Notes under the pieces: model-generated
The model's input: the letters and a program-made list of their open reading frames with translations, nothing else
What the model was told of the DNA's origin: nothing
Databases searched by the model: none
Made by a program: the position numbers and the translations under genes
Assembly: GCA_015492295.1 (NCBI GenBank)
Contig: WGFI01000094.1
Location: 8,560-72,559, forward strand
Source: a candidate division WOR-3 bacterium
GTDB taxonomy: Bacteria > Hydrothermota > Hydrothermia > LBFQ01
Reading direction: 5' to 3'
DNA: 64,000 nt
Part shown: positions 1 through 64,000 of the stretch, in pieces
Position numbering within the stretch: position 1 is the stretch's first letter
How the letters are laid out: every line of letters starts with the position of its first letter

Positions 1-2269
1 AAGCGACACCCGCACGATATGGGTAGGTTGAGTGATATATATATGCCAGATTCAACGAAGCTATGGTATCGGCGTAGTTCTGGCTGTACGACGATATATC
101 AAAGTCCGCGAATACTCCTATATACACATTGTTTATGGCGGATGAGGAGTTATTAACGATTTCATACCTGAGGAATACCCAGTTTGGCAGATAGGAGAGG
201 TGTCCGTAGGCTTCCAACCTGAGTTCTATATTCTGTGAGGATGGATGAGGCGAATCATCATAACCCGCCGCTCCGTTTTCATCACCGTATATCGGTGTGG
301 ATCTTATAAATCCTCCGTAATATCTTGCGAGATCTCCTCCATCGTACCATCCATCCGGCACATAGTTCCTTGAATTTCCGAATGCCACACCAGCATAGTA
401 CAGCAGATTTGCGGAGGTCTTAGGATATTTGAAGCCCTTTGCACCCCTCGTAGTGTCTCCATAATGCGTCCCTATACCTCCGGGTTGATCAACGGGTATC
501 CATAGAGCGGCCGTTCCAGTATCTATAACGAAAACATCAACGGGATTACCTATAACCAAGGAGAAGTTAAGGGTATCGTTGTATCCTCCACTGTTGGCCG
601 TGATGTACATATCAAAATTCACCGTTAGACCGATAGGAGCGCTTGGCGATACGCTTATCGTGAATACATCCGCGGAGTTGTTGGCGGAATCACCCGTGAG
701 TATATTTCCGTAGTTTGCGAAGTTATCAATTATCGTTATATACGGGTTTGTGGTAGCTATCGTGGCCTGAGTGTTGTTTGCATCGGCGCCACCGCTGTTC
801 CTAAGAGTTATTATAAGATCCACGGTCTCGCCAGGATCCGCTATGTTGTTGTTGTTTCCGGAAGCATCATCAACGAACACACTGGATATGGTTATGTACG
901 GCACGCTAGTTGAAGGTGTATTTTGAACGGCCCTTAAGGCGTTCAGTCTTCCCCATCCACAGTCATTGTTAGGTACGGAATTGCAGTACGGTGGAGGTGT
1001 ATCGGCGTTATCAAGGAGTATGTTATAAACTTGTGTGAAATCCAGCGTGGCGTTCTTCTGGAAGAGCAGTGCTATGGTTCCCGTTACATGCGGAGCTGCC
1101 ATTGAGGTTCCGCTCATGTTGGTGTATGAGCTTGAACCGTAGGATGAATAAACGCTGACACCGGGGGCGGAGATGTTAGGCTTGTAGAAGTTCCAGTCAG
1201 CTCTCGGCCAGTATGATGTATTATTCCAAGGGTTCTGGTTGGGTGCGGGTCCCCTTGATGAGAAGCTCGCTATGTTATCGCTCGCATCCGTTGCACCAAC
1301 GCCTATCACGGTGGGATAATTTCCGGGTGTTCCGGCGGTTCCGGATCCTGGACCGTTGTTTCCTATGGAAAATACTGGTATTATACCCGCGGTTCTCCAG
1401 GCCAAAACATCGTTCCAGAATGTTGTACTTGTAGTGCTATTGCTTCCCCAGGAGTTATTAACGGCCACTATATTGACACCACTATCAACCTTCCAGCTGG
1501 CTATCATCTGAAAACCGTTTCTTATGATGGTGGTTGTTGTGGAACAGCTGCTACCTCCAAATATCCTGACAGCCGCCAACCTCGCACCTGGGGCTACACC
1601 TATATCCTGAGAGAACGATCCGAGCCCATCTCCACCCACCATGGTTCCGCTCGTATGCGTTCCATGATACGAACAACCCGCTCCATCAGTCGGTGTAGAT
1701 GAACCGCCATAAGCATCGTACCACTTTATTACTTTACCGTTTAACGCCGGATGTGAAGCCATAACGCCGGAATCCATGGAACCTATGATCACACCCGTGC
1801 CGTCTATGCCGTAATACGCCCAAACGGAATCCGCCTTAATCTTATCCACACCCCAGGCAACAGCATCAGGTTTGAAATCGTCAGAAGGTCCAGGTTTTGC
1901 AAACAGATATATAACCTCTTCCTCGTATATGTACTTTATGTCATCTCTCGCCGCTAGCGCCCTTATCTGCTGCGGAGTCGCCTCAACAACGATCTCATTG
2001 CTGATCCAGAAACCCTGATAATTGGTTATACCGAGTTCTTTTATATGCGCTATCACAGGAGCCTGCGTCCTCGCTGCGAGATCCCTGACATGCGTAAAGA
2101 TGCTTTTCAGAATCTGCTGATTCCTCTTGGGATACTGAGCCATGTACTCCTCGTAGTTGGGCTGTTCTTTTAGAACCAAGAAGACGCGGAACTTTTGATT
2201 GGGAGGCGCCGTATTGAGCTTCGCCTCCAACTCCGGCTGCAATTTGGCTAATGACACTATCCAAATCAT
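1..2269 (-). CDS. Subtilisin-like serine peptidase (S8 family), C-terminal part beyond the window start
   Basis: Reverse-strand translation from the ATG at 2267-2269 gives MIWIVSLAKLQPELE...VDKIKADSVWAYYGIDGTGVIIGSMDSGV...SYHGTHTSGTMVGGDG...VAPGARLAAVRIF...VNNSWG. These are the canonical Asp box (GTGVxIGxxDSGV), His box (HGTHTSGT) and substrate-binding segment of subtilases. The frame stays open to position 1. It is absent from the ORF track because it runs off the edge; the listed 1995..2264 ORF is in a different frame. Confidence 0.8.
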   Translation of the reverse strand, partial: MIWIVSLAKLQPELEAKLNTAPPNQKFRVFLVLKEQPNYEEYMAQYPKRNQQILKSIFTHVRDLAARTQAPVIAHIKELGITNYQGFWISNEIVVEATPQQIRALAARDDIKYIYEEEVIYLFAKPGPSDDFKPDAVAWGVDKIKADSVWAYYGIDGTGVIIGSMDSGVMASHPALNGKVIKWYDAYGGSSTPTDGAGCSYHGTHTSGTMVGGDGLGSFSQDIGVAPGARLAAVRIFGGSSCSTTTTIIRNGFQMIASWKVDSGVNIVAVNNSWGSNSTTSTTFWNDVLAWRTAGIIPVFSIGNNGPGSGTAGTPGNYPTVIGVGATDASDNIASFSSRGPAPNQNPWNNTSYWPRADWNFYKPNISAPGVSVYSSYGSSSYTNMSGTSMAAPHVTGTIALLFQKNATLDFTQVYNILLDNADTPPPYCNSVPNNDCGWGRLNALRAVQNTPSTSVPYITISSVFVDDASGNNNNIADPGETVDLIITLRNSGGADANNTQATIATTNPYITIIDNFANYGNILTGDSANNSADVFTISVSPSAPIGLTVNFDMYITANSGGYNDTLNFSLVIGNPVDVFVIDTGTAALWIPVDQPGGIGTHYGDTTRGAKGFKYPKTSANLLYYAGVAFGNSRNYVPDGWYDGGDLARYYGGFIRSTPIYGDENGAAGYDDSPHPSSQNIELRLEAYGHLSYLPNWVFLRYEIVNNSSSAINNVYIGVFADFDISSYSQNYADTIASLNLAYIYHSTYPYRAGVA

Positions 2270-2278
2270 AGCTACCAA

Positions 2279-2330
2279 GTATTTTAAGGTGGTAAAATTT
2301 CTTTTGTCAAGTCAAAGTTTCAGGCTTAGA
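2279..2330. promoter_or_regulatory. Divergent promoter pair: CCTTAAAATAC (minus strand, S8 peptidase) and GCTTAGAATAT (plus strand, thiolase)
   Basis: On the minus strand CCTTAAAATAC ends 9 nt before the peptidase ATG. On the plus strand GCTTAGAATAT ends 10 nt before the thiolase ATG. No SD is present. Confidence 0.45.
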
Positions 2331-2340
2331 ATATCCCCTT

Positions 2341-3501
2341 ATGAAAATCGTTATAACGAATGCTTACAGATTGCCCGTTGGTAGCTTGGGAGGACAACTA
2401 TCCGATATGGAAACCTATGAACTTTTTATGGAAGTGGCGAAATATGTCCTTGAGAAATCCGGCATTGATAGGAATGTGGTGGATGGTGTAGTTGTTGGAA
2501 ACATAGGGCAACCTTCCGATGCTCCGAATGTTGCGAGGAAAATAGCGAGGGAACTCTTGGGTGATAACAAATGGGGTTTTGTGGTTCAAAGGAATTGCGC
2601 GTCGGGAATTCAAGCCATAACTACGGGTTATGAGATTATAAAGAACGGTGATGCGGATGTCCTTCTCGTTGGGGGGGTTGAAAGTATGTCAAAGGCCCCG
2701 TATATACTTAAAAAAGCAAGATGGGGATACAGACTTAGACATGATACACTTTACGATGGTCTTTGGGAAGGTTTGACGGATCCCATAGTTGATCAGCTCA
2801 TGGGTAGAACTGCTGAAAATTTGGTGGAAAAGTATAACCTCACCCGGGAGGAGATGGATCAGTTCGCCGTCAGTAGCCATCAAAAGGCGTACAAAGCCCA
2901 AAAAGAAGGCTTGTTCTCACCGAGAATAGCGCCTATTGAGAAGGATGGAGAAGTAATTGATAAGGATGAGGGAATAAATCCGAATTTAACTCTACAGATA
3001 GCCGCCCTTTATCCTCCGATATTTAAAGAGAATGGAACGGTAACACCCGCTTCAAGTTCATCAATAAACGATGGGGCCGCCGCCATGCTTCTTATGAGTG
3101 AGGAGAAATCCAAGGAATTGGGTATAAAGCCCGATGCTTACATAGTTTCTTACGCGTACGGTGCGGTTGATCCTGCTTATATGGGAGAGGGACCGACATG
3201 TTCAACACCGATAGCCCTACGAAAGGCGAATATGAAAATAACGGATATAGATTTCTTTGAGGTCAATGAGGCCTTCGCAGCCGTCGCCATAGTTGATAGA
3301 AATGTTCTGGGAATCCCTGATGAAAAGATGAATGTTTGGGGAGGTGCCATAGCCCACGGTCATCCCGTAGGAGCCACGGGGGCGATACTGACGGTTAAAA
3401 TGATAGGGATTTTGGAGACATACAAAGGAAAGAGGGGTTTGATAACTCTTTGCGTTGGGGGAGGGCAGGGGGGAACCCTCATAATTGAAAGGTACGAATA
3501 G
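2341..3501 (+). CDS. Acetyl-CoA C-acetyltransferase (thiolase II)
   Basis: 386 aa. The N-terminus carries the NCASG motif with the catalytic Cys region (VVQRNCASGIQAI). The C-terminus carries GHP (AIAHGHPVGATG) and CVGGGQG motifs. Length and motif order match thiolases. Confidence 0.85.
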   Translation: MKIVITNAYRLPVGSLGGQLSDMETYELFMEVAKYVLEKSGIDRNVVDGVVVGNIGQPSDAPNVARKIARELLGDNKWGFVVQRNCASGIQAITTGYEIIKNGDADVLLVGGVESMSKAPYILKKARWGYRLRHDTLYDGLWEGLTDPIVDQLMGRTAENLVEKYNLTREEMDQFAVSSHQKAYKAQKEGLFSPRIAPIEKDGEVIDKDEGINPNLTLQIAALYPPIFKENGTVTPASSSSINDGAAAMLLMSEEKSKELGIKPDAYIVSYAYGAVDPAYMGEGPTCSTPIALRKANMKITDIDFFEVNEAFAAVAIVDRNVLGIPDEKMNVWGGAIAHGHPVGATGAILTVKMIGILETYKGKRGLITLCVGGGQGGTLIIERYE

Positions 3502-4163
3502 TGTCAGATACACTTCTTGTGATAAACCTTTTAAGCTTGGGAGATTGGTGGGGGGCGTATCTGGAGTCTAAGAGGATAGGTTCAGATTACTATATGGCGA
3601 AATCTCTGATCTTAAAAGGCGATACTTCGGAAGCAATAATCCTACTTTCCGAGGACACAACTTGCAAAGCAAAGAGATTGAGGCTATCCTTGGTCTTATC
3701 AAAATTCCTCATGGAATCGGCCTATGATATATTAAAAGATAGCACCTGTTTTACGGAAGATGATAAAACCTTGACCGATGCCTATTTCCTGAATTTCAAT
3801 GAAGATGATCCTCTATCGGACAGTTTAAGGAAAAGACTTCCAAAACTTCTAAATCCTTCAACGGCGCTTATACTCAACATCATTCCCGGTCTCGGTATGG
3901 TGTATTCAGGAAAACCCTGGAACGGTATAAAGACTGTACTTGCAAACATCATCGGTATAGGAGGTATCGTGTATTCTATAAAGAAGAAGCATTATGTTGA
4001 TGCTGGTATATGGTATTTCTTTTGGGAGAATAGGTTTTATTTTGGCAGCTTTCAGAACACCTTGGAGTATGTATGGGAGGAAAACAGGAGAAGGCTTCGG
4101 CCGTATTTTGAATATATAAGGATGAGGATTGAAAAAGGAGGTTTATATGTACGAGATAGGTGA
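3501..4163 (+). CDS. Hypothetical membrane protein
   Basis: 220 aa ORF with a GTG start overlapping the thiolase stop by 1 nt (translational coupling). It has a hydrophobic segment (LILNIIPGLGMVYSG...IIGIGGIVYSI) and no recognisable family. Confidence 0.4.
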   Translation: MSDTLLVINLLSLGDWWGAYLESKRIGSDYYMAKSLILKGDTSEAIILLSEDTTCKAKRLRLSLVLSKFLMESAYDILKDSTCFTEDDKTLTDAYFLNFNEDDPLSDSLRKRLPKLLNPSTALILNIIPGLGMVYSGKPWNGIKTVLANIIGIGGIVYSIKKKHYVDAGIWYFFWENRFYFGSFQNTLEYVWEENRRRLRPYFEYIRMRIEKGGLYVRDR

Positions 4164-5940
4164 AATATTGCTTAGACTAAGCATACTATCTTCACTTTTC
4201 GGCTTGTTTCTCTCTTTCACCAAAAGGGTAAAGTTAATAGAAACTCTGGTATTAACTATGGTTTTATCCATAATATTGTCCAATGTTATCCTGCTTAAAG
4301 CCTTGCTAAGGAGCGACTTTTCCTTAGTGTATGTCATAAACTACACATCAAAGGATTTGCCCCTATTCTATAAATTCACGGCATGGTGGGGTGGTCAAGC
4401 GGGATCTCTGATGTTTTGGCTCTTCGTGTTATCCATATATACACTTTTCTTCACGGCAAAGATAAGGACCCCAAGCGTATATACCGTCGTATTCGCAACA
4501 TTTCTTTTCTTTTTGATAACAACCACCTATGCTGCGAACCCATTTGAGAGACTGCCTTTGAGCATGCCTGACGGTAGGGGTTTAAATCCCTTACTGCAAA
4601 ATGTATGGATGGCTATACATCCACCACTGCTCTACTTAGGATATGTGGGTACAACCTTTCCAGCCGCCCTATCATTTGAAGCTGCCTTAAAGGGTTTTGA
4701 CAACAATAGCATCAGCAGAACCCGATTCTGGCTTATGCTTTCATGGATTTTCCTAACTCTCGGAATACTCCTGGGAGGTAGATGGGCGTATTTGGAGCTC
4801 GGGTGGGGGGGATACTGGGCTTGGGACCCGGTTGAAAACGCTTCATTTCTCCCTTGGATAGTTTTAACGGCGGCAATACACACCTACCACTTGGTTAAAA
4901 TAGGTTCTCATAGGATGTGGTTCTTCAATCTGGCATTTGCAGGATACTTTCTTTCAATCCTTGGGACTTTTCTTACAAGGAGCGGAATAGTTGAATCCGT
5001 TCATGCTTTCGCATTTTCGGATATAGGACATTACTTTATAGCATACCTTTCCTTATGCCTTATAGTATGGATTTTTACAAACTTTAAGTTCATAGGGATC
5101 AGAAAGGTAAGAAACTACGAAATCTTCACGAGGGGTTGGTACCTGTCAATATCAAATTATCTTTGGATTGTACTGCTTTTCGCCGTGATCCTTGGCACTT
5201 TTTACCCCGTGATAACCGAACTTATAACGGGTGTTCAACTCACAACTTCAAAAAATTACTACACATATTCCACCGCGCCTATGTTCCTTGCAATAATCGT
5301 ATCGTCCATATTGGCGCTTGAAAGTAGGTGGGATAAAGCCATTTTTAAGATAAACAAGTTGCATTTTGGAATATCGCTTGTAGTATCTTTAATTTTCCTT
5401 CTTATAACTCGCAACATTTTCATTTTCATAGGTATTCTCGTTTCGCTTTATGGTACATTGGCACTCTTTAAATCTAAAAGCCCTTCTCATGTTGCTCACA
5501 TAGGATTACTCATAACATCCGCGGGTATAGTTTTAACTTGGAATCTTGGGAAGGGATACGAAATATCTTTTAAACCGGGAGAAACGAAGGATTTCTATGT
5601 TTTTAAGCTCACACATCTCGGCTGGGATGAGTATAAAGGAAAAAATTACGACGGTGTTTATGCCATAATGAATGTTAAAATCTTTAACAGAAATCTTGGA
5701 GATATAAAACCCGAAAGGAGGCTTTACAAACCTTCCGAAGAGGTAACATCCGAGGCCGGAATATTACCGATATTCCCCTTGGGAGATATATATGTCGTTA
5801 TTCAGGGTGCCGAAGACGATGGGAGATTTTACTATGAGGTATATTTTAATCCGGGGATACAGTTGGTATGGATAGGCCCGGTTATTATAGCATTGGCGGG
5901 ACTATGGAGTTTGCTCCGTAGGAAAGGTTTTCATCCTTAA
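4129..5940 (+). CDS. ccmF: Cytochrome c-type biogenesis heme lyase, CcmF/NrfE family
   Basis: 603 aa polytopic membrane protein. The N-terminal motif is FTAWWGGQAGSLMFW. The WWD domain RWAYLELGWGGYWAWDPVENASFLPWI matches the CcmF/NrfE signature (WGGxWFWDPVEN). Conserved His-containing loops follow. Confidence 0.7.
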   Translation: MKKEVYMYEIGEILLRLSILSSLFGLFLSFTKRVKLIETLVLTMVLSIILSNVILLKALLRSDFSLVYVINYTSKDLPLFYKFTAWWGGQAGSLMFWLFVLSIYTLFFTAKIRTPSVYTVVFATFLFFLITTTYAANPFERLPLSMPDGRGLNPLLQNVWMAIHPPLLYLGYVGTTFPAALSFEAALKGFDNNSISRTRFWLMLSWIFLTLGILLGGRWAYLELGWGGYWAWDPVENASFLPWIVLTAAIHTYHLVKIGSHRMWFFNLAFAGYFLSILGTFLTRSGIVESVHAFAFSDIGHYFIAYLSLCLIVWIFTNFKFIGIRKVRNYEIFTRGWYLSISNYLWIVLLFAVILGTFYPVITELITGVQLTTSKNYYTYSTAPMFLAIIVSSILALESRWDKAIFKINKLHFGISLVVSLIFLLITRNIFIFIGILVSLYGTLALFKSKSPSHVAHIGLLITSAGIVLTWNLGKGYEISFKPGETKDFYVFKLTHLGWDEYKGKNYDGVYAIMNVKIFNRNLGDIKPERRLYKPSEEVTSEAGILPIFPLGDIYVVIQGAEDDGRFYYEVYFNPGIQLVWIGPVIIALAGLWSLLRRKGFHP

Positions 5941-5951
5941 AATCCTTTATT

Positions 5952-7736
5952 ATGCTTTACTTATTAGTATCCTATACGCATGAGTTTTATATGGTCAGTA
6001 TGAGGGACGGTGTAAGGCTCGCCACTGATGTATATAAACCCACGATATACTTCGGACAACTGCATACGATACTTATTAGAACCCCTTATGACAGAACGGC
6101 TACTGGCCTAAGCTATCTTATTCCTTATATAACCGATATTAAAGGGTACGCGCTTGTGATTCAAAGTCTTAGGGGTTTCAATGGGAGTGAAGGGGAGCCG
6201 TCGGTTTTCAGGACGGATGGGTGGGGGGAGCTTCAAGATGGATACGATGCCGTTCAGTGGATAATATCTCAGCCATGGTCATCCGGCAAGGTTTGCGGTT
6301 CCTGGTTATCCGCTATGGGTATAACGCAGTACCTCCTTTCAGGAACGCTCCACCCAGCGTATAAATGCGCCACACCCATAATAGGAGCGCACAGCATTTA
6401 TCATTATGCGGCTTTTTATGGAGGAGAATTCAGAAAGAACTTGGTTGAGAATTGGCTTTCAGGTCTCGGAGTTCCACACCTGATAGATACGGTCGCCTCC
6501 CATCCCCTTTACGATAGCACTTGGTATATCATGAATCTCAACGAAAGGATTCCGGATGTAAATGTCCCAATGTATCATCTTGCGGGATGGTTTGATATAT
6601 TCCTTGAAAGTCAGATAGAGGCTTTTATCAATTTACAGTTCAATGGGGGTCCTTTGGCGAGAGGAAATCAAAAGATAATAATAGGACCTTGGGGGCATCT
6701 AACCTTCGGACAGACCGTACAGGGAGATTTAATATTCCCATCAAATGCGGCCTTATCGGTCGATGATCTTATGAATATCCTTGGCAGATGGTACGATTAT
6801 TGGCTAAAAGGTGATAATAACGGGGTGATTGACGAGCCTCCTGTAAAATTTTACATAATAGGTATAAATGAGTGGGCCACATCCGACACTTTCCCCCCAA
6901 GGGGGGTATATTATAGGAAATGGTATTTGCATGGCGATGGCTCTTTGAGGCTCAGCCCTCCAACCTCCGACAGTTTTTCCGTATATGTGTATGATCCCAA
7001 CGATCCAACTCCCAGCATAGGAGGAAATGAGATGGATCTTCCAGGTGGGACTGGTCCAAAGGATCAAAGACCTTTGTTATCAAGGAGCGATGTTTTGGTG
7101 TTTCAGAGTGATGTTCTTACGGATACGGTTGTGGTCATAGGTAACATAATCGGTAAATTGTATTTTGAAAGCGATAGATACGATACGGATTTTGTTATAA
7201 GGATAGCGGATGTGTATCCCGATGGAAGAGCGATATTGGTTTCGGATGGCATAATAAAAGCGAGATTCAGATACGGTTTTGATAGGGAGGTTCTTATAAC
7301 CCCCGGACAAATAGATTCGGTTGAGGTGAAGGTCTGGGCAACGGCTTGGGCTTTCCTCCCAGGACACAGGATAATGGTTATAATTTCTTCCGCGAACTAT
7401 CCGAGATTTGAGGCGAATCCCAACAACGGTGGTCCTTTTGTGAGAGATGACACATTCAAACTCGTAGCCACAAATAAAATATATCATTCCCCCCAGTATC
7501 CATCCTACATAAATATTCCTATGTATCCATCCACCGCCGTCAGAGAGATGATAGCAAGGGGTAATAGGAGCGAGATCAAAGTTGAAGGTTCAAGGATCTG
7601 CTCATCCGATTATCACAGTATTTACGATATATCTGGTAGGATGCTTTTTCAAGGGGTTGGGTGTTCAAGGAATTTAAAAGCGGGGGTGTATATGGTGAAA
7701 TTGCGTAAGAGGATACTCAAAGTGATCATAAGATGA
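5952..7736 (+). CDS. CocE/NonD-family hydrolase (S15 X-Pro dipeptidyl-peptidase-like) with T9SS-type C-terminal domain
   Basis: 594 aa. The N-terminal alpha/beta hydrolase has LIRTPYDRT, an S-x-x-G nucleophile region (CGSWLSAMG) and IIGPWGH. The C-terminal roughly 70 aa (YDISGRMLFQGVG...AGVYMVKLRKRILKVIIR) matches the Por-secretion-tail pattern. Confidence 0.65.
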   Translation: MLYLLVSYTHEFYMVSMRDGVRLATDVYKPTIYFGQLHTILIRTPYDRTATGLSYLIPYITDIKGYALVIQSLRGFNGSEGEPSVFRTDGWGELQDGYDAVQWIISQPWSSGKVCGSWLSAMGITQYLLSGTLHPAYKCATPIIGAHSIYHYAAFYGGEFRKNLVENWLSGLGVPHLIDTVASHPLYDSTWYIMNLNERIPDVNVPMYHLAGWFDIFLESQIEAFINLQFNGGPLARGNQKIIIGPWGHLTFGQTVQGDLIFPSNAALSVDDLMNILGRWYDYWLKGDNNGVIDEPPVKFYIIGINEWATSDTFPPRGVYYRKWYLHGDGSLRLSPPTSDSFSVYVYDPNDPTPSIGGNEMDLPGGTGPKDQRPLLSRSDVLVFQSDVLTDTVVVIGNIIGKLYFESDRYDTDFVIRIADVYPDGRAILVSDGIIKARFRYGFDREVLITPGQIDSVEVKVWATAWAFLPGHRIMVIISSANYPRFEANPNNGGPFVRDDTFKLVATNKIYHSPQYPSYINIPMYPSTAVREMIARGNRSEIKVEGSRICSSDYHSIYDISGRMLFQGVGCSRNLKAGVYMVKLRKRILKVIIR

Positions 7737-7876
7737 TATAATCGCCCCTTGCTTTTGTAGTGGGTGGGGATTTAACGCAAAGGGATATTACGCTAGTGGG
7801 GAGACCTTCGGAGATGGTTCTTAGTTTTTAAGTGTAAGGGCAAGATGCAATTTTTACCTCCTTAAAATTCTGGTCT

Positions 7877-9529
7877 ATGTTGGGTAAGGAGGCTTTTCTG
7901 ATAAATCTTTATGTTTTAAACTTTTGGTCGGGCACCGAACCATCGTTGCCGTTGTTCAATATGATGTTCAACGATCCTAACAAGGTTTATAACCTCGCCA
8001 ACTCCATCGCTATGAAGTACAGAAAGGATACTTTAAGAGTCTTTCCTTCATGCGTTTTACTCGCGAAGCTATCCGGAAGCAATATAAGGGCGGGGCTCCT
8101 AAGTGATATATACAAAGAAACCGTAGCCGAGATAACGGGGGATAACCCCTTAGGCAAATTCATATTTGACAGGGAGAGAAAACTATCAAAAGGTTTGCGA
8201 GATTCCTTGCAAATGATACCGAACTATGTACCTACAAAGATAAACCGATTGACCACCGCCCTGCTCAAAGTGTATTTATCCGTAAATATGAAGGTTCCTC
8301 GCCGTCTGAACGCCTATATATGGGATAGCCTTTCACTCAAAGACAAGGAGGAATTTGAAAGGAGTTTCCTTGGGAAAACCGATAAAGAAAGGATTGCCTA
8401 TGCATTTCAGGTTATGTGCGTTCTTTTGGACTCTTTGAGAAGCGTGGTGAATAGATATGGAAGTTCTATGAAGAGCTTCTATCTGAGAACGCCTTATGGA
8501 TATATATCCTTCGGTTCAAAGGACAAGGATAGCTTCCCAAACTCAATAATAGTGATAGATCCAGGAGGGGATGATATTTACGGTGATGTGCGCTTAGGTT
8601 TGGACCTGTCGGGAAACGATATTTACAAGGGAGATGTTGGTTTTGGCTTCTTCGGTATAGGTGGATTCGTAGATGAGGAGGGTAACGATGTCTATAAGGG
8701 TAGCTATATAGGAGCAGGATTCTTGGGATTTGGATTGTTATATGATTTACGAGGAAACGATATATACAAGTGCAAGGTGTTCTGTTTGGGGGCGGGATAC
8801 ATGGGTGGAGGTATGGTTGTCGATAAGGAGGGAAACGACACATATTATGCAATATCAAAGTCTCAGGGTTTTGGATGGGTTGGAGGTGTAGGTATATTGG
8901 TTGATGTTGAAGGGAACGATAATTACGAACTTGAAGATTCGGTTTTGTACTTCCCATCACCACAGAGTCCGAAACATAACACGAGCTTAGGACAAGGTAT
9001 GGGATACGGTGAAAGGAGGGATTTTTATAACGGTAGATCTCTCGGCGGAGGTTTAGGTATCCTCGTTGATGTGAAAGGGGATGATAGATACTATTCAAGC
9101 GTTTTTTCGCAGGGATCCGGGTATTGGTTGGGTGTGGGAGTTCTATATGATGGGGATGGGAACGATGCGTATTCGGGTGTGTGGTATTCCCAAGGGGCGG
9201 CCGCGCATTTTGGAATAGGCGCCTTGTACGACCTTAGGGGGAACGATGTCTATTTATCCCTTCTATCAACCTCGCAAGGTGTGGGACATGATTTTTCTTA
9301 TGGTATTCTCATTGATTTTAATGGTAAGGACACATATACATGTGGGAACCTTTGCCTCGGAAGTGGAAACGCTCAAGGTGTGGGAATATTTTGGGATTTC
9401 GGTGGAGAAATGCGCACAAACCTTAAAGGTAAAGGTCTAGGTGTTGAAAACCCCGCGGTGGATAAAACGAGTTTCAGGTACTCTTTCCCCACGAAAGGTT
9501 TTGTTTGTAAAGGGAAGGCCTGCCCATAA
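7877..9529 (+). CDS. Hypothetical repeat protein (predicted beta-solenoid with about 14 GND-x-Y glycine-rich turns)
   Basis: 550 aa. Residues about 1-230 are non-repetitive. From about residue 230 a roughly 22-aa periodic unit recurs: GxGxxGxGxLxDxxGNDxYxG. Motifs seen are GDDIYGD, GNDIYKG, GNDVYKG, GNDIYKC, GNDTYYA, GNDNYEL, GDDRYYS, GNDAYSG, GNDVYLS and GKDTYTC. No family is recognised from memory. Confidence 0.55.
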   Translation: MLGKEAFLINLYVLNFWSGTEPSLPLFNMMFNDPNKVYNLANSIAMKYRKDTLRVFPSCVLLAKLSGSNIRAGLLSDIYKETVAEITGDNPLGKFIFDRERKLSKGLRDSLQMIPNYVPTKINRLTTALLKVYLSVNMKVPRRLNAYIWDSLSLKDKEEFERSFLGKTDKERIAYAFQVMCVLLDSLRSVVNRYGSSMKSFYLRTPYGYISFGSKDKDSFPNSIIVIDPGGDDIYGDVRLGLDLSGNDIYKGDVGFGFFGIGGFVDEEGNDVYKGSYIGAGFLGFGLLYDLRGNDIYKCKVFCLGAGYMGGGMVVDKEGNDTYYAISKSQGFGWVGGVGILVDVEGNDNYELEDSVLYFPSPQSPKHNTSLGQGMGYGERRDFYNGRSLGGGLGILVDVKGDDRYYSSVFSQGSGYWLGVGVLYDGDGNDAYSGVWYSQGAAAHFGIGALYDLRGNDVYLSLLSTSQGVGHDFSYGILIDFNGKDTYTCGNLCLGSGNAQGVGIFWDFGGEMRTNLKGKGLGVENPAVDKTSFRYSFPTKGFVCKGKACP

Positions 9530-9531
9530 TC

Positions 9532-10827
9532 ATGTATATATGCTCGGTATGCGGTTATAAATCTTTAAAATTCATGGGGAGATGTCCCGAATGCAACGAA
9601 TGGGGAACGATGATTGAGGAGGATAGGAAAAAGGGAAAAAAGTTTGAATCTCTGGAAATTTCCAAGCTTTCCGATGTTGAGGGATACGATAAGGAAAGGT
9701 TGAGTACGGGTATATCCGAGGTTGATAGAGTTTTAGGCGGTGGAATACTCAAAGGCAGCGTTATACTCCTCGGGGGAAGTCCTGGTGTTGGGAAATCAAC
9801 GCTATTCCTACAAATCGCCGGAAAACTTAGGGATCAAGGTCATAATGTTCTCTTAGTATCCTCCGAAGAATCCGTTATGCAGGTGAAGCAGAGAGCGGAT
9901 AGGTTAAAGGTAAATCAGGATATAGATATAACCGATGAAGAAAACTTAGACAAGATTCTCCACAGTTTATCCAAAGATTACGATGTAATATTCTTTGATT
10001 CCATACAGTCGCTATATATGGAGAACCTGAACTCTCCCGCAGGATCAATATCCCAAGTTAGATTCTGTGCAGATAGGATATTCAGATTCGCAAAGGAGAG
10101 AGATATTTCAGTTTGGATCTCGGGTCATATAACGAAGTCAGGTATTATAGCAGGTCCTAAGACCTTGGAACATATAGTGGATGTCGTCATGTATTTGGAA
10201 GGGGACAAAGTTTCTTCTTTGAGAACGCTGAGATGCGAAAAGAACAGGTTCGGCCCCGTGGATGAAATCGCTTTCCTTACGATGAATGAGGATGGACTTA
10301 GACCCATAAATGACCCATCCTACTATTTTGTTTCACCTTCAAAGATCCCAAAAGTCGGTGTAGCATATACGGTTATAACCAAAGGGAGTCTTCCAGTAGT
10401 TATAGAAGTTCAAACCTTGGTGCATCCGACCTTCTATCCCATGCCCCTGAGATATTCCGTAGGTTATGATCAGAAGAAACTGGCCATAATACTCGCTTTA
10501 TTGGAGAAGAAGCTGGGTTATAGGTTGGCCAGGATGGACATATACCTGAATCTCAGCGGAAATTTAAAGTCGGAGGATCCATCAATGGACATGGCCGTAT
10601 GTGCATCTTTAATATCTTCTATCAGAAATATACCTTTGGACAATTCGGGAGTCTTCATAGGGGAGATTTCATTGACCGGGGAATTTAAAAAACCTTTAAA
10701 TTTCAATATACTTGAAGGTGAGGCCAAAAGGGTGGGTTTCAAGAGGATGTATTCCCCCACACCATCGGAACATCTGGATTGGATAAAGATAGAGGATCTA
10801 ATGGAATTAGCGAATTTATTGAGGTAA
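9532..10827 (+). CDS. radA: DNA repair protein RadA (Sms)
   Basis: 431 aa. An N-terminal C4 zinc ribbon (CSVCGYKSLKFMGRCPECNEW) is followed by Walker A GGSPGVGKST, the KNRFG motif and a C-terminal Lon-protease-like domain. The ATG is 3 nt after the upstream stop. Confidence 0.9.
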   Translation: MYICSVCGYKSLKFMGRCPECNEWGTMIEEDRKKGKKFESLEISKLSDVEGYDKERLSTGISEVDRVLGGGILKGSVILLGGSPGVGKSTLFLQIAGKLRDQGHNVLLVSSEESVMQVKQRADRLKVNQDIDITDEENLDKILHSLSKDYDVIFFDSIQSLYMENLNSPAGSISQVRFCADRIFRFAKERDISVWISGHITKSGIIAGPKTLEHIVDVVMYLEGDKVSSLRTLRCEKNRFGPVDEIAFLTMNEDGLRPINDPSYYFVSPSKIPKVGVAYTVITKGSLPVVIEVQTLVHPTFYPMPLRYSVGYDQKKLAIILALLEKKLGYRLARMDIYLNLSGNLKSEDPSMDMAVCASLISSIRNIPLDNSGVFIGEISLTGEFKKPLNFNILEGEAKRVGFKRMYSPTPSEHLDWIKIEDLMELANLLR

Positions 10828-11658
10828 GAGTCTCAGAGCCCTAAGGCTACCCCCAACCACCCTACCCACCCCTATAAATCTATTTTCCGCATAAACCCTG
10901 TAAGTGCCTTCCTCGGCACCTACATATACCGTCCCACCATTTTTAAAAATCTTTGCATATTTACCATATAGGTTTATATCGTTCATCCAGTACAAACCTT
11001 TTTCCGCGGGAAGAATATCATCTTCCGTAATTTCTTCGGGAGGTTTCGCTTCATTTACCGTTATCTTACCTATTTCAATCCTCTTCAAACTTTCAAGATA
11101 ACCCACGGTTCCAAGTTTATACGCTATATCCCTTCCCAATGCTCTTATATATGTTCCCGATGAAACTCTGCACCTGAACCTTATTCTATTATCCAAAACT
11201 TCCAAAACTTTAATGTTTTCAATATATACCTTTCTCGGTTTCAGTTCGGGGTTCTTACCTTCCCTCGCGAGTTCGTAAGCCCTTTTTCCTTCTATTTTTA
11301 AAGCGGAATAAATCGGAGGAATCTGCTCATAAACCCCTATGAAACCCCTTACGACATTTTCAACCGTGATTATATCCAACCTTGGAACATCCTTTTTTCT
11401 TATAACTTTCCCTTCAACATCCAATGTATCCGTTTCCTCACCCATAAAGAGCACCGCCTCGTATGTCCTTAGAAGTTCTTGAAAGAATCTTAAAAATCTG
11501 GTGTATCTGCCCAAGGCGATTATGAGTAATCCCTCCGCGAAAGGATCAAGCGTTCCCTCATATCCTCCCTTCACTTTAAACTTCCGTTGTATATCATTCA
11601 TAACGCCGCGTGAGGTTCTTCCCGCAGGTTTATATACCCAGAGAAAACCCTCCTTCAT
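10816..11658 (-). CDS. truB: tRNA pseudouridine(55) synthase TruB
   Basis: 280 aa. The TruB catalytic motif GTLDPFAEGLL with Asp lies in a GxLDxxAxG context. It is followed by a PUA-like C-terminus. It overlaps the radA stop convergently by 12 nt. Confidence 0.85.
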   Translation of the reverse strand: MKEGFLWVYKPAGRTSRGVMNDIQRKFKVKGGYEGTLDPFAEGLLIIALGRYTRFLRFFQELLRTYEAVLFMGEETDTLDVEGKVIRKKDVPRLDIITVENVVRGFIGVYEQIPPIYSALKIEGKRAYELAREGKNPELKPRKVYIENIKVLEVLDNRIRFRCRVSSGTYIRALGRDIAYKLGTVGYLESLKRIEIGKITVNEAKPPEEITEDDILPAEKGLYWMNDINLYGKYAKIFKNGGTVYVGAEEGTYRVYAENRFIGVGRVVGGSLRALRLLPQ

Positions 11659-12380
11659 TTTTCTTTAATGGCAAGGAATGTGTGTTGTGGGGATAGGTGC
11701 GTTGTTATAAGATTCCTAATCAAAGGTAAATATTTGACTATTGATGTCGCTATCTTCCACCACTTCTTCCTTAGCGCCTCCTTCTTCCTGAACATCATTT
11801 CGGGAAGTAGATTGTAAATTTTGAAACCTTCATTTTCAAAGAGCTTCTTTATTCTCGTATAGGATAGGAGATATACATCCTCAAATGCTTCGCCTCTACG
11901 AAAGATTTTCACCATGACATCCTTCAAATTTCCGGGTAGCCAATGAACGAACGGCAACCTGTAATGGACCTCATATGGCCAGAGAAGGTTTGGAGTTGCT
12001 ACATACACCAATCCGCTCGGTTTTAAAACCCTACGGATCTCTTTTATAACGGCATGAGGATGTGGGATATGCTCTATCACATGGTTAAGTAAGATAAACT
12101 CAAATGTATTCTCTTTGAAGGGTAATTCTCTGCCATCGCCGATTATAACATTATCCTTAGATACCAAGACATCCTTGTCTATTTCCAAACCAAAGATCTC
12201 CTTTCCTAAGAGTCTTGAAAGTTCCCTTTCAAGTATTCCTGGACCGCACCCTATGGACAAAAACGGCTGCTCTAACTTCTCAACCTTGTCTTTTATTAGA
12301 AGATATATGACCCTCGCTCTCTCCTTACGGGAATTCCTATATTCTTCACTTTTCCAATATTCTTTTCCGTACTTACCCAT
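11655..12380 (-). CDS. Class I SAM-dependent methyltransferase
   Basis: 241 aa. Motif I is [13 protein letters not shown], and a post-I acidic residue and the [10 protein letters not shown] motif are present. The substrate is unknown. Confidence 0.6.
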
Positions 12381-13410
12381 CCTTCAATTTCTTTTCCAGA
12401 TCTTTCAACTTTCTATAAATCTCTGGCAGTTTGTAAAACATCGCCGCGCTCTTCCAGAAGGTTAATCTCTCGCGGGCAGGAATCTTTCCGGCCAACACCT
12501 CACCATCTTTTACATCCTTATCCACACCCGATCCGGCCATCAAGATCACTTTATTCCCTATCTTTATATGCTCCGTTATACCGACCTGTCCCGCGAATAT
12601 GCACCAATTTCCTATTTCCGTTCCTCCCGATATTCCCGTTTGGGATGCTATTACGACATTCTCCCCGATCTTCACATTATGGGCTATTTGAACAAGATTG
12701 TCAATCTTCGTGCCTTTACCGATTACGGTTTTACCAAATGTGGCCCTGTCTATCGTAGTGTTGGCTCCTATTCTAACATCATCCTCTATTATCACACTGC
12801 CAATTTGGGGAATCCTTACCCAACCGTCATCCGTTCTCTCAAAGCCGAAACCCTCCGAACCTATAACGCTACCGGGATATATTATGCATCTTTCGCCCAC
12901 CTCAACATTCCATCCTATATATACGAATGGATATATTACGCTACCTTTCTTTATGCGAGCACCTCTACCTATAAATACATAAGGGTAGATTATAACATCA
13001 TCCTCTATAACCGCTCCAGATGATACATAACAAAAAGCGCCGACCCTCGCCCTTTCCGATATTACTGCGCCATCCTCAATTACGGTGAAATTTCCAGTAA
13101 GTATTTGATGTCTAGGCTCAAATTCTTTAAGTAATTTAGCCAATGCTAATCTATGATTTTTAACCTTTATGAAAGCACCGTAATTCACATCTGGTTTCGT
13201 AGAGGAGATCACTATTCCGACATTTTCCGATATTTCACTTTTACCGTCCCATATCGTTAGATCTCTATATCCAGCGTTAAAAGACTCTTTGATGTCAAAG
13301 ACCTCATAATTTTCGTTCCCATATATCTCTCCATCAACTATCTTCGCTATTTCCTTCGCCTTCAATGGAAACCTTAACATCCAATTCCCCCTTTGATTCT
13401 GCAAGTTCAT
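12373..13410 (-). CDS. lpxD: UDP-3-O-(3-hydroxyacyl)glucosamine N-acyltransferase LpxD
   Basis: 345 aa. The N-terminal LpxD domain ([16 protein letters not shown]) is followed by long left-handed beta-helix hexapeptide repeats ([31 protein letters not shown]...). The true start is probably internal (MLRF, about 13380), because the listed start overlaps the upstream gene. Confidence 0.8.
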
Positions 13411-13594
13411 TCAACTCCTTTAAGAGCGCGCTTATATCATTTACATGGTATTTCTTAGCGTTTTCCTCTATGGTTCCCCATATAGGCGATCCGCAGGCTA
13501 CCGCGGGTATTCCATGCTTAAAGAAAATATCCACACTTTCGGGATACCTGAGTATCACCTCCTCTATGCTCATATCTTTCGTTATTCTTTTCAT
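13334..13594 (-). CDS. DUF1858-like small redox protein (hybrid-cluster-protein-associated disulfide domain)
   Basis: 86 aa. The sequence [35 protein letters not shown]...[19 protein letters not shown] matches the typical DUF1858 N-terminus. It is preceded by CTTTAAAATTT 8 nt upstream of the ATG. Confidence 0.55.
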
Positions 13595-13625
13595 ATAACC
13601 TGAAATTTTAAAGTCGTTCGTTGTC

Positions 13626-14264
13626 TCAGAGTTTATATACCCCTATGGAAACGCTCTTGTGGTTTATTCTAAATAGATTATCGCGTACATGCGTTGGTAA
13701 TAAATCACCAACCCAATTAGGGTATCTATAAACTTTTATTGGAATTAACTCTCTTAAGAGTGGAAACACTTTTGCGATTTTTAAAATGGTTAGCATATCT
13801 TTGTAAGTATAGAATATTATTTTACGCCTGCAGGACCTAAGTATATTTGCCAATACTTTTTCGTGATCATCAATATGTACATGTGTAGGATCAAAGAGGA
13901 TAAAGTCATAATATCGCTCTTTTAACTTAACTTCCGATATATTTGCTACTATAAAGTTATCGCTATACTCTGGAAATATTAACTTTTTGGCCTGTGTGAT
14001 AGACTCTTCAATAAAATCTACACCGTATGGAATAAGTTTGTATTTGCTGTTTTCTATGATATGTTTTAGAAGCAGACCGTTTCCACATCCCAAATCTATA
14101 ATCTTTCCATCACCATCAATCAGATTCAGAAAAATATCGTATATTTCCTGAGGATATTCCTTAAAGCCATTAGGTAGAAAAATATTCTTTCCGCTATTGT
14201 TTTCCCAATACATTTTCTTAAGTTCTTTTTTCCGTTTCAAATACCACTCCGCCGCTCTGCTCAT
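13626..14264 (-). CDS. Class I SAM-dependent methyltransferase
   Basis: 212 aa. Motif I is IIDLGCGNGLLLKHI, with an acidic motif II downstream. It is translationally coupled to the upstream ORF (4-nt overlap). Confidence 0.55.
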   Translation of the reverse strand: MSRAAEWYLKRKKELKKMYWENNSGKNIFLPNGFKEYPQEIYDIFLNLIDGDGKIIDLGCGNGLLLKHIIENSKYKLIPYGVDFIEESITQAKKLIFPEYSDNFIVANISEVKLKERYYDFILFDPTHVHIDDHEKVLANILRSCRRKIIFYTYKDMLTILKIAKVFPLLRELIPIKVYRYPNWVGDLLPTHVRDNLFRINHKSVSIGVYKL

Positions 14265-14584
14265 ACTATTGAAATAGTATCCGTCAAGATGTAGCAGCTC
14301 ATATACATCGCTGAAAAGACCAAGTCGTACATATCAACCTTTTTGAGTTTGCGACTTAAATCCCCTGCGGAAAGTGATCCTTCCCACAAGAAAAGCGATT
14401 TTAGGATTTCAAGAGCGGCAAGATAGGCTGTTCCAGATGCCTCGGATACGTGCTTTAAGTCTATATATGCACCCCTTCTCCTATCAACGCCGGCCTTCTT
14501 TAATATCTCCTTAGCGTTTTTTAAATACCTCTTTGCCAGTTCAAGCCTCTCCTTCGGTGTTTCTGGAACCTTAACCTTCGGCAT
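14261..14584 (-). CDS. Hypothetical small alpha-helical protein (PaREP1/HEPN-like pattern, weak)
   Basis: 107 aa. The segment LELAKRYLKNAKEILKKAG...YIDLKHVSEASGTAYLAALEIL resembles the helical hairpin of PaREP1/HEPN-type proteins. The promoter-like CCTTAAAATAT element lies 9 nt upstream of the ATG. Confidence 0.3.
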   Translation of the reverse strand: MPKVKVPETPKERLELAKRYLKNAKEILKKAGVDRRRGAYIDLKHVSEASGTAYLAALEILKSLFLWEGSLSAGDLSRKLKKVDMYDLVFSAMYMSCYILTDTISIV

Positions 14585-14771
14585 AAGATTTATATTTTAA
14601 GGTTGTCCGTTATCGCCTTATTACTTTGTAGCGGCCCATATACATCACTGGGAAGACCACAACGAGATCCTTATCCTATCCTCGTAAGCCGTTCCAGAGG
14701 CTTCTCTATAAATCATTCCATTTCCACAAAAACATTTTGCCAGAATTCTTACAACCTTAGAATATCAAACT

Positions 14772-15437
14772 ATGGCAATTAAGATAACTTGGATAGGGCA
14801 TGCCGCTTTTAAAATAGAGGGAAGTAAGGTGGTGTTTGTGGATCCCTTCATAACGGGAAATCCCGTCTCAAAGATAAATGTGGATGAGATTGACAGAGCG
14901 GATGTTGTGATAGTGACGCATGATCATGGAGATCATGGATTTGAAGATGCGGTAAAGATATGTAAGAAGACTGGGGCAGTTTTTGCATCACAGTATGAGT
15001 TGGTGGTGAAATCCGCATTGGATAAGGCTGAGCCTATGAACATAGGTGGCTTTGTAAATGTTGGGGGAACGGGTGTTGAGGTTGCATTCACCCCCGCCTG
15101 GCATACCGCCCAGATGGGTGATCCCACTGGTGTGCTTATAAAGATTGATGGATTGATGATATATCATGCCGGTGATACGGGATTGTTCTCGGATATGAAA
15201 CTCATCGGAGAGATGTACAAACCTCATGTCGCTCTATTACCCATAGGTGGGAGATTCACTATGGATATATATCAGGCTTCCAAAGCTGTGGAGCTTATAT
15301 CACCAAAGTATGTCATACCTATGCACTATAATACCTTTGATCTCATTAAAGCGGACCCCAACGAGTTTGCTAAGTTGGTGGGTGATAAGGCGAAAGTGAT
15401 CGTGCTCAAACCTGGGGAAACTACGGAAATATCATAA
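14772..15437 (+). CDS. Metal-dependent hydrolase, UPF0173 (metallo-beta-lactamase fold)
   Basis: 221 aa. The motifs MAIKITWIGHAAFKIEG...VVIVTHDHGDHG (HxHxDH) and a C-terminal metal-ligand His/Asp are present. Confidence 0.8.
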   Translation: MAIKITWIGHAAFKIEGSKVVFVDPFITGNPVSKINVDEIDRADVVIVTHDHGDHGFEDAVKICKKTGAVFASQYELVVKSALDKAEPMNIGGFVNVGGTGVEVAFTPAWHTAQMGDPTGVLIKIDGLMIYHAGDTGLFSDMKLIGEMYKPHVALLPIGGRFTMDIYQASKAVELISPKYVIPMHYNTFDLIKADPNEFAKLVGDKAKVIVLKPGETTEIS

Positions 15438-15487
15438 GATGAGTATGGAAGTGCGAATTAAAGATAAGTAAGGTTATACCTCAATGC

Positions 15488-17413
15488 CTAAAACACCAAA
15501 CTTATACTTAAAGTAGGTAGTAAAGGTAGCTGAGGTACCGTATGTACCCTTCTGTCTTTCTCGCTGTAATATTCCAGAAACACATTTTTCCGGTTATAAA
15601 CATTCACTACGGTTAGGTTCCAATGTCCGTTCATTTTCCATAGCTTTAAACTTCCAGAGACAAATACATCAAGTTTGTGATAGTCCGGATAGCGTGAAGA
15701 ATCCTTGGGATATCCGGTATGATAGGAAAATGAGAAACCTGCCTTCTTGCCCATAAACGGAAATGTATATGAAATCCTAAGATTGTGGGGTGCATCAAGG
15801 AAGGTTTTGGGTTCCCTTTGGAAATAGGAATACCACATGGATGCTGAACCCCCGAGTAATCTACCAGTATAACCGACCGATAAACCTCTGCCGAAACCTT
15901 GAACAGCGATGAAATCATTATAAACTCTCAAATACTTTTTATAAACGAACCTCACAAATGCTGAATATCTTTTCGTGCTTCTCGCTATTTCTACTATATT
16001 AAAAGCGGCCCTTTGAGGCAAATTCTCAAACACATAGAATGAGGGCATAAAATAGTAGAACCTTATATTCCCACCACCTTCCATAGGGAAACCGTAAAAG
16101 TAATCCGTACTTAAAGCCATCAGAGTTCTAAAAGCCACACTTTCAGTTATGAATATTTTAAGGGAGAGGGTAGGATCAAGATAAAAACCATCCGTCCTGA
16201 TGCCTACGGAAGGGATCAACCTTTCACCCTCATGCATTATCTGAATGTATGACCAACCTATGTACGGAATATCCTCCTTGTACTTTTGAGTGTTCTCGTA
16301 GATAGCCTTATAGAAGACATTATATTTCGTCCCCTCGTATCCCAACTTCAACCACCCTTTATCAAAGGATATTTTAAAACCATAACAGCCTATCGGATTC
16401 TCGGTGAATGTCGTTCCCGTGCCATACAGTCGGGAATATATACCCGTTTCATAAGATGCATAAAATGTCTCAATGTTAAATCCACCCACCTCGCCGGATG
16501 AATAAATCAGAGTATTCCCCCAATTGGAAGTTATATATGTTCCCGTAGAATCGTTTTTGTAATCAAAGAAACCCTGGGAGTATAAGGCGCCTACATTGAA
16601 TATGATACCTCCGAGTTTGAATCCTCCCTTTACAAATCCATCATAGAATGTATATGGAAGTTCCCTTCCGGAGATCAAAGATATATAATAAAGGTGGAGT
16701 CCCCTTATGGACGAAGATATGTAATATTTCCCGGTGTTCCTTGTAAAACCCGCTTTGGCGGATATGAAACTGAGATCCACAAAGTTCCTATTTCTAGCGG
16801 AAAGCAGATTTATACTCCTTATGTTGGCGGTTCCTGAAAGTCCATATATATCAGATGTGTAAGGGGCTTCGTAAAATTCGGCGTACGACATCTGATTTAC
16901 ATCAAGAAACGAGACGAGTCCCCCAAGATGAACAGGGTTGAAAATCCTTATACCATCCAATAAATAAACGGTTTCCTCGGGTGGGGAATTCATTATGGAG
17001 ATTTTCATACCCAAATCGCTGGCGAATTTCGTTCCAGGTAATCCCGAAATGGCACGAATGGGATCAGGTTCCAAAAAATTCGGTGATTCACGAATAATAT
17101 CGTAGTTTATCTTATAAGGTTCAAAGGCTCTCTTACGAAATTCGTATATATCGGAGGGGATGAGAATCTCAGGAAGTACATAAACTTTCTGCTCCATCTT
17201 CACCTTTAACACCGTATCCCTTTGCAGATTTATATTTAAAGTTTCCGTTTTGTAGGAGGAGTGAGATATTATTAGCGTCTTCTCACCTTTACTCAACTCC
17301 AATATAAACTCACCCTTGGCATCCGCAAACAATCCTTTCCTATCTGGAAGAATGTATATGTACGAATTAGGTGCAACCTTACCTTGAAGAATGACGGATA
17401 ATATAAAAACCAT
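15488..17413 (-). CDS. Outer-membrane TonB-dependent-receptor-like beta-barrel with N-terminal carboxypeptidase-regulatory-like domain
   Basis: 641 aa. An N-terminal CarbopepD_reg-like beta-sandwich (GKVAP...GEFILELSKGEKTLIISHSSYKTETLNI) is followed by a plug-like segment. The protein is rich in G/Y/F/S amphipathic strands and ends in a terminal aromatic (LSISLVF), typical of OM barrels. Confidence 0.5.
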   Translation of the reverse strand: MVFILSVILQGKVAPNSYIYILPDRKGLFADAKGEFILELSKGEKTLIISHSSYKTETLNINLQRDTVLKVKMEQKVYVLPEILIPSDIYEFRKRAFEPYKINYDIIRESPNFLEPDPIRAISGLPGTKFASDLGMKISIMNSPPEETVYLLDGIRIFNPVHLGGLVSFLDVNQMSYAEFYEAPYTSDIYGLSGTANIRSINLLSARNRNFVDLSFISAKAGFTRNTGKYYISSSIRGLHLYYISLISGRELPYTFYDGFVKGGFKLGGIIFNVGALYSQGFFDYKNDSTGTYITSNWGNTLIYSSGEVGGFNIETFYASYETGIYSRLYGTGTTFTENPIGCYGFKISFDKGWLKLGYEGTKYNVFYKAIYENTQKYKEDIPYIGWSYIQIMHEGERLIPSVGIRTDGFYLDPTLSLKIFITESVAFRTLMALSTDYFYGFPMEGGGNIRFYYFMPSFYVFENLPQRAAFNIVEIARSTKRYSAFVRFVYKKYLRVYNDFIAVQGFGRGLSVGYTGRLLGGSASMWYSYFQREPKTFLDAPHNLRISYTFPFMGKKAGFSFSYHTGYPKDSSRYPDYHKLDVFVSGSLKLWKMNGHWNLTVVNVYNRKNVFLEYYSEKDRRVHTVPQLPLLPTLSISLVF

Positions 17414-17425
17414 AAAATGGGTATT

Positions 17426-18331
17426 CTAAGGATGTAAATACACCCATAGAATGACGATTATCCAAAGGGAATAACCCAGAACAACATAAAATAAATTTCC
17501 GCTTAGTATGTAAATCCCCGATAAAATCGCCGACAGTACATTTAAAATAAAAATCAGGGCAAGACCCAACCTATCACCGAGAAGATCACATATCTTATGA
17601 TGTATATGCTCCTCGTCCCTCTCAAACAAGTTTTTCCTTGAATATAACCTTCTCAAAAGCGTAATATTCGTATCGGCGAATGGGAAGAAAAGCACAAGAA
17701 GCATAGACTCAAAAGGCAAATAGGATAACCTCAAAAAGGCGAAACTTATAAGAAATCCTAACAAATATGAACCGGCATCACCCATTATGATTTTTGCCTT
17801 CGGAGAATTATAAAACAAAAGACCTATGGAAATGGCCGATAACATAAGATAAAAGTGTTCTTTGGTTAGTACATATATAAAAAGCAAGGAAACTATGCTC
17901 GTTGTGAGAAGCACCCCATCCTTCCCGTCTATGACATTAAAAGCGTTTGTAAAACCGAGTATAAATACCAACCAGAATATTTCATTGAATATGGGTATAT
18001 AGAACTCGTGGTTTAATAAGTTTATCGGTAATCCATAACCGAATGTGCTTATTATAATCACGCTTATGATGAAGGTTATTAGAAGCTTTATCTTTCCGCT
18101 CAGACCTTTAATATCGTCGTATATACCCATGAGGGAAATCACAGATACCGATAATGTCAATAACCATGAAAATTCCTTTAAAAGGAAATTCCATAAAACC
18201 ACAGGTAAAAGGAGAATGCCTGCACCCCTTATCTTTGAGGAATATACATCCTTAAAAATCTCCGTATTTTCAAAGACCTTCCAAAATAAATATCCACCCA
18301 AAATCCCATACAATATGAAAATAAAGGACAT
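17426..18331 (-). CDS. Glycosyltransferase family 4 (MraY/WecA-like UDP-HexNAc:polyprenol-P HexNAc-1-P transferase)
   Basis: 301 aa polytopic protein. It carries the NAFNVIDGKDG (NxxNxxDGxDGL) and MGDAGSYLLGF (DxGS) motifs characteristic of the MraY/WecA family. Confidence 0.7.
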   Translation of the reverse strand: MSFIFILYGILGGYLFWKVFENTEIFKDVYSSKIRGAGILLLPVVLWNFLLKEFSWLLTLSVSVISLMGIYDDIKGLSGKIKLLITFIISVIIISTFGYGLPINLLNHEFYIPIFNEIFWLVFILGFTNAFNVIDGKDGVLLTTSIVSLLFIYVLTKEHFYLMLSAISIGLLFYNSPKAKIIMGDAGSYLLGFLISFAFLRLSYLPFESMLLVLFFPFADTNITLLRRLYSRKNLFERDEEHIHHKICDLLGDRLGLALIFILNVLSAILSGIYILSGNLFYVVLGYSLWIIVILWVYLHP

Positions 18332-18345
18332 TATATTAACGGGAT

Positions 18346-19578
18346 TTACTCAGTGGGTTGTTCTGGTTGCTCAGGTGTGGGGGTCTCAACGGGTGCCTGT
18401 TCTGGAGGGGTTTGTTCAGGTTGCGGTGATTCGGCGGTCTGTTCGGGAGGTTGGGTAGGTTGCGCCGCTATCTCCTCAGGAGGCTTGGGAAGCTGATCAT
18501 ACCAGAATCTTTGAATATAGGTTGCAGGAAAATGTACCCTGTGGCAACCCGTACAGTTGGAGCGGTACAACTCATAGAGGACCCTCCTCAATCTCTTCTT
18601 ACTCGGTATTCTTTTATTCGCTTCGTTATCAAGATCCTTAACAAGCGTGGCTATCGTTGGAGTTGTAAATAGGTAAGGATCCTCCCTGTGGCACTTTGAG
18701 CATAGAGATTGATTGTAATTAAACCTTTTTATAAATTTCCTAACAAATCTTCTAAGTTCAACTTTTGAACCCTTATCTATCGCTCTCAGGATGGTGTAAT
18801 AATCTTTTGACATCTCAGACTTAAAATCCCTATACGGCATCTTCCTCTTGGTCATTGGATCCTTAACTATAAAAGTGGCCATATTCATCTTCATATCCTT
18901 CGTTTGCCAGTAATACCTGAAATATACCTTAGGTATCTCCTGTAAATGGCAGGCTTTGCAGGAGTACTCCAGCTTTTTAATTAGATTGCTCACCTTCGGA
19001 TCAAGGGAACGGCGCGCGCCTATGGGTAGTACGGTATCCTTTTTCTGGGTCTTTGTCGTATCCGTCGTATCCTTTATTATTCCCAAAACTTTCCCCAACT
19101 CCTCAACCTCGGAGAGTAGGAATCTGTCCTTCCACTCCGGAACCAAGTCGGCAACAAACGAGTAATAATCCTTGAATCTCGTGTAAGATACCTCTATCAC
19201 TTCCAGATCAACGGCATTTATATCCGCTACGAGATCATAAAACCTCCTTCCAAGTGTATCCATATAAGCCTTGTAATTCTTAGCTCTGCGAGCGACAGGA
19301 GGATAATAGTTATCAAGACTCTTAGGTGGCATTTCAAAAACATATTTACCACTTTCCAGTTGCATAACGGTTTCTTTCTTTTTATGTTGCTTCTCGGGTT
19401 GTTCAACAGTTTCCTGTGATGGTTGCTCTTGGGTGGGTTGTTCGGTTTGCGGCGAAGGTTCCCCCATCTGCTCTTCCATCTGCTCAGCTTGTGATTGGGG
19501 TTCAGGGGTTTGAGCGAATAAAAATATATATCCTACAAAAACACCAACGATGAATAACACACTGAGAATACGACGCAT
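18346..19578 (-). CDS. Secreted c-type cytochrome-like protein (3 CxxCH) with Pro/Glu/Gln-rich low-complexity termini
   Basis: 410 aa with signal peptide MRRILSVLFIVGVFVGYIFLFAQ. A PEQ-rich region (QTPEPQSQAEQMEEQMGEPSPQTEQPTQEQPSQETVEQPEKQ) precedes three heme-binding motifs: CKACH, CSKCH and CTGCH. A second PEQ-rich tail (PPEEIAAQPTQPPEQTAESPQPEQTPPEQAPVETPTPEQPEQPTE) follows. Confidence 0.5.
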   Translation of the reverse strand: MRRILSVLFIVGVFVGYIFLFAQTPEPQSQAEQMEEQMGEPSPQTEQPTQEQPSQETVEQPEKQHKKKETVMQLESGKYVFEMPPKSLDNYYPPVARRAKNYKAYMDTLGRRFYDLVADINAVDLEVIEVSYTRFKDYYSFVADLVPEWKDRFLLSEVEELGKVLGIIKDTTDTTKTQKKDTVLPIGARRSLDPKVSNLIKKLEYSCKACHLQEIPKVYFRYYWQTKDMKMNMATFIVKDPMTKRKMPYRDFKSEMSKDYYTILRAIDKGSKVELRRFVRKFIKRFNYNQSLCSKCHREDPYLFTTPTIATLVKDLDNEANKRIPSKKRLRRVLYELYRSNCTGCHRVHFPATYIQRFWYDQLPKPPEEIAAQPTQPPEQTAESPQPEQTPPEQAPVETPTPEQPEQPTE

Positions 19579-19605
19579 AAGCAGTTAGTATAAAGGGGAA
19601 AAACT

Positions 19606-20763
19606 TTATCGTAGGAAATATCGGTCAATAACATACTCCGCAAAGGCCAAGGAGGATGTAAAGGCAGGAGAAACGGCATTCAGAATATGAATGATGTTAC
19701 CCCTTTTGATCAGTATAAAATCGTTTTCCATCCTACCTTCATAAAAGTTTATCACTTGTGATCTGACTCCGAACTTCTTTGAAGGTATAATCTTTAAACC
19801 CTTAATATCCATTATCCTTTCCAATTCTCTGAATATACCTAAAAACTTGGTTATAGTTTCCCGATAAGCGTACCTTATGATTTCCGGATTTTTGAGAGCT
19901 AGATGTAAGAATGAAGGGAGGATTTCCAGAATCTCGGAAGATAAGTTTCCGTATCTTCCCAAGGACAGCGTCGCGTTCGGTCCTACGAAAATCTTACCAG
20001 CTGGACTTCTACTCGCATGTACCCCTAAGAAAGGTAGGTTGAGATTCGGTGCAGGATATATGTTCCCTTTTATATAAGCGATTTTATCCCCCACGAGTTC
20101 CCAATATGAACCTTTAAAGGGCAATATATGGTATTCTTCGGCATCCCCAAATTTATGTGCGACCTTATCCGCAAATATTCCAGCACAATTTATAAACATA
20201 TCAAATCCGATTTTACCTTCGGATGTTAAAATCTCATTTTTGCTCAAGGGCTTTATAAATTTAACTCCCAAAAGAACCTTACCTTTACCCTCAATTTCAA
20301 TATCTTCCTTTAAACTTTCAAGCACTTTAATAGGATCCGTATTCGCAGTGGATTCAACATATAAAGCGTATCCAAAAGTCTTAGCTAGGGGTTCTATTCT
20401 TTTCAGCTCTCTCTCATCCACCATTTCCACCTTTACACCATTCAATCTAGCTCTTTCTTTTAGTATTTCAAGCGTTTTCAAATCCCTTTCATCCCTCGCA
20501 ACTATCACCTTCCCATTCTCAATTAAGGGTAGTCCCTTTTCTTTTATGTAGTTCTTCATATATTTATTTCCTTTGACACACAGCTCGGCTTTCAAACTCT
20601 TGGAACGATAATATATACCCGAATGTATGACTCCGCTGTTGTTTCCGGAGGCATGCACCCCCAACCTGTTCTCCTTTTCAAGAACCAGAACCTTGAATCC
20701 CCTTCTCACCAATTCCCTCGCTATACTCAACCCTACTATACCTGCACCGCATACTACCACCAT
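19606..20763 (-). CDS. FAD-dependent oxidoreductase (L-2-hydroxyglutarate oxidase / glycerol-3-phosphate dehydrogenase-like)
   Basis: 385 aa. The N-terminal Rossmann fold is VVVCGAGIVGLSIARELVRRGFKVLVLEK, and GVHASGNNSGVIHSGIYY is typical of the LhgO/DAO family. Confidence 0.65.
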   Translation of the reverse strand: MVVVCGAGIVGLSIARELVRRGFKVLVLEKENRLGVHASGNNSGVIHSGIYYRSKSLKAELCVKGNKYMKNYIKEKGLPLIENGKVIVARDERDLKTLEILKERARLNGVKVEMVDERELKRIEPLAKTFGYALYVESTANTDPIKVLESLKEDIEIEGKGKVLLGVKFIKPLSKNEILTSEGKIGFDMFINCAGIFADKVAHKFGDAEEYHILPFKGSYWELVGDKIAYIKGNIYPAPNLNLPFLGVHASRSPAGKIFVGPNATLSLGRYGNLSSEILEILPSFLHLALKNPEIIRYAYRETITKFLGIFRELERIMDIKGLKIIPSKKFGVRSQVINFYEGRMENDFILIKRGNIIHILNAVSPAFTSSLAFAEYVIDRYFLR

Positions 20764-21566
20764 TTCACTATTTCCAGGCTCATGTCAATGGGCTTGGCGC
20801 CCTTAGTTATAAACCCGACGGAAACCCTATCGGGCTTTAATTTCACTATCTCGCTTAGATTGTCCAAATTCACACCCCCCGATATTTCCACCTTAACCTT
20901 ACCCTTAGCGATACTCATGGCCTTTCGCAAGGTCTCTACATCCATATTATCAAGTAATACCCAATCAACATTGAGGGTCAAGGCCTCCTCCAACTCTTCC
21001 AGATTCTCAACTTCAACCTCTATGATCGCATGCTCTCCCAAGGTTTTCCTGACCATATTCACCGCATCGGATACGCTCCCAGCCAATCTCTTATGATTAT
21101 CCTTTATCATAACGATCTCCGATAAAGACATCCTATGATTGTATCCACCACCCACCCTTACGGCGTACTTTTCTAAGAATCTCATCAAAGGGGTCGTCTT
21201 ACGAGTATCATATATGGGAACTCCACTGGAATTCTTCACGAATTCGCGGGTTATGGTTGCTATTCCACACAGTCTTGAAAGTATATTTAACAGCGTTCTC
21301 TCACACATAAGTACATCGTATCCTGCACCTTTCACATTAGCTATAGTATCACCCTCCTTGAACTCCTCACCGTCGCCCAATGATTCTATCTTGAAATTGA
21401 ACAACTCCGAGAATTCATCAAGAATCAACCTTCCAGCGAATATTCCCGATTCCTTCGCGACGATCACCCCTTCAACGTACCTATCTTTGGCTATACATAG
21501 CGATGTTATATCTCCGAAAGGAGCATCCTCGTTTATGGCTTCAATTATGAACTCCCTAAGTGTCAT
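20754..21566 (-). CDS. nadC: Nicotinate-nucleotide pyrophosphorylase (carboxylating), quinolinate phosphoribosyltransferase
   Basis: 270 aa. It shows the QPRTase N-terminal and TIM-barrel pattern (MCERTLLNILSRLCGIATIT...LLDNM...GGV). Confidence 0.8.
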   Translation of the reverse strand: MTLREFIIEAINEDAPFGDITSLCIAKDRYVEGVIVAKESGIFAGRLILDEFSELFNFKIESLGDGEEFKEGDTIANVKGAGYDVLMCERTLLNILSRLCGIATITREFVKNSSGVPIYDTRKTTPLMRFLEKYAVRVGGGYNHRMSLSEIVMIKDNHKRLAGSVSDAVNMVRKTLGEHAIIEVEVENLEELEEALTLNVDWVLLDNMDVETLRKAMSIAKGKVKVEISGGVNLDNLSEIVKLKPDRVSVGFITKGAKPIDMSLEIVKWW

Positions 21567-22296
21567 ATTTCAGAACTCTCTCCGCATATCTCAAATCCTC
21601 CGGCGTATCTATGCTTATACCATCGTAATCTACGATGCCAACCTTTATCTTCCATCCATGGTACAATGCTCTTAACTGTTCGAGTTCCTCCTTGATCTCC
21701 AACTCCGGGCGCTGCAACTTCGTAAATTCCAAAAGTTTCTCCACCGTATATCCGTATATGCCTATATGAATAAGAACATGATGGGATCCATAAGGGATTG
21801 AATATCGTGAGAAGTAAAGGGAATAGCCGTTTTTGTTTAAAACCACCTTAACCCTATTAGGATCGTTATCCTTTTTGGAAACCTTAGCGAGCGTATAAAT
21901 ATCAGCATCATCTTTCTTCATCATTTCAAATATTTTTTCCACGAGGAACGATTTTATAAACGGCTCATCACCCTGTAAATTCACCACTTTAACCTCCCTA
22001 TCAAAATCCCTCAAAGCGTAGGCCAACCTGTCGGTTCCCGATGGGAGATCGGAAGGCGTTAAAATTACCTCACAGAGATCGCGTACAGCATCCTTTATTC
22101 TCTCATCATCCGTTGCCACAATGACCTTTGCATCTTTAACCTTCAATGCACTTTCAACAACCCACCGTATGACGGGCTTTCCTCCGAGATTCGCCAACAG
22201 CTTCCCCGGAAATCTTCTTGAACCGTACCTCGCCGGTATCCCTACTATTCTCAAAGTATTCCACCCGTGGGTAATATAACCACTTCCTTCATCCAA
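21556..22296 (-). CDS. kdsB: 3-deoxy-manno-octulosonate cytidylyltransferase (CMP-Kdo synthetase)
   Basis: 246 aa. The sequence IVGIPARYGSRRFPGKLLANLGGKPVIRWV...VVNLQGDEP matches the KdsB nucleotide-binding and QGDEP motifs. Confidence 0.85.
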   Translation of the reverse strand: MDEGSGYITHGWNTLRIVGIPARYGSRRFPGKLLANLGGKPVIRWVVESALKVKDAKVIVATDDERIKDAVRDLCEVILTPSDLPSGTDRLAYALRDFDREVKVVNLQGDEPFIKSFLVEKIFEMMKKDDADIYTLAKVSKKDNDPNRVKVVLNKNGYSLYFSRYSIPYGSHHVLIHIGIYGYTVEKLLEFTKLQRPELEIKEELEQLRALYHGWKIKVGIVDYDGISIDTPEDLRYAERVLKYDT

Positions 22297-22904
22297 CCCT
22301 TATTTCTAAGTATCCCGATAACGACATCCGCCACATCCTCAGGTTTAAGCATACTATCCCGTGAATATGTATAACCCACATCACTCCAAATGTTGGTATC
22401 AACGGCCCCAGGAAGTATTACGCTAACCTTTATTCTGCCTTTCAACTCCTCCGCGAGCGATAACGCGAAACCCAAGAGACCGAATTTTGAAGCACAGTAA
22501 GCGGACCATCCGGGAAAGGCTTCCTTTGAGGCGACGGAACCTATGAATACGATGTTCCCCCCCTTCTTAATATGGCTTAATGCGGCCTTTACGGTATAGA
22601 ACGCTCCGTTGAGGTTGGTGCGTATAACATCCTCCCAATCGCCTATATCCATATTTTCAACATATCCAACGCGGGCTATACCAGCATTTACAACGAGAAC
22701 ATCAATATCCCCACTCTCATCTACGACCTTTTCTACTGCTGATTTAATCTCTTCAAACTTTCTGACATCCGCTTTTATGTAATTGAACTCCGGAAAATCT
22801 TCCCTTCGGCCGGTTATATAAACACTGTAACCCTCATCCCTGAGCTTTCTCGCTATCGCCAATCCTATACCCGATGTTCCACCGGTTATAAAGCCTACTG
22901 GCAT
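22251..22904 (-). CDS. SDR-family oxidoreductase
   Basis: 217 aa. The motifs are TGGTSGIGLAIARKL (TGxxxGIG), NAG, and YxxxK (YCASKFG). Confidence 0.75.
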   Translation of the reverse strand: MPVGFITGGTSGIGLAIARKLRDEGYSVYITGRREDFPEFNYIKADVRKFEEIKSAVEKVVDESGDIDVLVVNAGIARVGYVENMDIGDWEDVIRTNLNGAFYTVKAALSHIKKGGNIVFIGSVASKEAFPGWSAYCASKFGLLGFALSLAEELKGRIKVSVILPGAVDTNIWSDVGYTYSRDSMLKPEDVADVVIGILRNKGWMKEVVILPTGGIL

Positions 22905-24295
22905 TACTTCGTAGCTCGTTTCAGGTATTCTATAACCGCCTTGGTTTCCTCATCAGTTATACCACCCGGAATGATCATCGGAACTTTATATTCTTCAAAC
23001 AGCTTTTTAGCCTCGGGATCGTTCTTTATCATTGAATCAGGTTTGGTGATCATCAGGAACACCCACTTTTCAGTCCTTCGGCTGAATAATCCTTTTAAAG
23101 CGGGACCCACAAGCTTTTTATCTATCAAATGACAAGCCTTACATTTTTGATTGAATATACTCTCTCCCCTCTTAACGAGCTCCTCGGAGACCTCCGGGGT
23201 GCCTTTTTCCTCCTGAGCGCCTTCCATTTGGGTGGTATCCGAAGGTTTTGATTCTTTAACCTCAATCGTATCCTGCGCTCCTTTTTCGGCTTCAACCTTT
23301 TTTACCCTTTTGATCCTCGGAATATACTCCGCTGGTAGTTTAACTTTTTTCCAAGACATAACGAGCATGGTTAGAGCTCTATTTTCATCGTCCGTAAATC
23401 CAAAGTTGGGCATCGTGGATGTTGGTGTTATGGATCTCGGCTCCTCAAAATGTAAGAGATGCCATGAGAAGATCGTGAGAGGCAGACCTCTCCTTTCTAT
23501 TTCCTCCTTTATACTCCTTCCGCTTTTGACAGGTTTTCCATCCTTGATCTCATAGTATGGGCCTCTCATGTCAAACATTTCGGGCATCTTTGAACCCTCA
23601 TAGGTTAGATCGGGACCGATCTTTCCTCCTTCACCGTTTATTATATGACAGGTCTTACATGCCTTTTCTTCAACCAACTTCTTAGCTAAATTTATGTAAG
23701 GCATGCCGGGAACGCTATCCTCGTACCTATGACATATATTGCAGTTTATCTCCATAAGAGGAAGCTTTTGCCAATCCTTAAAACCGTACTCCTTGGCCTT
23801 CTCAGCCGACAACAGAGGCTCAAGCCATCTTACCTTTTTCTTACCCTCATGTATTACGTGTGCTTCCCTTAAATTCGTTGCGTACCCTTGCCCACCATGA
23901 CATGTCGTGCAACCGAACTTTTTAAAGGGATGTTTGGCTATCAAACCTTTCAGATCAGGATGCGTTCTGAAAACCTTAGGCACATCTTCACCATCCAAAC
24001 CCTTCCATTCGTATCCCATATGACATGTTATACACCTCTCAACCTTTCCAAGTTCGGGTATCCAGATCTGCTTAACACCGAAGGTGATCTTGCTCGCCAC
24101 CTCCTTGCCGAACTTCTTTTCAATCAACGATTTGAACTCTCGCTGGTATTTTATATACTCCGGATTCAACTCCTTGTATATCGCTATACCGAGTAAAAAC
24201 GCGCCTATTATAGCCAAACCGTATATTATCCAAGAATCATAAGGAAACGGGTCATCCTTAACATCGGGTAAAGGTTGCTTCTTGGGTGTTGCCAT
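22904..24295 (-). CDS. Membrane-anchored pentaheme cytochrome c (c subunit of the Rieske/cytb complex)
   Basis: 463 aa with one N-terminal TM helix. It has five CxxCH motifs (CITCH, CTTCH, CNICH, CKTCH, CKACH). The last lies in a class-I monoheme-like C-terminal domain. It is the last gene of the Rieske-cytb operon. Confidence 0.75.
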   Translation of the reverse strand: MATPKKQPLPDVKDDPFPYDSWIIYGLAIIGAFLLGIAIYKELNPEYIKYQREFKSLIEKKFGKEVASKITFGVKQIWIPELGKVERCITCHMGYEWKGLDGEDVPKVFRTHPDLKGLIAKHPFKKFGCTTCHGGQGYATNLREAHVIHEGKKKVRWLEPLLSAEKAKEYGFKDWQKLPLMEINCNICHRYEDSVPGMPYINLAKKLVEEKACKTCHIINGEGGKIGPDLTYEGSKMPEMFDMRGPYYEIKDGKPVKSGRSIKEEIERRGLPLTIFSWHLLHFEEPRSITPTSTMPNFGFTDDENRALTMLVMSWKKVKLPAEYIPRIKRVKKVEAEKGAQDTIEVKESKPSDTTQMEGAQEEKGTPEVSEELVKRGESIFNQKCKACHLIDKKLVGPALKGLFSRRTEKWVFLMITKPDSMIKNDPEAKKLFEEYKVPMIIPGGITDEETKAVIEYLKRATK

Positions 24296-24308
24296 CTTAT
24301 ACCTCCTT

Positions 24309-25544
24309 TTAAATTATCTCCGGAAGTTCAGGCCACGCCCAAGGCCAATAAACTCCCCAATAAGGACCACGGAAATACATCGCGAAGATAATCATACCCA
24401 CTATCAACAAAGCGAAGAAGGTGAAAACTAAGTTCTGTACAAGCCTACTTCTATGGAACCATACGCCTGTTGCCTCGGGAGGACTCTTATCAATGAACGC
24501 CCATATGGTTGCGGCACCTCCCAGTATAGCGGGTATAAGGACACCACCTATGAATCCACCGTTAAGGGTGAAACCACCTATCCTTATGGTGGTTATGGCG
24601 ACGAGTTCCTGAAGCCATAGGAAATACCAGGGTGCCTTGGCGGGGTTGGGCGTCCATTCTAAACTCGCGGGCTCTTCAAGTGGAGATTCGAGAAAAACGG
24701 TTAAAAACAACACCCAAACGAATGTTCCCAAAGACACCAAGATTATTCTCCTTACGGCCCAAGGTGTTGAGAATACCATCTCAGGCTGCACAGGTTTCCC
24801 GCTCTTCCTCGCTATCTTTTCCTGCTCAACCGAAGCCAAACCTTCATCCTTCCTGATCCTCCACATGTGATAAGAAAACAGAACGAGGAGAAGCGCGGGT
24901 AGGAATATAACATGTAAGGTGTAAAATCTTATAAGAGCGTTCTGATCCAATCTGGTTCCACCAGCTAGGACATAATAAATATCATCGCCGAGTATCGGAA
25001 CGGATCTGGCTATCTGGGTTCCAACCGTAACTGCCCATATAGCTAGCTGATCCCAGGGTAGGAGATACCCGCTGAAAGAGAGGAGAAGTGTGACCCCTAA
25101 GAGTATCATCCCAACGACCCAGTTGATCTGCCTTTTCGCCATATGACTGATACCGTTCTTATACGCCCCGGTATAGAATACCCTTACCATGTGCAGGAAC
25201 ACGGATGCCACCATCATGTGAGCAGCCCATCTGTGCATATTTCTCAGAAACCAACCGAAGGATACGGCATATTCCAAATCCTTTATGGATTGATAAGCCC
25301 TTTCGACCGAGGGAACGTAAAGGAACATAAGGATTATACCCGTTATGGTTAGTATAAAAAATAGTACAGCGGAGATGGTACCCAACCAGAGGCTGTAACC
25401 CCAGGATAGACTGCGCTTGGTCATTCTGGGTGGGAACCAGTGCAACCAGAAGTTTCTGGTTATAGCCTTACCCGCCTCACCTCTATCAGCAGGATCAAAA
25501 GTCCATATCAAAGCCCTCCAAACCTGATAGAGTTTCTCCTTCAT
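24309..25544 (-). CDS. Cytochrome b (fused b6/subunit-IV-like)
   Basis: 411 aa. Motifs include WGYSLWLGTISAVLF...FLYVP, the His pair in WAAHMMVASVFLHMVRVFYTGAYK and the PEW motif (LPWDQLAIW). Eight or more TM helices are predicted. Confidence 0.85.
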   Translation of the reverse strand: MKEKLYQVWRALIWTFDPADRGEAGKAITRNFWLHWFPPRMTKRSLSWGYSLWLGTISAVLFFILTITGIILMFLYVPSVERAYQSIKDLEYAVSFGWFLRNMHRWAAHMMVASVFLHMVRVFYTGAYKNGISHMAKRQINWVVGMILLGVTLLLSFSGYLLPWDQLAIWAVTVGTQIARSVPILGDDIYYVLAGGTRLDQNALIRFYTLHVIFLPALLLVLFSYHMWRIRKDEGLASVEQEKIARKSGKPVQPEMVFSTPWAVRRIILVSLGTFVWVLFLTVFLESPLEEPASLEWTPNPAKAPWYFLWLQELVAITTIRIGGFTLNGGFIGGVLIPAILGGAATIWAFIDKSPPEATGVWFHRSRLVQNLVFTFFALLIVGMIIFAMYFRGPYWGVYWPWAWPELPEII

Positions 25545-26053
25545 ACCTTTAACCTCCAGTCCTTCTTAACTTCCCTTGACATATCAACCACCAAAAAACC
25601 CGTAGCTGGGTCTATCTCTAAGGGATAATGAGGAAGACCTCTTGGGGCCGGACCGGCGTATATATCTCCATCCTGCGTATATTTTGACCCATGACAGGGG
25701 CAGTGGAATTCCCATTCTTCCTCTATTATCTTACCGAGTATCTTCTTTTTAACCTTCTGACCGAAAGGAACGAAATTCACCGTACATCCGAGATGCTGGC
25801 ATATCGCGGATATCGCCCAAACCTCGTTTCCCTTTTTGAATACAAACAGCCTATGCTCCGGAAAGTAGTTCATACCCTCTGCCAGATTCTTAGGATCTAT
25901 GAGTCTAACCCTCTTTGGAGGCTCGTAAAGTATGTTCGGCCATAGGGATCTGGCGAAACCCGCGAATACACCTCCTAAGGTTCCATACCCCACAAGCCTA
26001 CCTATATTCTTCAAAAATTCCCTACGCTTGCTCTTGATCTCCTTATCGGTCAT
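25541..26053 (-). CDS. Rieske [2Fe-2S] iron-sulfur protein
   Basis: 170 aa. It has a Tat-like N-terminus (RREFLKNIGRL) and the two Rieske boxes CQHLGC and CPCHGS. A TATAAT element lies 10 nt upstream of the ATG. Confidence 0.85.
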   Translation of the reverse strand: MTDKEIKSKRREFLKNIGRLVGYGTLGGVFAGFARSLWPNILYEPPKRVRLIDPKNLAEGMNYFPEHRLFVFKKGNEVWAISAICQHLGCTVNFVPFGQKVKKKILGKIIEEEWEFHCPCHGSKYTQDGDIYAGPAPRGLPHYPLEIDPATGFLVVDMSREVKKDWRLKV

Positions 26054-26144
26054 AAGACTGGGTATTATACTACGGAAAAAGATAAAAAAAGAAGCAAAAT
26101 ATGATAATTATATTTGGAGTGGTGCGGGAAGGAAAGATAAACCG

Positions 26145-26155
26145 CCTTAGAATTC
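26145..26155 (+). promoter_or_regulatory. CCTTAGAATTC promoter-like -10 element, 6 nt upstream of the ileS ATG
   Basis: This is an instance of the recurring motif, with no SD between it and the ATG at 26162. Confidence 0.45.
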
Positions 26156-26161
26156 CCAACT

Positions 26162-28942
26162 ATGGGAAAATCCTATAAGGAAACTTTGAATATGCCCAAA
26201 ACGGACTTTCCCATGAGAGGGAACCTGCCCAAAAGGGAGCCTATATTTCAAAAAAAATGGGAAGATAAGAGGATATTTGATAGGTTAAAGACCAGGGAAG
26301 GAGATCTTTTCATTCTTCACGATGGACCCCCCTACTCAAACGGACATATACACATAGGACACGCCCTTAACAAAACCCTGAAAGATATAGTTGTAAGATA
26401 TAAGGCTCTTAGAGGTTATAGGATCAGTTTCGTTTTGGGTTGGGATAATCATGGCATGCCCATAGAAAAGGAAGTCGTTGAGAAGGACGAAGAAATCAAA
26501 TCACTACTGAAAACGAAAAGTATAAAGGATCCAGAGGTGAAGTTGAAGATTCGGGAGAAGTGTAGGGAGTTTGCTAAAAGGTGGGTTGATGTGCAAAAGG
26601 AGGAGTTTAAAAGGCTCGGTGTTCTTACCGATTGGAACGATATATACCTTACGATGGATCCCGAAATAGAGGCGTATGAGACCGAACTCTTGGCGGAATT
26701 GGTTGAAAGGGGATACATTTATAGGGATTATATGCCTCTTCCCTGGTCAAGGGAAAGCCAGAGCGCGTTGGCTATGGCAGAAATAGAGTATTACGATAAA
26801 GTCTCCCCATCTTTGTGGTTTTTAACCAGATGTTTGGATGAGAATTTTTATATATTGGTATGGACTACTACACCTTGGACGCTTTTTGGAAACAGGGCGT
26901 TCGCCTTTTCACCGGATATGGATTATGTATTCTTGAAGGTTGAGGATAAAGTTATAGTTTTCGGTAAGGAGAACTTTAATAGGGTCAAGGAGGAAACGAG
27001 TATAAACGGCGAAATGATACGGGTTGAAAATGGAAGATACTTTGAGGGAAAAAGGTTTCAACACCCTCTGTTCAAGGACTTGATTTCTCCGGGTATCCTT
27101 GCGCCTTTCGTGTCCTCCGAGGAAGGTTCAGGCATAGTGCATATCGCCCCCGGTCATGGTAAGGAGGATTATGAGATAGGAAAGGTTTATTCTCTTGAAG
27201 TTTTTTCGCCCGTTGATGAGTTGGGAAACTTCACAGAGGAGGCTGATAGACAAACTTCTTATCCGTTGAATGTTGCGGGTAAAAGCATAGAGGAAGGAGG
27301 AGAAAGGGCAATAGAGAGATTGAAGGAGCAGGGGTTTTTCGTCAAACTGGGAGAATATACCCACAGCTATCCGCACGATTGGAGATACAAGAAGCCTCTG
27401 ATTTTTAGAGCGACTGGACAGTGGTTCTTATCGGTTGATCACGACTCTTTAAGGGAAAGGGCTTTAAAATCCATCAAAGAGGATGTCAAATGGCATCCTC
27501 CGGAAAGCATAAACAGGATTTACGCCTCCGTGAAAGAGAGACCGGATTGGGTCATATCAAGACAAAGGGCGTGGGGAGTGTTCATACCGGCCATAAAATG
27601 CGTATCGTGTAATAACGAGTACCTTGAACCATCGGTTATGAAAACTTTGGCGAGATACATAAAAGACGGTGATGTGGATGCATGGATAAGATTGGATATA
27701 AGGAAATTCCTTCCTGAGGATTATAAATGCAGGAAATGTGGAGGAGTGGAGTTTGAGAAATCCTATGATATACTTGATGTTTGGTTTGATTCTGGATCAA
27801 CGAACATAACCGTTTTGGAGAAAAGGAGCATCGGTTGGCCTGCCGATGTTTATCTTGAAGGATGGGATCAACATAGGGGGTGGTTTAACGCTTCTTTGAT
27901 GATAGGGATGGCGCATAAGGGGAAACCTCCGTATAAGGTCGTGATAACCCATGGCTTCGTTCTGGATCATCTCGGAAGGGCCATGCACAAATCCTTGGGA
28001 AATGTGGTATCACCTCAGGAGATAATAAACAAGTATGGGGCGGATGTTTTGAGACTCTGGGCGGTGTCCTCCGATTACACTCAGGATCTTCGTATAGGTG
28101 ATGAGATAATGGCAAGAGTTGTGGATGCATATCGGAAGATAAGGAACACTTACAGGTATCTGCTTTCAAACCTTTACGATTTTGACAAACCCCTTGAATA
28201 TGAATCCCTATTGCCTATGGATAAGTGGGCCTTGGATAGGCTTTATGACTTGGTTAAGGAGTGTCAGAGATTTTACGATAACTACGAGTTTGATAAGGTG
28301 TTTCGTAAGTCCTATGATTTTGTGGTGGATATGTCATCTTTTTACTTTGAATCCTTAAAGGACAGGTTATACACATATTCAGCGGACAGTCTTGAAAGGA
28401 GATCGGCACAAACGGTTCTTTATCATATACTTTATCATCTAAGCATGATATTCGCACCCATAATACCTCATACCGCTGAGGAAGTTTGGGAACATTCGCC
28501 TTTCAAGGATAAAAGCGAGAGCATATTCCTTGAAGTTTGGGAGGATGTACCGGATAGGTTTAGGAATGAGGAAATAAGAGGGGATTTTTCCTTGTTGAGA
28601 TCCATGCGGGATGAGGTTTATCCTTCATTGGAAGTCCTGCGAAGGGAGAAGAAGGTAATAGGTCAGAATCTTGATGCCCGTATAGAGTTCAAACCTAAGG
28701 ATGAATATGTGGATATTCTGAGGAGATACGAGAACTATCTCACAGAAATTTTTGGGGTATCCCAGTTTGTTATAACATCGTCTCCTGAGGGGGATGAGAA
28801 GTTTTCAGGGGAATTCGGCGTCTGGGCCGTTTCTCACGCGAAAGGAAAGAAGTGTCCGAGATGCTGGATTTGGTTTGAAACATTTGAGGGGGAAGTCTGC
28901 GATAAATGTAAAAGGGCCCTAAGCGCCATACCTCAAAGTTGA
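26162..28942 (+). CDS. ileS: Isoleucine--tRNA ligase
   Basis: 926 aa. It has the HIGH motif (PYSNGHIHIGHALN), the KMSKS motif (KSLGNV...) and a C-terminal zinc cluster (CPRCW...CDKC). Confidence 0.95.
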   Translation: MGKSYKETLNMPKTDFPMRGNLPKREPIFQKKWEDKRIFDRLKTREGDLFILHDGPPYSNGHIHIGHALNKTLKDIVVRYKALRGYRISFVLGWDNHGMPIEKEVVEKDEEIKSLLKTKSIKDPEVKLKIREKCREFAKRWVDVQKEEFKRLGVLTDWNDIYLTMDPEIEAYETELLAELVERGYIYRDYMPLPWSRESQSALAMAEIEYYDKVSPSLWFLTRCLDENFYILVWTTTPWTLFGNRAFAFSPDMDYVFLKVEDKVIVFGKENFNRVKEETSINGEMIRVENGRYFEGKRFQHPLFKDLISPGILAPFVSSEEGSGIVHIAPGHGKEDYEIGKVYSLEVFSPVDELGNFTEEADRQTSYPLNVAGKSIEEGGERAIERLKEQGFFVKLGEYTHSYPHDWRYKKPLIFRATGQWFLSVDHDSLRERALKSIKEDVKWHPPESINRIYASVKERPDWVISRQRAWGVFIPAIKCVSCNNEYLEPSVMKTLARYIKDGDVDAWIRLDIRKFLPEDYKCRKCGGVEFEKSYDILDVWFDSGSTNITVLEKRSIGWPADVYLEGWDQHRGWFNASLMIGMAHKGKPPYKVVITHGFVLDHLGRAMHKSLGNVVSPQEIINKYGADVLRLWAVSSDYTQDLRIGDEIMARVVDAYRKIRNTYRYLLSNLYDFDKPLEYESLLPMDKWALDRLYDLVKECQRFYDNYEFDKVFRKSYDFVVDMSSFYFESLKDRLYTYSADSLERRSAQTVLYHILYHLSMIFAPIIPHTAEEVWEHSPFKDKSESIFLEVWEDVPDRFRNEEIRGDFSLLRSMRDEVYPSLEVLRREKKVIGQNLDARIEFKPKDEYVDILRRYENYLTEIFGVSQFVITSSPEGDEKFSGEFGVWAVSHAKGKKCPRCWIWFETFEGEVCDKCKRALSAIPQS

Positions 28943-29616
28943 AATACATCATCAAAGGTGTAGTATCCCTTCTCTTTATCTTTTATGAACTCTAATGCCA
29001 TAGCTACCCCCTTTGCCAACGCTTTTCTTGATGATAACCTATGGGTGAGTTCAAGCCTTTCCCCATCAGAAAATATAAAAACCGTATGCTCTCCAAAAAC
29101 ATCACCCCCCCTAAGGCCAAATACCCCTATATCCTTTTCTTTCCTCATTCCAGTTCTGTTAGTTATTATACTTCCGTCAAACAACGATGCTATACTTAAA
29201 GCCGTGCCACTCGGTGAATCCTTTTTCCATCTGTGGTGTATTTCACATATCTCAACATCCCAATCCGTTATATAAGAGAGTATAGACTTTATGGCCTTCT
29301 TTAAGAGCGCTATCCCTACGGAGAAATTTGCAGAATGAACTATCGGTATATGATCACCGAAACTTTTTATAATTCTCATTTGCTCTTCATTATGACCCGT
29401 GGTACCCAAGATGTATTTCTTTCCATACTTTTTAGCATATTCAAGCGCGGGTATCGTTGCCTCGGGTAATGCAAACTCTATTACAACATCGCAGAGTTTG
29501 ATCGGTTCAAAGCTGTCGCCCTTTCTGATTTTACCCACGATCTCAACGCCCATCTCCGACAGAACCGAATTTACCTCCCTACCCATCCTACCATAACCCA
29601 GGAGTGCAACTTTCAT
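28933..29616 (-). CDS. dapB: 4-hydroxy-tetrahydrodipicolinate reductase
   Basis: 227 aa. It has the N-terminal NAD(P) fold MKVALLGYGRMGREV and the DapB C-terminal substrate domain (HHRWKKDSPSGTA). Confidence 0.85.
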   Translation of the reverse strand: MKVALLGYGRMGREVNSVLSEMGVEIVGKIRKGDSFEPIKLCDVVIEFALPEATIPALEYAKKYGKKYILGTTGHNEEQMRIIKSFGDHIPIVHSANFSVGIALLKKAIKSILSYITDWDVEICEIHHRWKKDSPSGTALSIASLFDGSIITNRTGMRKEKDIGVFGLRGGDVFGEHTVFIFSDGERLELTHRLSSRKALAKGVAMALEFIKDKEKGYYTFDDVFQL

Positions 29617-29726
29617 AGCGGGAATTATATTGGAGAAAATCTTGGAAGTTTTCCTCTTTATAATATTCGGTTGCGGTTTATAAAAGGTATGTGCGAACAG
29701 TTCCTATATTTTCCAAATTCGGTGGT

Positions 29727-29747
29727 ATATCCGAATATTTCGGATAT
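29727..29747. promoter_or_regulatory. Perfect palindrome ATATCCGAA-TAT-TTCGGATAT upstream of the putative REase gene
   Basis: It has 9-bp inverted arms and a 3-nt spacer, about 40 nt upstream of the R-gene ATG. A second partial palindrome (AAATTCGG...CCGAATATTT) overlaps it. It is a candidate operator, as with controller-protein C-boxes, or a dapB terminator. Confidence 0.35.
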
Positions 29748-29786
29748 GAAGGGGTTAGGTGAGATTGGGCTTGAGGAGGAGCGAAT

Positions 29787-30419
29787 ATGTCAAGTAGATT
29801 GGTAGAAATATTTGAGGATGAAAAACTCGTAGAGAAAATCAAAGATAAACTACCTTATTTGTTTCAACTTGCAGAATTGGAAAGTTCAAGAGCAGGCAAA
29901 ATTGGAATGAAAGTTGGTTCTCTTCGTGAAAAAATAGTCATTGCCTTACTTATTTACAAATTCGGAGAAGAGAATGTGGAGACGGAAATTCCAATCACAG
30001 AACCAGAGATTGATGTAAAATTATTCGGTAAACCAATATCCATTAAAACAATAACTGGTAAAAGTTTTAGCGGAGTTAAACTCATATGGACTGTTGATGC
30101 TCAGAAAGCAAGAGAATTCAGGGAGCACTACTATCCACATTGTGATATTTTACTTGTCCAAATTAATTGGGGAGATATTGGAGGGTTTTATTATATTCCA
30201 GTAGAAGCGCAACAGAAACTCTTTGATAAGATAGGTAGAAGTGGATATATTAAACTGCCAAAGCCAGGCACAAATCCAAGAGGTGTGGAAATAACTAAGG
30301 AAGCATTAAAGAGTTTGGTTAACGACAATTTAACGAGAAAAATTGAGATAAAATGGCAGAAAAGAAAAATTGAGTTTAATCCTTACAAAAGATGGGTAGA
30401 TTACTGGAGGGAGAATTGA
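29787..30419 (+). CDS. Putative type II restriction endonuclease (family not recognisable)
   Basis: 210 aa with no detectable family signature. It lies directly upstream of a DNA methyltransferase and overlaps it by 28 nt. It has a strong SD (GAGGAGG) that host genes lack, and AT-rich A/K/E-rich codon usage unlike its neighbours. A possible PD-(D/E)xK-like segment is TEPEIDVKL. The assignment rests on context. Confidence 0.45.
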   Translation: MSSRLVEIFEDEKLVEKIKDKLPYLFQLAELESSRAGKIGMKVGSLREKIVIALLIYKFGEENVETEIPITEPEIDVKLFGKPISIKTITGKSFSGVKLIWTVDAQKAREFREHYYPHCDILLVQINWGDIGGFYYIPVEAQQKLFDKIGRSGYIKLPKPGTNPRGVEITKEALKSLVNDNLTRKIEIKWQKRKIEFNPYKRWVDYWREN

Positions 30420-31354
30420 GAATGAAAAGAAGAAGGAGAAGGAAAGGGACTAGAACGAGTTCGTTTGGGGCACCGGGTAGAATAAATCACGACTCTACTC
30501 CGTTTTATACGAGTAAGTTATATGAGGGCTTGCCAAAGGAACAAGAGATGAACTATGTGGAAAATCCGATACCTAAGGGATTTTTAAACAAAATTTTCTG
30601 TAAATCCTCGGAAAATATGGAAGAATTACCCGATAGCAGCGTTCATTTGGTGGTAACCTCTCCACCTTATAATGTAGGGAAAGAGTACGATAAGGATCTT
30701 ACCCTTCAAGAGTATCTTGAATTTTTAAAGAGGGTTTGGAGGGAGGTTTATAGGGTTCTGGTTCCGGGTGGTAGGGTATGTATCAACATAGCCAATCTTG
30801 GAAGAAGGCCGTACATTCCTCTTCATGCTTTTATCATAAAGGATATGCTTGACATAGGATTTCTTATGAGAGGGGAGATTATCTGGAATAAATCATCCTC
30901 CGCAGGTTCATCAACGGCGTGGGGTAGCTGGTGCTCAGCATCAAATCCGACATTAAGGGACATTCATGAGTATATTCTGGTATTTTCAAAAGGGACATTC
31001 AAAAGGGAAAACATTGGGAGGAGAAGCACCATTTCAAAGGAGGAGTTTCTGGAATTCACGAAAAGCGTCTGGACATTTCCAGCCGTTTCCGCAAAGGAGG
31101 TGGGACATCCTGCCCCATTCCCCCTTGAACTTCCTTATAGATGCATTCAACTTTATACCTATGAAGGCGAAGTCGTTTTGGATCCTTTTATGGGGAGTGG
31201 GCAAACCGCCATCGCCGCAATAAAAACCCGAAGATTTTATGTTGGGTATGATATAGAGGAGGAATATGTTAAATTGGCGGAAAGAAGGATAAAAGCATTT
31301 TTGATAGAATATAAATCACCCAAATTGTTTGAATTTACGGGAGAAAGTAAATGA
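30392..31354 (+). CDS. DNA methyltransferase, beta-class amino-MTase (N4-cytosine or N6-adenine; the SPPY motif favours m4C)
   Basis: 320 aa. Motif IV is VVTSPPYNVG, and motif I (FxGxG, DPFMGSGQTAIAA) lies at the C-terminus, giving the beta-class order. The true start may be the internal ATG at about 30422 or 30554 (MNYVEN...). The listed N-terminus is an Arg/Lys-rich tail. Confidence 0.8.
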   Translation: MGRLLEGELRMKRRRRRKGTRTSSFGAPGRINHDSTPFYTSKLYEGLPKEQEMNYVENPIPKGFLNKIFCKSSENMEELPDSSVHLVVTSPPYNVGKEYDKDLTLQEYLEFLKRVWREVYRVLVPGGRVCINIANLGRRPYIPLHAFIIKDMLDIGFLMRGEIIWNKSSSAGSSTAWGSWCSASNPTLRDIHEYILVFSKGTFKRENIGRRSTISKEEFLEFTKSVWTFPAVSAKEVGHPAPFPLELPYRCIQLYTYEGEVVLDPFMGSGQTAIAAIKTRRFYVGYDIEEEYVKLAERRIKAFLIEYKSPKLFEFTGESK

Positions 31355-31490
31355 TTTGCAAAACGGCGTATAACAAGCGGGTATCTGGCTTCGGGTTTTG
31401 TAGACCCTTCGCCCAAATTTGCTCCGCTCCGCAAATTTCAAATACCCGCAAGTCGTTGTCTGCTATTGCAGGATATGGAGGTTAATTTAA

Positions 31491-31748
31491 ATGGAAGAAA
31501 GCACCTTAATTAATGTAATGATAGATCCATCGCTAGTTGTGGTGGAAAGCACAATGGATAAAACTTTTGATCTGATAAAAGAATATCATAAAACTCAAAA
31601 TTTCAAATTTTATCTTCCTAAAACTTTTCAATCACTCGCTGTTGAAGATAAGTTGCATCAGGAAAGTTTGACTTTCAAATTTTTTCAGCAAAGCGCATAT
31701 CCCACAGAGATTACAATTGTAAAGACACTAATATCTGATCTGATATAA
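31491..31748 (+). CDS. Hypothetical small protein in AT-rich island (possibly the 5' half of a frameshifted gene)
   Basis: 85 aa ORF in an AT-rich, low-coding region after the MTase. An adjacent frame stays open from about 31746 to 32038, so one indel could fuse the two ORFs into a protein of about 180 aa. Confidence 0.25.
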   Translation: MEESTLINVMIDPSLVVVESTMDKTFDLIKEYHKTQNFKFYLPKTFQSLAVEDKLHQESLTFKFFQQSAYPTEITIVKTLISDLI

Positions 31749-31822
31749 TTGCAACTTTTAAATTTACTTCTAAACATATTCTAATACATAAAGAGAAATA
31801 TGGGGAATTTTTTGAATCGCTT

Positions 31823-32038
31823 TTGGAAGAATCCCGTTTTTGGAGAGAATATTTGGATGAACGTACTTTGAATATTCTCTTTGAGGAATGGGTATTTTTA
31901 CAAGAACATTCTATGATAGTATCTCGGATCAGAACATTTAATAAATTTATAGATGCCGGGGCAGTTTGTCTTCAATTTGGTAGGAAGACTTTTGAAATAT
32001 TGGTAAGAAAAACATTAAAAAAAGAGATGACGAGTTGA
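31823..32038 (+). CDS. Hypothetical small protein (possibly the 3' half of a frameshifted gene)
   Basis: 71 aa ORF. The frame is open upstream to about 31746 without a canonical start. Confidence 0.2.
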   Translation: MEESRFWREYLDERTLNILFEEWVFLQEHSMIVSRIRTFNKFIDAGAVCLQFGRKTFEILVRKTLKKEMTS

Positions 32039-32555
32039 TTACTAATGTGGATAAGCTAAGAGCTTTTGGGAAATGGATTGCGGTAGGAGGACCTGCTACT
32101 TTGTCATTTTTTAACCCAACGATTTCGGCTTTTGGGAGCTTAATAGGTGGATATTTTTTGCTATTTGATCCCGCTGCAACGACAGATAGCAGGCATCTTC
32201 GGTGAAGTTTCGCATACCCGCCCACCGTTATACCTAAGATTTTTTACCTCCTGCCACTATTTATATGAACTCACATAGTTCTTTATACCCACCCATACGT
32301 ATGATATTCTTCTTCTCATCCCATTCATGGAATACCCTATTATCGGTATTACATTGACAGGATAATAACCTTTTTTCACTTATCCCGTATGATACCTCAT
32401 TCACGCAATACCCACCATTGATTAGCAATTTTCACAGCTTCTCAGAATACCTATAAGAGATTGAAACGATAAATTTGCATATAAATTTTAAAACAGTTCA
32501 GGAAAGTTTATAGCCTGCATATGAAATAAGATTTTTCAAGTGTATAATACCTACT

Positions 32556-33320
32556 ATGGGAACCGTTAAATTGGATATAAAAGGTGAAGTCGCCAATATA
32601 ATACTGAATCGTCCTGAGGTTGGTAATGCTTTCAATAGGGATATGCTTATGGAATTGAAAGATATATGTGAAGACATTTCCAAATCTGAGAATCTCAGGG
32701 TTGTTATAATTTCAGGGGAGGGAAAACATTTTTGCGCCGGTGGGGATCTCAACTGGATGAGAGATATGGGGAAATCCGAATATTCTATAAACTATGATGA
32801 TGCGCAGCTTCTATACGATACATACCTATCCCTTGAAAATCTCCCTGTCCCTTTGATATCCAAGGTGAAAGGTGCGGTTAGAGGAGGTGGTATGGGTATA
32901 GTTAGCGTAAGCGACATAGTCATATCTTCAAATAAAGCCACCTTTTCGTTCTCAGAGGTAAAACTGGGACTTGTTCCTTCAATAGTCTCATCGTTTGCAT
33001 TACTTAGGCTATCCTATTCCATGGCCAAGAGGTTATTCCTAACCGGTGAGGTGTTTGACGCGGAGTTCGCGAGGAGCATAAACTTTGTGGATGAAGTCGT
33101 TGATGAGGGGGATCTGGATAAAAAAGTTCAAGAGTTCGTTGAGATTATACTCTCCAACAAACCCGAGGCTGTGAGGAAAACAAAAAATCTTATGAAGATA
33201 TATAGGGGTTTTCAGGGAAGCGTTTATAAAGATATAACCTCGCATATTTTGGCAACCACACGGATGAGCAAGGAAGCCTTAGATGGTATAGAGGAATTTC
33301 TACAAAGGAAAAGAAAGTGA
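32556..33320 (+). CDS. Enoyl-CoA hydratase/isomerase (crotonase family)
   Basis: 254 aa. The sequence is VANIILNRPEVGNAFNRDM...FCAGGDLNWM...GGGMGIV, giving the oxyanion-hole motifs. Confidence 0.85.
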   Translation: MGTVKLDIKGEVANIILNRPEVGNAFNRDMLMELKDICEDISKSENLRVVIISGEGKHFCAGGDLNWMRDMGKSEYSINYDDAQLLYDTYLSLENLPVPLISKVKGAVRGGGMGIVSVSDIVISSNKATFSFSEVKLGLVPSIVSSFALLRLSYSMAKRLFLTGEVFDAEFARSINFVDEVVDEGDLDKKVQEFVEIILSNKPEAVRKTKNLMKIYRGFQGSVYKDITSHILATTRMSKEALDGIEEFLQRKRK

Positions 33321-33347
33321 TTCTCAACCTTATAATACCCTACTCCT

Positions 33348-34478
33348 ATGTTGCCCATATCTTTCATAGGCATTGATACCGTGCTCCTTGATAAAGCCGA
33401 TAATAATGTCGTAATAAGATGGATATACAGTGGTGAGATAAAGCCGGATTCTATATATATTTTCAAATCAACGAAAGAACATCCGCCTGAGACTCCGATG
33501 ATCATAGGCAGGGTTTCCTATCCTGAGACCCTTTTCGTGGATACATCACGAGTTCAAGGAGAATATCTGCTTAGAATATTCTACGGAGAGGATAAGTTTG
33601 ATACGGGTTGGCTAACTTTATCATCTCCTGATCCAAAAAAGGAGCAAACGGAGGATGAGAAAAAGAAGGGAATTATAAAGTTTGATAGTGGCAAACTTAA
33701 TATACTCATCGCCATTATTTTGTTTGCATCGTTATTCTCGGCCCTTCTCTTTATAGCGAGGGTTAATCCCAACATTTATATAAGAAGGATAGGTGGGCTT
33801 GATGCTATTGATGATGCCGTAGGTAGAACGGCCGAACTTGGAAAACCTATAATATACACCACGGGGATAGGGAGTATAGATTCCCTTCCTATACTCGCTG
33901 GACTTACGGTTTTAAAGCATGTAACTAAGAAATCCGCACTTTACGAAGTTCCCGTTGTTATGCCCAATAACGATCCCTTGGTTCTTGCCGCCGCTCGTGA
34001 AGTTGTAAGGGAAGCATATATTGAAAGTGGAAGGCCGGATCTGTACAATGAGAATGATATATTTTTCTTAACCACGGAGCAGTTCGGATTCGCTTCTGGT
34101 ATAAGCGGTATGATGCAGAGGATGAAACCGGGAGCGGTATTTATGATGGGATACTTCTACGCTGAATCCTTGATATTGGCGGAGAATGCTAATGTAAGTG
34201 GAGCCATTTCAACCGCTGGTACCACGGCCATTGATCAGCTTCCTTTTTTCGTCGCAGCTTGTGATTATACCATAATAGGAGATGAGCTTTACGCCGCTTC
34301 TGCTTATATATCTCGTAATCCGCTTGAAGTCGCCAGCATAAAAACGGGGGATTGGTTTAAGGCTTTAAGTGTGGCCTTTATTCTCATAGGCTCATTACTG
34401 GCTACGATGATACTATTCAACGAGAATTTGAAGTTCCTACTTGATAGTTTGATGGTTATGTTTAAAACAGGAGGATAA
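33348..34478 (+). CDS. Hypothetical membrane protein (N-terminal soluble domain, TM helix, conserved-looking C-terminal domain, C-terminal TM)
   Basis: 376 aa. It has a beta-rich N-terminal domain of about 100 aa, a Lys/Glu linker, a TM helix (ILIAIILFASLFSALLFIA), a roughly 200-aa domain (GGLDAIDDAVGRTAELGKPIIYTTGIGS...GISGMMQRMKPGAVFMMGYFY...) and a final TM. No family is recognised. Confidence 0.45.
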   Translation: MLPISFIGIDTVLLDKADNNVVIRWIYSGEIKPDSIYIFKSTKEHPPETPMIIGRVSYPETLFVDTSRVQGEYLLRIFYGEDKFDTGWLTLSSPDPKKEQTEDEKKKGIIKFDSGKLNILIAIILFASLFSALLFIARVNPNIYIRRIGGLDAIDDAVGRTAELGKPIIYTTGIGSIDSLPILAGLTVLKHVTKKSALYEVPVVMPNNDPLVLAAAREVVREAYIESGRPDLYNENDIFFLTTEQFGFASGISGMMQRMKPGAVFMMGYFYAESLILAENANVSGAISTAGTTAIDQLPFFVAACDYTIIGDELYAASAYISRNPLEVASIKTGDWFKALSVAFILIGSLLATMILFNENLKFLLDSLMVMFKTGG

Positions 34479-34480
34479 AA

Positions 34481-35266
34481 ATGCAAAGGCAGGGTCCCAT
34501 AGCCGTTGTCGTTCTTTCCGCTTTATTTTCAACCGTTACTTTCTTTTTAAAAGGTGCCGATGAGATACAGACATACGGGATACTCATAGCGATAGTGATC
34601 TCGGGATTCGCTTTGATTCTGGGTGTTGATAGTTTGATCCTTTATCACACGAGAAACATTCAAAGAGGTAAAAATTCTCTTTTCAGCGGGATTCTTCTTA
34701 TAAGCTTCTGGACAACCGTTATATGGGGTATATTCGCCTGGTATAGATACGGTTCTCCGTTCGCTCAGAACTCATCCTTCATGTGGTTATTCATAAATGT
34801 CTATCTTCCTCTTGACGCCACCATGTTTTCAATTCTCGCCTTCTACATAGCTTCGGCCGCATATAGAGCCTTCCGAGCGAGAAATACGAATGCACTGGTT
34901 CTTTTATTGACCGCCTCAATAATTATGATAGGAAGGGTATTGTACTCAAACATCGTATTCCCCTTAGGATTAAGTATATTTTTATTCATTTCAGGTTTTT
35001 GGATATTCAAAAATGTGGGTAGGCTTTACGGTGCGGAGTTGATTTTCAGAAGATTTCTGGGTGCATTCCTTATGGCTGGGGCGCTTGTCGTTTTGGTACC
35101 TTCAATATTTAGTTTTATAGGCAGTAAAGCGTCTTTTCTAACAGATTGGATATTAAGCATACCTCAGAATGCTGCTAAGAGGGGGATGATTCTTGGTTTG
35201 AGCTTTGGTCAGGTGGCGTTCGCTTTAAGGATAATGTTCGGTATAGAAAGGTCGTGGATAAGGTAA
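34481..35266 (+). CDS. Hypothetical polytopic membrane protein
   Basis: 261 aa with 7-8 predicted TM helices. The ATG is 3 nt after the upstream stop, with an SD (GGAGGA). No family is recognised. Confidence 0.45.
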   Translation: MQRQGPIAVVVLSALFSTVTFFLKGADEIQTYGILIAIVISGFALILGVDSLILYHTRNIQRGKNSLFSGILLISFWTTVIWGIFAWYRYGSPFAQNSSFMWLFINVYLPLDATMFSILAFYIASAAYRAFRARNTNALVLLLTASIIMIGRVLYSNIVFPLGLSIFLFISGFWIFKNVGRLYGAELIFRRFLGAFLMAGALVVLVPSIFSFIGSKASFLTDWILSIPQNAAKRGMILGLSFGQVAFALRIMFGIERSWIR

Positions 35267-35282
35267 TTAAGAACCCTTTCGG

Positions 35283-35293
35283 CCTTAGAATAC
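35283..35293 (+). promoter_or_regulatory. CCTTAGAATAC promoter-like element (duplicated again at 35909..35919)
   Basis: It lies 4 nt upstream of the ATG of each tandem coiled-coil gene and is part of the duplicated unit. Confidence 0.45.
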
Positions 35294-35297
35294 GGAT

Positions 35298-35897
35298 ATG
35301 AGGCAAAGCACAGCTGAATTGTTCTTAAAGCTAAGGGAAAAGCTTGGAGAGGACACTGCGAAGGTCTTGACTGACTACCTTGAAGATGTTAAGGAGGATT
35401 TAACGAGTAAGTTTCTAACCAAGGATGAGGCCATACAGTTGTTTGAGACTTTAAAGGCCGAAATAAGAGCTAATAGGAGAGAGTATATCCAGATGTTTAA
35501 AGCATTGAAAGCGGAGATAAAAGCGCTTGACGAGAAGATGGATGCAAAATACTCGGCGCTTGAAGAAAAGATAAATGCGGTTGAGAAGGAGGTAAAAGCC
35601 CTTGAAGAGAAGATGGACGCCAAGTATTCCTATCTTGAAGGCTTGATACACTCCTTGGAGGAAAAGATGGACGCTAAATACTCAGCACTTGAAGATAGGA
35701 TAAAATCTGTCGAGACGGAAATTAAGGCACTTGACGAGAAGATGAACGAGAGGTATCAAAGGCTTGAGGAGAAGTTTGACCACAAGATAGACAGGACGAA
35801 CCTGTTGTTGATCTTCTTAATAATCCTAACAATCCTCGGCACAACTCTGTTCAACCCTAACTTTATAAACATAATGAAGATGCTTTTGGGACGATAG
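35298..35897 (+). CDS. Tail-anchored coiled-coil repeat protein, copy 1
   Basis: 199 aa. A helical N-terminus is followed by four or more roughly 25-aa repeats (KALDEKMDAKYSALEEKINAVEKEV / KALEEKMDAKYSYLEGLI...) and a single C-terminal TM (LLLIFLIILTILGTTLF). CCTTAGAATAC lies 5 nt upstream of the ATG. Confidence 0.6.
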   Translation: MRQSTAELFLKLREKLGEDTAKVLTDYLEDVKEDLTSKFLTKDEAIQLFETLKAEIRANRREYIQMFKALKAEIKALDEKMDAKYSALEEKINAVEKEVKALEEKMDAKYSYLEGLIHSLEEKMDAKYSALEDRIKSVETEIKALDEKMNERYQRLEEKFDHKIDRTNLLLIFLIILTILGTTLFNPNFINIMKMLLGR

Positions 35898-35923
35898 AAC
35901 CCTTTCAGCCTTAGAATACGGAT

Positions 35924-36448
35924 ATGAGACAAAGCACAGCTGAACTTTTCTTGAAGCTAAGGGAAAAGCTTGGAGAAGACACTGCGAAGGTTCTAACCGA
36001 TTACCTTGAAGATGTTAAGGAGGATCTAACGAGTAAGTTTCTAACGAAGGATGAGGCTATACAGCTGTTTGAGACCTTGAAGGCAGAGATCAGGGCTAAT
36101 AGGAGAGAGTATATCCAGATGTTTAAAGCATTGAAAACGGAGATAAATGCTCTTGAGGAGAAAGTGGATGCCAAATACTCAGTGCTTGAAGAAAAGATAA
36201 ATGCGGTTGAGAAAGAGGTAAGAGCCCTTGAAGAGAAGATGGATGCTAAGTATTCCTATCTTGAGGGATTAATAAATGCTTTAAGGAACGAGATGAATGA
36301 GAGGTATCAGAGACTTGAGGAGAAGTTTGACCACAAGATAGATAGGACGAACTTATTGCTGATCTTCCTGATAATCCTAACAATCCTCGGCACAACTTTG
36401 TTCAATCCTAACTTTATAAACATAATGAAGATGCTTTTGGGTATGTAG
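35924..36448 (+). CDS. Tail-anchored coiled-coil repeat protein, copy 2 (tandem paralog, one repeat unit shorter)
   Basis: 174 aa. It is near-identical to copy 1 over the N-terminal 70 aa and the C-terminal TM. The duplicated DNA unit includes the upstream CCTTAGAATAC element. Confidence 0.6.
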   Translation: MRQSTAELFLKLREKLGEDTAKVLTDYLEDVKEDLTSKFLTKDEAIQLFETLKAEIRANRREYIQMFKALKTEINALEEKVDAKYSVLEEKINAVEKEVRALEEKMDAKYSYLEGLINALRNEMNERYQRLEEKFDHKIDRTNLLLIFLIILTILGTTLFNPNFINIMKMLLGM

Positions 36449-36454
36449 GGCCTT

Positions 36455-37585
36455 TTATTCCAACACTTTTAAAATCTTCTCATATCTTTTTAATGCTTCG
36501 GATGGTTCTAATATGCCTTTCAATACGGGTTCCATAACCTCGGTGGCAAAATATCTTCTACCTCTCATCCAAATTTCCGTATTGGGTTCATAGGTGGCCC
36601 TATCTATCTGTTTAAATACGGGTTTCAATTCCTCCGATGAAAGGTTTATATCGGTTATGGGTGAATATCCTGTCCTCTCCGACCAGAACTTTTGAATACT
36701 ATCCTGTAAGAAAAATGCGATGAATCTCACAACTTCCCTGTACTCATTCTCGCTATGTCCCGTAAATATAGTTAAATTCGTTCCAGAGATAACTACGGAA
36801 TCGTATCTATCCACCGGTATGGGAGAGACGCCGAGTTTGAAAGATATTTTCGGTTTCATAAATACATAGGACACCGATGTGGCCCATATCATTAGGACCT
36901 TTCCGGAGGCAAAATCGTCCTGATGGCTGTACCCTGATCCCAGGTACGCGCAAGAATCCTCCAATATCAGTCTCCTTAAAAACTCCAAAGTTTCCAATCC
37001 TTCCTTACTGTTAAATTTCAAATCCTTCCCCCCCTTCTGTTTGAATATGGTGTAATATATCCAAGGGTCAATTGTAAAAGCAAATCCCCATATACCTTTC
37101 TCCTTCGCTTTTTTACATACATATTCCAACTCATCCCATGTCTTAGGGACATTCAATGAGTATCTTTCCATCAGATCCGCATTGTAAAATATCACGGGAA
37201 CGCTTTTGTTAAAGGGAATTGATACAACCTTCCCATCTATTTTAACTTCTTGTAATAGTCTCGGGTGAATTTTCCTAAGGAGACTTTCGGGCACGACCTT
37301 GTACGCCGGCATTACGAGATTCTTCTTAAAGAATTGTCGTGTCCAAGAGGGGAAAGTTTGGGCTATTAAAGGCAATCTTTTTGATACGGCGAAAGATATC
37401 AACCTCTGTGATAGAGTATTATAGCTTCCAAGATTCACTTCCTTTAAACCGCTCCTTGAAACTATCTCGGATAAAGCATCTCCCAATGGTCCCCCCATAG
37501 CATGCCAAAATTGGTAAGATGTTGAGGGCTGTTTGCACTGGGAGATGAATAAAATCATTAAACATGGATTTATCAATCGTTTCAT
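36455..37585 (-). CDS. ABC transporter substrate-binding protein (family 1, carbohydrate-type)
   Basis: The listed ORF extends to 37669, but the likely start is MKRLINPCLMILFISQC (signal/lipoprotein-like) at about 37585. The mature N-terminus (YQFWHAMGGPLGDALSEIV) and overall composition match sugar SBPs. No cognate permease or ATPase is adjacent. Confidence 0.55.
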   Translation of the reverse strand: MKRLINPCLMILFISQCKQPSTSYQFWHAMGGPLGDALSEIVSRSGLKEVNLGSYNTLSQRLISFAVSKRLPLIAQTFPSWTRQFFKKNLVMPAYKVVPESLLRKIHPRLLQEVKIDGKVVSIPFNKSVPVIFYNADLMERYSLNVPKTWDELEYVCKKAKEKGIWGFAFTIDPWIYYTIFKQKGGKDLKFNSKEGLETLEFLRRLILEDSCAYLGSGYSHQDDFASGKVLMIWATSVSYVFMKPKISFKLGVSPIPVDRYDSVVISGTNLTIFTGHSENEYREVVRFIAFFLQDSIQKFWSERTGYSPITDINLSSEELKPVFKQIDRATYEPNTEIWMRGRRYFATEVMEPVLKGILEPSEALKRYEKILKVLE

Positions 37586-37714
37586 CCCGAGATTATACCG
37601 ATGAACATAAACCTCATAAAAGCGCACAGTGAGGAAGCGGTCCGAGTTTGGGAAACAGGATATATTCATAAGGTTATATCTTTACTATAATATCACCATT
37701 ATAATTTTCACCTT

Positions 37715-38443
37715 ATGGTTGGGCTGCACCTAGTTATAGCATTTGATATTTTTAAGACGAAATGGGTGGGTATGGGTGTTCAGAGTTTCATTCCGACGGG
37801 TTCAGCCTGTATAACCCAAATATTGACCTCTGGGCCTGACAGCTTGGGATATGTTTATCTCATAGGTGTGGCGAGCAATAGCGAGACCCAAGCGTTTTTC
37901 CGAACGAGATGGAAAGGGACATTCGTTCAATCATTCTCACCAACATCGGGTTGTTTGAGGGGATTCTTAGCCGAAAGCGATACCCTCGGATACATATACC
38001 TCAAAGCATTCACGGATAGCGATACGGGTTATATATTGAAATCAGCGTATGTAGGAACCTATGTTCAGAGTTTTGATGCTTCACCCTGTTATATAAGGGG
38101 TTTTTCAGCGAAAAGCGATACGGGTGGATTTGCAGTTTTATCGGCCGATACTATATGCGGAATAGTGTCCTACTCCGAGGACTTCACACCTATAAATTCA
38201 CTTAAAATACTGTCAATAAATAACGATAGAAGGGGTGTCCTGATAAAATACACCGTTCCGAGATATGGGAGGGTAGTCCTCTCAATTTATACACCATCGG
38301 GAAGAAAAATCTATCAAAGAGTTTCTACGAGACATGTCGGAATATATCGGGAGAGGGTAGAGCTGCCGTCGGGAGTATATATTATATCGCTTAAAGAGGG
38401 TAAGGACAAGGTTATACAAAAGTTTGTAAGGCTTGGAAAATAA
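37715..38443 (+). CDS. Secreted repeat protein with T9SS-type C-terminal domain
   Basis: 242 aa. It has three roughly 45-aa repeats centred on G(T/M)(F/Y)VQSF. The C-terminus (LSIYTPSGRKIYQRVSTRHVGIYRERVELPSGVYIISLKEGKDKVIQKFVRLGK) matches the Por secretion tail. Confidence 0.5.
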   Translation: MVGLHLVIAFDIFKTKWVGMGVQSFIPTGSACITQILTSGPDSLGYVYLIGVASNSETQAFFRTRWKGTFVQSFSPTSGCLRGFLAESDTLGYIYLKAFTDSDTGYILKSAYVGTYVQSFDASPCYIRGFSAKSDTGGFAVLSADTICGIVSYSEDFTPINSLKILSINNDRRGVLIKYTVPRYGRVVLSIYTPSGRKIYQRVSTRHVGIYRERVELPSGVYIISLKEGKDKVIQKFVRLGK

Positions 38444-38457
38444 AAGGAGGTGGAACC

Positions 38458-39156
38458 ATGAAAAGGGTAATTTTAACATCTTTAAGCATAGGTTTGGTTC
38501 TTTATGCAACTGAGGCCTCAGGAGCGTGGATAGAGGGAGGAAATCCCATACCATCCGCCTTCACGAACATGATAGTGTATGACACGCCCGGAACATACAT
38601 CTGGACGGTTCCCGACGGTGTTTATAAGATAAAGGTGGAACTCTGGGGAGGCGGAGGAGCGGGGAATTATTATTCGTCATCGTACTACAGTGTTTATTGC
38701 GGAGGAGGAGCGGGAGGATACGGTTTGGCGATAATAGATGTAACCCCTTCAACGCCATGCGCCATAACGGTCGGTAGGGGAGGAACATCCGCAGGAGCGA
38801 ACGGTGAAAATACTACCATAACTTGTGGTTCCATAACATACACCGCTTATGGAGGTAAGGGAGCTTATTTAACCAGTTCTTCCTGCCATGGTGGTGAAGG
38901 GGGAGGAGCTACGACACCTTTCAGCATAAAGGGTATGTCTGGAGGTGTGTTTTATTATAACAGTAGTAGCCAAAAGTATATCGGTGCTACCATAGGCGGA
39001 TTCGCACCGAGAGGTGGAGCAGGGGCTTTTTATTACAATCCTTCTCTTTATGTTATTAGCGACTCCTCCTACGCGAGATTCCCAGGGGGAGGAGGTTTTT
39101 ATGGAGCACCTTTACACATCAAAGGCGCCAATGGAGCCGTGATAATCTGGTACTGA
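38458..39156 (+). CDS. Secreted glycine-rich domain protein (Gly_rich-like: WTVPDGVxxIKVELWGGGGAG)
   Basis: 232 aa with signal peptide MKRVILTSLSIGLVLYATEASGA. The motif TYIWTVPDGVYKIKVELWGGGGAGN...CGGGAGGYG, followed by poly-Gly/Ser/Thr, matches the Gly_rich family pattern. It has a strong SD (AAGGAGGTG). Confidence 0.5.
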   Translation: MKRVILTSLSIGLVLYATEASGAWIEGGNPIPSAFTNMIVYDTPGTYIWTVPDGVYKIKVELWGGGGAGNYYSSSYYSVYCGGGAGGYGLAIIDVTPSTPCAITVGRGGTSAGANGENTTITCGSITYTAYGGKGAYLTSSSCHGGEGGGATTPFSIKGMSGGVFYYNSSSQKYIGATIGGFAPRGGAGAFYYNPSLYVISDSSYARFPGGGGFYGAPLHIKGANGAVIIWY

Positions 39157-39222
39157 TTTAATACCCGCCGAAGCCTTTTGCCAAAATGATTGGCAAAGTA
39201 AAGTGCTTTATAATGTGCATCT

Positions 39223-40749
39223 ATGATCTGGATGATACTTTCGCAGTATTGGACGCATTATGGGGGAAATCCCCGCCATACGGGTGTTCAAGGTCTCGCA
39301 GGTGGAATGACGAGTATATATGTTAGATGGAAAAGCTATCTATGGACGAGATCATTTCTCGGAATACATGGCTCTCCTGTGATATGCAATGTAACCAATA
39401 CCTCACCGGGGGGCGAAGTTATCGTTCGTGTCGTTAATAATTCCTACTCCAACCTCGTGAAGGTGTATGATGGGAGGTTTGGAACCGTTATATGGACGAA
39501 GTACCTGGGAAGCGGTACGGAGTATGCCACACCTGCCTGTGGAGATCTGAACCTTGATGGCTTAGATGATATAGTGGTTAGAACGAGTAATTCAATAGTG
39601 GCGCTCAGAGGGTACGATGGTAATACTTTGTGGAGCGTATCCGTGGCCAATATGAATTCTTCCCCGGTGGTTGAAGATGTTGTGCCTTCATCATCCGGCC
39701 CAGAGGTGATATATCTGGATCTGAATGCCTTCAATCGTCCCGTACTTTATGTTAGATCAAGAACGGGAAGCGTAATATGGTCAAGGACACTTAGTAATTC
39801 GGAAACTCTCATAGGATACGATGGACAACCCGTGTATTCCACTCCCGCCGTCGGTGATCTTGATGGTGATGGAAACTTGGAAATAGTGATAAAAACGCGT
39901 TCCAACGGTTTGAGGGCATACGATGGGAGGAACGGTTCCCTCAAATGGGTTTATAGTCTGAGTTCAACTTCAAACGCCCAAACTCCAACGCTTATAGATC
40001 TAAACAGAGATGGAAGAAAGGATGTGATATTCTCCGAGGGTCTGTACGCCACCTATCATGATAGGTACCTGAAAGCCGTAAATCACAATGGATCCTTTAT
40101 GTGGCAACTGGATCTCGGAGGTTATATGGCGGGTATAGGATTTGAATACTTCGCAAGCGTTGATATTGATGGGAATAGGTATCCCGAAATATTTCTCGGT
40201 AGGGATCAATATGTACTTCGTGTAAATCAAAATGGTTCATCCGCTTTCGTTCAATGGGCCTTTGGACCCGAGGGGAACTCCTGCTGGGATGCGAGTGTGG
40301 TGATTATAGACATAAACAACGACGGGAACTGGGAAATAGTGAAGACTTGCGACGGTGATCTGGCTCCGCCGGGAAAGATAAGAATTTTCAGGGCATCAAA
40401 TGGAAGCATAATATGGAGTGGAGAGCATGGGTGTTATACAGATCCAAGTGTCGCCGCCGGTGATGTTGATGGGGATGGATGCTCAGAGATAGTATATATA
40501 AAATGTACGAGTACGCTTGATAGCGTATATGTTCTTGACGGTCCGGTATCGCCATGCAGGATACTTTCAGAGGATAGGGAGCTTGACATCGTAGAATCGC
40601 GAAAGACATTGGAGTACAAAAATGCCCTATTGTATTCCGTGGATGGAAGATACATAGGAAGATACGATGAAAAATCGTCCGAATCTTTAAAGCCGGGGGT
40701 GTATTTCATAACGGATGGAAGGAGATACAAAACCTTAATAATAAGATGA
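39223..40749 (+). CDS. FG-GAP/VCBS-repeat beta-propeller protein with T9SS-type C-terminal domain
   Basis: 508 aa. At least six Ca-binding-like blade motifs are present: DLNLDGLDDIVV, DLDGDGNLEIVI, DLNRDGRKDVIF, DIDGNRYPEIFL, DINNDGNWEIVK and DVDGDGCSEIVY. The C-terminus is LYSVDGRYIGRY...PGVYFITDGRRYKTLIIR. The N-terminus lacks a clear signal peptide, so the start is uncertain. Confidence 0.6.
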   Translation: MIWMILSQYWTHYGGNPRHTGVQGLAGGMTSIYVRWKSYLWTRSFLGIHGSPVICNVTNTSPGGEVIVRVVNNSYSNLVKVYDGRFGTVIWTKYLGSGTEYATPACGDLNLDGLDDIVVRTSNSIVALRGYDGNTLWSVSVANMNSSPVVEDVVPSSSGPEVIYLDLNAFNRPVLYVRSRTGSVIWSRTLSNSETLIGYDGQPVYSTPAVGDLDGDGNLEIVIKTRSNGLRAYDGRNGSLKWVYSLSSTSNAQTPTLIDLNRDGRKDVIFSEGLYATYHDRYLKAVNHNGSFMWQLDLGGYMAGIGFEYFASVDIDGNRYPEIFLGRDQYVLRVNQNGSSAFVQWAFGPEGNSCWDASVVIIDINNDGNWEIVKTCDGDLAPPGKIRIFRASNGSIIWSGEHGCYTDPSVAAGDVDGDGCSEIVYIKCTSTLDSVYVLDGPVSPCRILSEDRELDIVESRKTLEYKNALLYSVDGRYIGRYDEKSSESLKPGVYFITDGRRYKTLIIR

Positions 40750-40795
40750 AAAACCCCTCTTGCAGAATTAAGAAAACAGCCTTAGAATATTAGCG

Positions 40796-41566
40796 TTGAG
40801 AAGGATAGCACTCATCATTCTTATAGTCTTACTGGCCGTAATAGCGGGAGGTGGCGCCGGTGTTGGTGTCGCATACTTTATAATAAAAAAGCAATTGGAA
40901 AATATACAGGTGGAAGTTGATACCACCAGAGATACAACATTATCCTTGGTGGATACCACTTTGAGCAAGGTTGTTGAGGAGGTTAAATCCCAAAAACCGA
41001 AGGTCAGTAAGGAGAAATTCGCCGCCAAAGATACCTCACCAACGCAAAATACTCAGGAGATTTTACCGATAAGCACCGAAAGCTCTCAAACCTCACAATC
41101 CAAGCAGGAAACCCTATCCTTAAACTTACCGACGACCAAAACCCCAACACAACCAAAAACATCCACAACGATACCCGATATAAAGGCTCCCACTATAAAT
41201 CTTGGAGAAAGCAACCTATCAGGAAATATAAACCTCAAACCCACGAAAAGCACACCCACCATGCCCGATATAACCCCTTCTCTAAGTGGAGGGTTATCGT
41301 TAAGCATAGAAACATTGAAGGAGGAGGATATTAAGAAGGTGTATTACACGCAGGGGAACATATCAAAGGCTGAGAGGATGGTCAGAAATGCCTTAAAGAA
41401 GAATCCCAACGATGCGGTGGCAAAGAAATATTTACGCATGATAAAACTTGAGAAAACGGCGCTGTCCTTGGAGGCTCAGGGAGATACGGAGGGAGCGAAA
41501 AGGGTTTGGAAACAGATACTTTCAATAGATCCAAATCATCCCAGAGCCAAATCTAAGGTTCAGTGA
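40796..41566 (+). CDS. Membrane-anchored protein with Thr/Pro/Ser-rich linker and C-terminal TPR-like domain
   Basis: 256 aa with a TTG start 6 nt after CCTTAGAATAT. It has an N-terminal TM (IALIILIVLLAVIAGGGAGVGVAYFII), a low-complexity T/P/S/Q linker and C-terminal TPR-like helices (AERMVRNALKKNPNDAVAKKYL...ILSIDPNHPRA). Confidence 0.45.
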   Translation: MRRIALIILIVLLAVIAGGGAGVGVAYFIIKKQLENIQVEVDTTRDTTLSLVDTTLSKVVEEVKSQKPKVSKEKFAAKDTSPTQNTQEILPISTESSQTSQSKQETLSLNLPTTKTPTQPKTSTTIPDIKAPTINLGESNLSGNINLKPTKSTPTMPDITPSLSGGLSLSIETLKEEDIKKVYYTQGNISKAERMVRNALKKNPNDAVAKKYLRMIKLEKTALSLEAQGDTEGAKRVWKQILSIDPNHPRAKSKVQ

Positions 41567-41574
41567 TTCGCACT

Positions 41575-42200
41575 CTAACACCTTTCCAAAATCAACTCAA
41601 TAGCCAGCGTTATTGCAAGAAAGATATCCCTTAAGGGGTTGATAAAAGACTTTTCCGAGCGTACAACACTTATAGGAACGAAATCCACCCTGAAACCTTT
41701 CCACAACGCCTTAACCAAAAGCTCAGACTCCATATCGTACCTATTCCTTGACAGTTCCAATTCTTCCAAAACCCTCCTCCTTATTACTCTGTATCCGCTT
41801 TGACTATCCTCCAACCTGCATCCCGTCATTATGGATATGAAGGTCGTAGTTATTCTGTTTGACAGTATCCTCATAAAACCCATATCCTTCATTCTCCTTC
41901 TGCGGGATCCTATGACTATGTCATTGTTTCTTATCTTTTTCAGAAAATCCTTAAAATGCTCCGCTTTATGCTGCCCATCCGCATCAACCGTAGCGAATAT
42001 AGTGTAATCCCTCCTAATTCCCCACTTAAAACCCTCCTTTAAAGCGAAACCCTTCCCCCTATTCGTCGGTAATCTTATACAATTGACACCGAACCTCTTA
42101 CATAACTCCCCCACATCGCACCCCGAACCATCATCCACGACCAATATATCAAAACCGAACTTCCCCCATTCCCTTAAAACATCTTCAAGTTCTGGAAGGC
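41575..42200 (-). CDS. Glycosyltransferase family 2 (Dpm1/polyprenol-phosphate glycosyltransferase-like); start codon unclear
   Basis: The listed ORF (41575..42144) begins MVVDDGSG from a TTG. The frame is open upstream and encodes ...KILIIIPCYNCLPELEDVLREWGKFGFDILVVDDGSG, the classic GT2 N-terminus. No ATG, GTG or TTG start lies before the in-frame stop at about 42260, so a CTG/ATT start or a sequencing error is likely. DAD and a QxxGYR-like motif (SQSGYRVIRR) are present. Confidence 0.6.
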
Positions 42201-42221
42201 AGTTATAACATGGTATTATTA

Positions 42222-42644
42222 TCAGAATTTTTTCTGGATTTCCTCCCAGGTGGTTATTGTATGGTAGAAAACCTTATCCCCATCATGAACTCCTCGTATC
42301 ACCTCAGTAATATGAACATGGGTCGCCCCAAACTCCTTGACCGCATATTCAACCGCATGCTCCGGCAAAGCATTATCTCCGCAGGTGTATATATCTATGG
42401 CTGCGTACCCAACCTCAGGCCAGGTGTGTATGGATATGTGAGACTCAGCTATAACTATAACTCCACTGACACCCGAAGGAGGAAACCTATGGAAGGATAT
42501 CGTCCAGATGGTTACCCTCGCCTTCTCGGCGGCCTTGGTGAGTATATCCTGAACCTTTTGTATGTTTCCAATTATCTCGGGGTTGCACCCCGAAGCCTCC
42601 ACTATATAATGCTCCCCCACCGTGGTATGCACCAATTCCTTCAA
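42222..42644 (-). CDS. speH: S-adenosylmethionine decarboxylase proenzyme (class 1b, SpeH)
   Basis: The protein reads LKELVHTTVGEHYIVEASGCN...VIAESHISIHTWPEVGYAAIDIYTCG, with the ES|S self-processing site and TWPE motif. The true start is the TTG at 42642-42644, 7 nt after the SD AAGGAGGT. The listed ORF start (42728) reads through tRNA-Leu and is an artefact. Confidence 0.8.
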   Translation of the reverse strand: MKELVHTTVGEHYIVEASGCNPEIIGNIQKVQDILTKAAEKARVTIWTISFHRFPPSGVSGVIVIAESHISIHTWPEVGYAAIDIYTCGDNALPEHAVEYAVKEFGATHVHITEVIRGVHDGDKVFYHTITTWEEIQKKF

Positions 42645-42687
42645 TTGCTCTACCTCCTTTTTAAGGCGACCCCTACGGAACTCGGTA

Positions 42688-42771
42688 TGCCGGGGGCGGG
42701 ACTTGAACCCGCACGGGCCAAAGCCCACTAGGTCCTGAACCTAGCGCGTCTGCCAATTCCGCCACCCCGGC
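42688..42771 (-). tRNA. tRNA-Leu (anticodon CAG), type II with long variable arm
   Basis: The reverse complement is GCCGGGGTGGCGGAATTGGCAGACGCGCTAGGTTCAGGACCTAGTGGGCTTTGGCCCGTGCGGGTTCAAGTCCCGCCCCCGGCA. It has a perfect 7-bp acceptor stem, anticodon loop TTCAGGA, a variable stem-loop GGGC-TTTG-GCCC and T-loop TTCAAGT. CCA is not encoded. Confidence 0.85.
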
Positions 42772-42778
42772 GAAGCGG

Positions 42779-42789
42779 ATATTTTAAGG
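42779..42789 (-). promoter_or_regulatory. CCTTAAAATAT promoter-like element, 7 nt upstream of the mature tRNA-Leu 5' end
   Basis: This is the same motif as upstream of the CDS starts. The spacing places the TSS at about the tRNA +1. Confidence 0.45.
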
Positions 42790-43015
42790 TTGATATACTT
42801 TTAAAACACCAAAACATTTCACCCTTATAATACCCAGTAAAGGAGGTATAACCATGGAGAAAAGGGAAGACAGAAGAGTTCCAAGATTAACGGAAAGGAA
42901 GCCTTATGAAAAGCCGGCCATACTGGGTAGGTCAAGCAGTAAGGGTGGAAACATACTCATAACCTACCCATAATCGGGGGGTCGGTGGCGTTGTAGTTGT
43001 AATTTTTAGTGAATT

Positions 43016-44086
43016 TTGAGAAGAAGGCTTTATTTTGTTGATTGGTTAAAGGGTTTGTTCGTTATATGGATGGTTCCCACCCATGCCTTTGACGGTCTGT
43101 TTCCAAATGTTCTGAAATCCACAGAACTGTACTCCTCAATCGCATTTTTCAACGGTTTGGTTGCACCTGCATTCTTAGTATCGTCGGGATTTTTGGCGTT
43201 ATACACATTCAATGAGACGAAATTTTTCCCGAGATTGAGAAGGGGCATTGAGCTTATGGCATTTGGATACGCCACCCAATTGCCTTTCAAGTCCCTTTTC
43301 AAGACACTGGAACATGTTTATCTTTACGCAATAGGAAACGCGCCTGAATATTTTGAGAGATCTTTAAGAATATTTCAGAGGGTTGAGATTTTAATATGCA
43401 TAGGTTCGGGTGCCATTGCCATAACCTTGGTTTTGAGATTTATAAAAAGGAATGAATATAGGTTTGTAATGTTTCTTTTCTTGGCGTTTCTCTTTTGGTT
43501 TTTAACGCCTCTTATGAACGATGTTGGAAAGAATTTACCCATGTTTATAAAGCCTTATTTTACCTTTGAGGGTTCTCTATTCCCTATATTCCCATATTGG
43601 GGATATATGTTCTTTGGAAGCGCCTTATCAGCAGCTTACCTTATGAATAAAAAACTCTTCCTATTAACCACATTGATTCCCCTTTCCTTCGTTTTCCTAA
43701 ATGTATTTTGTCATTTCTCTCGGGATGAGACCTTTTTGCCATACATACTTCTGAAAATCGGAGTCCTTATTATTATCATCTATGTTTTAAAGTACGCCGA
43801 GGCTGTGGGATTTAGATTCAAACCAATAGCAATTCTCGGTAGAAACTCCCTTTTATCCTATGCTTTTCACAATACGATCGTATATGGAAGTCCATTCACA
43901 AAACCGTTGAGATATTACTACGGTTATCAATCCTGGGAAGGTGGCTTGATCCTGGGCGGTTTAACCTTATTATTAACCGTGGTGTTTATAATATCCTGGG
44001 ATAGACTTAGGCATAGATACGGTAGTCTCCCAGCCAGACGATTCTGGATTCTCGTATCTCTGATATTCTTACTTTCCCCGTTCTGA
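43016..44086 (+). CDS. Polytopic membrane protein (DUF1624/acyltransferase-3-like; HGSNAT-type N-terminus)
   Basis: 356 aa with a TTG start. The N-terminal YFVDWLKGLFVIWMVPTHAF resembles the DxxRG/DWLKG start of the DUF1624/acyltransferase-3 families. About 9 TM helices are predicted. Confidence 0.4.
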   Translation: MRRRLYFVDWLKGLFVIWMVPTHAFDGLFPNVLKSTELYSSIAFFNGLVAPAFLVSSGFLALYTFNETKFFPRLRRGIELMAFGYATQLPFKSLFKTLEHVYLYAIGNAPEYFERSLRIFQRVEILICIGSGAIAITLVLRFIKRNEYRFVMFLFLAFLFWFLTPLMNDVGKNLPMFIKPYFTFEGSLFPIFPYWGYMFFGSALSAAYLMNKKLFLLTTLIPLSFVFLNVFCHFSRDETFLPYILLKIGVLIIIIYVLKYAEAVGFRFKPIAILGRNSLLSYAFHNTIVYGSPFTKPLRYYYGYQSWEGGLILGGLTLLLTVVFIISWDRLRHRYGSLPARRFWILVSLIFLLSPF

Positions 44087-44108
44087 TTACCACCATAAAA
44101 TACCCACT

Positions 44109-45461
44109 ATGCTTAAAGATAAACTCCTTTCCATAGGTGAAGATATAATTAAACTCGCGGATAACGATGGAACGGAAGTTTTAATATACGGTGAGAGGAG
44201 CAGGTTGGTAAGATACGCATTATCAAGGATACATCAGAACACCGATGTTGAAGATATAAGGATCTCTTTGAGAGTCAGGTTCGGCAAGAGGAGTGCGGTC
44301 GTTTCATCATCTTTCAAAGGGGATAAGGAGGATCTCATAAGTCTGGTTAGAAGAGCTGAGAAATTAGCGAGATTATCACCCGAGGACCCAGAACTTCCTG
44401 AACTTCCAGATGCTGATAAGATAGAGGCGACACTTGATACATTTGACGAATACACGGCAAACATACCTGAGGAAGATATAATAAATATAGCGTGGAATGT
44501 GATCAAAAATACCCCCAAGCCTTTTGAAGCTTACGGTGTCGTATCTGGAGGATCCTTGGAATATGTATATCTAACCTCCTCGGGATTTGAAGGATACAAC
44601 GCTCTGACCGACGCCCATATAAAGTACAACCCTATAAGTGGAACCCACAGCTACTTGGTTCAGAGGTCCGCGAGGACATTTAAGGAGCTCTCCATCGCCG
44701 ATGTGCTCAGTAGCGTGGAGGATAGATTGAAGTTGATTTTAAATCCAAAGGATGCGATACCCGGAAAATGGGATGTTATACTTGAACCTTTGGCGATTGA
44801 GGAGTTAATCAATTACATCAATTGGGTGGCATTCTCCGGGAAATCGGCGGTTGAAGGGAGATCGCCTTTAATAAATAAGGTGGGACAGAAAGTCTTTTCC
44901 GAGAATCTTACCATAATTGATGATCCCCTGAATCCTCGCGGATATCCTTTGCCCTTTGATTTTGAGGGGGTAAAAAAGGGAATAACCCCCGTTGTAGAAA
45001 GAGGTGTTTTCAAGAACTTTGCTCATGATAAGATAACCTCAAAGAAGATGAATACGAGTACGAACGCATGCGCCTTGCCCTTTACCAATCATCCTATGTT
45101 TATGAACATACATATACTCGGAGGTAGAAGCAGCTACGATGAGATTATAAGCAAGGTGGAGAGGGGATTGATAATAACGAGATTCTGGTATGTCAATCTC
45201 GTTGATCTGCAAACGCTAACATTCACGGGTATGACTCGTGATGGAGTGTTTATAGTGGAAAACGGTGAGATAAGAGGAAGTATGAAGAATCTGCGATTTA
45301 ACGAGAGTATGTTCAAAGCCCTATCAAACATCGTTGAGATTTCAAAGGAGGAGGAGCTTGTAGGAAACACCTCATGGTACGACATACACTTCCCGTCGGG
45401 AGTTATAGTGCCTTATATATGGATAAAAGATTTTAACTTCTCATCTCCCACTACTTTCTAA
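44109..45461 (+). CDS. TldD/PmbA-family metalloprotease-like protein
   Basis: 450 aa. The N-terminal PmbA_TldD region (VLIYGERSRLVRYALSRIHQNTDVEDIRISLRV) and the C-terminal conserved G-rich motifs (HILGGRSSYDEIISKVERGLIITRFWYVN) are present. Confidence 0.65.
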   Translation: MLKDKLLSIGEDIIKLADNDGTEVLIYGERSRLVRYALSRIHQNTDVEDIRISLRVRFGKRSAVVSSSFKGDKEDLISLVRRAEKLARLSPEDPELPELPDADKIEATLDTFDEYTANIPEEDIINIAWNVIKNTPKPFEAYGVVSGGSLEYVYLTSSGFEGYNALTDAHIKYNPISGTHSYLVQRSARTFKELSIADVLSSVEDRLKLILNPKDAIPGKWDVILEPLAIEELINYINWVAFSGKSAVEGRSPLINKVGQKVFSENLTIIDDPLNPRGYPLPFDFEGVKKGITPVVERGVFKNFAHDKITSKKMNTSTNACALPFTNHPMFMNIHILGGRSSYDEIISKVERGLIITRFWYVNLVDLQTLTFTGMTRDGVFIVENGEIRGSMKNLRFNESMFKALSNIVEISKEEELVGNTSWYDIHFPSGVIVPYIWIKDFNFSSPTTF

Positions 45462-45977
45462 GCCCCCGAACTTCTTAACCAACGGATAGAAAGCATTCTT
45501 ACAGCCATCCTTCAAGGCATCGCCGTAGCTTTCATAAGATTGGCCATAAGCGGTTGCAACATAGAGGATCCTCCCGGTTTTTACATCCACGATCTTGGCG
45601 GAAACCTTTACGGTATAGGAATCAAAATCCCTCGTTTGACTTACAGGTTCAACGAACGCTATCATTGAGGCTCCCAAGAGTTTTCCAACTTCAACGGCCG
45701 TATTCTCATCAACCAACCCGGAATAGCCGAACTCCTGCTCTTCCAGTATCTCATCTATCTTTTGCCTGTCTATGACATCAAACTTCCCCGTCCTTAAAAG
45801 ATTCATCGCGGCCTCATCGTACAGTACATCATCCTCCGTGAATATGGCTATGGTTTTTATGGTATCAAGTTTCATCATAGGGGAGATCGTATAATCAACG
45901 GCCATTTCCCTGAATTTCTTTTCCAAAGATGCGCAGGATAGGAGAACAACTGAGAAAAGTATCAAAAACCTTTTCAT
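45441..45977 (-). CDS. Lipoprotein with CsgG/LpoB/TolB-N-like fold signature
   Basis: 178 aa with a lipoprotein signal and lipobox (LLSCAS). The pattern KFDVIDRQKIDEILEEQEFGYSGLVDENTAVEVGKLLGASMIAFV matches the (R/E)xxLxxVLxEQ...G..lGA..ii.G signature shared by the CsgG, LpoB and FlgO families. Confidence 0.4.
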   Translation of the reverse strand: MKRFLILFSVVLLSCASLEKKFREMAVDYTISPMMKLDTIKTIAIFTEDDVLYDEAAMNLLRTGKFDVIDRQKIDEILEEQEFGYSGLVDENTAVEVGKLLGASMIAFVEPVSQTRDFDSYTVKVSAKIVDVKTGRILYVATAYGQSYESYGDALKDGCKNAFYPLVKKFGGLESSGR

Positions 45978-46011
45978 AAGTTGTATATTTTACAGGTGTA
46001 TAATTACAAAT

Positions 46012-46410
46012 ATGAGGTGGTTTATTATGCTCATTCTTATGTTAGGATGCTCTACGCTCAAAAGCAAGAGGGGCAAAGAGATTCATAAGGATGTTCCGAA
46101 GAGCGCCTTTGAAGTTTTCAATAACTTCCAATGTAATAGGTGTCATAAGCTTCCTCCAACAGATTTCACAGATTACGGAAAGGATATTTTAAGCAAGGGA
46201 TACGGATGCATTTCCTTACAAACCTTGGCCAAGCAGCATAAACTTTCAGGAGAGGCGAGGAGGATCTTCGTGGAAAGTGGTTGCGTGGAATGTCATGATA
46301 TAAACGGAAACGGGTTCGGTAAGGCAAATCTCAACGAATTTGGCTTGAAGGTTCAGGATAAAGACTTAGGATGCGTAGGTACTTTTAAAAGGTTGTTAGG
46401 CGAAGATTAG
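46012..46410 (+). CDS. Small diheme c-type cytochrome lipoprotein
   Basis: 132 aa with lipoprotein signal MRWFIMLILMLGCST. It has two CxxCH motifs (CNRCH, CVECH). The ATG is 7 nt after TATAAT. Confidence 0.6.
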   Translation: MRWFIMLILMLGCSTLKSKRGKEIHKDVPKSAFEVFNNFQCNRCHKLPPTDFTDYGKDILSKGYGCISLQTLAKQHKLSGEARRIFVESGCVECHDINGNGFGKANLNEFGLKVQDKDLGCVGTFKRLLGED

Positions 46411-46432
46411 TAAGTAGATTTTCATCCGTAGA

Positions 46433-47200
46433 ATGATGTGTTTTATGGAGGTTAAAATAGAAGTTAAAGGTTTGAATTTCTATTACGGTCAAAAGCAGGT
46501 TCTTTACAATATAAGCTTGCCCATATACAAGAATAAGATAACCGCGATAATAGGTCCTTCCGGTTGTGGAAAAACAACTTTCATAAGGGTACTGAATAGG
46601 ATGTACGAAACCGTTGAGGGAGCCAGAGCGGAAGGGGAGGTCATTCTTGATGGTGAAAACATTCTAAACAAGGATTACGATTTGATAAAGCTCAGATCCA
46701 AGGTTGGTATGGTATTCCAAAAGCCCAATCCCTTCCCGAAGTCCATATACGAAAATGTAGCTTTCGGTTTGAAGATAAGGGGGATTAGGAACAAGGATTT
46801 AATATACGAAAAGGTGAAGGATGCTCTTATAAAAGCCGCTTTATGGGATGAAGTGAAGGATAGGTTGAACGAAAACGCCTACTCCTTATCTGGGGGGCAG
46901 CAGCAGAGGTTATGCATAGCGAGGGCATTGGCGGTAAATCCTGAGGTATTACTGTTTGATGAGCCTACGAGTGCGATAGATCCGGTTGGAACGGCTAAGA
47001 TTGAAAGCCTTATGAAAGAGCTCTCAAAGAGCATTACGATAGTTCTGGTTACGCATGGTATGCATCAGGCTGCGAGAGTTTCCGATTTTACCGCATTTTT
47101 CCACAGCGGAAAACTCATAGAGTTTGCCCCCACACCTGAGCTCTTTGTAAAACCCAAAGAAAAATTGACGGAGGATTATATAACGGGTAAGTTTGGATAG
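46433..47200 (+). CDS. pstB: Phosphate ABC transporter ATP-binding protein PstB (orphan)
   Basis: 255 aa. Motifs are Walker [10 protein letters not shown], the PstB-specific [22 protein letters not shown], the signature LSGGQQQRL and Walker B LLFDEP. The true start is probably the ATG at 46445 (MEVKIEV). No pstSCA or phoU is adjacent. Confidence 0.8.
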
Positions 47201-48971
47201 AATGACGGATGTTTGCAAGGACATTGAGAGAAACCTTAAAGGTGGAAACGATATATTTATACTGATACCTCATTTTGCCGATGTTAGCGAAATTGAAAGA
47301 TGCATATACTCCTTAAAGGTTTATATGGTTGATCTAAACAATATAAAAAGGCCGTTTCTGTTGTTCGGACGGATTCCTCTGGTTTTTATCAAGGATATTT
47401 CCAAACTTAACTCCGCGCATCCCATTCTGGAAGCGAAGAAGAGGAATATAAGGATAATCTGCATGGTTTATGAAGGTTTGCAGTACAAAAGGATCTACTC
47501 CTTACTTAGGGAAATGAACCTTTCCATAGAGGACATATTCTCCAAGTTCATAAGGATAAGATTATCGGAAGATAGACTCCTAACATCCAAGGTGCAGAGC
47601 GATTTCTCAAAACTTGAAAGTACGGAGAAACAAACCCTAAGGTACATATACATTTTAAACAGCGTAAATATATATCCTACAATTGAAATCCTTGAATCTA
47701 TGCTCAACAGAGATCTGGATGAGGAAATATCCACTTTAAAGCTCTTAGAATTCGTTGAAGTGAGGGAGAGCAGAATATTTGGGAAAATGGACTATTTGGA
47801 ATATATATTTGGCGAGATTTCACCCGACAGAAGTTTCTGCGAGAATGTTTTAATGTATCTGTCCCCTTATGACAGGATTTCCTTGATCAAATACATGCTT
47901 GATAACGATGTACATCTTGATCTGTGCGAATCAACGATCATGGATCTACTCAAAACACTTTCACCTATCAGGGAACCGAAGTTATACGCCGATGCGCTGT
48001 ATATCTTGGGAAAAGTTAGATTGAAAATGTCTTACAAAGTCCCTATGAATCCTTCTAAGGTCCTCGCGCCTGCTAGGGAGGCTGCGGATATATATCTGCG
48101 TATAAAGGATAAGGAAGGATATGTAGATTCACTCAACCTTATGGGAGTTGCGTTTTTAAATCTGGCTCGGGATCAGGATACGATAAACTATCTTAAAAAA
48201 TCGCTCAATGTATTCCACAGGTTGGTGGATGAAACTGAGGGTATAGATAAAGGTATAGCCCTATCAAACCTTGGAATAGCGTATTTTAGGCTGGCGGAGG
48301 TTCTGGAAGATATAATCTATGCTTTGGAGGGGGAAAGGAGCCTATCGGAGGCTTTGAAGATATTTCACGATTACGGATTAAATGTTAGGATAAGGAACAC
48401 CTTGGTGAATTTGGGGGCTATTTACGATTTTATGGGTTCAAATCTCCAAAATGCGGACTTCGTTAAGAATGCTATAACCAACTATAAAAAAGCGCTGAGC
48501 ATGACGAAGAAAGATGAAATAACGATCAGAAACATCATAAGAAATAATCTCGCTTTATGTCTATCCACGCTTGGGAAGTTGGAAGGTGATGAGGATTACT
48601 TTCAGGAGTCGATTAGATTTTTAAATGAAGCTTTATCAGATACGGAGGGTATGGAGCAAACCATTATGATATACCATAACCTATCGTCAATATACTCAGC
48701 TTGGTATGATATTTCAAGAGATAGGGAACATTTACTCAAAGCGAAGGAGTTCATGGAAAAGATTCTAAAAATTCAGGAATCTCGCAGACTCAAAGCGAAA
48801 TATTGTCATATACTAGTTGAACTCGCGGAGATATACGAGAAGCTGGGTATGTTTGATAAGGAAAGGAGGATATTAGGCGAGGCATTTGAATTGGCCAAAT
48901 CCTATAACATACAGAACCTGATATACAAAATAAACTCCATGATGGAGAAGATAAAAGGCATAAATCATTGA
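47193..48971 (+). CDS. Hypothetical protein with C-terminal TPR-like repeats
   Basis: 592 aa with start TTG 47193 or ATG 47202. The N-terminal roughly 250 aa have no recognisable family. The C-terminal half has many helical-repeat units ([25 protein letters not shown]..., [14 protein letters not shown]..., [12 protein letters not shown]...). Confidence 0.45.
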
Positions 48972-48992
48972 CACCCTTATAATATTCAACTT

Positions 48993-49967
48993 ATGAAAAG
49001 GGTTCTTGTAAGTTTATTTTTTTCTCTGCCCCTGTTTGCCCAGCCATTTTCATATCTGGGCATAGTTGATGGTCAATCCGGCGCGTTCTCGGGTATAGAT
49101 AAGGATTCAATGTACATTACGGGATCAGGATCAACGGTCAATACATCCATAACGGCCGAAACCCTCTTGGTTGATCAGAGCTTCACATACATGGGATATA
49201 ACGCCAAAGGGATACAGAGAAGGGTATATTATGATGGTAGTCCTGCTCCTATCTTTGAGGATACGGTGTACGAGGTGGGAGATACGATGCGCAGACTCAT
49301 GGTGGTTGGGAAAACCAGCCCATCCACTTACCTCAAAGCCGATGTTAAAGCGCTGGTAACCCCTTTCGCCGTTGGAAATTCTTGGACATTGGGAATCCTT
49401 GGAGACACCTTCATAGCGGACATTGATGGGGATACGAATTGGACCACGCCCGATACCTTCATAATAACAAAGGACTCAATGTATGTCCTGTCCATGGGGA
49501 GTATAACGGTTCCGGCGGGAACATTTGATTCCGTATATACTATAAAGCTCAGGCTTGAAGGGATGCTGTGGTCATCCGCCGTTTATACCAACACCGGCAG
49601 CTCCTCCGCGGCCTGGTCGGATTCCCTTTACAGGGACTATTACATCTATTGGAAACCCGGATTGGGGTATGTGAAGGATTCCATGTTTCAGTTCGTAAAA
49701 TGGACATATCTGTTTATAACCATAAGGTCCTTCAACTGGACAAAATCCGAACTCCTCGGGTATTGGTTAAGCGTTTCGGAAAAGCCTTCACAGAAGTATT
49801 TAACAACATTATCCAAGGATGGATATGTTGAGCTTGGAAGATACGGAAGGATATATGACATCTCTGGAAGATTGATTCATAAAGGGCCCGGAAAATATCG
49901 CTTGGATAAAGGTTATTATTTCATAGTAGATAAGAGGATGGTGCGTAAAGTCATCGTGTGGAAATAA
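48993..49967 (+). CDS. Secreted hypothetical protein with T9SS-type C-terminal domain
   Basis: 324 aa with signal peptide MKRVLVSLFFSLPLFAQ. The C-terminus (YDISGRLIHKGPGKYRLDKGYYFIVDKRMVRKVIVWK) matches the Por secretion tail. CCTTATAATAT lies 8 nt upstream of the ATG. Confidence 0.5.
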   Translation: MKRVLVSLFFSLPLFAQPFSYLGIVDGQSGAFSGIDKDSMYITGSGSTVNTSITAETLLVDQSFTYMGYNAKGIQRRVYYDGSPAPIFEDTVYEVGDTMRRLMVVGKTSPSTYLKADVKALVTPFAVGNSWTLGILGDTFIADIDGDTNWTTPDTFIITKDSMYVLSMGSITVPAGTFDSVYTIKLRLEGMLWSSAVYTNTGSSSAAWSDSLYRDYYIYWKPGLGYVKDSMFQFVKWTYLFITIRSFNWTKSELLGYWLSVSEKPSQKYLTTLSKDGYVELGRYGRIYDISGRLIHKGPGKYRLDKGYYFIVDKRMVRKVIVWK

Positions 49968-51238
49968 GGAAATACTTTTATCCTCTCTTGATCGTTTTCG
50001 TAGGATGTTTGGGTACGAATTTTTCGGCTTACTTTAATACATACTATAACATACAGCGAATAGCCAAGAGGTTGGATAGACTGGAAAGGTTGGGTGATAC
50101 GCTTGCCGCACGTTCTCTTTACGATTCTTTGGAAACTAAGTGCGCATACTTGATAAAGTACTATCCCACATCAAAATACTTACCCGACGCGGTGTTCTAT
50201 TTAGGATTGGCGTTTTCACGGAAAGGACAGTACGAAAAGGCTATACAGAAGTTTAAGGAGTTCTTAGAATTCTTTCCGAGCCATCCTCTGAGTAAAAGGG
50301 CGAAATTGGAACTCGGTAGAGTTTATGCGCTTGATCCGAGATATAGGAGCGAGGCGATAGGGGTTTTGAAGGATTTAAATGACGATGAGGCTAAGTATTG
50401 GATAGCTTACGCTTACTATCATTTAGGGGATTATGAAGCCGCCAAAGATTACATAACCGGTATAAACTTCTCGTTGAAGGATCCTCGCGTGAAAAGATAC
50501 TACCTTCTGGCGATAGATGTATTCATATCTTTAAATGATCCGAGTAAGGCGAATGAGTATCTGAAAAAATATCTGTCTTTAAATCTTCTTCCTTCGGAAA
50601 AGAAGATAGCGAAAGAGAAGGAAGGGGACATATTTATGAAGATGGGAAGATACGAGGATGCCATTGATGTGTATTCTTCAATTGACTATCCACCGAAGGG
50701 TTCAGATGATGGTAGATTGAAGTTTAAGATAGCGGAGGCGTATATGGTTCAGAGTGATACGCCAAAGTCCATTGAGAATTACGAGCTTTGCTTCTCGTCA
50801 TCCGCTCCCGAAAAGTGGTTATGCGGATATAAAGTCGCAAATTTATACTTGGCTAAGGGAGACATTGACAAAGCGGCGAGATTCTACGAATCCCTGTATA
50901 TGCAAGGTGGCCCAGAATGGAAAGAGAAGGCATCCATAAAGAAGCTCGTTCTGGATGAATGGAGAATACTTATGAAGAAGGATGATATAAATTCGCTTTA
51001 TCGTAAGGCGGAGATATATTATTTCCATTTACAAGACAGGGACATCAGCATAAAGATCTGGAAAAATCTCGCTAAAAAGGGGGATAAGACGATTTCGCCT
51101 AAGAGTTTATATGCTTTGATATATGCGTATTTGTCTGAGGGAGATACGGATTCGGCGAGAATGTATTTTGATCATCTGAAAAATGAGTATAAGGATTCAA
51201 AGTATATCAATTTCGCTTCTTCTATTCTCGGTTTATAG
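49958..51238 (+). CDS. Tetratricopeptide-repeat lipoprotein
   Basis: 426 aa. It has a signal with lipobox (LLIVFVGCLG) and multiple TPR units (LPDAVFYLGLAFSRKGQYEKAIQKFKEFLEFFPSHP, AKYWIAYAYYHLGDYEAAKDY...). It is coupled to the upstream gene by a 10-nt overlap. Confidence 0.6.
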   Translation: MEIRKYFYPLLIVFVGCLGTNFSAYFNTYYNIQRIAKRLDRLERLGDTLAARSLYDSLETKCAYLIKYYPTSKYLPDAVFYLGLAFSRKGQYEKAIQKFKEFLEFFPSHPLSKRAKLELGRVYALDPRYRSEAIGVLKDLNDDEAKYWIAYAYYHLGDYEAAKDYITGINFSLKDPRVKRYYLLAIDVFISLNDPSKANEYLKKYLSLNLLPSEKKIAKEKEGDIFMKMGRYEDAIDVYSSIDYPPKGSDDGRLKFKIAEAYMVQSDTPKSIENYELCFSSSAPEKWLCGYKVANLYLAKGDIDKAARFYESLYMQGGPEWKEKASIKKLVLDEWRILMKKDDINSLYRKAEIYYFHLQDRDISIKIWKNLAKKGDKTISPKSLYALIYAYLSEGDTDSARMYFDHLKNEYKDSKYINFASSILGL

Positions 51239-52688
51239 TTGCTACTCCTCCCAGAAGAAACCCGTTCTTTCCGTTGAAAGATTGCAAAGGAGAGATACAC
51301 TTAAAAAACTTAAACTGAAAGAGATCTTTCCAGAAGAACCGAGGATCAAGGTTGGCATAGATAAGTCAAGGAAGATACAGCTTAGGACTTATGGAATATG
51401 TAGGATAACTGACAGCTCGGAATCTTCATTCGTTGGCAGGTTTAATAGATTGACATTTTATCCTAATATAAAGAGGAAGTCCAAGGTAAAACATTGGGTG
51501 ATACTTCAAAGTTATCTTGATGAGGATTTCGCAAAAGCTTATAAGCTGTCGTTTCCCGAGGTGAAGATTTTGAAGTTGGGTATATATCCGAGATACTTCG
51601 TTGCAATTGGCCCTTTTGATAAATTTGATGAGGCTTTGAGGTACAAGCATCCGAACAAAAAGGCCGTATTTTCTATACTACAATCCCCAGCATCGGGTTA
51701 TATAAAAGTCAAAGAGTTGGGGAAAATTCTAAAATCCCCTGTAAGAGTTTCCTGTAAAGAGTACAAGTACGGGAACAACAGGTACAAGGGTGATATGATA
51801 ATCATGCTTGATGATAAGGGTTTGGTCCTGATAAACGATATAAAGATTGAGGAGTATCTCAAAGGTGTTGTGCCTTGGGAGATGTCTCCGTCCTACCCTC
51901 TGGAAGCCCTAAAGGCCCAAACGATAGCCGCCCGCACGCATGCCGTGGATGTCGCCGGAATAAAATGGTATCTTTTAAAAGAACCCTACGACATAACGGA
52001 TGACTTTACAACACAAGTGTATAAAGGCTTATCGGGATTCAGCGTAATTGACAGTGTCGTTGATCAAACTAGGGGTATGGTTATGATGCACGGTGATAAA
52101 TTCTGCATAGCGACCTTCTTCACAAACTGTGGGGGTCTTCTTGAAAGCGGGGAGGAATGGGGAGATAGCCTTATTTTACCCAAGACGGACGCTTTTAAGG
52201 ATATAAAACCATCGTTAAGGCTGCTCAATATAAAGAGGGATACGACCTTTGCATGCTCTCCTCGTAAGAACCTTCCTACGGTGCTGTCCATAGGTGCCAA
52301 AAGCTTCAGATGGATAAAGAAGGTCAGGGCGGATAAAATACGCAGAAGTGTAAGAAGAAATTTTGGTGTGGATGTTGGTAGAGTTATGAGTATAAAGATA
52401 GTAGAAAGGAGTGAGAGCGGTAGGGTTAAAAAGATACTCATCGTTGGAAGTAGAAGGAGTTTTAAGGTGAGGGGAGACTGGAATATAAGGGTGGCTCTCG
52501 GAGGGCTAAAATCAAGTTTATTTTATATGAGAAGGAGAGGGGATGTGTATGTTTTTAAGGGTGGGGGTTGGGGGCATGGAATAGGGATGTGTCAAGTTGG
52601 AGCGGGTGTCAGGGCGTTGAAAGGATGGACATACGAGGAGATACTTATGTTTTATTACGGAAATGTTGAATTCGTTAAACTATGGTAA
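51183..52688 (+). CDS. SpoIID/LytB-domain protein with SPOR-like domain
   Basis: 501 aa. The sequence LINDIKIEEYLKGVVPWEMSPSYPLEALKAQTIAARTH...FFTNCGGLLESGEEWG is the SpoIID/LytB signature. An upstream YPRYFVAIGPFDKFDEAL segment resembles a SPOR domain. It overlaps the preceding gene by 55 nt, so the start is uncertain. Confidence 0.7.
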   Translation: MSIRIQSISISLLLFSVYSCYSSQKKPVLSVERLQRRDTLKKLKLKEIFPEEPRIKVGIDKSRKIQLRTYGICRITDSSESSFVGRFNRLTFYPNIKRKSKVKHWVILQSYLDEDFAKAYKLSFPEVKILKLGIYPRYFVAIGPFDKFDEALRYKHPNKKAVFSILQSPASGYIKVKELGKILKSPVRVSCKEYKYGNNRYKGDMIIMLDDKGLVLINDIKIEEYLKGVVPWEMSPSYPLEALKAQTIAARTHAVDVAGIKWYLLKEPYDITDDFTTQVYKGLSGFSVIDSVVDQTRGMVMMHGDKFCIATFFTNCGGLLESGEEWGDSLILPKTDAFKDIKPSLRLLNIKRDTTFACSPRKNLPTVLSIGAKSFRWIKKVRADKIRRSVRRNFGVDVGRVMSIKIVERSESGRVKKILIVGSRRSFKVRGDWNIRVALGGLKSSLFYMRRRGDVYVFKGGGWGHGIGMCQVGAGVRALKGWTYEEILMFYYGNVEFVKLW

Positions 52689-52846
52689 GTGTAATAGATG
52701 CATGGAAGTGGGAAGAACGTAATGGGATATGAATGTCTGAAGTATTCAGCGAACAAGAGTATTTATAGTTATGTGGGTATAAGTACTTCTTCGCATTCAT
52801 GGTGCCCGTAGGGTGGTAGATTATACCGCCTTAGAATATAAACTCG

Positions 52847-53653
52847 GTGAAAGTAATGAGGTTTATTATAGTAATGCTTATCGTGATCTTTATCGTATTT
52901 CCTTTCTACTGGATGTTCATCACCTCCCTCAAAACGCAATATGAGGCTATATTGTTTCCACCCACCCTGTTTCCCTCCAAGATAACATTTGAAGGGTATG
53001 AGCTCGCCCTTACAAAATTACAGTTAGGACAGAGTATTTTAATAACAGTAGCTATGATAATATTCATAGTTCTGGGTGAGCTTATAACCTCCATACTCGC
53101 CGCTTATGCCTTTTCATGGTTGGATTTCAAAGGTAGAGAAGTTTTATTCTCCTTTTTGCTCGTTCTTGCATCAGTTCCAATGCCCGTGTTCATCCTACAA
53201 CTTTTCATAGTGGTTCAAAAATTGGGTCTGGTTGATACATTTGCCGGTTTGGTTGTTCCTTGGATGGCAAACATATATTCCATATTCCTTCTCAGACAAG
53301 CTTTTAAAAACATACCCGCGAGTTTGAGGGACGCGGTTTATATAGATGGTGGGGGGGATCTGACCTTTCTGTTTAAAGTGGCCATTCCTATGGTTAAACC
53401 GGTTATCATAACCATAGCGGTTTTCAGCGCGGTATATACTTGGAATTCCTTTCTATGGCCTCTGCTGGTGGTCTCAGATAAAGGTTTGAGACCTATTCAA
53501 CTCGCGGTGGCGTACTTCGCCCAAGGAGAAACTACGAACTATCCCGCCTTAATGAGCGCATCATTCTTGAGCAGCCTACCCGCTTTAATTACTTTCGCCA
53601 TATTCCAGAGACAGATAACGGAGGTGTATGTAAAGGGAGGTATGAAAGATTGA
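52847..53653 (+). CDS. Carbohydrate ABC transporter permease (MalG/UgpE-like, orphan)
   Basis: 268 aa with six TM helices. The EAA loop is LRQAFKNIPASLRDAVYIDGGGDLTFLFKVAIP. The start is GTG 52847 or ATG 52856, 8-17 nt after CCTTAGAATAT. Confidence 0.75.
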   Translation: MKVMRFIIVMLIVIFIVFPFYWMFITSLKTQYEAILFPPTLFPSKITFEGYELALTKLQLGQSILITVAMIIFIVLGELITSILAAYAFSWLDFKGREVLFSFLLVLASVPMPVFILQLFIVVQKLGLVDTFAGLVVPWMANIYSIFLLRQAFKNIPASLRDAVYIDGGGDLTFLFKVAIPMVKPVIITIAVFSAVYTWNSFLWPLLVVSDKGLRPIQLAVAYFAQGETTNYPALMSASFLSSLPALITFAIFQRQITEVYVKGGMKD

Positions 53654-54294
53654 AGAAGATCCTTCCGAGAGAGAAGGCTTTGATGTCTGGTATAAGATCC
53701 CTGACCGATGAGGAGCTTCTGGCATTAATACTCTCAACAGGGACAAAAAATAAAAGCGTTTTTACCTTATCGGCGGATATATTGAAGGAGTTTTCCTTAA
53801 CCGAATTATCAAGCATGCCTGTAAAGGTACTTTCAAAGGTTGAAGGCATAGGTAAGGCGAAAGCCTTACGCCTTGCGGCATCCTTTGAGATAGGACGAAG
53901 GATATATAACAAGAATGAGGATCCCTTTGATAGGAAACATTTAAGGATGGTTTTATATGAGATCTCAAAGTCAAGGAAGGAGCAGGTGGTGCTTTTTATG
54001 TACGATGGTGCGGGTTTCCATATTAAAACGGAAATCATAGCCATCGGTAGCTTGAATACCGTAATGATTCATCCTCGAGAGATCTTTGAGCCTATATTTA
54101 AACATTCTGCGAGTCAGTTTATACTTGCGCATAATCATCCCAACGGTTCAAGCGAACCTTCAAGGGAGGATATAGAACTCACGGAAGAGATCAAATCCTT
54201 AGCGGAAAGGTTGGAACTGAATTTTATAGAAAGTTTCGTGGTATCCAAGAATTTAGCGTACGGTATTTTAAACGGTTTAACTATGGAGATATAA
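53650..54294 (+). CDS. radC: RadC-family (UPF0758) JAMM-motif protein
   Basis: 214 aa. It has an N-terminal HhH-like region and C-terminal HNHPNGSSEPSREDIELT (JAMM/MPN HxHx7Sx2D). Confidence 0.8.
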   Translation: MKKILPREKALMSGIRSLTDEELLALILSTGTKNKSVFTLSADILKEFSLTELSSMPVKVLSKVEGIGKAKALRLAASFEIGRRIYNKNEDPFDRKHLRMVLYEISKSRKEQVVLFMYDGAGFHIKTEIIAIGSLNTVMIHPREIFEPIFKHSASQFILAHNHPNGSSEPSREDIELTEEIKSLAERLELNFIESFVVSKNLAYGILNGLTMEI

Positions 54295-55089
54295 ATGGGT
54301 AAGGCTTTATTGACCCGCAAAGATAACATAGTTTATGGTGTTATAAACAGTACGGATATAGTTTCCAAGGCGAGGGATATTCATAGGACATCACCCACCT
54401 CAACGGCTTTACTTGGCAGGGTTTTAACCGGTGCCATACTTTACAGTCTCATATACAGGGGAACCCAGCCAAAGAACATCACAGTGGAAATATTATGCAA
54501 GGGACCAGCGAAAAGGGTTATAGCGCAGGTAAAGACCTCCGGACAAGTCAGAGGATTCATAGCAAATCCAAAAGCGGATCTCCCCCCGAGATCGGATAAA
54601 AAACTGAATGTTTCAGGCATAGTAGGCTCCGGAATCTTACGCGTTATAAGAGAGGGATATATCAGCGAAGTCCCCATTGTAAGTGGTGAGATAGGGGATG
54701 ATTTCGCCTATTTCCTTTATCAATCTGAACAGAGAAAGTCGGCCGTGGGTTTAGGGGTTTTGGTCGGTAAATATGGACAGGTGGTAAGCGCTGGGGGTTT
54801 TATAATAGAAGTGCTTCCCGATGCGAGTGAAGATGAAATAAAGAGAGTAGAAGATAAGATAAAAGACTTCTCCGTAAGTATTTATCTTTCGGGAGGTAGA
54901 AGTTCTTCGGATTTGTTAAACTATCTCGCAGGTGATGTTCAACCCATTGATGAGAGAGATTACATTTATGATTGTTGGTGCAGCTATGAAAGACTGATAG
55001 AGACTGTACTTCACGATGAAACCATAGAGGATAATACCATAGCCAAATGTATATTCTGCAAAAAGGAATATATAATCAGAAAAAGGTGA
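54295..55089 (+). CDS. hslO: 33 kDa chaperonin Hsp33 (redox-regulated holdase)
   Basis: 264 aa. It has the Hsp33 N-domain (GRVLTGAILYS) and a C-terminal zinc centre CWCSYERL...CIFCKKEY (CxC...CxxC). Confidence 0.8.
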   Translation: MGKALLTRKDNIVYGVINSTDIVSKARDIHRTSPTSTALLGRVLTGAILYSLIYRGTQPKNITVEILCKGPAKRVIAQVKTSGQVRGFIANPKADLPPRSDKKLNVSGIVGSGILRVIREGYISEVPIVSGEIGDDFAYFLYQSEQRKSAVGLGVLVGKYGQVVSAGGFIIEVLPDASEDEIKRVEDKIKDFSVSIYLSGGRSSSDLLNYLAGDVQPIDERDYIYDCWCSYERLIETVLHDETIEDNTIAKCIFCKKEYIIRKR

Positions 55090-55092
55090 AAT

Positions 55093-55872
55093 TCAAGGTT
55101 GTCTTAGTAAGACGACATTCTCGGGTAAAGGTATGTAGAGAGAATCGTCTATTCTTTCACCGCGCAGGCTATTTATAGGTTGTATTATTCTCGTCGGTCC
55201 TTTTATTCCTAAGGTCAAAACCGTGTCCTCCAATATCACCTGTATGTATTTCGTTGAGATTGAATCTATGAGGATCCTAACCTTCACGCTCTCAGGATTG
55301 ACTTTAAGGTTCAAACCTTCGGTAAATATATGTGCATATACATCAAAATCCCTAACCTTCCCCGTTATGTCTATTGGATAGGTTGGTATTGAATCCAAAT
55401 TCATCAGAACGGTTTTGGGTCCTTCCGCTATCACATTCTCTTCAACCATCCATCCCAGATATATATAGCCTATTCTGGGTTTTCCTTTTATGGTAGGTGA
55501 TACGGGTAGTGTTTTCTTTGCTATCTCATCCAATCTATATCTGATATTCTTGGGTAATATGGGGGTGATTTTGACATTCAAGTTGGGTACCAAATACATA
55601 TTATTTATCTCAAATGTGCCCGAAACCTTTGAACCATCAAGTGTATAATACAACTTCGGGTGGGATAATTTAAATCTAATGAGATCAGAGCCTTTCCCAC
55701 TTATGCTAACCAACACGGTATCGGGACCTTCAAGCAATGTTAAACCTTTGGCCGCTATAAAGTACTCAACGGGCAGCTTGTAATTTATGGTGTATTCCCT
55801 ATCTATCTTCGCATACCACCAAAGTATTAAAGATACTATTATGGCAAATATGAAATTAACTAAGGCTCTCAT
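55093..55872 (-). CDS. cdaR: YbbR-like domain protein (CdaR, diadenylate cyclase regulator)
   Basis: 259 aa. An N-terminal TM is followed by repeated YbbR-like beta-domains. It lies immediately downstream of cdaA and overlaps it by 17 nt, the canonical cdaA-cdaR arrangement. Confidence 0.6.
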   Translation of the reverse strand: MRALVNFIFAIIVSLILWWYAKIDREYTINYKLPVEYFIAAKGLTLLEGPDTVLVSISGKGSDLIRFKLSHPKLYYTLDGSKVSGTFEINNMYLVPNLNVKITPILPKNIRYRLDEIAKKTLPVSPTIKGKPRIGYIYLGWMVEENVIAEGPKTVLMNLDSIPTYPIDITGKVRDFDVYAHIFTEGLNLKVNPESVKVRILIDSISTKYIQVILEDTVLTLGIKGPTRIIQPINSLRGERIDDSLYIPLPENVVLLRQP

Positions 55873-56614
55873 ACCTTAAAGATTTCTCTATCAACCTTCT
55901 AAGGTTGGACAAAGTTAAATTAAAGTAAGCTTCGCCTCTATTAAAGAAAGTTATGGTGCCTTTTTCCTCAGATATAACGATGGCCACAGCGTCCGTAACC
56001 TCCGTTATTCCAGCTCCCGCTCTATGTCTCGCCCCTATTCCCCTATATCTGACACTCATTGGAACCATAACCGAAGCAGCGACTATCCTGTCGTTCTTTA
56101 TTATCACGGCACCATCGTGCAAAGGAGATTTTTTATCAAATATTGATATGAGTAAAGGGGCGGAAAGTTTAGCATCAAGTATAATACCCGTATCCTCCGC
56201 GAGTTCATCTAAGGAAATCCTACGCTCTATAACTATAAGCGCCCCAAGCCTCCTGCGAAGTAGCTCCTCAATGGCGCCTATTATATCATCTATGGGTACC
56301 CTCTCTTCGGGTACAAAGAATCTTATGAACGGGGTTGAACCTATCTGCATAAGTATCCTCCTGATCTCGGGCTGAAAGACTATTATAAGTATCACCACTC
56401 CAAAGGTTTTTATCGTTGATACCAATAAGCTTATTGATGGCAATTGCAACATCTGACCGAGAAAACCTATGAAGAATAAGAGTCCCATGCTCATAATGAG
56501 TATAAGTATCTTCGTTCCTGTAAGGACGCGCAGAATTATGTATATAAATACACTCATCAGAAAAACATCTATCACATCAAATATGGATACAGGTATAAAC
56601 CCGAAAATTTTCAC
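55856..56614 (-). CDS. cdaA: Diadenylate cyclase CdaA (c-di-AMP synthase)
   Basis: 252 aa. It has three N-terminal TM helices followed by a DAC domain: PLHDGAVIIKNDRIVAASVMVPMS...GARHRAGAGITEVTDAVAIVISEEKGTITFF (DGA and RHRAA-GITE motifs). Confidence 0.85.
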   Translation of the reverse strand: MKIFGFIPVSIFDVIDVFLMSVFIYIILRVLTGTKILILIMSMGLLFFIGFLGQMLQLPSISLLVSTIKTFGVVILIIVFQPEIRRILMQIGSTPFIRFFVPEERVPIDDIIGAIEELLRRRLGALIVIERRISLDELAEDTGIILDAKLSAPLLISIFDKKSPLHDGAVIIKNDRIVAASVMVPMSVRYRGIGARHRAGAGITEVTDAVAIVISEEKGTITFFNRGEAYFNLTLSNLRRLIEKSLRYESLS

Positions 56615-58293
56615 TTATCCTTGAACGGCTTAAACTTGCTTTCCTCTTCTTCCTTCAACACCCTACGCAAGGCTTTTCCTATCACCGTTCTCGGTAGCTC
56701 TTTTCTAAATTCCACCTCAGAGGGTACTTTGTAGGGGGCGAGGTTTTCTTTACAATAGTTGATTATTTCATCCACACTTGCACTTTCGCCCTCTTTAAGA
56801 ACCACATACGCCTTCACGATTTCTCCCTTAATGGGATGCTCTATACCTACGACTATCGCATCCTTCACCTTGGGATGCTTAATTAAAACCTCTTCAACCT
56901 CACGAGGATATACATTGAATCCACCTACTATAATCATCTCCTTTTTCCTATCCACTATGTAAAAATACCCATCATTATCCATATACGCTATATCCCCCGT
57001 ATAAAGCCATCCATCCCTTAAAACTTTGGAAGTTTCATCCGGCCTTTTCCAATAACCTTTCATGACCTGAGGGCCTTTAACGATCAGCTCACCCGGCTCA
57101 CCTATGGGCATCTCCTTTTCGCCTTTCTCTATATCAACGATTTTCGCATCCGTATCTGGGAAAGGCAATCCTATACTTCCGGGCTTGTTTAAACCATATA
57201 TTGGATTGCAGTGGGTGACGGGTGATGCTTCTGAAAGTCCATAACCTTCAACCAGCTTACCGCCCGTAAGTCTTTCAAAGTCTTCTTTGATCTTTAAGGG
57301 TAAAGGTGCAGCCCCCGATATGCATGCTTTTATGGATCTCAAATTGTACTTTGATACCTTAGGATGGTTGGATATAGTGGCGTATATCTGAGGAACTCCC
57401 GGAAGAAGGGTTATTTTATGTTTTTCTATGAGCTTTAAGGCATCTTCGGTGTGATATTTGGGCATAAGAACCATCTTTGCTCCTATTTTCACCGAGAAGT
57501 TCAAACCCACGGTCATGCCATAGCTGTGAAAGAAGGGAATTATACACAGGGTGGCCTCGCTTCCAGGTTCAAGCTGCGTGAACCATGAGACGGATTGGTA
57601 GGTATTGGCGAGTATGTTAAAGTGAGTCAGCATCACACCCTTGGGTGTTCCTGTGGTTCCACCTGTATATTGTAGCACGGCTAAGTCTTCGGAGGGATTT
57701 ATATCAACCTCCTTGAAATCCGAAGAATACTTCATAAACTCCGAAAAACGATGTATATGTTCATCATCAAAAGGAACCGGCTTGGGTTTGGGTTTGGCCA
57801 CCAAAGGATACAAAAAACCCTTTACAAATGGAAGGAAGTCGGGTACCTTCCCTACCACATATTTTCTGACCTTAACCTTATCTTTCACCTTATCCACGGT
57901 GTCCCAAAAGATATCAAGCGTTATGAGGATCTTCGTCTCAGAATCGTTCAACATGAATTCCAACTCATTGGGGGTATAAAGGGGATTCAGTTGGACGATA
58001 ACGCCGCCGGCCATCAAAGTGGCATAGTACGATATTATATAGTGAGGTACATTAGGCAGCATTATCCCTACCTTATCACCCTTTTCCAGACCTAGGGCTC
58101 TTAAAAAGTTGCTGAATTGGCAAGAAAACTCAAAGAGTTGCCTGTAATCGCACTGCCACCCTTCAAACCATATAGCCGTATTACTCGGATAGCTCTTCGC
58201 CGTTTCTTCAAGGATCTTCCAAAGGGGCTTCTCTGGATAGTCTATGCTCCTCGGAACACCCCTTTCATAATGCGAATACCAAACTCTCTCCAT
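56611..58293 (-). CDS. Long-chain-fatty-acid--CoA ligase (AMP-binding enzyme)
   Basis: 560 aa. Motifs are the AMP-binding motif YTGGTTGTPKGVMLTH, GYGLSE, YTGD and the C-terminal GKALRR lysine motif. Confidence 0.85.
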   Translation of the reverse strand: MERVWYSHYERGVPRSIDYPEKPLWKILEETAKSYPSNTAIWFEGWQCDYRQLFEFSCQFSNFLRALGLEKGDKVGIMLPNVPHYIISYYATLMAGGVIVQLNPLYTPNELEFMLNDSETKILITLDIFWDTVDKVKDKVKVRKYVVGKVPDFLPFVKGFLYPLVAKPKPKPVPFDDEHIHRFSEFMKYSSDFKEVDINPSEDLAVLQYTGGTTGTPKGVMLTHFNILANTYQSVSWFTQLEPGSEATLCIIPFFHSYGMTVGLNFSVKIGAKMVLMPKYHTEDALKLIEKHKITLLPGVPQIYATISNHPKVSKYNLRSIKACISGAAPLPLKIKEDFERLTGGKLVEGYGLSEASPVTHCNPIYGLNKPGSIGLPFPDTDAKIVDIEKGEKEMPIGEPGELIVKGPQVMKGYWKRPDETSKVLRDGWLYTGDIAYMDNDGYFYIVDRKKEMIIVGGFNVYPREVEEVLIKHPKVKDAIVVGIEHPIKGEIVKAYVVLKEGESASVDEIINYCKENLAPYKVPSEVEFRKELPRTVIGKALRRVLKEEEESKFKPFKDK

Positions 58294-58295
58294 AA

Positions 58296-58369
58296 CGCGT
58301 CCGGCGGGACTTGAACCCGCGACCTTCGGCTCCGGAGGCCGACGCTCTATCCTGCTGAGCTACGGACGC
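58296..58369 (-). tRNA. tRNA-Arg (anticodon CCG)
   Basis: The reverse complement is GCGTCCGTAGCTCAGCAGGATAGAGCGTCGGCCTCCGGAGCCGAAGGTCGCGGGTTCAAGTCCCGCCGGACGCG, 74 nt. It has a perfect 7-bp acceptor stem, anticodon loop CTCCGGA and T-loop TTCAAGT. Confidence 0.85.
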
Positions 58370-58420
58370 TTTAAGGTTGATATTATACCGCGGAAAAATT
58401 TCTGCGATAGAATTAACGCT

Positions 58421-60406
58421 ATGGCTGTTCCAAAAGAAGTTAAGGAAGAGGTTGAAAGGTTGAGGAATTTAATAAGGAAGTACGATTATTATTACTATGT
58501 TCTGAACAATCCTTTGGTTTCGGATGCGGAGTACGATGAATTGAAAAGGAGACTTACAGAACTTGAAAGGAAGTATCCTGAACTTATAACTCCTGACAGC
58601 CCAACTCAGAGGGTGGGAGCACCACCCCGAAAGGAATTCCCCAATGTAAAGCACTCCTTACCCATGCTTTCCTTGGATGACGCCAGAAACGAAGAAGAAA
58701 TAAGAGAATTCTACGAGAGGATACTCAGACTCGTGGGTGGTGAGGTTGATTTTTGTATAGAACCCAAGTTTGATGGAACTTCCCTTGAATTGGTTTATGA
58801 AAGGGGTGTTTTGGTTAGGGCCATAACCAGGGGCGATGGTATAACGGGCGAGGATGTCACTCCTAATGCTAAGACAATAAGATCCATACCTTTGAGACTA
58901 TTTGAGGATATAAGCATAGAGATCAGGGGGGAAGTGGTTATATCAAAGGAGAATTTTAGAAAGTTGAATGAGAGTCTGATAGATAGGGGAGAAAGACCGT
59001 TCGCTAACCCCAGAAATGCGGCTGCGGGATCACTAATGCAACTGGATAGCAAAATAACGGCTTCAAGACCTCTGGACTTCATAGTTTGGGGATTCGGGAT
59101 GAGCGAGGTTGAATTTAAAACCCAAAGTGAATTTCTAAAAAAGACCAAGGATTTGGGATTCAAATCCCCCGAACCTTTCACTACTCGGGATATAAATGAA
59201 ATATTGAAAATCTATCGTGAATGGGAAAATAAAAGGGATAGCTATGAGTACGAGCTGGACGGATTGGTTATAAAGGTCAATGATGTCAAACTCTGGGATA
59301 AGTTAGGATATACGGCAAAATCCCCGAGATGGGCGTTTGCGGCTAAGTTTAAGCCGCGAGAGAGAACCACAAAACTTTTAAATGTGGTTTGGCAGGTGGG
59401 GAGGACGGGTATAATTACGCCTGTAGCTGAGCTGAAACCCGTTGAAATAGGCGGTGTTATAGTTTCACGTGCAACATTGCACAATGTTGATATAGTTAAG
59501 AAGCTGGGGGTTAGGATAGGTGATACGGTTATCGTTTCAAGGGCAGGCGATGTGATACCTCAAATAATAAAACCCATAGAGGAGGCGAGAACTGGGGAGG
59601 AGGAGGATATTCAGATACCCGATCATTGTCCCGTTTGCGGAGGGGAGGTAGCCCTGGAAGGTCCATATTTAAAGTGTTTGAATCTTTCCTGCCCGGCGAA
59701 ATTGGCGGCGAGTATAAGACATCTCGCCAAGAGGGAGGCGTTTGATATAGAAGGTTTAGGTGAAAAAACATCAAAACTGCTCGTTAGCAGAAATATAGTG
59801 AAAGATATTTCGGATATTTTTAAGCTTCGCAAGGAGGATCTGATACATCTTCCCGGCTTTTCGGATATATCCGCCGAGCAGCTGATCTTAGCGATAAATA
59901 GGGCAAAAAGGATAACTCTTGAGAGATTCCTTTACGCCCTCGGAATACCCGGCGTAGGAGAAGTTACGGCCAAACTCTTGGCGAGGCACTTCAAAAATCT
60001 TGATGATCTCATGAATGTCGGTAGGTTTGAGCTTTTAAGGATAAAGGGGATAGGGCCCGAAACGGCTAACGCCATAGAGAAGTTTTTCAAGGATAGTAGA
60101 AATAGGGAGTCCATAAAGAAAATGTTAGAATACGGTGTGGAAATTATAAGTGAAAAGGTTGAAGGTCCTTTATCGGGTAAAGTTTTCGTTTTCACGGGTG
60201 AATTGGACTGTTGCCCAAGAAGCGTGGCGAAAAAAATGGTTGAAGAACTCGGAGGCCAAACCGCCGATAATGTTTCAAGGAGGGTACATTATCTCGTCGT
60301 AGGTAAGAAACCGGGTTCAAAACTTCAAAAGGCACAAAAATTAGGTATAACGATCATTGATGAGAAGGAATTCCTAAGAATGTTAGAGGAGGCCCGTAAG
60401 AGTTAA
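58421..60406 (+). CDS. ligA: NAD-dependent DNA ligase LigA
   Basis: 661 aa. It has the adenylation KxDG motif (EPKFDGTS), a zinc finger (CPVCGGEV...C...C), HhH repeats and a C-terminal BRCT domain (KVFVFTGEL...). Confidence 0.95.
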   Translation: MAVPKEVKEEVERLRNLIRKYDYYYYVLNNPLVSDAEYDELKRRLTELERKYPELITPDSPTQRVGAPPRKEFPNVKHSLPMLSLDDARNEEEIREFYERILRLVGGEVDFCIEPKFDGTSLELVYERGVLVRAITRGDGITGEDVTPNAKTIRSIPLRLFEDISIEIRGEVVISKENFRKLNESLIDRGERPFANPRNAAAGSLMQLDSKITASRPLDFIVWGFGMSEVEFKTQSEFLKKTKDLGFKSPEPFTTRDINEILKIYREWENKRDSYEYELDGLVIKVNDVKLWDKLGYTAKSPRWAFAAKFKPRERTTKLLNVVWQVGRTGIITPVAELKPVEIGGVIVSRATLHNVDIVKKLGVRIGDTVIVSRAGDVIPQIIKPIEEARTGEEEDIQIPDHCPVCGGEVALEGPYLKCLNLSCPAKLAASIRHLAKREAFDIEGLGEKTSKLLVSRNIVKDISDIFKLRKEDLIHLPGFSDISAEQLILAINRAKRITLERFLYALGIPGVGEVTAKLLARHFKNLDDLMNVGRFELLRIKGIGPETANAIEKFFKDSRNRESIKKMLEYGVEIISEKVEGPLSGKVFVFTGELDCCPRSVAKKMVEELGGQTADNVSRRVHYLVVGKKPGSKLQKAQKLGITIIDEKEFLRMLEEARKS

Positions 60407-61089
60407 TCCTTTCTCTCCTCCTTAAGTATTTTACCATCCCTAAGATGTATTATTCTCTCAGCGGATTCCATAATCAACGGATCGTGCGTTGAAAATATGA
60501 AAGTTATACCCATCTCCTTATTAAGTTTCTTCATAAGAGATATGACCTTTTTTGAATTCTCACTGTCTAAGTTGGCCGTAGGTTCATCAGCCAGTACGAT
60601 CTCAGGTTTTCCTACCACCGCTCTGGCTATAGCGACCCTTTGTTGCTGACCCCCGCTCATCTGCTTAGGAAATCTATCAAGAAGCTCGCTTATACCGAGA
60701 AAATCAAAGATTTCTCTTATTCTCCTTTCTCTTTCAGAAGCAGGAACCCCTTGTAAGAACAATATAAATTCCGCGTTCTCCTTAGCCGTTAAAGTGGGTA
60801 TAAGGTTGTACGTTTGAAAGATGAAACCCATTTTATTGAGTCTTAATTCGCTCAGTTTATTCTCGGGAAGGGTATCTATCCTATGTCCCAAGAAGAAAAC
60901 TTTTCCCTCATCGGGTTTCTCTATACCACTTATGATATTCAATAAGGTCGTTTTACCGCTTCCTGAGGGTCCTACCACTGCAACGAATTCCCCTCTATTT
61001 ATAACCAAACTCAGATCATCCACGGCGTTTATAATTTCCTCTCCGCTCTTAAACACCTTACTCACACCTTCCAGTTTAACTATTTCCAT
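60403..61089 (-). CDS. ABC transporter ATP-binding protein (LolD/MacB-type)
   Basis: 228 aa. Motifs are Walker A GPSGSGKTT, signature MSGGQQQRVAIARA and Walker B VLADEP. Confidence 0.8.
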   Translation of the reverse strand: MEIVKLEGVSKVFKSGEEIINAVDDLSLVINRGEFVAVVGPSGSGKTTLLNIISGIEKPDEGKVFFLGHRIDTLPENKLSELRLNKMGFIFQTYNLIPTLTAKENAEFILFLQGVPASERERRIREIFDFLGISELLDRFPKQMSGGQQQRVAIARAVVGKPEIVLADEPTANLDSENSKKVISLMKKLNKEMGITFIFSTHDPLIMESAERIIHLRDGKILKEERKD

Positions 61090-61099
61090 ATAAACCTCC

Positions 61100-62323
61100 T
61101 CATTTTCTCAAAATTTCTGCGACATTTAGCCTATTTATCCACCTCGCTGGGAAATAAGAAGCGATTCCGGAAAGTATAACTATGAACACAGTATAACCTA
61201 CGATACCTTTCCATTCCCATACGCTCCTTATAACTGGATTTATCATTACTCCACCGTATGACCAGCTTTCACCACCAACGAAACGGTATAGAGTAGAGAG
61301 ATCCAAACCTCGTGTTGATAAATATATATTGGTTATAAGTGCCAATATCAGTCCTACAAGCGATGAGAATCCACCGAGTGATAATCCCTCCAAGAATATC
61401 ATAACATTTATATGCTTGGAATCCAAACCTAATGCCCTTAAAACTCCTATCTCCGTAGTCCTATCCATAACGCTCATAAACAAAACATTTATTGTTCCAA
61501 CGGATATTATGATATACAGAAATAGCATTATTAGAATAAGGCCCGAATAATCAATGGTTATCGCGCTGACCAATTCTTTCATAGACTCTTTCCAAGTGTA
61601 GGATTTTACACTTCCGATTAAAGTTTTATTCATCTCCTTGGAGAATTTATCTGCTACTCGCATATCTCTTAGAATTATGGAGATCTCATGAGATTTCCCA
61701 TTGTAGTGAAGATTATCCCGAATGTAATCTATATCGGCAAATATCACGCAACAATCAATTTCTTTTAGGGGAAATTCTACTATCCGCCCTACTCTAACCA
61801 ATATTCCGGACACTTCTCCATAAAAATCCCGTGCCAAAATAACCATACGATCATTCGTAGATACACCCACCTTCTTAGCCAATTCTTTACCGATAATAAC
61901 ATACTCCTTGCCTTCAGGTTTCCATTCCAGATTCTTTAACAAAGGATGGGTTGGTATCTCCTCTTTAAGATCCATAGAAATTATATTCACAGGATAACCA
62001 CCGCTGACTCTTTGCACAAAAGCGGGAATATATAACCTCTCATAGAACTTCTCCACCCGAGAATCGTTTGATAAAAATCTTTTGATATTTTTGGTATCAA
62101 ATACCGCACTTGTTTTACGAGTCTTGAACCATAGGGTATCGTAAATAGCCACATGACCGCTCCCCATTCTTACCGCCTGATCAATCATATTTTTATAATT
62201 TCCAAAAGCCAAGCAATGAAATACTATGCCTAAGTAAACCGAACCGCAAATAAGCATAAACTGTATTCCACTCCTGATTTTGTTTCTCCAAATATTTCTC
62301 CAAGCTAATTTTAACCAAATCAT
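61100..62323 (-). CDS. ABC transporter permease, FtsX/LolC/LolE-like
   Basis: 407 aa. It has an N-terminal TM, a large periplasmic domain and three C-terminal TM helices (the FtsX-like topology). It is coupled to its neighbours by 4-nt overlaps. Confidence 0.7.
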   Translation of the reverse strand: MIWLKLAWRNIWRNKIRSGIQFMLICGSVYLGIVFHCLAFGNYKNMIDQAVRMGSGHVAIYDTLWFKTRKTSAVFDTKNIKRFLSNDSRVEKFYERLYIPAFVQRVSGGYPVNIISMDLKEEIPTHPLLKNLEWKPEGKEYVIIGKELAKKVGVSTNDRMVILARDFYGEVSGILVRVGRIVEFPLKEIDCCVIFADIDYIRDNLHYNGKSHEISIILRDMRVADKFSKEMNKTLIGSVKSYTWKESMKELVSAITIDYSGLILIMLFLYIIISVGTINVLFMSVMDRTTEIGVLRALGLDSKHINVMIFLEGLSLGGFSSLVGLILALITNIYLSTRGLDLSTLYRFVGGESWSYGGVMINPVIRSVWEWKGIVGYTVFIVILSGIASYFPARWINRLNVAEILRK

Positions 62324-63531
62324 ATCAACCCCCTCTCACGGATCAACCTTGGAACATCTATACGATATATACCAGAGGACACGAATAAAGATACCATCAT
62401 CACTAACACAAGGAGCAGTATGGACGAGATTATATAATTGATCGGATTTAATTGCACAGAAAATACCGGAAGTATATATACATTTTCAAACCTCACAGTA
62501 CTCATATAGGCTCTGAGATCTATCGGATGATGGTGCAATATGAAGCCTACAATCAAGGTTAAAGGTACCGAAATGCCGATTGAGAGGATTCCTAGGAATA
62601 AGGATTCGCAAAGAACGGTTAAAAACAATTTATATCTTTTCATACCCATCGCTAAAAGTATAGCAAATTCTTTCCTTCTTTCATAAAATGCAACTAAGAT
62701 AGCATTGAGAACGATCAGTACAACGGTGAAGTAAAAAATTACACCTACAATTACCTTGTAAGCGTTCCATAATCTTAATATATCCCATATACTCTTCATC
62801 TCTTCCTGCCACACCACCACCTCATATTCCTTAGGAAGAGTTAGAATCCCTTTAAATTCCAAGGCCTTCAAAGGTTTCTTCAATCGGAAAATGTATTCAT
62901 GCGCCTCACCTTTAATATCCGCTAAATTTTTAACATTTTCCTTAGACATGATTACCGTATTGGCATCCCTTTGAAATATGCCGGTTTTGAAGATACCTTC
63001 TATAATAAAACCTTCCGCAAACATACTTCCATCGGATCTAACACCTATAAGGTACAGCGTATCTCCAACACTCAGACCCAAGGTATTGGCCAGATCTTCA
63101 CCTATAAGGGTACCTTCTGATGATATGTATCTACCTTTCACTATGTACCGTTCAATATGGGTTATAAATGTATCCCTCTTAATATCTATTCCCAACACCT
63201 CCACACCACGGGATTCATCCTTGGATGCCGCCAATGCGAAAACTCTGAATCTGGGAGAATATGCCTCAACCAAGGCGCTGGATCTAAATTTATAAGGTAA
63301 GGAATCAAGAGTCAAACTCAATCTGTAATTTTCCAAATACCCTTTCCTGACCACCCTACCGTGTCCTACGAATTTTCCAGCTGATTCTTCCAAGGAAGTG
63401 TAAAGTAGGTAATCGTATAAATCAAGCGTTATTATGAGAAATATAGTTCCCAGCACCAAGGTTAAACCACTTAATAAGGTTCTACGCTTATTCCTCCACA
63501 AGTTTTTCCAAGATAAATACAATAGCATCAT
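62320..63531 (-). CDS. ABC transporter permease, FtsX/LolC/LolE-like (paralog)
   Basis: 403 aa with the same architecture as the preceding gene. Confidence 0.7.
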   Translation of the reverse strand: MMLLYLSWKNLWRNKRRTLLSGLTLVLGTIFLIITLDLYDYLLYTSLEESAGKFVGHGRVVRKGYLENYRLSLTLDSLPYKFRSSALVEAYSPRFRVFALAASKDESRGVEVLGIDIKRDTFITHIERYIVKGRYISSEGTLIGEDLANTLGLSVGDTLYLIGVRSDGSMFAEGFIIEGIFKTGIFQRDANTVIMSKENVKNLADIKGEAHEYIFRLKKPLKALEFKGILTLPKEYEVVVWQEEMKSIWDILRLWNAYKVIVGVIFYFTVVLIVLNAILVAFYERRKEFAILLAMGMKRYKLFLTVLCESLFLGILSIGISVPLTLIVGFILHHHPIDLRAYMSTVRFENVYILPVFSVQLNPINYIISSILLLVLVMMVSLFVSSGIYRIDVPRLIRERGLI

Positions 63532-64000
63532 CTTTGCATATACTCAGGGGAAAATAGCGTGTCAGGAATTTTAACATTTAATAAGACCTTATTGTAGATT
63601 ATCCGCGTGTATTCGTTTGAATTTGGCGGTTTTATTTCCATAAACATCGGTATCCATCTACCCGAAACTTTTCTGAATCCTCCAAAAGTTATGATTCTTT
63701 TGACTTTATCCTTCTCATAAAATATGGCACTTATAGGCAACTTTTTGGATATAAGGATCCTATATCTAAGCGAATCCCAGATGGAAGCTTTCCCCTTTTT
63801 GGCTTTCGCTGAAATCAGCACGGTATCATTCCTAAGATATATTACATTTAAGATATAGTTTTCGGTTAATTCCGTTTCTTTAACAAGGTCATCATAAGTG
63901 AAATGACTACCCATCCAGCTTTCACCCATCAACGACGGAGGGATCCTTATAACCATTCTTATGTTAGGAAAATATGCCCATAAACGATCCTTGAGCTTTA
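63528..64000 (-). CDS. LolA-like outer-membrane lipoprotein-sorting protein (N-terminus beyond window end)
   Basis: The frame is open to the window edge (...KLKDRLWAYFPNIRMVIRIPPSLMGESWMGSHFTYDDL...). The GSxFTYDDL motif is typical of LolA-like proteins encoded next to LolCDE-type transporters. Confidence 0.55.
   Translation of the reverse strand, partial: KLKDRLWAYFPNIRMVIRIPPSLMGESWMGSHFTYDDLVKETELTENYILNVIYLRNDTVLISAKAKKGKASIWDSLRYRILISKKLPISAIFYEKDKVKRIITFGGFRKVSGRWIPMFMEIKPPNSNEYTRIIYNKVLLNVKIPDTLFSPEYMQR

Follow-up and report, generated by a model that had tools for sequence, protein, structure and literature searches.

The stretch of DNA considered here (hereafter the window, 64,000 nt in length) comes from a hot-spring bacterium, a Caldipriscus-like member of the candidate phylum WOR-3, and it raises the question of what a short element with a TAnAAT core does so close in front of many of its start codons. 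An earlier note on this DNA took the element to be a promoter −10 box standing so near the coding sequence that the mRNAs would have no leader. Such a leaderless layout is already known in Deinococcus-Thermus and Actinobacteria, bacterial cases being covered in PMC3160421, PMC6028130, PMC4007540 and PMC12340547, and a literature search found no report of leaderless-gene architecture for the WOR-3 phylum.

Position of the element relative to start codons

The sequence CCTTADAAT occurs 18 times in the window against 4.6 ± 2.0 expected copies, a number reached by none of 100 dinucleotide shuffles. Among 67 long ORFs, TAnAAT ends 6–11 nt 5′ of the start codon in 21, with a mode of 7–9 (2, 6, 6, 5, 1 and 1 ORFs at 6, 7, 8, 9, 10 and 11 nt from the first start codon, respectively), and in none of the 67 does it end 0–5 or 12–21 nt before the start. 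The corresponding frequency in 80 unrelated metagenome contigs (945 kb) was 11 of 1134 ORFs, or 1% (Fisher p = 1e-20). Additionally, when 6-mers were counted without prior bias across the 30 nt preceding each of 58 window genes, TAGAAT, TTAGAA, CTTAGA, CCTTAG and TATAAT ranked highest (p = 1e-10 to 5e-6), followed by GGAGGT/AGGAGG. Motif count, position and control contigs therefore bear out the recurrent element that the earlier note had described near starts, and the 6-mer count its over-representation 5′ of them. The start codons in question are genuine N-termini, since Pfam domains open at residues 1–8 in the thiolase, DapB, the enoyl-CoA hydratase and the MBL hydrolase.

Most positions previously given for the element were exact (5935, 14755, 26145, 33328, 35283, 35909, 40780, 48975, 52829 and 44093, and 2281–2289 and 42781–42789 on the minus strand), but two were off by 3–4 nt, 7856 being 7860 and 2320 being about 2323, where the thiolase site reads GGCTTAGAAT rather than CCT. 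The names thiolase, S8 peptidase, Rieske, dapB and ileS proved right by Pfam (ileS from relatives). The putative promoter blocks next to start codons are the following.

2317..2332, plus: thiolase, block gtttcaggctTAGAAT, 8 nt to ATG 2341
2281..2296, minus: S8 peptidase, block tttaccacctTAAAAT, 11 nt to ATG 2269; the gene runs off the window
5928..5943, plus: S15 peptidase, ttttcatcctTAAAAT, 8 nt to ATG 5952; the hexamer's TAA doubles as stop codon for the CcmF-like gene before it
7853..7868, plus: tttacctcctTAAAAT, 8 nt to ATG 7877
14594..14609, minus: DUF5618 gene (107 aa; the "14261 gene" of the earlier note), block CCTTAAAAT, 9 nt to ATG 14584
14748..14763, plus: MBL-fold hydrolase, cttacaacctTAGAAT, 8 nt to ATG 14772
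17423..17438, minus: tttacatcctTAGAAT, 9 nt to ATG 17413; the hexamer's TAG doubles as stop codon for the glycosyltransferase gene before it
19587..19602, minus: ttttccccttTATACT, with a weaker hexamer, 8 nt to ATG 19578
26064..26079, minus: Rieske, ttttccgtagTATAAT, 10 nt to ATG 26053
26138..26153, plus: ileS, taaaccgcctTAGAAT, 8 nt to ATG 26162
29624..29639, minus: dapB, TATAAT block, 7 nt to ATG 29616
32533..32548, plus: enoyl-CoA hydratase, ttttcaagtgTATAAT, 7 nt to ATG 32556
33321..33336, plus: DUF6754 gene, ttctcaacctTATAAT, 11 nt to ATG 33348
35276..35291, plus: coiled-coil protein, ctttcggcctTAGAAT, 6 nt to ATG 35298
35902..35917, plus: paralogous coiled-coil gene, ctttcagcctTAGAAT, 6 nt to ATG 35924
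37592..37607, minus: solute-binding-protein gene, tgttcatcggTATAAT, 6 nt to ATG 37585
37690..37705, plus: atatcaccatTATAAT, 9 nt to ATG 37715
39199..39214, plus: FG-GAP protein, TATAAT without C-18, 8 nt to ATG 39223
40773..40788, plus: TPR protein, aaaacagcctTAGAAT, 7 nt to TTG 40796
44086..44101, plus: PmbA/TldD, attaccaccaTAAAAT, 7 nt to ATG 44109
45987..46002, minus: CsgG-like gene, tatacacctgTAAAAT, 9 nt to ATG 45977
45989..46004, plus: tttacaggtgTATAAT, 7 nt to ATG 46012; back to back with the preceding promoter in a 34-nt intergenic region
46419..46434, plus: ABC ATPase gene, ttttcatccgTAGAAT, 10 nt to ATG 46445
48968..48983, plus: ttgacaccctTATAAT, 9 nt to ATG 48993
52822..52837, plus: ABC permease, tataccgcctTAGAAT, 9 nt to GTG 52847
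58398..58413, plus: NAD-dependent DNA ligase, atttctgcgaTAGAAT, 7 nt to ATG 58421

Two of these start codons lie inside the longest ORF and are probably the true ones, namely ATG 37585 (28 codons inside ORF 36455–37669) and ATG 46445 (4 codons inside). In the coiled-coil pair, the promoter was duplicated together with the gene.

Anatomy and conservation of the block

The motif is longer than the 11-mer originally proposed, since it comprises a T-rich stretch at −22 to −20, C-18, C-15, C-14 and T-13, a pyrimidine-rich spacer and a T before the ATG. C-18 accompanies 20 and C-15 17 of the 21 start-adjacent hexamers in the window, compared with 28% and 20% of the 231 other TAnAAT occurrences, and 34 of 36 sites from relatives have C-18 as well. 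This extension at −22 to −13 adds about 6 bits of information. The conserved CCT had rightly been called foreign to the textbook sigma-70 consensus, and the non-textbook part in fact reaches as far as C-18 and the T-rich positions. When a PWM was built from relatives only, it found 33 sites in the window against 8.2 in shuffles, of which 24 were start-adjacent and 2 preceded tRNAs. No −35 hexamer accompanies the block, the best TTGACA match scoring 2.75/6 versus 2.90/6 at control hexamers, and two-hexamer promoter matches were at chance (45 versus 48.3 ± 6.9). No sigma gene was found among the sequences examined.

The start codon is ATG in 52 and TTG in 6 of 63 sites, the base 5′ of it is T or C in 53 of the 63, and the spacer is 34% purine. 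The same layout was observed in related WOR-3 loci of 27–62% GC, where the position before orthologues is kept (for ileS, in 9 of 11 loci from relatives), although in two close relatives (L003 and L011) TATAAT sits 1 nt from the ileS ATG, at odds with the proposed model. In the 27%-GC genome, the motif stands before independently called genes from public annotation, including rpsP and secA.

Operon position, Shine-Dalgarno sites and tRNA genes

Of 32 genes whose upstream gap measures at least 11 nt, 20 have the hexamer before them; of 22 whose gap is at most 10 nt, none does (p = 1e-6), overlapping or coupled genes having GGAGG or nothing upstream. In agreement with the claim that no Shine-Dalgarno (SD) sequence lies between motif and start, an SD match of at least 5 nt was found in 0 of 21 motif genes versus 8 of 35 others. 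Strong SD sites had also been noticed on restriction-modification genes, which Pfam identifies as a ThaI endonuclease and an N6/N4 methylase, and on a few secreted-protein genes. The contrast is better explained by operon position, SD sites marking operon-internal genes rather than foreign DNA. Of the 8 SD-led genes, 6 lie inside operons, among them those for cytochrome b and cytochrome c, 3′ of the leaderless Rieske gene that opens the Rieske/cytochrome b/cytochrome c operon. The only SD-led first genes are the ThaI endonuclease and one hexapeptide-transferase gene. The SD sites of the cytochrome genes, and two blocks followed by a leader, are listed below.

25552..25557, minus: cytochrome b SD GGAGGT, operon-internal; ATG 25544 overlaps the Rieske stop
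24301..24306, minus: cytochrome c SD GGAGGT, operon-internal; ATG 24295
29649..29664, plus: ThaI restriction endonuclease, putative promoter ttttcctcttTATAAT with a leader, about 115 nt upstream of SD-led ATG 29787
42816..42831, plus: small ORF, putative promoter atttcaccctTATAAT, leader of about 15 nt with AAGGAGG, ATG 42854

Many motif genes follow a same-strand gene by only 11–46 nt, and no enrichment of terminator-like hairpins was detected in the window. Therefore, read-through transcripts in which motif ORFs are internal and SD-less probably also exist, which counts against the model.

The hexamer also precedes tRNA genes, 9–12 nt upstream of both tRNAs in the window and of three in relatives, compared with none of six control-contig tRNAs, which argues that it is not a translation signal. 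The spacing reported earlier for tRNA-Leu was accurate, with 7 nt between the 11-mer and G1.

42781..42796, minus: tRNA-Leu, putative promoter atatcaacctTAAAAT, hexamer end 9 nt from G1 (42771)
58382..58397, minus: tRNA-Arg(CCG), putative promoter ttttccgcggTATAAT, 12 nt to G1 (58369)
58291..58296, minus: tRNA-Arg/acyl-CoA synthetase junction, discriminator G (58296), tt, ATG 58293

Since the distance to the tRNA varies (9–13 nt), these tRNAs are still likely to have short 5′ leaders and to require RNase P. At the tRNA-Arg junction, neither a −10 nor an SD lies upstream of ATG 58293, and because this start codon abuts the tRNA, tRNA processing may create a leaderless mRNA. The acyl-CoA synthetase ATG lies 2–3 nt past tRNA-Arg in several genomes, and a second junction of this type joins tRNA-Gln and gatC. 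Separately, 43 nt 3′ of tRNA-Leu, an SD (aaaggagg) is followed by TTG 42644 of an ORF that we take from its sequence to be an AdoMet decarboxylase.

Probable leaderless transcripts, competing readings and known systems

The element is likely to be the housekeeping promoter, with transcription starting at or within 0–3 nt of the A of the ATG and the SD-less mRNA being translated by the leaderless route. The promoter would be a rigid block of about 16–21 bp in which a near-consensus −10 hexamer, a lineage-specific extension that takes the place of the absent −35 hexamer, a discriminator rich in C and T and a change from pyrimidine to purine where the start codon begins together would place RNA polymerase at this position. 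This arrangement would serve first genes only, in transcription units that are usually very short, downstream genes relying on GGAGG sites or overlap-coupled translation, tRNA genes being driven by the same promoter with 5′ leaders of about 0–5 nt and a few genes (42816, 29649) using it with a leader. The earlier reading, that a sigma-70-type −10 is too near the start to leave a leader, is thereby supported, as every sequence-level test agrees with it. However, the spacing is 1–2 nt longer than the 6–7 or 6–8 of Thermus, Deinococcus and Mycobacterium, so some transcripts could carry leaders of 1–4 nt, which reduce leaderless translation in E. coli. In model organisms, moreover, leaderless translation starts poorly at TTG. 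The start site in E. coli moves downstream when the discriminator is C-rich, which would fit the longer spacing.

A less probable reading is that leaders are very short rather than missing, transcription starting either a few nt ahead of the ATG or at a purine about 5–6 nt past the hexamer and leaving 5′ UTRs of 2–5 nt. The spacing mode of 7–9, against 6–7 in Thermus pTT27 and as reported for Deinococcus, speaks for it, as do another purine upstream of the start codon within positions 6–10 in 19 of 69 sites and the purine that 19 of 23 window sites have five positions past the hexamer and that could be an alternative start. However, this fifth-position purine is not conserved in high-GC relatives and lies nearer to the −10 than the start range of bacterial RNA polymerase (6–10, from E. 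coli studies), and the T before the ATG and the purine-poor spacer favour the A of the ATG, the start codon being the first pyrimidine-purine step at positions 6–10 in 47 of 69 sites. "Leaderless" is used here as a reading of sequence, in which leaders of 0–4 nt look alike; leaders of 0 and of 2–5 nt are both too short to hold an SD, so translation would follow the leaderless route in either case.

It is very improbable that the motif is instead a non-SD translation signal within leadered mRNAs transcribed from elsewhere, like the A/T-rich "group B" signal of Bacteroidetes. In its favour, SD sites are often missing from members of the FCB group, near which WOR-3 is usually placed, the motif occupies the place of a ribosome-binding site, and closely spaced same-strand genes each have it. 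However, a group-B motif precedes internal genes too, whereas this one is absent before all 22 overlapping or closely coupled genes and present before tRNAs; it resembles TATAAT, T-12, A-11 and T-7 being invariant, its rigid extension to −22 would fall outside the ribosome-binding region, and it also stands about 15 and 115 nt before genes with their own GGAGG. It is hardly credible that the motif is a transcription-factor site belonging to a single regulon, or that it is a mobile element or dispersed repeat lying near starts by chance. The length of the block (about 16 nt), its rigidity and its strongly conserved positions might suggest such a reading, as might the copies at 35276 and 35902 within a tandem gene duplication, but dyad symmetry is absent from the block, no flank conservation was seen outside −22 to +1, and the genes served are of unrelated classes, housekeeping, respiratory, secreted and tRNA (ileS, ligA, dapB, Rieske, thiolase, peptidases), the motif preceding about 23–31% of long ORFs in WOR-3 genomes of 41–62% GC and occurring also in the 27%-GC genome.

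Leaderless transcription from the housekeeping promoter finds its closest parallels in the group C leaderless genes, the "TA-led" genes (Zheng et al. 2011) and the Deinococcus-Thermus "−10-motif adjacent to ORFs" (PMC6028130, PMC3160421, PMC4007540, PMC12340547). As in group C, first genes lack an SD and have a −10-like TAnnnT box a few nt upstream of their start codon, internal genes carry SD sites, −10 and GGAGG are the two dominant upstream signals, and about 30–40% of genes of all functional classes are affected. Nearly all code-11 genomes known to be in group C have a high GC content, whereas WOR-3 GC is moderate to low (27–45% in several lineages), with a full TAnAAT hexamer in place of TAnnnT and a conserved extension bearing C-18 and C-15. 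On the Thermus plasmid pTT27, from a phylum with experimentally supported leaderless genes, the mode of the spacing is 6 and the discriminator is G-rich rather than C-rich. Extended −10 promoters (TGnTATAAT) likewise lack a recognisable −35 and carry extra conserved bases directly upstream of the −10, presumably read here by sigma region 3 and neighbouring RNA polymerase parts; however, TG at −15/−14 occurs in only 5 of 63 WOR-3 sites, and a literature search found no described equivalent of the C-18/C-15 extension.

In archaeal leaderless genes (group D), too, a set distance separates promoter and start codon, and thermophiles are rich in leaderless mRNAs, but the distance here is about 10 nt rather than the roughly 26 nt of a TATA box/BRE, and the Pribnow box and genes (Pfam) are bacterial. 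Bacteroidetes signals (sigmaA −33 TTTG/−7 TAnnTTTG; group B) similarly depart from E. coli promoter and ribosome-binding rules, although WOR-3 has neither TAnnTTTG nor TTTG, clearly uses SD on internal genes and restricts the motif to first genes and tRNAs. The start codons abutting tRNA 3′ ends recall mitochondrial tRNA punctuation, and the unusually near tRNA promoters the leaderless tRNA transcription of Nanoarchaeum equitans (PMC10941002), but this is a free-living bacterium with few junctions, putative processing and varying promoter-tRNA distances.

The WOR-3 pattern belongs to a known type of bacterial leaderless-gene architecture, GeneMarkS-2 "group C", which has apparently gone unreported in this phylum so far. 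About four in ten genes have a promoter −10 box 6–11 bases 5′ of the start codon, and their mRNAs probably carry neither a leader nor a ribosome-binding site.

The start-adjacent hexamer and its upstream extension

The window has a GC content of 38-46% and contains about 58 genes and two tRNAs, and an Rfam search of it returned tRNAs only, with no riboswitch or T-box upstream of ileS. The ileS product, an isoleucyl-tRNA synthetase, is 66-84% identical to MAG proteins labelled candidate division WOR-3 or Candidatus Caldipriscus, a thermophilic lineage from Yellowstone streamer communities (PMC4791363, PMC11696919). The gene names proposed in an earlier note from the sequence alone agree with Pfam for thiolase, the S8 peptidase, Rieske, DapB and the restriction-modification genes, which Pfam identifies as a ThaI endonuclease plus a methylase. 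That note had also described a recurring CCTTA(G/A/T)AATAT element abutting start codons, which it read as leaderless transcription. The element is real: CCTTADAAT has 18 copies against 4.6 +/- 2.0 expected, a count reached in 0/100 shuffles, and nearly all of the motif coordinates were exact. Its enrichment upstream of starts was likewise found within the window: in an unbiased count over the 30 nt upstream of 58 genes, TAGAAT, TTAGAA, CTTAGA, CCTTAG and TATAAT were the top 6-mers, followed by GGAGGT/AGGAGG. The same two upstream signals, one -10-type and one GGAGG-type, have been reported in Deinococcus (PMC12340547).

The -10-like hexamer TAnAAT ends 6, 7, 8, 9, 10 and 11 nt from the first start codon in 2, 6, 6, 5, 1 and 1 long ORFs, respectively, so that the spacing mode is 7-9 nt, and no TAnAAT in the window ends 0-5 or 12-21 nt upstream of a long-ORF start. 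At start-adjacent distance, the hexamer was found for 21/67 ORFs in the window versus 11/1134 in 80 unrelated control contigs (Fisher p = 1e-20); these 945 kb were the output of a metagenome scan seeded with the acyl-CoA synthetase (ACS) protein, which returned only relatives of at most 53% identity from other taxa. The motif precedes 21/56 listed genes of the window, or about 26/58 once starts are corrected. Among 11 loci of WOR-3 relatives, 34/150 ORFs carry the hexamer, against 1% in the control contigs.

When the hexamer is numbered -12 to -7, start-adjacent sites show an extension with T at -22 to -20, A/T at -19 and A at -17, together with C-18 (21/23 sites), C-15 (18/23), C-14 (14/23) and T-13 (16/23). 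On the downstream side of the hexamer, A/T at -6 is followed by a C/T-rich stretch, with T nearly always just before the start codon. The 231 other TAnAAT hexamers of the window have C-18 in only 28% and C-15 in 20%; C-18 accompanies 20/21 start-adjacent hexamers in the window and 32/34 in the relatives' loci, versus 0/11 in the control contigs. The upstream features are thus specific to start-adjacent hexamers. In a non-redundant set of 63 sites, taken from the window and the relatives together, C-18 was present in 56, the start codon was ATG in 52, a pyrimidine (T/C) preceded the start in 53, and the spacer between hexamer and start was 34% purine. T-13 pairs with the weaker hexamers TAGAAT/TAAAAT and G-13 with perfect TATAAT (p = 0.02), a pattern that looks like compensation between hexamer and extension.

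WOR-3 promoters differ from the textbook sigma-70 type in having no TTGACA-like -35 at 16-18 bp: the mean best TTGACA match at 15-19 bp spacing was 2.75/6 against 2.90/6 at control hexamers, and a textbook two-hexamer scan of the window gave 45 matches where 48.3 +/- 6.9 were expected. Terminator-like hairpins in the window were also at chance level (19 vs 18.6 expected). Extended -10 (TGn) promoters function without a -35 hexamer, and the WOR-3 sites, where no -35 is enriched at the sequence level, may do so too, but they carry C-18/C-15 in place of TG, which occurs at -15/-14 in 5/63 sites, whereas CCT, CGG and CCG predominate before the hexamer. The upstream extension is a lineage-specific promoter variant with putative recognition by sigma or RNAP; no sigma-70 gene was found by tblastn in the window or the relatives' loci with an approximate E. 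coli RpoD region 2 as query. A reading of 'TTwCA' at -22 to -17 as a displaced -35 was rejected, since sigma-70 geometry does not allow a spacer of 4 bp and the block formed by hexamer and extension is rigid relative to the -10. A sigma-54-like promoter and a phage or single-subunit RNAP promoter were discarded as well, neither having a sequence match. In one related contig (L007 13880-14040, minus strand), a lone 5S rRNA gene is preceded by a perfect TTGACA, separated by 17 nt from a weak ATTATT box that lies 11 nt before the 5S 5' end, and a -35-type promoter may still be in use where the -10 is poor.

Promoter, ribosome-binding signal and the position of the start

An AT-rich element close to start codons could in principle act in translation, as in the genomes with non-SD ribosome-binding sites (group B of GeneMarkS-2, Bacteroidetes-like), and GeneMarkS-2 separates these from the bacterial leaderless genomes (group C) by the same logic as applied here (PMC6028130). 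The hexamer was found before 20/32 genes with an upstream gap of at least 11 nt, versus 0/22 with a gap of at most 10 nt or an overlap (p = 1e-6). Its absence from all 22 coupled genes, which have GGAGG or no signal, and the enrichment of GGAGG upstream of genes set the window apart from group B, in which one upstream motif serves every gene, operon-internal ones too, and SD is not used. The respiratory operon is the clearest example: TATAAT lies 10 nt from the Rieske ATG, and the downstream cytochrome b and cytochrome c genes each have GGAGGT. The block also lies 9 nt from the mature 5' end of tRNA-Leu and 12 nt from that of tRNA-Arg, and 10-12 nt before three more tRNAs in relatives, versus 0/6 tRNAs in the control contigs. 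Two copies would be promoters with leaders: one at 42816, followed by about 15 nt including AAGGAGG and a small ORF, and one at 29649, about 115 nt upstream of the Shine-Dalgarno (SD)-led ThaI gene. A position weight matrix built from the relatives' loci only yielded 33 window sites versus 8.2 in shuffles, 24 of them start-adjacent and two before tRNAs. Because the gap dependence, the tRNA sites, the leadered copies and the matrix sites all fit a promoter, the element is read as such rather than as a ribosome-binding signal. An archaeal leaderless arrangement (group D), with a TATA box about 26 nt upstream of the start, does not agree with the positions, which peak at 6-11 nt and show no peak at 20-30 nt.

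The claim that no SD separates motif and start was borne out, given that 0/21 motif genes have an SD match of at least 5 nt there. The proposal that SD sites mark horizontally acquired genes was rejected as the main explanation, since most of the genes with an SD are core genes inside operons. The internal ones encode cytochrome b, cytochrome c, RadC, an ABC ATPase, a glycine-rich protein and a product of unknown function, and the only SD-led first genes are the ThaI endonuclease and a hexapeptide transferase. A horizontal origin is therefore unnecessary for SD use, and for the restriction-modification pair it may hold.

The promoter reading would place transcription initiation at the start codon itself. 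In thiolase, DapB, enoyl-CoA hydratase and MBL hydrolase, the Pfam domains begin at residues 1-8, which leaves these four genes no space for a start further downstream. In 47/69 promoters, the first Y-R step within positions 6-10 after the hexamer falls on the first base of the start codon, and the leaders predicted from this rule are 0 nt in 47, 1-3 nt in 14 and 4-6 nt in five of the 69, from which we infer that transcription probably begins on the start codon. Transcripts with leaders of 1-4 nt instead of none are a possible alternative. In E. coli, C-rich discriminators shift the start site 1-2 nt downstream; a like shift by the C-rich discriminator of WOR-3 would bring the longer spacing into line with a start at the ATG.

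Two in-frame ATGs, at 37585 (window 37583-37669, minus strand) and 46445 (46433-46447, plus strand), lie slightly inside the longest ORFs, each behind a complete promoter block, at distances of 6 and 10 nt respectively; they are probably the true starts, and the longest-ORF starts wrong. The exact products of the ORFs at 2341-3501 (plus strand; thiolase) and 62320-63531 (minus strand; FtsX-like) are absent from a public gene-call collection in which the ACS gene of the contig is present, and public gene calls may have different starts in this genome.

The following arrangements were observed at individual loci of the window:

5938-5940, plus strand: TAA opening the -10 hexamer doubles as stop codon, CcmF-like to S15 peptidase
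17426-17428, minus strand: TAG opening the -10 hexamer doubles as stop codon, glycosyltransferase to CarboxypepD_reg protein
45977-46012: 34-nt intergenic region with two divergent promoters, hexamers on opposite strands nearly adjacent, each 7-9 nt from its own ATG
35276-36448, plus strand: tandem paralogous coiled-coil genes (199 and 174 aa)
41575-42144, minus strand: family-2 glycosyltransferase ORF with a TTG start
42222-42644: SD-led ORF

Stop codons within -10 hexamers represent an extreme packing of promoter and coding sequence. The promoters and first codons of the two coiled-coil genes are nearly the same (ccctttc[g/a]gccttagaatacggatATGAG[G/A]CAAAGCACAGCT), so that promoter and gene were duplicated as one unit. 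The family-2 glycosyltransferase ORF, whose Pfam match does not begin until position 32 of the profile, may have lost its N-terminus or contain a frameshift; in the 540 nt between it and tRNA-Leu lies the ORF at 42222-42644, from its sequence a putative AdoMet decarboxylase.

tRNA promoters and tRNA-start codon junctions

All tRNA genes examined in the lineage (five different ones and three tRNA-Arg orthologues) have TAnAAT 9-13 nt before the mature 5' end (G1), which implies predicted tRNA 5' leaders of about 0-5 nt. Leaderless tRNA transcription of the Nanoarchaeum type would have the promoter at a fixed distance, with transcription starting at tRNA position +1, and a genome lacking RNase P. 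The hexamer-to-G1 distance in eight WOR-3 promoters varies within 9-13 nt. The RNase P RNA gene (rnpB) was not found in the 64 kb window and 132 kb of relatives, far too little sequence to indicate its absence from the genome. The tRNA features of the window and of related loci (L-numbers) are as follows:

Window 42688-42771, minus strand: tRNA-Leu-CAG
Window 58296-58369, minus strand: tRNA-Arg-CCG
Window 42781-42796 and 58382-58397, minus strand: tRNA promoters
L001 ~8549-8554, L002 ~4295-4300, L009 ~4930-4935: tRNA promoters in WOR-3 relatives
L096-L099 ~9895-9915: tRNA promoters at loci with ACS orthologues
L096, L097, L098 and L099 9923-10003, L100 22-102: tRNA-Arg/ACS junction in relatives

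A CRISPR array of eight repeats matching Rfam CRISPR-DR2 was also observed on the related MAG contig L002 (183-686, minus strand).

The ACS gene of the window lies at 56611-58293 on the minus strand. It lacks both a -10 and an SD, and its ATG is separated by 2 nt from the discriminator base of tRNA-Arg(CCG) (junction 58291-58369). Its N-terminus, MERVWYSHYE..., aligns to the canonical long-chain acyl-CoA synthetase N-terminus, and the ATG is therefore the true start. The junction is kept in relatives at 78-84% identity with a 3-nt gap, in five loci that amount to three distinct genomes, the duplicate contig of the window's own genome, which also has it, being counted apart; the upstream neighbours in these relatives are unlike those of the window. 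A distant WOR-3 ACS orthologue (L101/L102 ~9980-10003) has no tRNA there, and shows TATAAT, 7 nt and ATG. At a further junction (L001 8203-8536, minus strand), tRNA-Gln(TTG) is followed after 1 nt by the TTG start of an 86-aa ORF and then by a second ORF; from their translations, we take these to be gatC-like and folE-like. The junction couples tRNA-Gln with an amidotransferase subunit acting on tRNA-Gln.

The tRNA genes have no encoded CCA, so endonucleolytic 3' processing could release an mRNA starting 1-3 nt before the start codon. The tRNA-Arg/ACS junction suggests the hypothesis that 3' processing of the tRNA yields a leaderless mRNA. As in tRNA punctuation, the start codon abuts the tRNA 3' end with no promoter or ribosome-binding site between, a feature seen from the genes alone, and a search of the literature on bacterial tRNA punctuation found only mitochondrial papers and reviews. 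It is possible, although we consider it rather unlikely, that the lineage makes start-codon 5' ends in two ways, from the -35-less promoter extended by C-18/C-15 and, for some genes, from an mRNA cut from the 3' end of a co-transcribed tRNA (tRNA-Arg/ACS, tRNA-Gln/gatC). If true, this would give bacteria an equivalent of the tRNA punctuation of mitochondria.

Distribution in WOR-3 and comparison with known leaderless systems

At the ileS loci of relatives, with GC of 41-62%, the hexamer ends 7-8 nt before the ATG in 9/11; two Caldipriscus MAGs, with TATAAT 1 nt from the ileS ATG, do not fit this layout. Further relatives with independent public gene calls have the same layout; among them, a WOR-3 genome of 27% GC has GCTTTAAAAT 8-10 nt from the ATG of rpsP and secA, with C-15 kept and C-18 not. 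Since the layout recurs across relatives, it is a property of the phylum or a large part thereof, not of one genome.

In Actinobacteria, Deinococcus-Thermus and Aquificae, TA-like boxes about 10 nt before starts have been shown to go with leaderless genes (PMC3160421). dRNA-seq confirmed them in Deinococcus deserti and M. tuberculosis (PMC4007540, PMC3898074), GeneMarkS-2 models them as group C, and -10-type boxes adjoining ORFs have been studied functionally in D. radiodurans (PMC12340547). All sequence-level features of this bacterial leaderless-gene class (group C, or TA-led) were found in WOR-3, which would place it there: a TAnnnT-like box a few nt (about 6-8 in the class) before the start, on first genes only, SD on internal genes, and at least about 20-25% of genes affected. 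The phylum would be new to the class, as no paper linking WOR-3 and 'leaderless' was found; known code-11 members are almost all high-GC, whereas GC is only 27-45% in several WOR-3 lineages, and the WOR-3 hexamer is a fully informative TAnAAT. On the pTT27 plasmid of Thermus thermophilus, from a phylum with experimentally supported leaderless genes, the spacing of start-adjacent TAnnnT peaks at 6, the discriminator is G-rich, and C-18 and C-15 are absent, in contrast to the mode of 7-9, which is 1-2 nt longer, and the C-rich discriminator of WOR-3.

With these findings, the few bacteria that use leaderless translation as a main route would be joined by a thermophilic, deep-branching lineage of moderate to low GC, which bears on the question of an ancestral origin of leaderless initiation or a link with thermophily. 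WOR-3 starts will be misplaced by gene-finding and annotation tools that rely on an SD, the ATGs at 37585 and 46445 being two probable corrections, and a promoter-plus-start rule would make N-termini and operon maps accurate in a phylum for which metagenomes are nearly the only source. Additionally, the upstream extension and the C-rich discriminator offer a concrete promoter model, useful for genetic tools in the first cultured WOR-3 strain (PMC12285271), and the tRNA-start codon junctions provide a simple case for whether bacteria make leaderless mRNAs by tRNA processing.

Follow-up and report, generated by a model that had tools for sequence, protein, structure and literature searches.

A ThaI-type restriction-modification system probably carried as an integron-type gene cassette in a candidate division WOR-3 bacterium

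The 2.9-kb block lying between dapB and an enoyl-CoA hydratase gene in a candidate division WOR-3 bacterium encodes a restriction endonuclease that groups by sequence with the ThaI family and, directly behind it, a beta-class DNA methyltransferase; taken as a whole, the block is best explained, with good probability, as a ThaI-type restriction-modification (R-M) system carried as an integron-type gene cassette. Both the enzyme family and the kind of mobile element are already known. What is new here is that the R-M pair and a neighbouring PIN-like gene each end in a structured site of about 100 nt with attC architecture. In the window, i.e. the whole stretch of 64,000 nt that was analysed, the features concerned are as follows.

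28933-29616, minus strand: dapB, the left flank.
29659-29676, plus strand: left junction, with a TATAAT -10 box (29659-29664) facing the island and a GTT (29670-29672), after which the homology with the sister genome ends.
29687-29760, plus strand: recombination-type site (attI- or attC-like) ahead of the R-M cassette, with an inverted repeat, a 6-nt spacer and a core GTTAGGT.
29773-29779, plus strand: Shine-Dalgarno sequence GAGGAGG of R, 7 nt 5' of the ATG, read from the sequence.
29787-30419, plus strand: R gene, 210 aa, ThaI-family PD-(D/E)XK Type IIP restriction endonuclease with CG^CG as predicted cleavage site.
30392-31354, plus strand: M gene, 320 aa, beta-class SPPY DNA methyltransferase, predicted to form N4-methylcytosine in CGCG.
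31357-31464, plus strand: attC-like site closing the R-M cassette, with R'' GTATAAC, L'' GCGGGTAT, L' ATACCCGC and R' GTTGTCT (31454-31460).
31491-32205, plus strand: PIN-like pseudogene in three frames, from a family without a Pfam entry.
32173-32236, plus strand: decayed attC-like site of the PIN-like cassette, its centre deleted, of which GCTGCAACGACAGATAGC ... ACCGTTATACC remains, with R' GTTATAC (32227-32233).
32228-32535, no strand assigned: AT-rich stretch of about 300 nt from the last GTT core to the hydratase promoter, unexplained.
32556-33320: enoyl-CoA hydratase gene, the right flank.

Judged by its sequence, the 210-aa protein belongs to the ThaI family over its full length: the Pfam model PF15514 (ThaI) matches it end to end with an E-value of 2.6e-100 (residues 8-209 against model positions 1-203 of 203; 334.7 bits versus a cut-off of 25), and crystallised ThaI (PDB 3NDH) aligns with it gap-free at 63% identity (E 3.9e-91). 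ThaI, from Thermoplasma acidophilum (Firczuk et al. 2011, PMC3025569), is as long as R and belongs to the same fold family. Its residues M47, E54, D82, S91, K93, W107 and R171 correspond to M41, E48, D76, S85, K87, W101 and R165 of R, meaning that 7 of the 7 ThaI residues with a structural or mutational role are kept, in register: in ThaI, E54, D82, (S91) and K93 make up the active site, M47 intercalates, W107 acts as a wedge and R171 reads bases (PMC3025569), and R shows the same E-D-(S)-K active site, intercalating Met, wedging Trp and base-reading Arg. By analogy with ThaI, R is predicted to be dimeric and would cut CG^CG to blunt ends. In total, 4085 homologues of R were found, several of which bear the NCBI name 'ThaI family type II restriction endonuclease', and family members are 60-86% identical across phyla, in bacteria and archaea. 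The initial annotation could recognise no family for this protein because it was made without search tools, and it had considered the endonuclease unclassifiable, possibly representing an uncharacterised family. In the light of the full-length matches to PF15514 and 3NDH, and of homologues already named ThaI, that view is refuted and keeps practically no probability. The annotation had also named a confident non-nuclease fold as evidence against its reading of the protein as an endonuclease; the match to 3NDH provides a nuclease fold instead.

The partner gene encodes the beta-class SPPY methyltransferase that had been recognised at the outset. The PF01555 N6/N4 DNA methylase model matches M with an E-value of 3.6e-51 (174.7 bits versus a cut-off of 26.7), and the motif order is that of the beta class, SPPY (motif IV, residues ~90-93) lying N-terminal of DPFMGSGQT (motif I, residues ~264-272). 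Among solved structures, M is best matched by 2ZIE (E 5.8e-37) and by the DNA cytosine-N4 methyltransferase 8S9N (E 1.3e-23), and for ThaI itself the partner methylase is given as an N4 enzyme (PMC3025569). M probably produces N4-methylcytosine, in view of the Ser of SPPY, the N4C-type solved relatives and the partner of ThaI; the earlier guess of an N4-cytosine enzyme fits both the motif and the published statement on the ThaI partner. As for differences from ThaI, the latter comes from a thermoacidophilic archaeon whereas the present host is a bacterium, in which an attC-like site lies 3' of the pair.

The R and M reading frames share 28 nt, as annotated initially and in agreement with the coordinates 29787-30419 and 30392-31354. 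Nevertheless, an in-frame ATG at 30422, located behind GGAGGGAG (30406-30413), would be an equally good start for M, giving a protein of 310 aa and replacing the overlap with R by a 2-nt gap. Translation of the two genes is probably coupled, since their reading frames overlap or abut, and R and M would form one operon with R first. The strong GAGGAGG reported ahead of R is present 7 nt before its start codon, and AGGAG is kept at this position in related loci. A third gene of the module was found neither here nor in the related loci inspected, and no ORF that could encode a C-protein controller lies between the upstream palindrome and R. The promoter and terminator scan gave fewer matches than in shuffled sequence, and the promoter-like hexamers inside R (30223-30251) are no commoner than in shuffled sequence. 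A comparable arrangement is known from Eco29kI (Nagornykh et al. 2011, PMC3113576), in which R likewise comes first and partly overlaps M in one operon lacking a C-protein, although the enzyme families are unrelated to those described here; an internal M promoter and antisense promoters were shown for that system (PMC3113576).

The partnership of the two genes extends well beyond the window. Among the 80 genome loci examined, R adjoins a methyltransferase of the same family in 62, these neighbours being 57-85% identical, and in 7 further loci a PF00145 C5-cytosine methyltransferase lies directly upstream of R; in the remaining loci, contig ends cut the region or R is truncated. The initial annotation had stated that relatives carrying the same ORF without an adjacent methyltransferase would contradict its proposal of a Type II R-M island: across about 70 bacterial and archaeal loci, a methyltransferase always lies beside the nuclease, and an intact Type II R-M pair is supported by the identity and adjacency of both genes. 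At the nucleotide level, the module is 70-80% identical to modules of unrelated bacteria and archaea.

Concerning function, the methyltransferase, probably through N4-methylcytosine, would mark the CGCG sites of the host, and the endonuclease would cut unmarked CG^CG of incoming DNA, leaving blunt ends. A ThaI-family system that recognises another site than CGCG, or that is inactive (for instance with a silent R and an orphan-like methylase M), is an improbable alternative. Identity with ThaI amounts to 63%, short of near-identity, and CGCG shows no specific avoidance in the window or in the modules: 76 occurrences are observed in the 64 kb versus 124 expected, this ratio of 0.61 being mild and similar to those of GCGC and CCGG, and observed/expected is 0.71 in 57 R-M modules and has the same value in their flanks, which is uninformative on specificity. 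Within the island, CGCG is absent versus 2.8-3.3 occurrences expected, a difference that is not significant. The neighbouring cassette is decayed, and selection on the island may thus be weak. Conversely, neither ORF is truncated, every catalytic, intercalating and base-reading residue that was tested is kept, and the 60-86% identity across phyla and domains suggests strong constraint on a single function.

The foreign origin proposed initially for the block finds support in its composition, its translation signals and its variability between strains. R has a GC content of 0.34 and a GC3 of 0.27, compared to about 0.40-0.50 for the other genes of the window and a host GC3 of ~0.44, in line with the AT-rich codon usage noticed before. 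The promoter style of the host was deduced from the sequences ahead of the genes in the window: many operon-first host genes show a TAnAAT box whose end lies 6-11 nt 5' of the ATG, and they lack a Shine-Dalgarno sequence, whereas internal host genes do carry GGAGG. The description of the surrounding host genes as leaderless is, for the operon-first ones, plausible in this light, and the view that R's own Shine-Dalgarno sequence, absent from host first genes, counts toward foreignness is supported.

Both flanks were identified as annotated, and a sister genome keeps them at 87-88% nucleotide identity with different DNA in between, in which a TdeIII-like restriction gene begins. Presence of the 2.9-kb block is strain-specific, and the comparison of synteny that had been suggested as a check speaks for a foreign module. 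On the left side, BLAST homology with the sister genome stops, by score, at 29643, and pairwise alignment of the window with locus L084 is conserved through TATAATAYTYRGTTRC and divergent after it; on the right side, the sister homology resumes at ~32530-32543. The host-type promoter at the left junction could drive the R-M cassette. More distant comparisons were of less use: in one MAG of a more distant relative (loci L005 and L100), R-M and dapB lie on separate contigs, a DapB metagenome scan for synteny returned relatives of only 33-34% identity, and gene order around dapB differs in relatives with 61-68% identical DapB, leaving the 87%-identical sister contigs as the only useful ones.

The element that closes the R-M pair (31357-31464) comprises two inner hairpins, with a proposed crossover between G31454 and T31455, and scores 85 bits (E 3e-21) with the covariance model R1. 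The fold of its bottom strand has an energy of -18.1 kcal/mol (z -2.98), and none of 200 shuffles is as stable. Over 19 family members, pairing in the two stems amounts to 88-89%, 14 of the 17 pairs show compensatory changes, and none of 500 shuffles reaches the observed score, these values being obtained with a model trained on the same site family and a pair-counting alignment fitted to that model. All 19 sites found by the model follow an ORF and lie on its coding strand, and they form arrays in loci L086, L088, L090, L011 and L004; arrays in the related loci, bacterial and archaeal, consist of 2-4 sites. The cargo of these related arrays (GmrSD, an MNT-HEPN pair, and BrxC/D-like proteins with a helicase) is typical of cassettes. 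The sites end in TAAC and GTTA, which resemble RYYYAAC and GTTRRRY, although only some family members match these consensus boxes strictly; the unpaired spacers are asymmetric, and extrahelical bases are not evident.

Downstream of this site, the AT-rich and decayed tail described in the initial annotation is indeed present, with a GC content of 0.31-0.39 across 31400-32600 and a broken PIN-like gene. Instead of two small ORFs that a single indel would fuse into a protein of about 180 aa, it contains three fragments in three frames (31491-31748, ~31739-32038 and 32035-32205), separated by a complex indel at ~31733-31744 and by a run of A7 at 32017-32023 instead of the A8 that intact homologues require; two frameshift repairs restore a protein of ~237 aa. 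The gene occurs in four contexts, namely the window and loci L086, L088 and L090, and the homologous stretch runs from (G)TTATCTG to the next GTT; with L086 and L090, homology begins precisely at the GTT of the 31357-31464 site. Besides, the R'' of the PIN-like cassette, CAGATAAC, is complementary to the cassette's own 5' end. The two ends of the decayed site at its other border can be aligned with those of the intact sites found after the PIN-like gene in L086, L088 and L090, but the site retains 29 nt versus the 65 of the model and scores 11.4 bits (E 0.8). No tail protein was found beside other ThaI modules, which indicates that the R-M and PIN-like cassettes are independent. Compared to PIN nucleases such as VapC toxins, Nmd4 and Nob1, the PIN-like proteins are ~100 residues longer and carry a hydrophobic segment at the C-terminus, they lack an evident antitoxin partner, and the copy in the window is a pseudogene; no PIN model of Pfam or NCBIfam matches them.

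Ahead of R, a further site of recombination type was delineated around the palindrome ATATCCGAA-TAT-TTCGGATAT (29727-29747; 9-bp arms at 29727-29735 and 29739-29747). The perfect palindrome noted initially at this place does exist and is the sole repeat with perfect 9-bp arms in the 64-kb window; its count alone does not go beyond chance, shuffled sequence giving 0-6. The bottom strand reads ACCTAAC, 6 nt, stem, ATA, stem, 6 nt, and the core GTTAGGT occupies 29754-29760, with a proposed crossover between G29754 and T29755. The site is kept at the same place in loci L004, L006 and L016, a GTTA ~35 nt ahead of the R start codon is common to nearly all aligned loci, and in L011 the model detects an attC-like site (5883-5976) whose end is the equivalent GTTATAC; in the window, the covariance model does not detect the upstream site. 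Other roles for the palindrome were considered. That of an RNA hairpin in the 5' leader was rejected, the fold z-score being weak (-1 to -2) and the stem being absent in L016, L082, L011, L008 and L007; a stem at this position does recur, with G-U-compatible and compensatory changes, in L004, L006 and L005. That of a C-box operator was rejected with the absence of a C gene. The palindrome is better explained as part of a recombination-type site ending in GTTAGGT.

Taken together, these borders are consistent with an integron-type cassette spanning 29755-31454, made of the R-M pair and its closing attC-like site, followed by a second cassette (31455-32227) in which both the PIN-like gene and the attC-like site are decayed. 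The two would form a CALIN-like remnant devoid of integrase, located between dapB and the hydratase gene at a site that contains GTT; integrase-mediated insertion is presumed, and the sister strain has another insert at the same spot. By the formal definition of a CALIN (at least two attC in ~4 kb), the window contains one intact site, the only one that passes the model, and one centre-deleted remnant, and would count as a single attC rather than a cluster. Rather unlikely, though of more weight than a change of specificity or activity, is the alternative that the pair is ThaI-like but that the 100-nt elements are Xer-type substrates (dif modules) or terminator- or REP-like structures, the island having arrived by another route. 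In its favour, no integrase or tyrosine recombinase lies within the 64-kb window, many R boxes depart from the consensus, and, as mentioned above, the spacers are asymmetric without evident extrahelical bases. Two related loci have a recombinase of Xer/IntI type beside the R-M cassette, a fragment in L004 and a complete and divergent one in L080, an adjacency that in itself speaks for the cassette; the two score 73 and 211.5 bits, respectively, with the integron-integrase model TIGR02249, both below its cut-off of 265. This model is the best or near-best for them, and the best hit of the L080 protein, and XerC, XerD and XerA models, likewise below their cut-offs, score about as well. The L080 protein, 272 aa long versus the 315 positions of the model, aligns in two stretches and may lack part of the integron-integrase model, and both recombinases could, by sequence, be of Xer type. 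On the other hand, dif-type sites measure ~28 bp, unlike the 100-nt hairpins seen here. The elements combine the order TAAC ... GTTA with two covarying stems, and always stand 3' of ORFs, on the coding strand and in arrays. The borders of the modules coincide with G|TT to the base, and a cassette's 5' end is complementary to its own R'', features that terminators or REP elements leave unexplained. The integron-type cassette is for these reasons preferred.

Such a cassette can be compared to the CALINs and SALINs described by Ghaly et al. (2022, PMC9668308) and Loot et al. (bioRxiv 10.1101/2022.09.11.507474), which likewise associate an ORF with an imperfect hairpin of ~100 nt bearing ..AAC/GTT.. 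cores. The likeness extends to unidirectional arrays, shuffling breakpoints at G|TT, a cargo of R-M, toxin and defence genes, the lack of a nearby integrase, and insertion beside a resident promoter of a cassette with its own ribosome-binding site. Unlike them, the window has one intact site, the site sequences are unusually similar across bacteria and archaea, the R boxes are often off RYYYAAC/GTTRRRY, and the search returned no bona fide IntI. Most integrons of archaea are CALINs, with an abundance of toxin-antitoxin and R-M cassettes (PMC9668308), and cassettes can insert at genomic attG sites and then be expressed from resident promoters (bioRxiv 10.1101/2022.09.11.507474).

As an enzyme, R is one more ThaI-like CGCG system among thousands, and at most a candidate thermostable isoschizomer. 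Its context is more useful, as a base-resolved example of an R-M system that would move as an integron-type cassette, with near-identical modules in archaea and bacteria and, in the window, a copy outside an integron beside a host promoter. This supports the proposals that integron cassettes store defence systems and are exchanged between the two domains, and that insertion at genomic sites gives rise to isolated cassettes; it also flags an unannotated PIN-like protein family as cassette-borne. More tentatively, the attC-like sites might form one family common to archaeal (for example Ca. Alkanophaga) and multi-phylum bacterial MAGs, i.e. a cassette pool shared across domains, with a promoter-proximal GTT slot as point of entry, a possibility to which we give less than even weight. 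If true, the pool would carry ThaI-type R-M, GmrSD, the MNT-HEPN pair, BrxC/D-like proteins with a helicase, and the undescribed PIN-like family; the window would then represent a cassette insertion outside an integron, and the GTT site a strain-variable defence slot, occupied in the sister genome by the TdeIII-like start.

Finally, the AT-rich stretch at 32228-32535 gave no BLAST match in the fetched loci except L001-L003, which are copies of the window's own contig. Rfam returned only two distant tRNAs and a sub-threshold CRISPR-repeat match (RF01315; 27.7 bits, under the gathering score of 37; E 0.026). The latter concerns a lone 30-mer on the minus strand (32438-32467), which resembles a CRISPR repeat and is unique in the window, and several ATACCC motifs are scattered over the same AT-rich stretch.

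The 2.9-kb island lies between dapB and the enoyl-CoA hydratase gene and contains the following features:

29787-30419, plus strand: 210-aa ORF (R)
30392-31354, plus strand: 320-aa methyltransferase ORF (M)
31357-31464: 108-nt element, directly after the M stop codon
~31733-31744: complex indel, first break in the tail ORF
32017-32023: A7 run, second break, where intact homologues need eight A

The two ORFs and their 28-nt overlap were thus found as first described, an in-frame ATG at 30422, preceded by GGAGGGAG, being an equally plausible start for M. The strong Shine-Dalgarno sequence and AT-rich codon usage attributed to R are also borne out, GAGGAGG lying 7 nt 5' of the start codon and GC3 being 0.27, compared to roughly 0.40-0.50 in the other window genes; GC content falls to 0.31-0.39 in the tail. 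The remark that the host genes are leaderless is reasonable, since many operon-first genes of the window have a TAnAAT box ending 6-11 nt 5' of the ATG and no Shine-Dalgarno sequence, internal genes having GGAGG, a pattern suggesting that leaderless transcripts would be widespread in the host organism. A CCTTA(G/T)AATAYCC motif ending 6-11 nt before the start is common to operon-first genes (e.g. 2341, 14772, 15488-, 26162, 33348, 35298, 44109). In terms of layout, the R-first overlapping operon devoid of a controller protein resembles Eco29kI, whose expression is timed by an internal M promoter and antisense promoters (PMC3113576); equivalents of these were not demonstrable here.

The initial annotation regarded the endonuclease as unclassifiable and possibly of an uncharacterised family. 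This central claim fails: R matches Pfam PF15514 (restriction endonuclease ThaI) end to end (E 2.6e-100) and aligns without gaps with crystallised ThaI (PDB 3NDH; 63% identity, E 3.9e-91), full-length matches by which a new nuclease family for R is refuted. ThaI cleaves CG/CG, leaving blunt ends. All seven of its key residues are kept in R (E48, D76, K87, S85, M41, W101 and R165); in ThaI itself, Met47 intercalates into CG steps, and neither Trp107 nor Arg171 is dispensable (PMC3025569). The best 120 of the 4085 R homologues from the database search are 78-100% identical, and several homologues from archaeal and bacterial MAGs are labelled 'ThaI family type II restriction endonuclease' by NCBI. 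With the enzyme pair of the window, a thoroughly known family gains a new member.

As for M, its assignment as a beta-class SPPY methyltransferase holds, with a match to PF01555 (E 3.6e-51) and the SPPY motif N-terminal of the AdoMet motif. Its closest solved relatives are 2ZIE and 8S9N, the latter a DNA cytosine-N4 methyltransferase, and the cognate enzyme of ThaI is an N4-methyltransferase (PMC3025569), which is consistent with the prediction that M would make m4C. Pairing was surveyed in 80 genome loci encoding an R relative, from a wide range of phyla of bacteria and archaea. In 62 of them, R adjoins a methyltransferase from the family of M (57-85% identical), which usually lies directly downstream and often overlaps, and in seven loci without a beta-class partner a C5-cytosine methyltransferase (PF00145) ends a few bases 5' of R; the remaining loci either run into a contig end or encode a truncated R. 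No complete R without a neighbouring methyltransferase was found among the 80 loci, so the proposed R-M pairing survives, and the R-M identity of the pair can be considered secure, with hardly any room for doubt. The loci with the upstream C5 partner (L055, L059, L060, L062, L064, L069 and L080) make up about one tenth of the loci; since the methylase is there an upstream PF00145 enzyme as opposed to a downstream beta-class one, the ThaI family uses two unrelated protective methylases. Besides, a decaying copy of the same R-M module is present in another candidate division WOR-3 MAG (L082, 6001-7439), where R and M are both split into several frames and the first R segment is 88% identical.

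Horizontal acquisition, the other main proposal, was upheld by the synteny comparison with a sister genome from a different sample, which has both flanks in common with the window (87-88% identical) on two contigs:

L084: IleRS-dapB side
L085: hydratase-DUF6754 and onward

The similarity on the dapB side takes in a host-type TATAAT box, goes on through a GTT triplet (29670-29672) and then ends, to restart on the hydratase side ~25 nt 5' of the hydratase start codon. Beyond the breakpoint, the sister DNA is unrelated to the island, which makes the dapB-hydratase site look like a variable slot with different restriction genes in close relatives. Just 3' of dapB, L084 (13483-13856) carries a 63-aa ORF and, up to the end of the contig, the initial 41 codons of a TdeIII-like restriction gene; this gene fragment matches the TdeIII family PF09520 with E 1.3e-5 and 25.3 bits, just under the 27.2-bit cut-off. 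Relatives with 61-68% identical DapB have other genes around dapB and thus say nothing about the island site; one such MAG has a ThaI-type module and dapB on separate contigs. A second rearrangement breakpoint between window and sister adjoins IleRS, 5' of which the window has Rieske, cytochrome b, cytochrome c and NAD-biosynthesis genes (20754-26053) and L084 (1-9978) has DHH phosphoesterase, peptidase M24, RsgA and other genes.

The tail had been described as low-coding DNA with two small ORFs that could be fused into a protein of about 180 aa. Decay stands, in the form of a pseudogene rather than of simple debris: three ORF fragments separated by two breaks, lying in frames +3, +2 and +1 by tblastn, join in order into 237 aa. 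With this join as query, 77 intact proteins of 205-277 aa are retrieved; the best shares 85% identity across 99% of its length, and no Pfam domain was found in any of the 77. An N-terminal Asp, an EE pair and a second, C-terminal Asp are conserved in the family, and the tail is read, from sequence, as a decayed gene for an unannotated, putative PIN-like protein. The contexts of intact relatives vary: one has a GmrSD gene as neighbour, others share their contig with genes of archaeal type, and none adjoins a ThaI module.

At the nucleotide level, the island consists of two modules abutting at ~31372-31380. Two other loci, L011 (Ca. Alkanophaga) and L004 (the closest relative of the module), likewise have the 5' part of the 108-nt element after M, and L088 has the entire element 5' of its PIN-like gene; similarity 5' of that gene starts, in L086 and L090, exactly at (G)TTATCTG, the GTTGTCT point of the window. 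At each locus, a similar element ending in GTT lies 3' of the PIN-like gene, and the sequences beyond are wholly different. More precisely, the outer part of the elements runs TAAC, short spacer, 9-10 bp stem, returning stem, spacer, GTTA, enclosing a variable central part in which a second hairpin forms around a conserved CCCAAAT. Integron attC sites are laid out as R''-L''-variable-L'-R', with RYYYAAC and GTTRRRY cores, and the window-family elements share this order. The R'' of the PIN-like cassette (CAGATAAC) is the exact complement of its own 5' end (GTTATCTG), as circularisation of the cassette at G|TT would predict.

A covariance model built from eight element copies detected 19 sites at E < 1e-3 in 0.9 Mb of fetched loci, all on the coding strand just 3' of an ORF, with arrays of three sites in L086 and L088, two in L090, four in L011, and two or three in L004. 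In the 19-site alignment, which had been fitted to the model, both stems show 88-89% pairing, and 14 of the 17 pairs have undergone compensatory changes, a covariation reached by none of 500 shuffles; slid controls drop to 20-48% paired. In the window, the model gives the site that follows M 85 bits (E 3e-21), and the bottom strand of this site folds at -18.1 kcal/mol (z -2.98); a centre-deleted remnant (32173-32236) keeps both ends and scores only 11.4 bits. The cargo of the related arrays is of defence type: between attC-like sites lie BrxC/D-like ATPases, a DEAD/Cas3-like helicase and a 639-aa protein without Pfam match (L011, 1-7660), a unit of three genes comprising a radical-SAM protein and a nucleotidyltransferase-HEPN pair (L004, 2083-6995), and GmrSD with a GyrI-like protein (L086, 1035-3989).

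Upstream of R, the palindrome noticed in the initial annotation is present (ATATCCGAA-TAT-TTCGGATAT, 29727-29747). No other perfect inverted repeat with arms of 9 bp occurs in the window, although shuffled sequence gives 0-6 of them. Nearly all aligned loci have a GTTA ~35 nt 5' of the R start codon, and in L011 this GTTA forms the R' end of a site detected by the model. Read upstream from GTTAGGT (29754-29760), the window has a 6-nt spacer and then the palindrome, which is therefore the stem of a recombination-type site preceding the cassette. A matching R'' box is absent at this upstream site and the covariance model detects nothing there, so that it may be attI-like or degenerate. The homologous stretch in L004 lies 43 nt past the stop of a truncated Xer/IntI-type tyrosine-recombinase ORF, and in L080 a complete divergent recombinase, with the integron-integrase model as best match (211.5 bits against a cut-off of 265), is followed by a C5-methylase and ThaI-like R cassette and an attC-like site. 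No Xer/IntI-type recombinase gene was found in the 64-kb window. Another association of the R-M module with site-specific recombinases is seen in two Chloroflexota loci (L026 and L030, ~8300-8450), where an Xer/IntI-like tyrosine recombinase gene directly follows the ThaI-type M.

The island is probably a degenerate, two-cassette remnant of integron type. Among the annotated functions of integron cassettes, R-M and toxin genes rank with the most frequent, and archaeal integrons are mostly attC clusters without integrase (PMC9668308). In addition, integrase insertion of cassettes at genomic sites can yield isolated cassettes or small clusters, expressed when beside a resident promoter and provided with their own ribosome-binding site (bioRxiv 10.1101/2022.09.11.507474), a pattern into which the window fits with its order of host-type -10 box, GTT and cassettes.

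At the right end of the island, ~300 nt (32228-32535) gave no BLAST hit among the fetched loci other than to the copies of the window's contig (L001-L003). Several copies of an ATACCC-containing motif, like the host -10/discriminator motif, lie at 32205-32450 and may be decayed promoter copies; a 16-mer pair (32322-32337 and 32398-32413) lies 76 nt apart. A single CRISPR-repeat-like 30-mer, GTTTCAATCTCTTATAGGTATTCTGAGAAG (32438-32467, minus strand), scores 27.7 bits against Rfam RF01315 (E 0.026), under the gathering score of 37, and has no second copy in the window and no array nearby; it may be due to chance or be an orphan repeat. Finally, CGCG is mildly low in the window (76 observed, 124 expected), and three palindromic tetranucleotides are strongly depleted over 1-64000 (TCGA 8 against 161 expected, ACGT 10 against 131, CTAG 21 against 90); the host lineage may have had long exposure to TCGA- and ACGT-specific restriction systems, and only recent exposure to a CGCG system.

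Follow-up and report, generated by a model that had tools for sequence, protein, structure and literature searches.

Two linked genes of a candidate division WOR-3 bacterium are probable core subunits of a widespread, uncharacterised inner-membrane complex, the DUF6754 system

Introduction

GldG-type ABC-transporter auxiliary proteins (ABC_transp_aux) carry a periplasmic alpha/beta domain between N- and C-terminal transmembrane (TM) helices, and their genes lie beside a polytopic permease-like gene. DUF1640/CCDC90-like proteins and phage XhlA are tail-anchored coiled coils that begin with a short helical domain, continue as a heptad-rich stalk and end in one C-terminal TM helix. Pfam also holds DUF6754 (PF20539), a family of no known function, the entry for which covers the domain only, and our literature search found no paper mentioning the family or its partners.

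Here we analyse a locus from a candidate division WOR-3 bacterium, lying within a 64,000-nucleotide stretch of DNA (the window). An earlier note, made from the sequence alone, had proposed that four genes (g1–g4) form a single membrane module, consisting of a conserved protein with two soluble domains, a polytopic partner and two duplicated coiled-coil proteins. All four ORFs are present on the + strand where the note had placed them and they are not chance ORFs, as g1 has >3,000 homologous proteins, the g2 family comprises 2,971 clusters at 50% identity, and the roughly 10 homologues of g3 are invariant at both ends. The features of the locus are as follows.

33348..34478, + strand: g1 (376 aa), DUF6754-family membrane protein, component c0
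33372..33602, + strand: N-terminal FN3-type beta-sandwich of g1, residues 9–85, predicted periplasmic
33687..33764, + strand: TM helix 1 of g1, residues 114–139 (AF2 helix and hydropathy)
33792..34313, + strand: conserved, predicted cytoplasmic alpha/beta core of DUF6754 in g1, residues 149–322 (AF2 secondary structure)
34320..34463, + strand: C-terminal TM helix and short terminal helix of g1, residues 325–372 (AF2 model and hydropathy)
34470..34474, + strand: ribosome-binding site (GGAGG) of g2, within the final codons of g1 (read from the sequence)
34481..35266, + strand: g2 (261 aa), polytopic partner, component c1, of a family without a name
35270..36456, + strand: tandemly duplicated cassette carrying g3 and g4, with direct repeats, outside the g1/g2 system
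35298..35897, + strand: g3 (199 aa), tail-anchored coiled-coil protein of an orphan family
35924..36448, + strand: g4 (174 aa), paralogue of g3 without one 25-aa repeat unit

Results and discussion

A coupled and always-linked gene pair

The junction between g1 and g2 reads ...acaGGAGGataaaaATG, with the stop codon of g1 at 34476–34478 and the ATG of g2 at 34481. The two genes are translationally coupled and co-translated, the GGAGG site lying inside the end of g1; coupling had been proposed in the earlier note, although the gap is 2 nt and not the 3 nt given there. In other genomes their families, components c0 and c1, were adjacent in 57 of 57 informative loci from at least seven phyla (53 loci by ORF clustering, two by tblastn and two with a permuted order). 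Using tblastn, g2 was located directly downstream of DUF6754 in WOR-3, Poribacteria, Delongbacteria, Latescibacterota, Acidobacteriota, Bdellovibrionales and Bacillota.

Two further components accompany the pair in most lineages, the order c0-c1-c2-c3 being found in at least 36 of the 47 loci long enough to show it. The intergenic gaps along this series have medians of 12, 9 and −4 nt, and short gaps or overlaps are typical of c0-c1. Component c2 has an alpha/beta domain of roughly 210 aa between N- and C-terminal TM helices, and c3 is a second polytopic protein. No reading frame of the 64-kb window was matched by the HMMs of c2 or c3. The same two-gene form, with only c0 and c1 at the locus, is seen in L001–L004, L066, L068 and L069, and all four genes are present in L067 (45% identity); the two-gene form is specific, at this locus, to the Caldipriscus-like (WOR-3) clade of the window. 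Ancient paralogy of c0 with c2 and of c1 with c3 was considered and is not demonstrated, the alignments being weak: for c0 and c2 a relaxed hhalign alignment was collinear but weak (P about 0.017–0.035), and c1 and c3 had only a 23-column C-terminal motif in common (P 0.1).

Some genomes carry several copies of the system. Two DUF6754 loci (L013 and L059) were found in one WOR-3 chromosome and three in one Delongbacteria MAG, and in L033 the operon is tandemly duplicated; multiple loci per genome are a paralogy typical of transporters. We conclude that g1 and g2, as the always-linked components c0 and c1, probably form the core of a bacterial inner-membrane complex that is widespread and uncharacterised, the DUF6754 system.

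Genes 3 and 4 belong to a lineage-specific cassette

The proteins g3 and g4 share 82% amino acid identity with a single 25-aa gap, and both end in a C-terminal TM anchor, in keeping with their description in the earlier note as duplicated tail-anchored coiled coils. The duplicated DNA unit is 626 nt long, including 28 nt upstream of g3 and of g4, and the direct repeats D1 and D3 have about 90% nucleotide identity. The homologues of g3, found among 5.8 billion proteins, are restricted to close relatives of this organism; in this family the N-terminal 49 aa and the C-terminal TM are invariant and the number of repeats between them is variable.

Their position invites a reading of g1–g4 as one envelope-associated system with the coiled coils as structural partners of the DUF6754 protein and g2, since all four genes share a strand with gaps of 31 nt (g2–g3) and 26 nt (g3–g4), and read-through co-transcription is possible in this genome, no convincing terminator having been found between g2 and g3. 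A promoter/terminator scan returned sites that were no commoner than in shuffled sequence. Comparison with related genomes speaks strongly against this reading, however. Homologues of g3/g4 occurred in none of 61 DUF6754 loci and in none of four further related loci (L066, L067, L068 and L069), and those in other genomes lie in unrelated contexts, adjoining neither DUF6754 nor g2; FG-GAP beta-propeller neighbours were seen in L062–L065. The families also differ greatly in size, with about 10 members for g3 against thousands for g1 and for g2. The closest relative (L068, g1 89% amino acid identity) is collinear with window positions 32543–35268 at 88% DNA identity and wholly divergent from there on, 2 nt past the g2 stop codon, where it has a transketolase gene.

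Hence g3 and g4 lie outside the g1/g2 unit, in a recently duplicated, lineage-specific cassette that starts directly after the g2 stop codon, and we consider a four-gene system highly improbable. Of the single system proposed in the earlier note, g1 and g2 survive as one conserved unit, but g3 and g4 are unlinked from it in every relative, the very finding that the note had set in advance as grounds for giving up the four-gene module. Nor is the suggested envelope association of g3/g4 supported, their tail-anchored coiled coil being predicted to be cytoplasmic rather than an envelope structure. Genes on one strand with tight spacing thus need not be members of one system but can form a recent cassette, and here one close relative sufficed to tell.

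In layout g3 and g4 resemble the DUF1640/CCDC90-like proteins and XhlA by analogy, with an N-terminal helical domain, heptad stalk and C-terminal TM, but neither family was among the best 25 of the 105 (g3) and 56 (g4) Pfam matches and, unlike XhlA, g3/g4 have no phage relatives, a phage search with g3 giving no matches. Taken alone, the first 70 and the last 51 residues of g3/g4 had no Pfam match at E ≤ 10. When all four proteins were compared with Pfam, NCBIfam, PHROGs and PADLOC, the DUF6754 match of g1 was the sole informative one. Matches of g3/g4 in these databases (FliD_C, SMC, ZorA, LmuB, tape-measure and others) were rejected as coiled-coil composition noise because they were far below cut-offs and covered the heptad region only. 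Those in PADLOC/PHROGs reached at most about 28 bits, in the coiled-coil regions of LmuB, ZorA, JetC and tape-measure models, and g1 and g2 had no matches in these collections.

Architecture of the DUF6754 protein

The earlier note could name no family for either g1 or g2, which holds for g2 (no Pfam or NCBIfam model) but not for g1, as residues 112–356 of g1 match the whole DUF6754 model (positions 6–250 of 257) at 322 bits (E 2.9e-96), above the gathering threshold of 27 bits. The arrangement of TM helix, alpha/beta domain (~180 aa) and TM helix is common to g1 and all 62 aligned DUF6754 homologues. In the AF2 model of g1 (pLDDT 79.6, with only 56–68 in region 241–285) the domain layout agrees with hydropathy, and the conserved protein with two soluble domains described in the earlier note is recovered as an FN3 domain and an alpha/beta core with two main TM helices. 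The structure models are of moderate confidence (pTM 0.60 and 0.53).

The N-terminus of g1 is a seven-stranded beta-sandwich that can be superimposed on FN3 structures. Directly after TM helix 1 lies the segment ARVNPNIYIRR, which is positively charged and therefore predicted to face inward, followed by an alpha/beta core in which the model alternates helices with five parallel strands. This core holds most of the invariant columns of the c0 alignment (A1), 43 in all, and no PDB relative was found for it by sequence profile or fold search. The C-terminal TM is an AF2 helix at residues 325–355 with a hydropathy peak at 336–361, and the invariant residues K332, D335 and K338 sit just ahead of this hydrophobic stretch.

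Most c0 homologues have a signal peptide ahead of the N-terminal domain. We assume that the FN3 domain of g1 is exported to the periplasm, and this is an assumption because g1 of the window's clade has no canonical signal peptide. The N-terminal extension of c0 varies in length from none to about 400 aa, and the periplasmic module is absent from the minimal c0 of Bacillota and Bdellovibrionales. A plasmid search with g1 gave no matches.

The extreme conservation of the core, in which Asp, Glu, Arg, Lys, Gln, Thr, Ser and Tyr occupy many of the invariant positions, could indicate a membrane-anchored enzyme, for example a transferase using a nucleotide or phospho-sugar on a lipid-linked or envelope substrate, with g2 as a substrate-handling partner. 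A conserved glycine-containing loop after beta1 (G173; consensus G-L-G) and D209 after beta2 (in ≥90% of sequences) loosely resemble Rossmann-type nucleotide sites, and periplasmic FN3 and RGI-lyase-like modules are often found with carbohydrate-active proteins. However, no glycosyltransferase or other enzyme family was matched by sequence or fold, and sugar-nucleotide or lipid-carrier genes are not conserved nearby. The canonical GxGxxG and DxD motifs are absent; a search of all four proteins for Walker A, HxH, CxxC, GxGxxG and DxD found none, which bears out the absence of enzyme motifs remarked on in the earlier note. We therefore think an enzyme improbable.

The polytopic partner and its variable loop

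The g2 fold is predicted to be all-helical with about nine helices, which accords with the polytopic protein of the earlier note. Nineteen columns of the c1 alignment are invariant, and the family has invariant Arg-rich loops (AYRAFRAR and AAKRG), with R129/R132/R134 (RAFRAR) of the window's g2 placed around the end of TM4. Lys/Arg-rich N-termini and Lys/Arg-rich TM2–TM3 loops were seen in c1 sequences, and the polytopic subunits have conserved intramembrane Pro, Gln, Thr, Ser and Glu. Against known permease families (BPD_transp_1, CbiQ/EcfT, ABC-2 and MFS) no Pfam/PDB sequence or fold similarity of g2 was found.

Loop inserts of 63–422 aa are carried by 50 of 149 c1 representatives and include a WD40 propeller and an FN3 domain, almost all of them being unrelated singletons. 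One insert was suspected to be CBM-like and was rejected, having no PDB match. One variant, P0259, is a c1 protein with a c2 domain inserted in the TM3–TM4 loop (i-E 4.6e-40), and the gene order on its contig is c0, c1 with the insert, c2.

The hypervariable periplasmic parts of the DUF6754 system fit a receptor or tether better than a transporter.

A trans-membrane receptor or envelope tether would use the variable periplasmic modules (FN3, beta-sandwiches, WD40 propeller and helical inserts) to bind envelope or external ligands, and would signal to, or anchor, the cytoplasmic alpha/beta domain. Conserved cytoplasmic and hypervariable periplasmic parts are a receptor pattern, seen here in the range of c0 extensions and in c1 inserts that are nearly all mutually unrelated, and beta-sandwiches of the FN3 and RGI-lyase types typically serve for binding or as spacers. 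Yet known output domains, whether kinase, cyclase or DNA-binding, are neither fused to the system nor encoded beside it, the minimal forms of Bacillota and Bdellovibrionales do without a periplasmic module on c0, and two distinct polytopic subunits that have invariant prolines and polar residues inside the membrane exceed the needs of a signalling anchor. We judge a receptor or tether to be unlikely, if less so than an enzyme.

A possible transporter-like mechanism

Tentatively, we suggest that the DUF6754 complex may be a transporter-like translocation machine, a function that we regard as possible but somewhat doubtful. The TM3–TM4 loop of c1 would face the periplasm, and so would the N-terminal module of c0, which is variable and here an FN3 domain. 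The c2 domain would face it too, and one natural c1 variant carries a copy of that domain in exactly the TM3–TM4 loop. The signal peptides of most c0 homologues and the Lys/Arg-rich segments of c1 speak for the topology proposed here. The alpha/beta core of c0 would be cytoplasmic, beside the invariant Arg-rich loops of c1, and the polytopic subunits, with their conserved intramembrane polar residues and Pro, would form the pathway. In such a machine c2 may act as a membrane-tethered periplasmic binding or gating domain and the DUF6754 core as a cytoplasmic regulatory or energising domain, distinct from an ABC or P-loop ATPase. The two-gene form would presumably be a (c0c1)n homo-oligomer. Considered as a whole, our explanation, in which g1 and g2 are the c0/c1 core of a DUF6754 inner-membrane complex, g3 and g4 are excluded and a transporter-like mechanism is proposed, is on balance a probable one.

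Energy coupling was looked for in several ways. No ATPase or energy-coupling motif was found in g1–g4, Walker A being sought as GxxxxGK[ST], the only ABC_tran match by Pfam on the four proteins was a coiled-coil artefact on g3/g4, and no ATPase gene is conserved across the 61 DUF6754 loci. PDB, Pfam, NCBIfam, PADLOC and PHROG held no relative explaining the function of g1/g2. PDB sequence-profile searches with c0, c1, c2 and c3 returned FN3 as the sole match. A Pfam scan of every member of alignments A1 and A2 gave no consistent recurrent weak match; DUF373 and DUF3522, each matched by 7 of 64 members at E > 0.01, were taken as hydrophobic noise.

Gene neighbourhoods were also surveyed, and no conserved metabolic or substrate-related neighbour of DUF6754 loci was found. 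Recurrent neighbours were detected by Pfam (TrkH/TrkA, MutL/GlmL-like ATPase, URO-D and 6-bladed propeller) or read from sequence, the latter being what we take to be IorA/B, DapF, EF-P, MGMT, FtsK and a gingipain-like peptidase with a T9SS tail. As a general functional clue they were rejected, being clade-specific or housekeeping. A cobalamin link through the MutL/GlmL-like and URO-D-like neighbours was likewise set aside, as it concerned about six loci only with no B12-binding motif.

Comparison with described transport systems

By analogy, the four-gene form resembles ABC type I importers and TRAP/TTT systems in having two polytopic subunits of about 200–260 aa, one periplasmic and one cytoplasmic alpha/beta domain, and a tight operon with several paralogous copies per genome. 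It differs from ABC importers in having no Walker A or ABC signature, and from ABC, TRAP and TTT systems alike in having no sequence or fold similarity to their components. Unlike in binding-protein-dependent importers, both soluble domains of the four-gene form are covalently TM-anchored, and in the window's clade the periplasmic component is absent at the locus. Component c2 is comparable to GldG-type proteins in its alpha/beta domain between two TM helices and its place next to a polytopic gene; however, Pfam at E ≤ 1 gave noise only for c2, and the operon has no ABC ATPase gene.

Implications

The c0-c3 operon may encode an inner-membrane machine of four components that forms a class of its own, new and evolutionarily unconnected with any characterised system, a possibility that we rate a little short of even. 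If so, novel cytoplasmic and periplasmic alpha/beta domains would be coupled through two novel polytopic subunits, in a machine carried by thousands of bacteria, most of them uncultivated, which span at least seven phyla. Three of the four operon components (the g2-family partner, c2 and c3) and the operon itself have no Pfam or NCBIfam model, and the fourth component is only a DUF. If the operon is such a machine, the two-gene core in the window would offer the smallest functional unit on which to dissect it, and the proteins of this thermophilic minimal pair should be thermostable, which suits structural work. Resolving the DUF6754 system would annotate thousands of candidate-phyla genes and could reveal a new principle of membrane transport or trans-envelope function.

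Linkage of the four membrane genes

The earlier note proposed that four genes on the forward strand of the window form one uncharacterised, envelope-associated membrane unit, and all four open reading frames are present as it described:

33348–34478, + strand: g1, 376 aa, Pfam DUF6754 protein (322 bits)
34481–35266, + strand: g2, 261 aa, polytopic protein
35298–35897, + strand: g3, 199 aa, tail-anchored coiled-coil protein
35924–36448, + strand: g4, 174 aa, tail-anchored coiled-coil protein

Gene-neighbourhood conservation upheld the proposed unit for g1 and g2, whose link is kept across phyla, but not for the four genes together, as g3 and g4 are unlinked to the pair. Neither g1 nor g2 had been thought to match a nameable family, which is wrong for g1 (DUF6754) but right for g2, where no Pfam or NCBIfam match was found for the protein or for any of 63 homologues. 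Hydropathy and AlphaFold2 agreed with the predicted architectures, in that g1 has two soluble domains with transmembrane (TM) helices between and after them, g2 is an all-helical polytopic protein, and g3 and g4 have one C-terminal TM helix each.

Segments of g1 in the AlphaFold2 model (mean pLDDT 79.6)
Residues 9–85: beta-sandwich
Residues 93–108: Lys/Glu-rich linker, disordered
Residues 114–139: TM helix
Residues 149–322: alpha/beta domain, five short parallel strands alternating with helices
Residues 325–355: second TM helix
Residues 359–372: short terminal helix

DUF6754 and an FN3 fold at the N-terminus were the only formal memberships found for g1, and neither sequence profiles nor fold searches detected a PDB relative of its alpha/beta core. 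This core is the most constrained part of the protein, holding most of the 43 invariant columns in alignment A1 of g1-type (c0) homologues (62 sequences, identity down to 38%). Most homologues carry a clear signal peptide before the N-terminal module, so that this module would lie on the periplasmic and the DUF6754 core on the cytoplasmic side; an Arg-rich segment behind TM1 fits this arrangement. In the Caldipriscus-like clade, g1 starts with only ~8 hydrophobic residues (MLPISFIG..., MIVLLSFIG...; window 33348–33400), with neither a basic n-region nor a canonical signal peptide, and a stop codon four codons upstream of the start rules out a longer open reading frame; in these proteins, export of the FN3 domain is putative.

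A perfect TATAAT lies at 33331–33336, 11 nt ahead of the g1 ATG with no Shine-Dalgarno sequence between (window 33331–33350), and went unflagged by a promoter scan because it has no −35 match. Translation of g1 might start on a nearly leaderless transcript, or the gene might simply be co-transcribed with the upstream hydratase gene.

At the g1/g2 junction the sequence is acaGGAGGataaaaATG, leaving a gap of 2 nt rather than the 3 nt claimed earlier, and this sequence puts a Shine-Dalgarno for g2 inside the last g1 codons. An exhaustive profile search over 1.84 billion representatives recovered 2,971 clusters of the g2 family at E ≤ 1e-3 and 2,208 at E ≤ 1e-10. Invariant residues of the family are concentrated in two regions, namely TM4 with the cytoplasmic segment behind it (PL.ATMFS.LAF.IASAAYRAFRAR) and the C-terminal helices (W..., P.xAAKRG, G...R...GIER).

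A four-component operon and its reduced form

Across 61 genomic loci encoding DUF6754 relatives, a g2 homologue was detected by tblastn directly downstream of DUF6754 in essentially all, the misses being contig ends. The link occurs in WOR-3, Poribacteria, Delongbacteria, Latescibacterota, Acidobacteriota, Bdellovibrionales and Bacillota. Metagenome-assembled genomes of candidate division WOR-3/Candidatus Caldipriscus supplied the best homologues and related loci. By ORF clustering, c0 and c1 (the g2 family) were adjacent in 53 of the 57 loci with room for both, and the remaining four were tblastn matches or showed a permuted gene order. Clustering all ORFs in the loci revealed two more conserved genes behind c1: c2 (~278 aa), with an N-terminal TM helix, a soluble alpha/beta domain and a C-terminal TM helix, and c3 (~224 aa), which is polytopic; neither has relatives in Pfam, NCBIfam or the PDB. 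At least 36 of 47 loci have the full c0-c1-c2-c3 order, with median intergenic gaps of 12, 9 and −4 nt, and no conservation between clades was found in the flanks of DUF6754 loci. g1 and g2 are co-translated and obligatorily linked, and most lineages add c2 and c3 to this pair.

Only c0 and c1 are present at this locus in the window's own clade (the window, L001–L004, L066, L068 and L069; g1 identity 60–89%); one clade further out, L067 (45% identity) carries all four genes. No frame of the 64-kb window gave a match to the c2 or c3 profile. In the g1-g2 pair, this widespread operon of four components is reduced to two genes.

Some loci showed further arrangements. The operon is tandemly duplicated at L033:260-6759, in the order c2 c3 c0 c1 c2 c3 c0. 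TrkH/TrkA potassium-uptake genes lie directly behind the operon in L033 and L039 and after one ORF in L006, and TrkA is a few genes off in L008, L012 and L018. Four Bdellovibrionales-type loci (L053, L054, L060, L061) have a small ORF of 105–198 aa (c19) ahead of the four-gene operon and, behind it, genes for a MutL/GlmL-like ASKHA ATPase (PF13941, 406 bits) and for a protein of 377 aa without a family; this clade may thereby have its own energising or chaperone component.

Variable modules in c0 and c1

The N-terminal module of c0 is accessory. It is missing from Bacillota and Bdellovibrionales forms (253–285 aa), is an FN3 domain in WOR-3, combines FN3 with an RGI-lyase-type beta-sandwich in some proteins, and consists of ~340–400 aa of unknown sequence in Delongbacteria.

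The g2 family has a domain-insertion hotspot in its TM3-TM4 loop, predicted to be periplasmic from the Lys/Arg-rich N-terminus and TM2-TM3 loop (positive-inside rule). Inserts of 63–422 aa, all at this one site, were found in 50 of 149 c1 representatives, mostly as singletons and nearly all without kinship to one another. One is a WD40 propeller (PDB matches down to 4e-17) and another an FN3 domain of the same type as the c0 N-terminus. In representative P0259 (L070:165-1505) the insert is the c2 soluble domain (c2 profile positions 36–188, i-E 4.6e-40), on a contig ordered c0, c1 with insert, c2; P0269 and P0309 are further insert-bearing proteins. The fusion puts the c2 domain on the side of that loop, the predicted periplasm, and provides independent evidence of the proteins working in physical contact.

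The coiled-coil genes as a separate cassette

The inclusion of g3 and g4 in the unit did not survive comparison, as no DUF6754 locus carries a homologue of either. The decisive case is L068, the closest relative (g1 89% amino acid identity). It matches the window at 88% DNA identity between 32543, immediately ahead of the enoyl-CoA hydratase gene, and 35268, 2 nt past the g2 stop. What L068 encodes next is a transketolase, a DUF4159 protein and an epimerase, all missing from the window. Everything downstream differs, hence the junction (35268–35270) is a sharp rearrangement or insertion boundary, and the duplicated g3/g4 cassette starts at 35270. Thus g3 and g4 are not part of the g1/g2 unit.

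The two proteins share 82% identity and are set apart by one 25-aa unit, and the duplicated DNA unit spans 626 nt from 28 nt upstream of each start codon. About ten of 5.8 billion proteins belong to their family, which has an invariant 49-residue N-terminus and TM tail, and between them a coiled coil that varies by gain and loss of repeat units and is predicted to be cytoplasmic given the tail anchor. Such genes occur in one to three tandem copies at four other loci (L062–L065, from at least three samples, L062 and L063 sharing one gene pair), in unrelated contexts and never beside DUF6754 or g2. At all four they directly adjoin an FG-GAP beta-propeller gene with 27–29% identity to the window's 508-aa ORF at 39223–40749, which starts ~2.8 kb behind g4. 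Given how many propeller genes these genomes contain, this adjacency could be due to chance.

The 508-aa FG-GAP-like protein is one of several successive proteins that are probably secreted or exposed at the surface (37715–41566). They lie downstream of a divergently oriented solute-binding-protein gene and also include a 242-aa ORF with a weak match to a T9SS C-terminal sorting domain and a Gly_rich_2 protein (51 bits). Elsewhere in the window, two overlapping + strand ORFs of 210 and 320 aa (29787–31354) look like a restriction-modification pair, the second with a methyltransferase motif read from its translation as ...VVTSPPYNVGKEY... (S-PPY).

Possible function of the DUF6754 operon

All four components are integral membrane proteins, whose conserved soluble parts are the cytoplasmic c0 domain and the predicted periplasmic c2 domain. 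We infer that they would form a stoichiometric complex, in which the Arg-rich cytoplasmic loops of c1, which are invariant, may be docking sites for invariant acidic residues in the core of c0 (E163, E218, E273, E279, D306, E313, D335). Our tentative best guess is that this complex acts as a transporter-like translocation machine, as suggested by two distinct polytopic subunits whose intramembrane prolines and polar residues are conserved, by the conserved, predicted periplasmic alpha/beta domain, by several paralogous operons per genome, and by the absence of a signalling output domain. The hypervariable periplasmic modules would suit a receptor or an envelope tether, which seems rather unlikely. 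The high density of invariant charged and polar residues and a glycine-containing loop behind beta1 could also belong to a membrane-anchored enzyme, a reading we regard as quite improbable. Walker A, HxH, CxxC, GxGxxG and DxD motifs are absent from g1–g4, consistent with the lack of enzyme motifs reported earlier.

In layout, the four-component form of this putative transporter-like machine is like binding-protein-dependent importers, with two membrane subunits, a periplasmic alpha/beta protein and a cytoplasmic alpha/beta domain. Of the features that define ABC, TRAP or other permease families, none of those tested was found in it. No defence-system or phage family matched, and no paper in the literature searched mentions DUF6754 or PF20539. 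Judged from negative library searches, the operon has no detectable relationship to any characterised system. The DUF6754 operon represents large and real functional dark matter, with a tractable minimal form in the thermophilic two-gene version.
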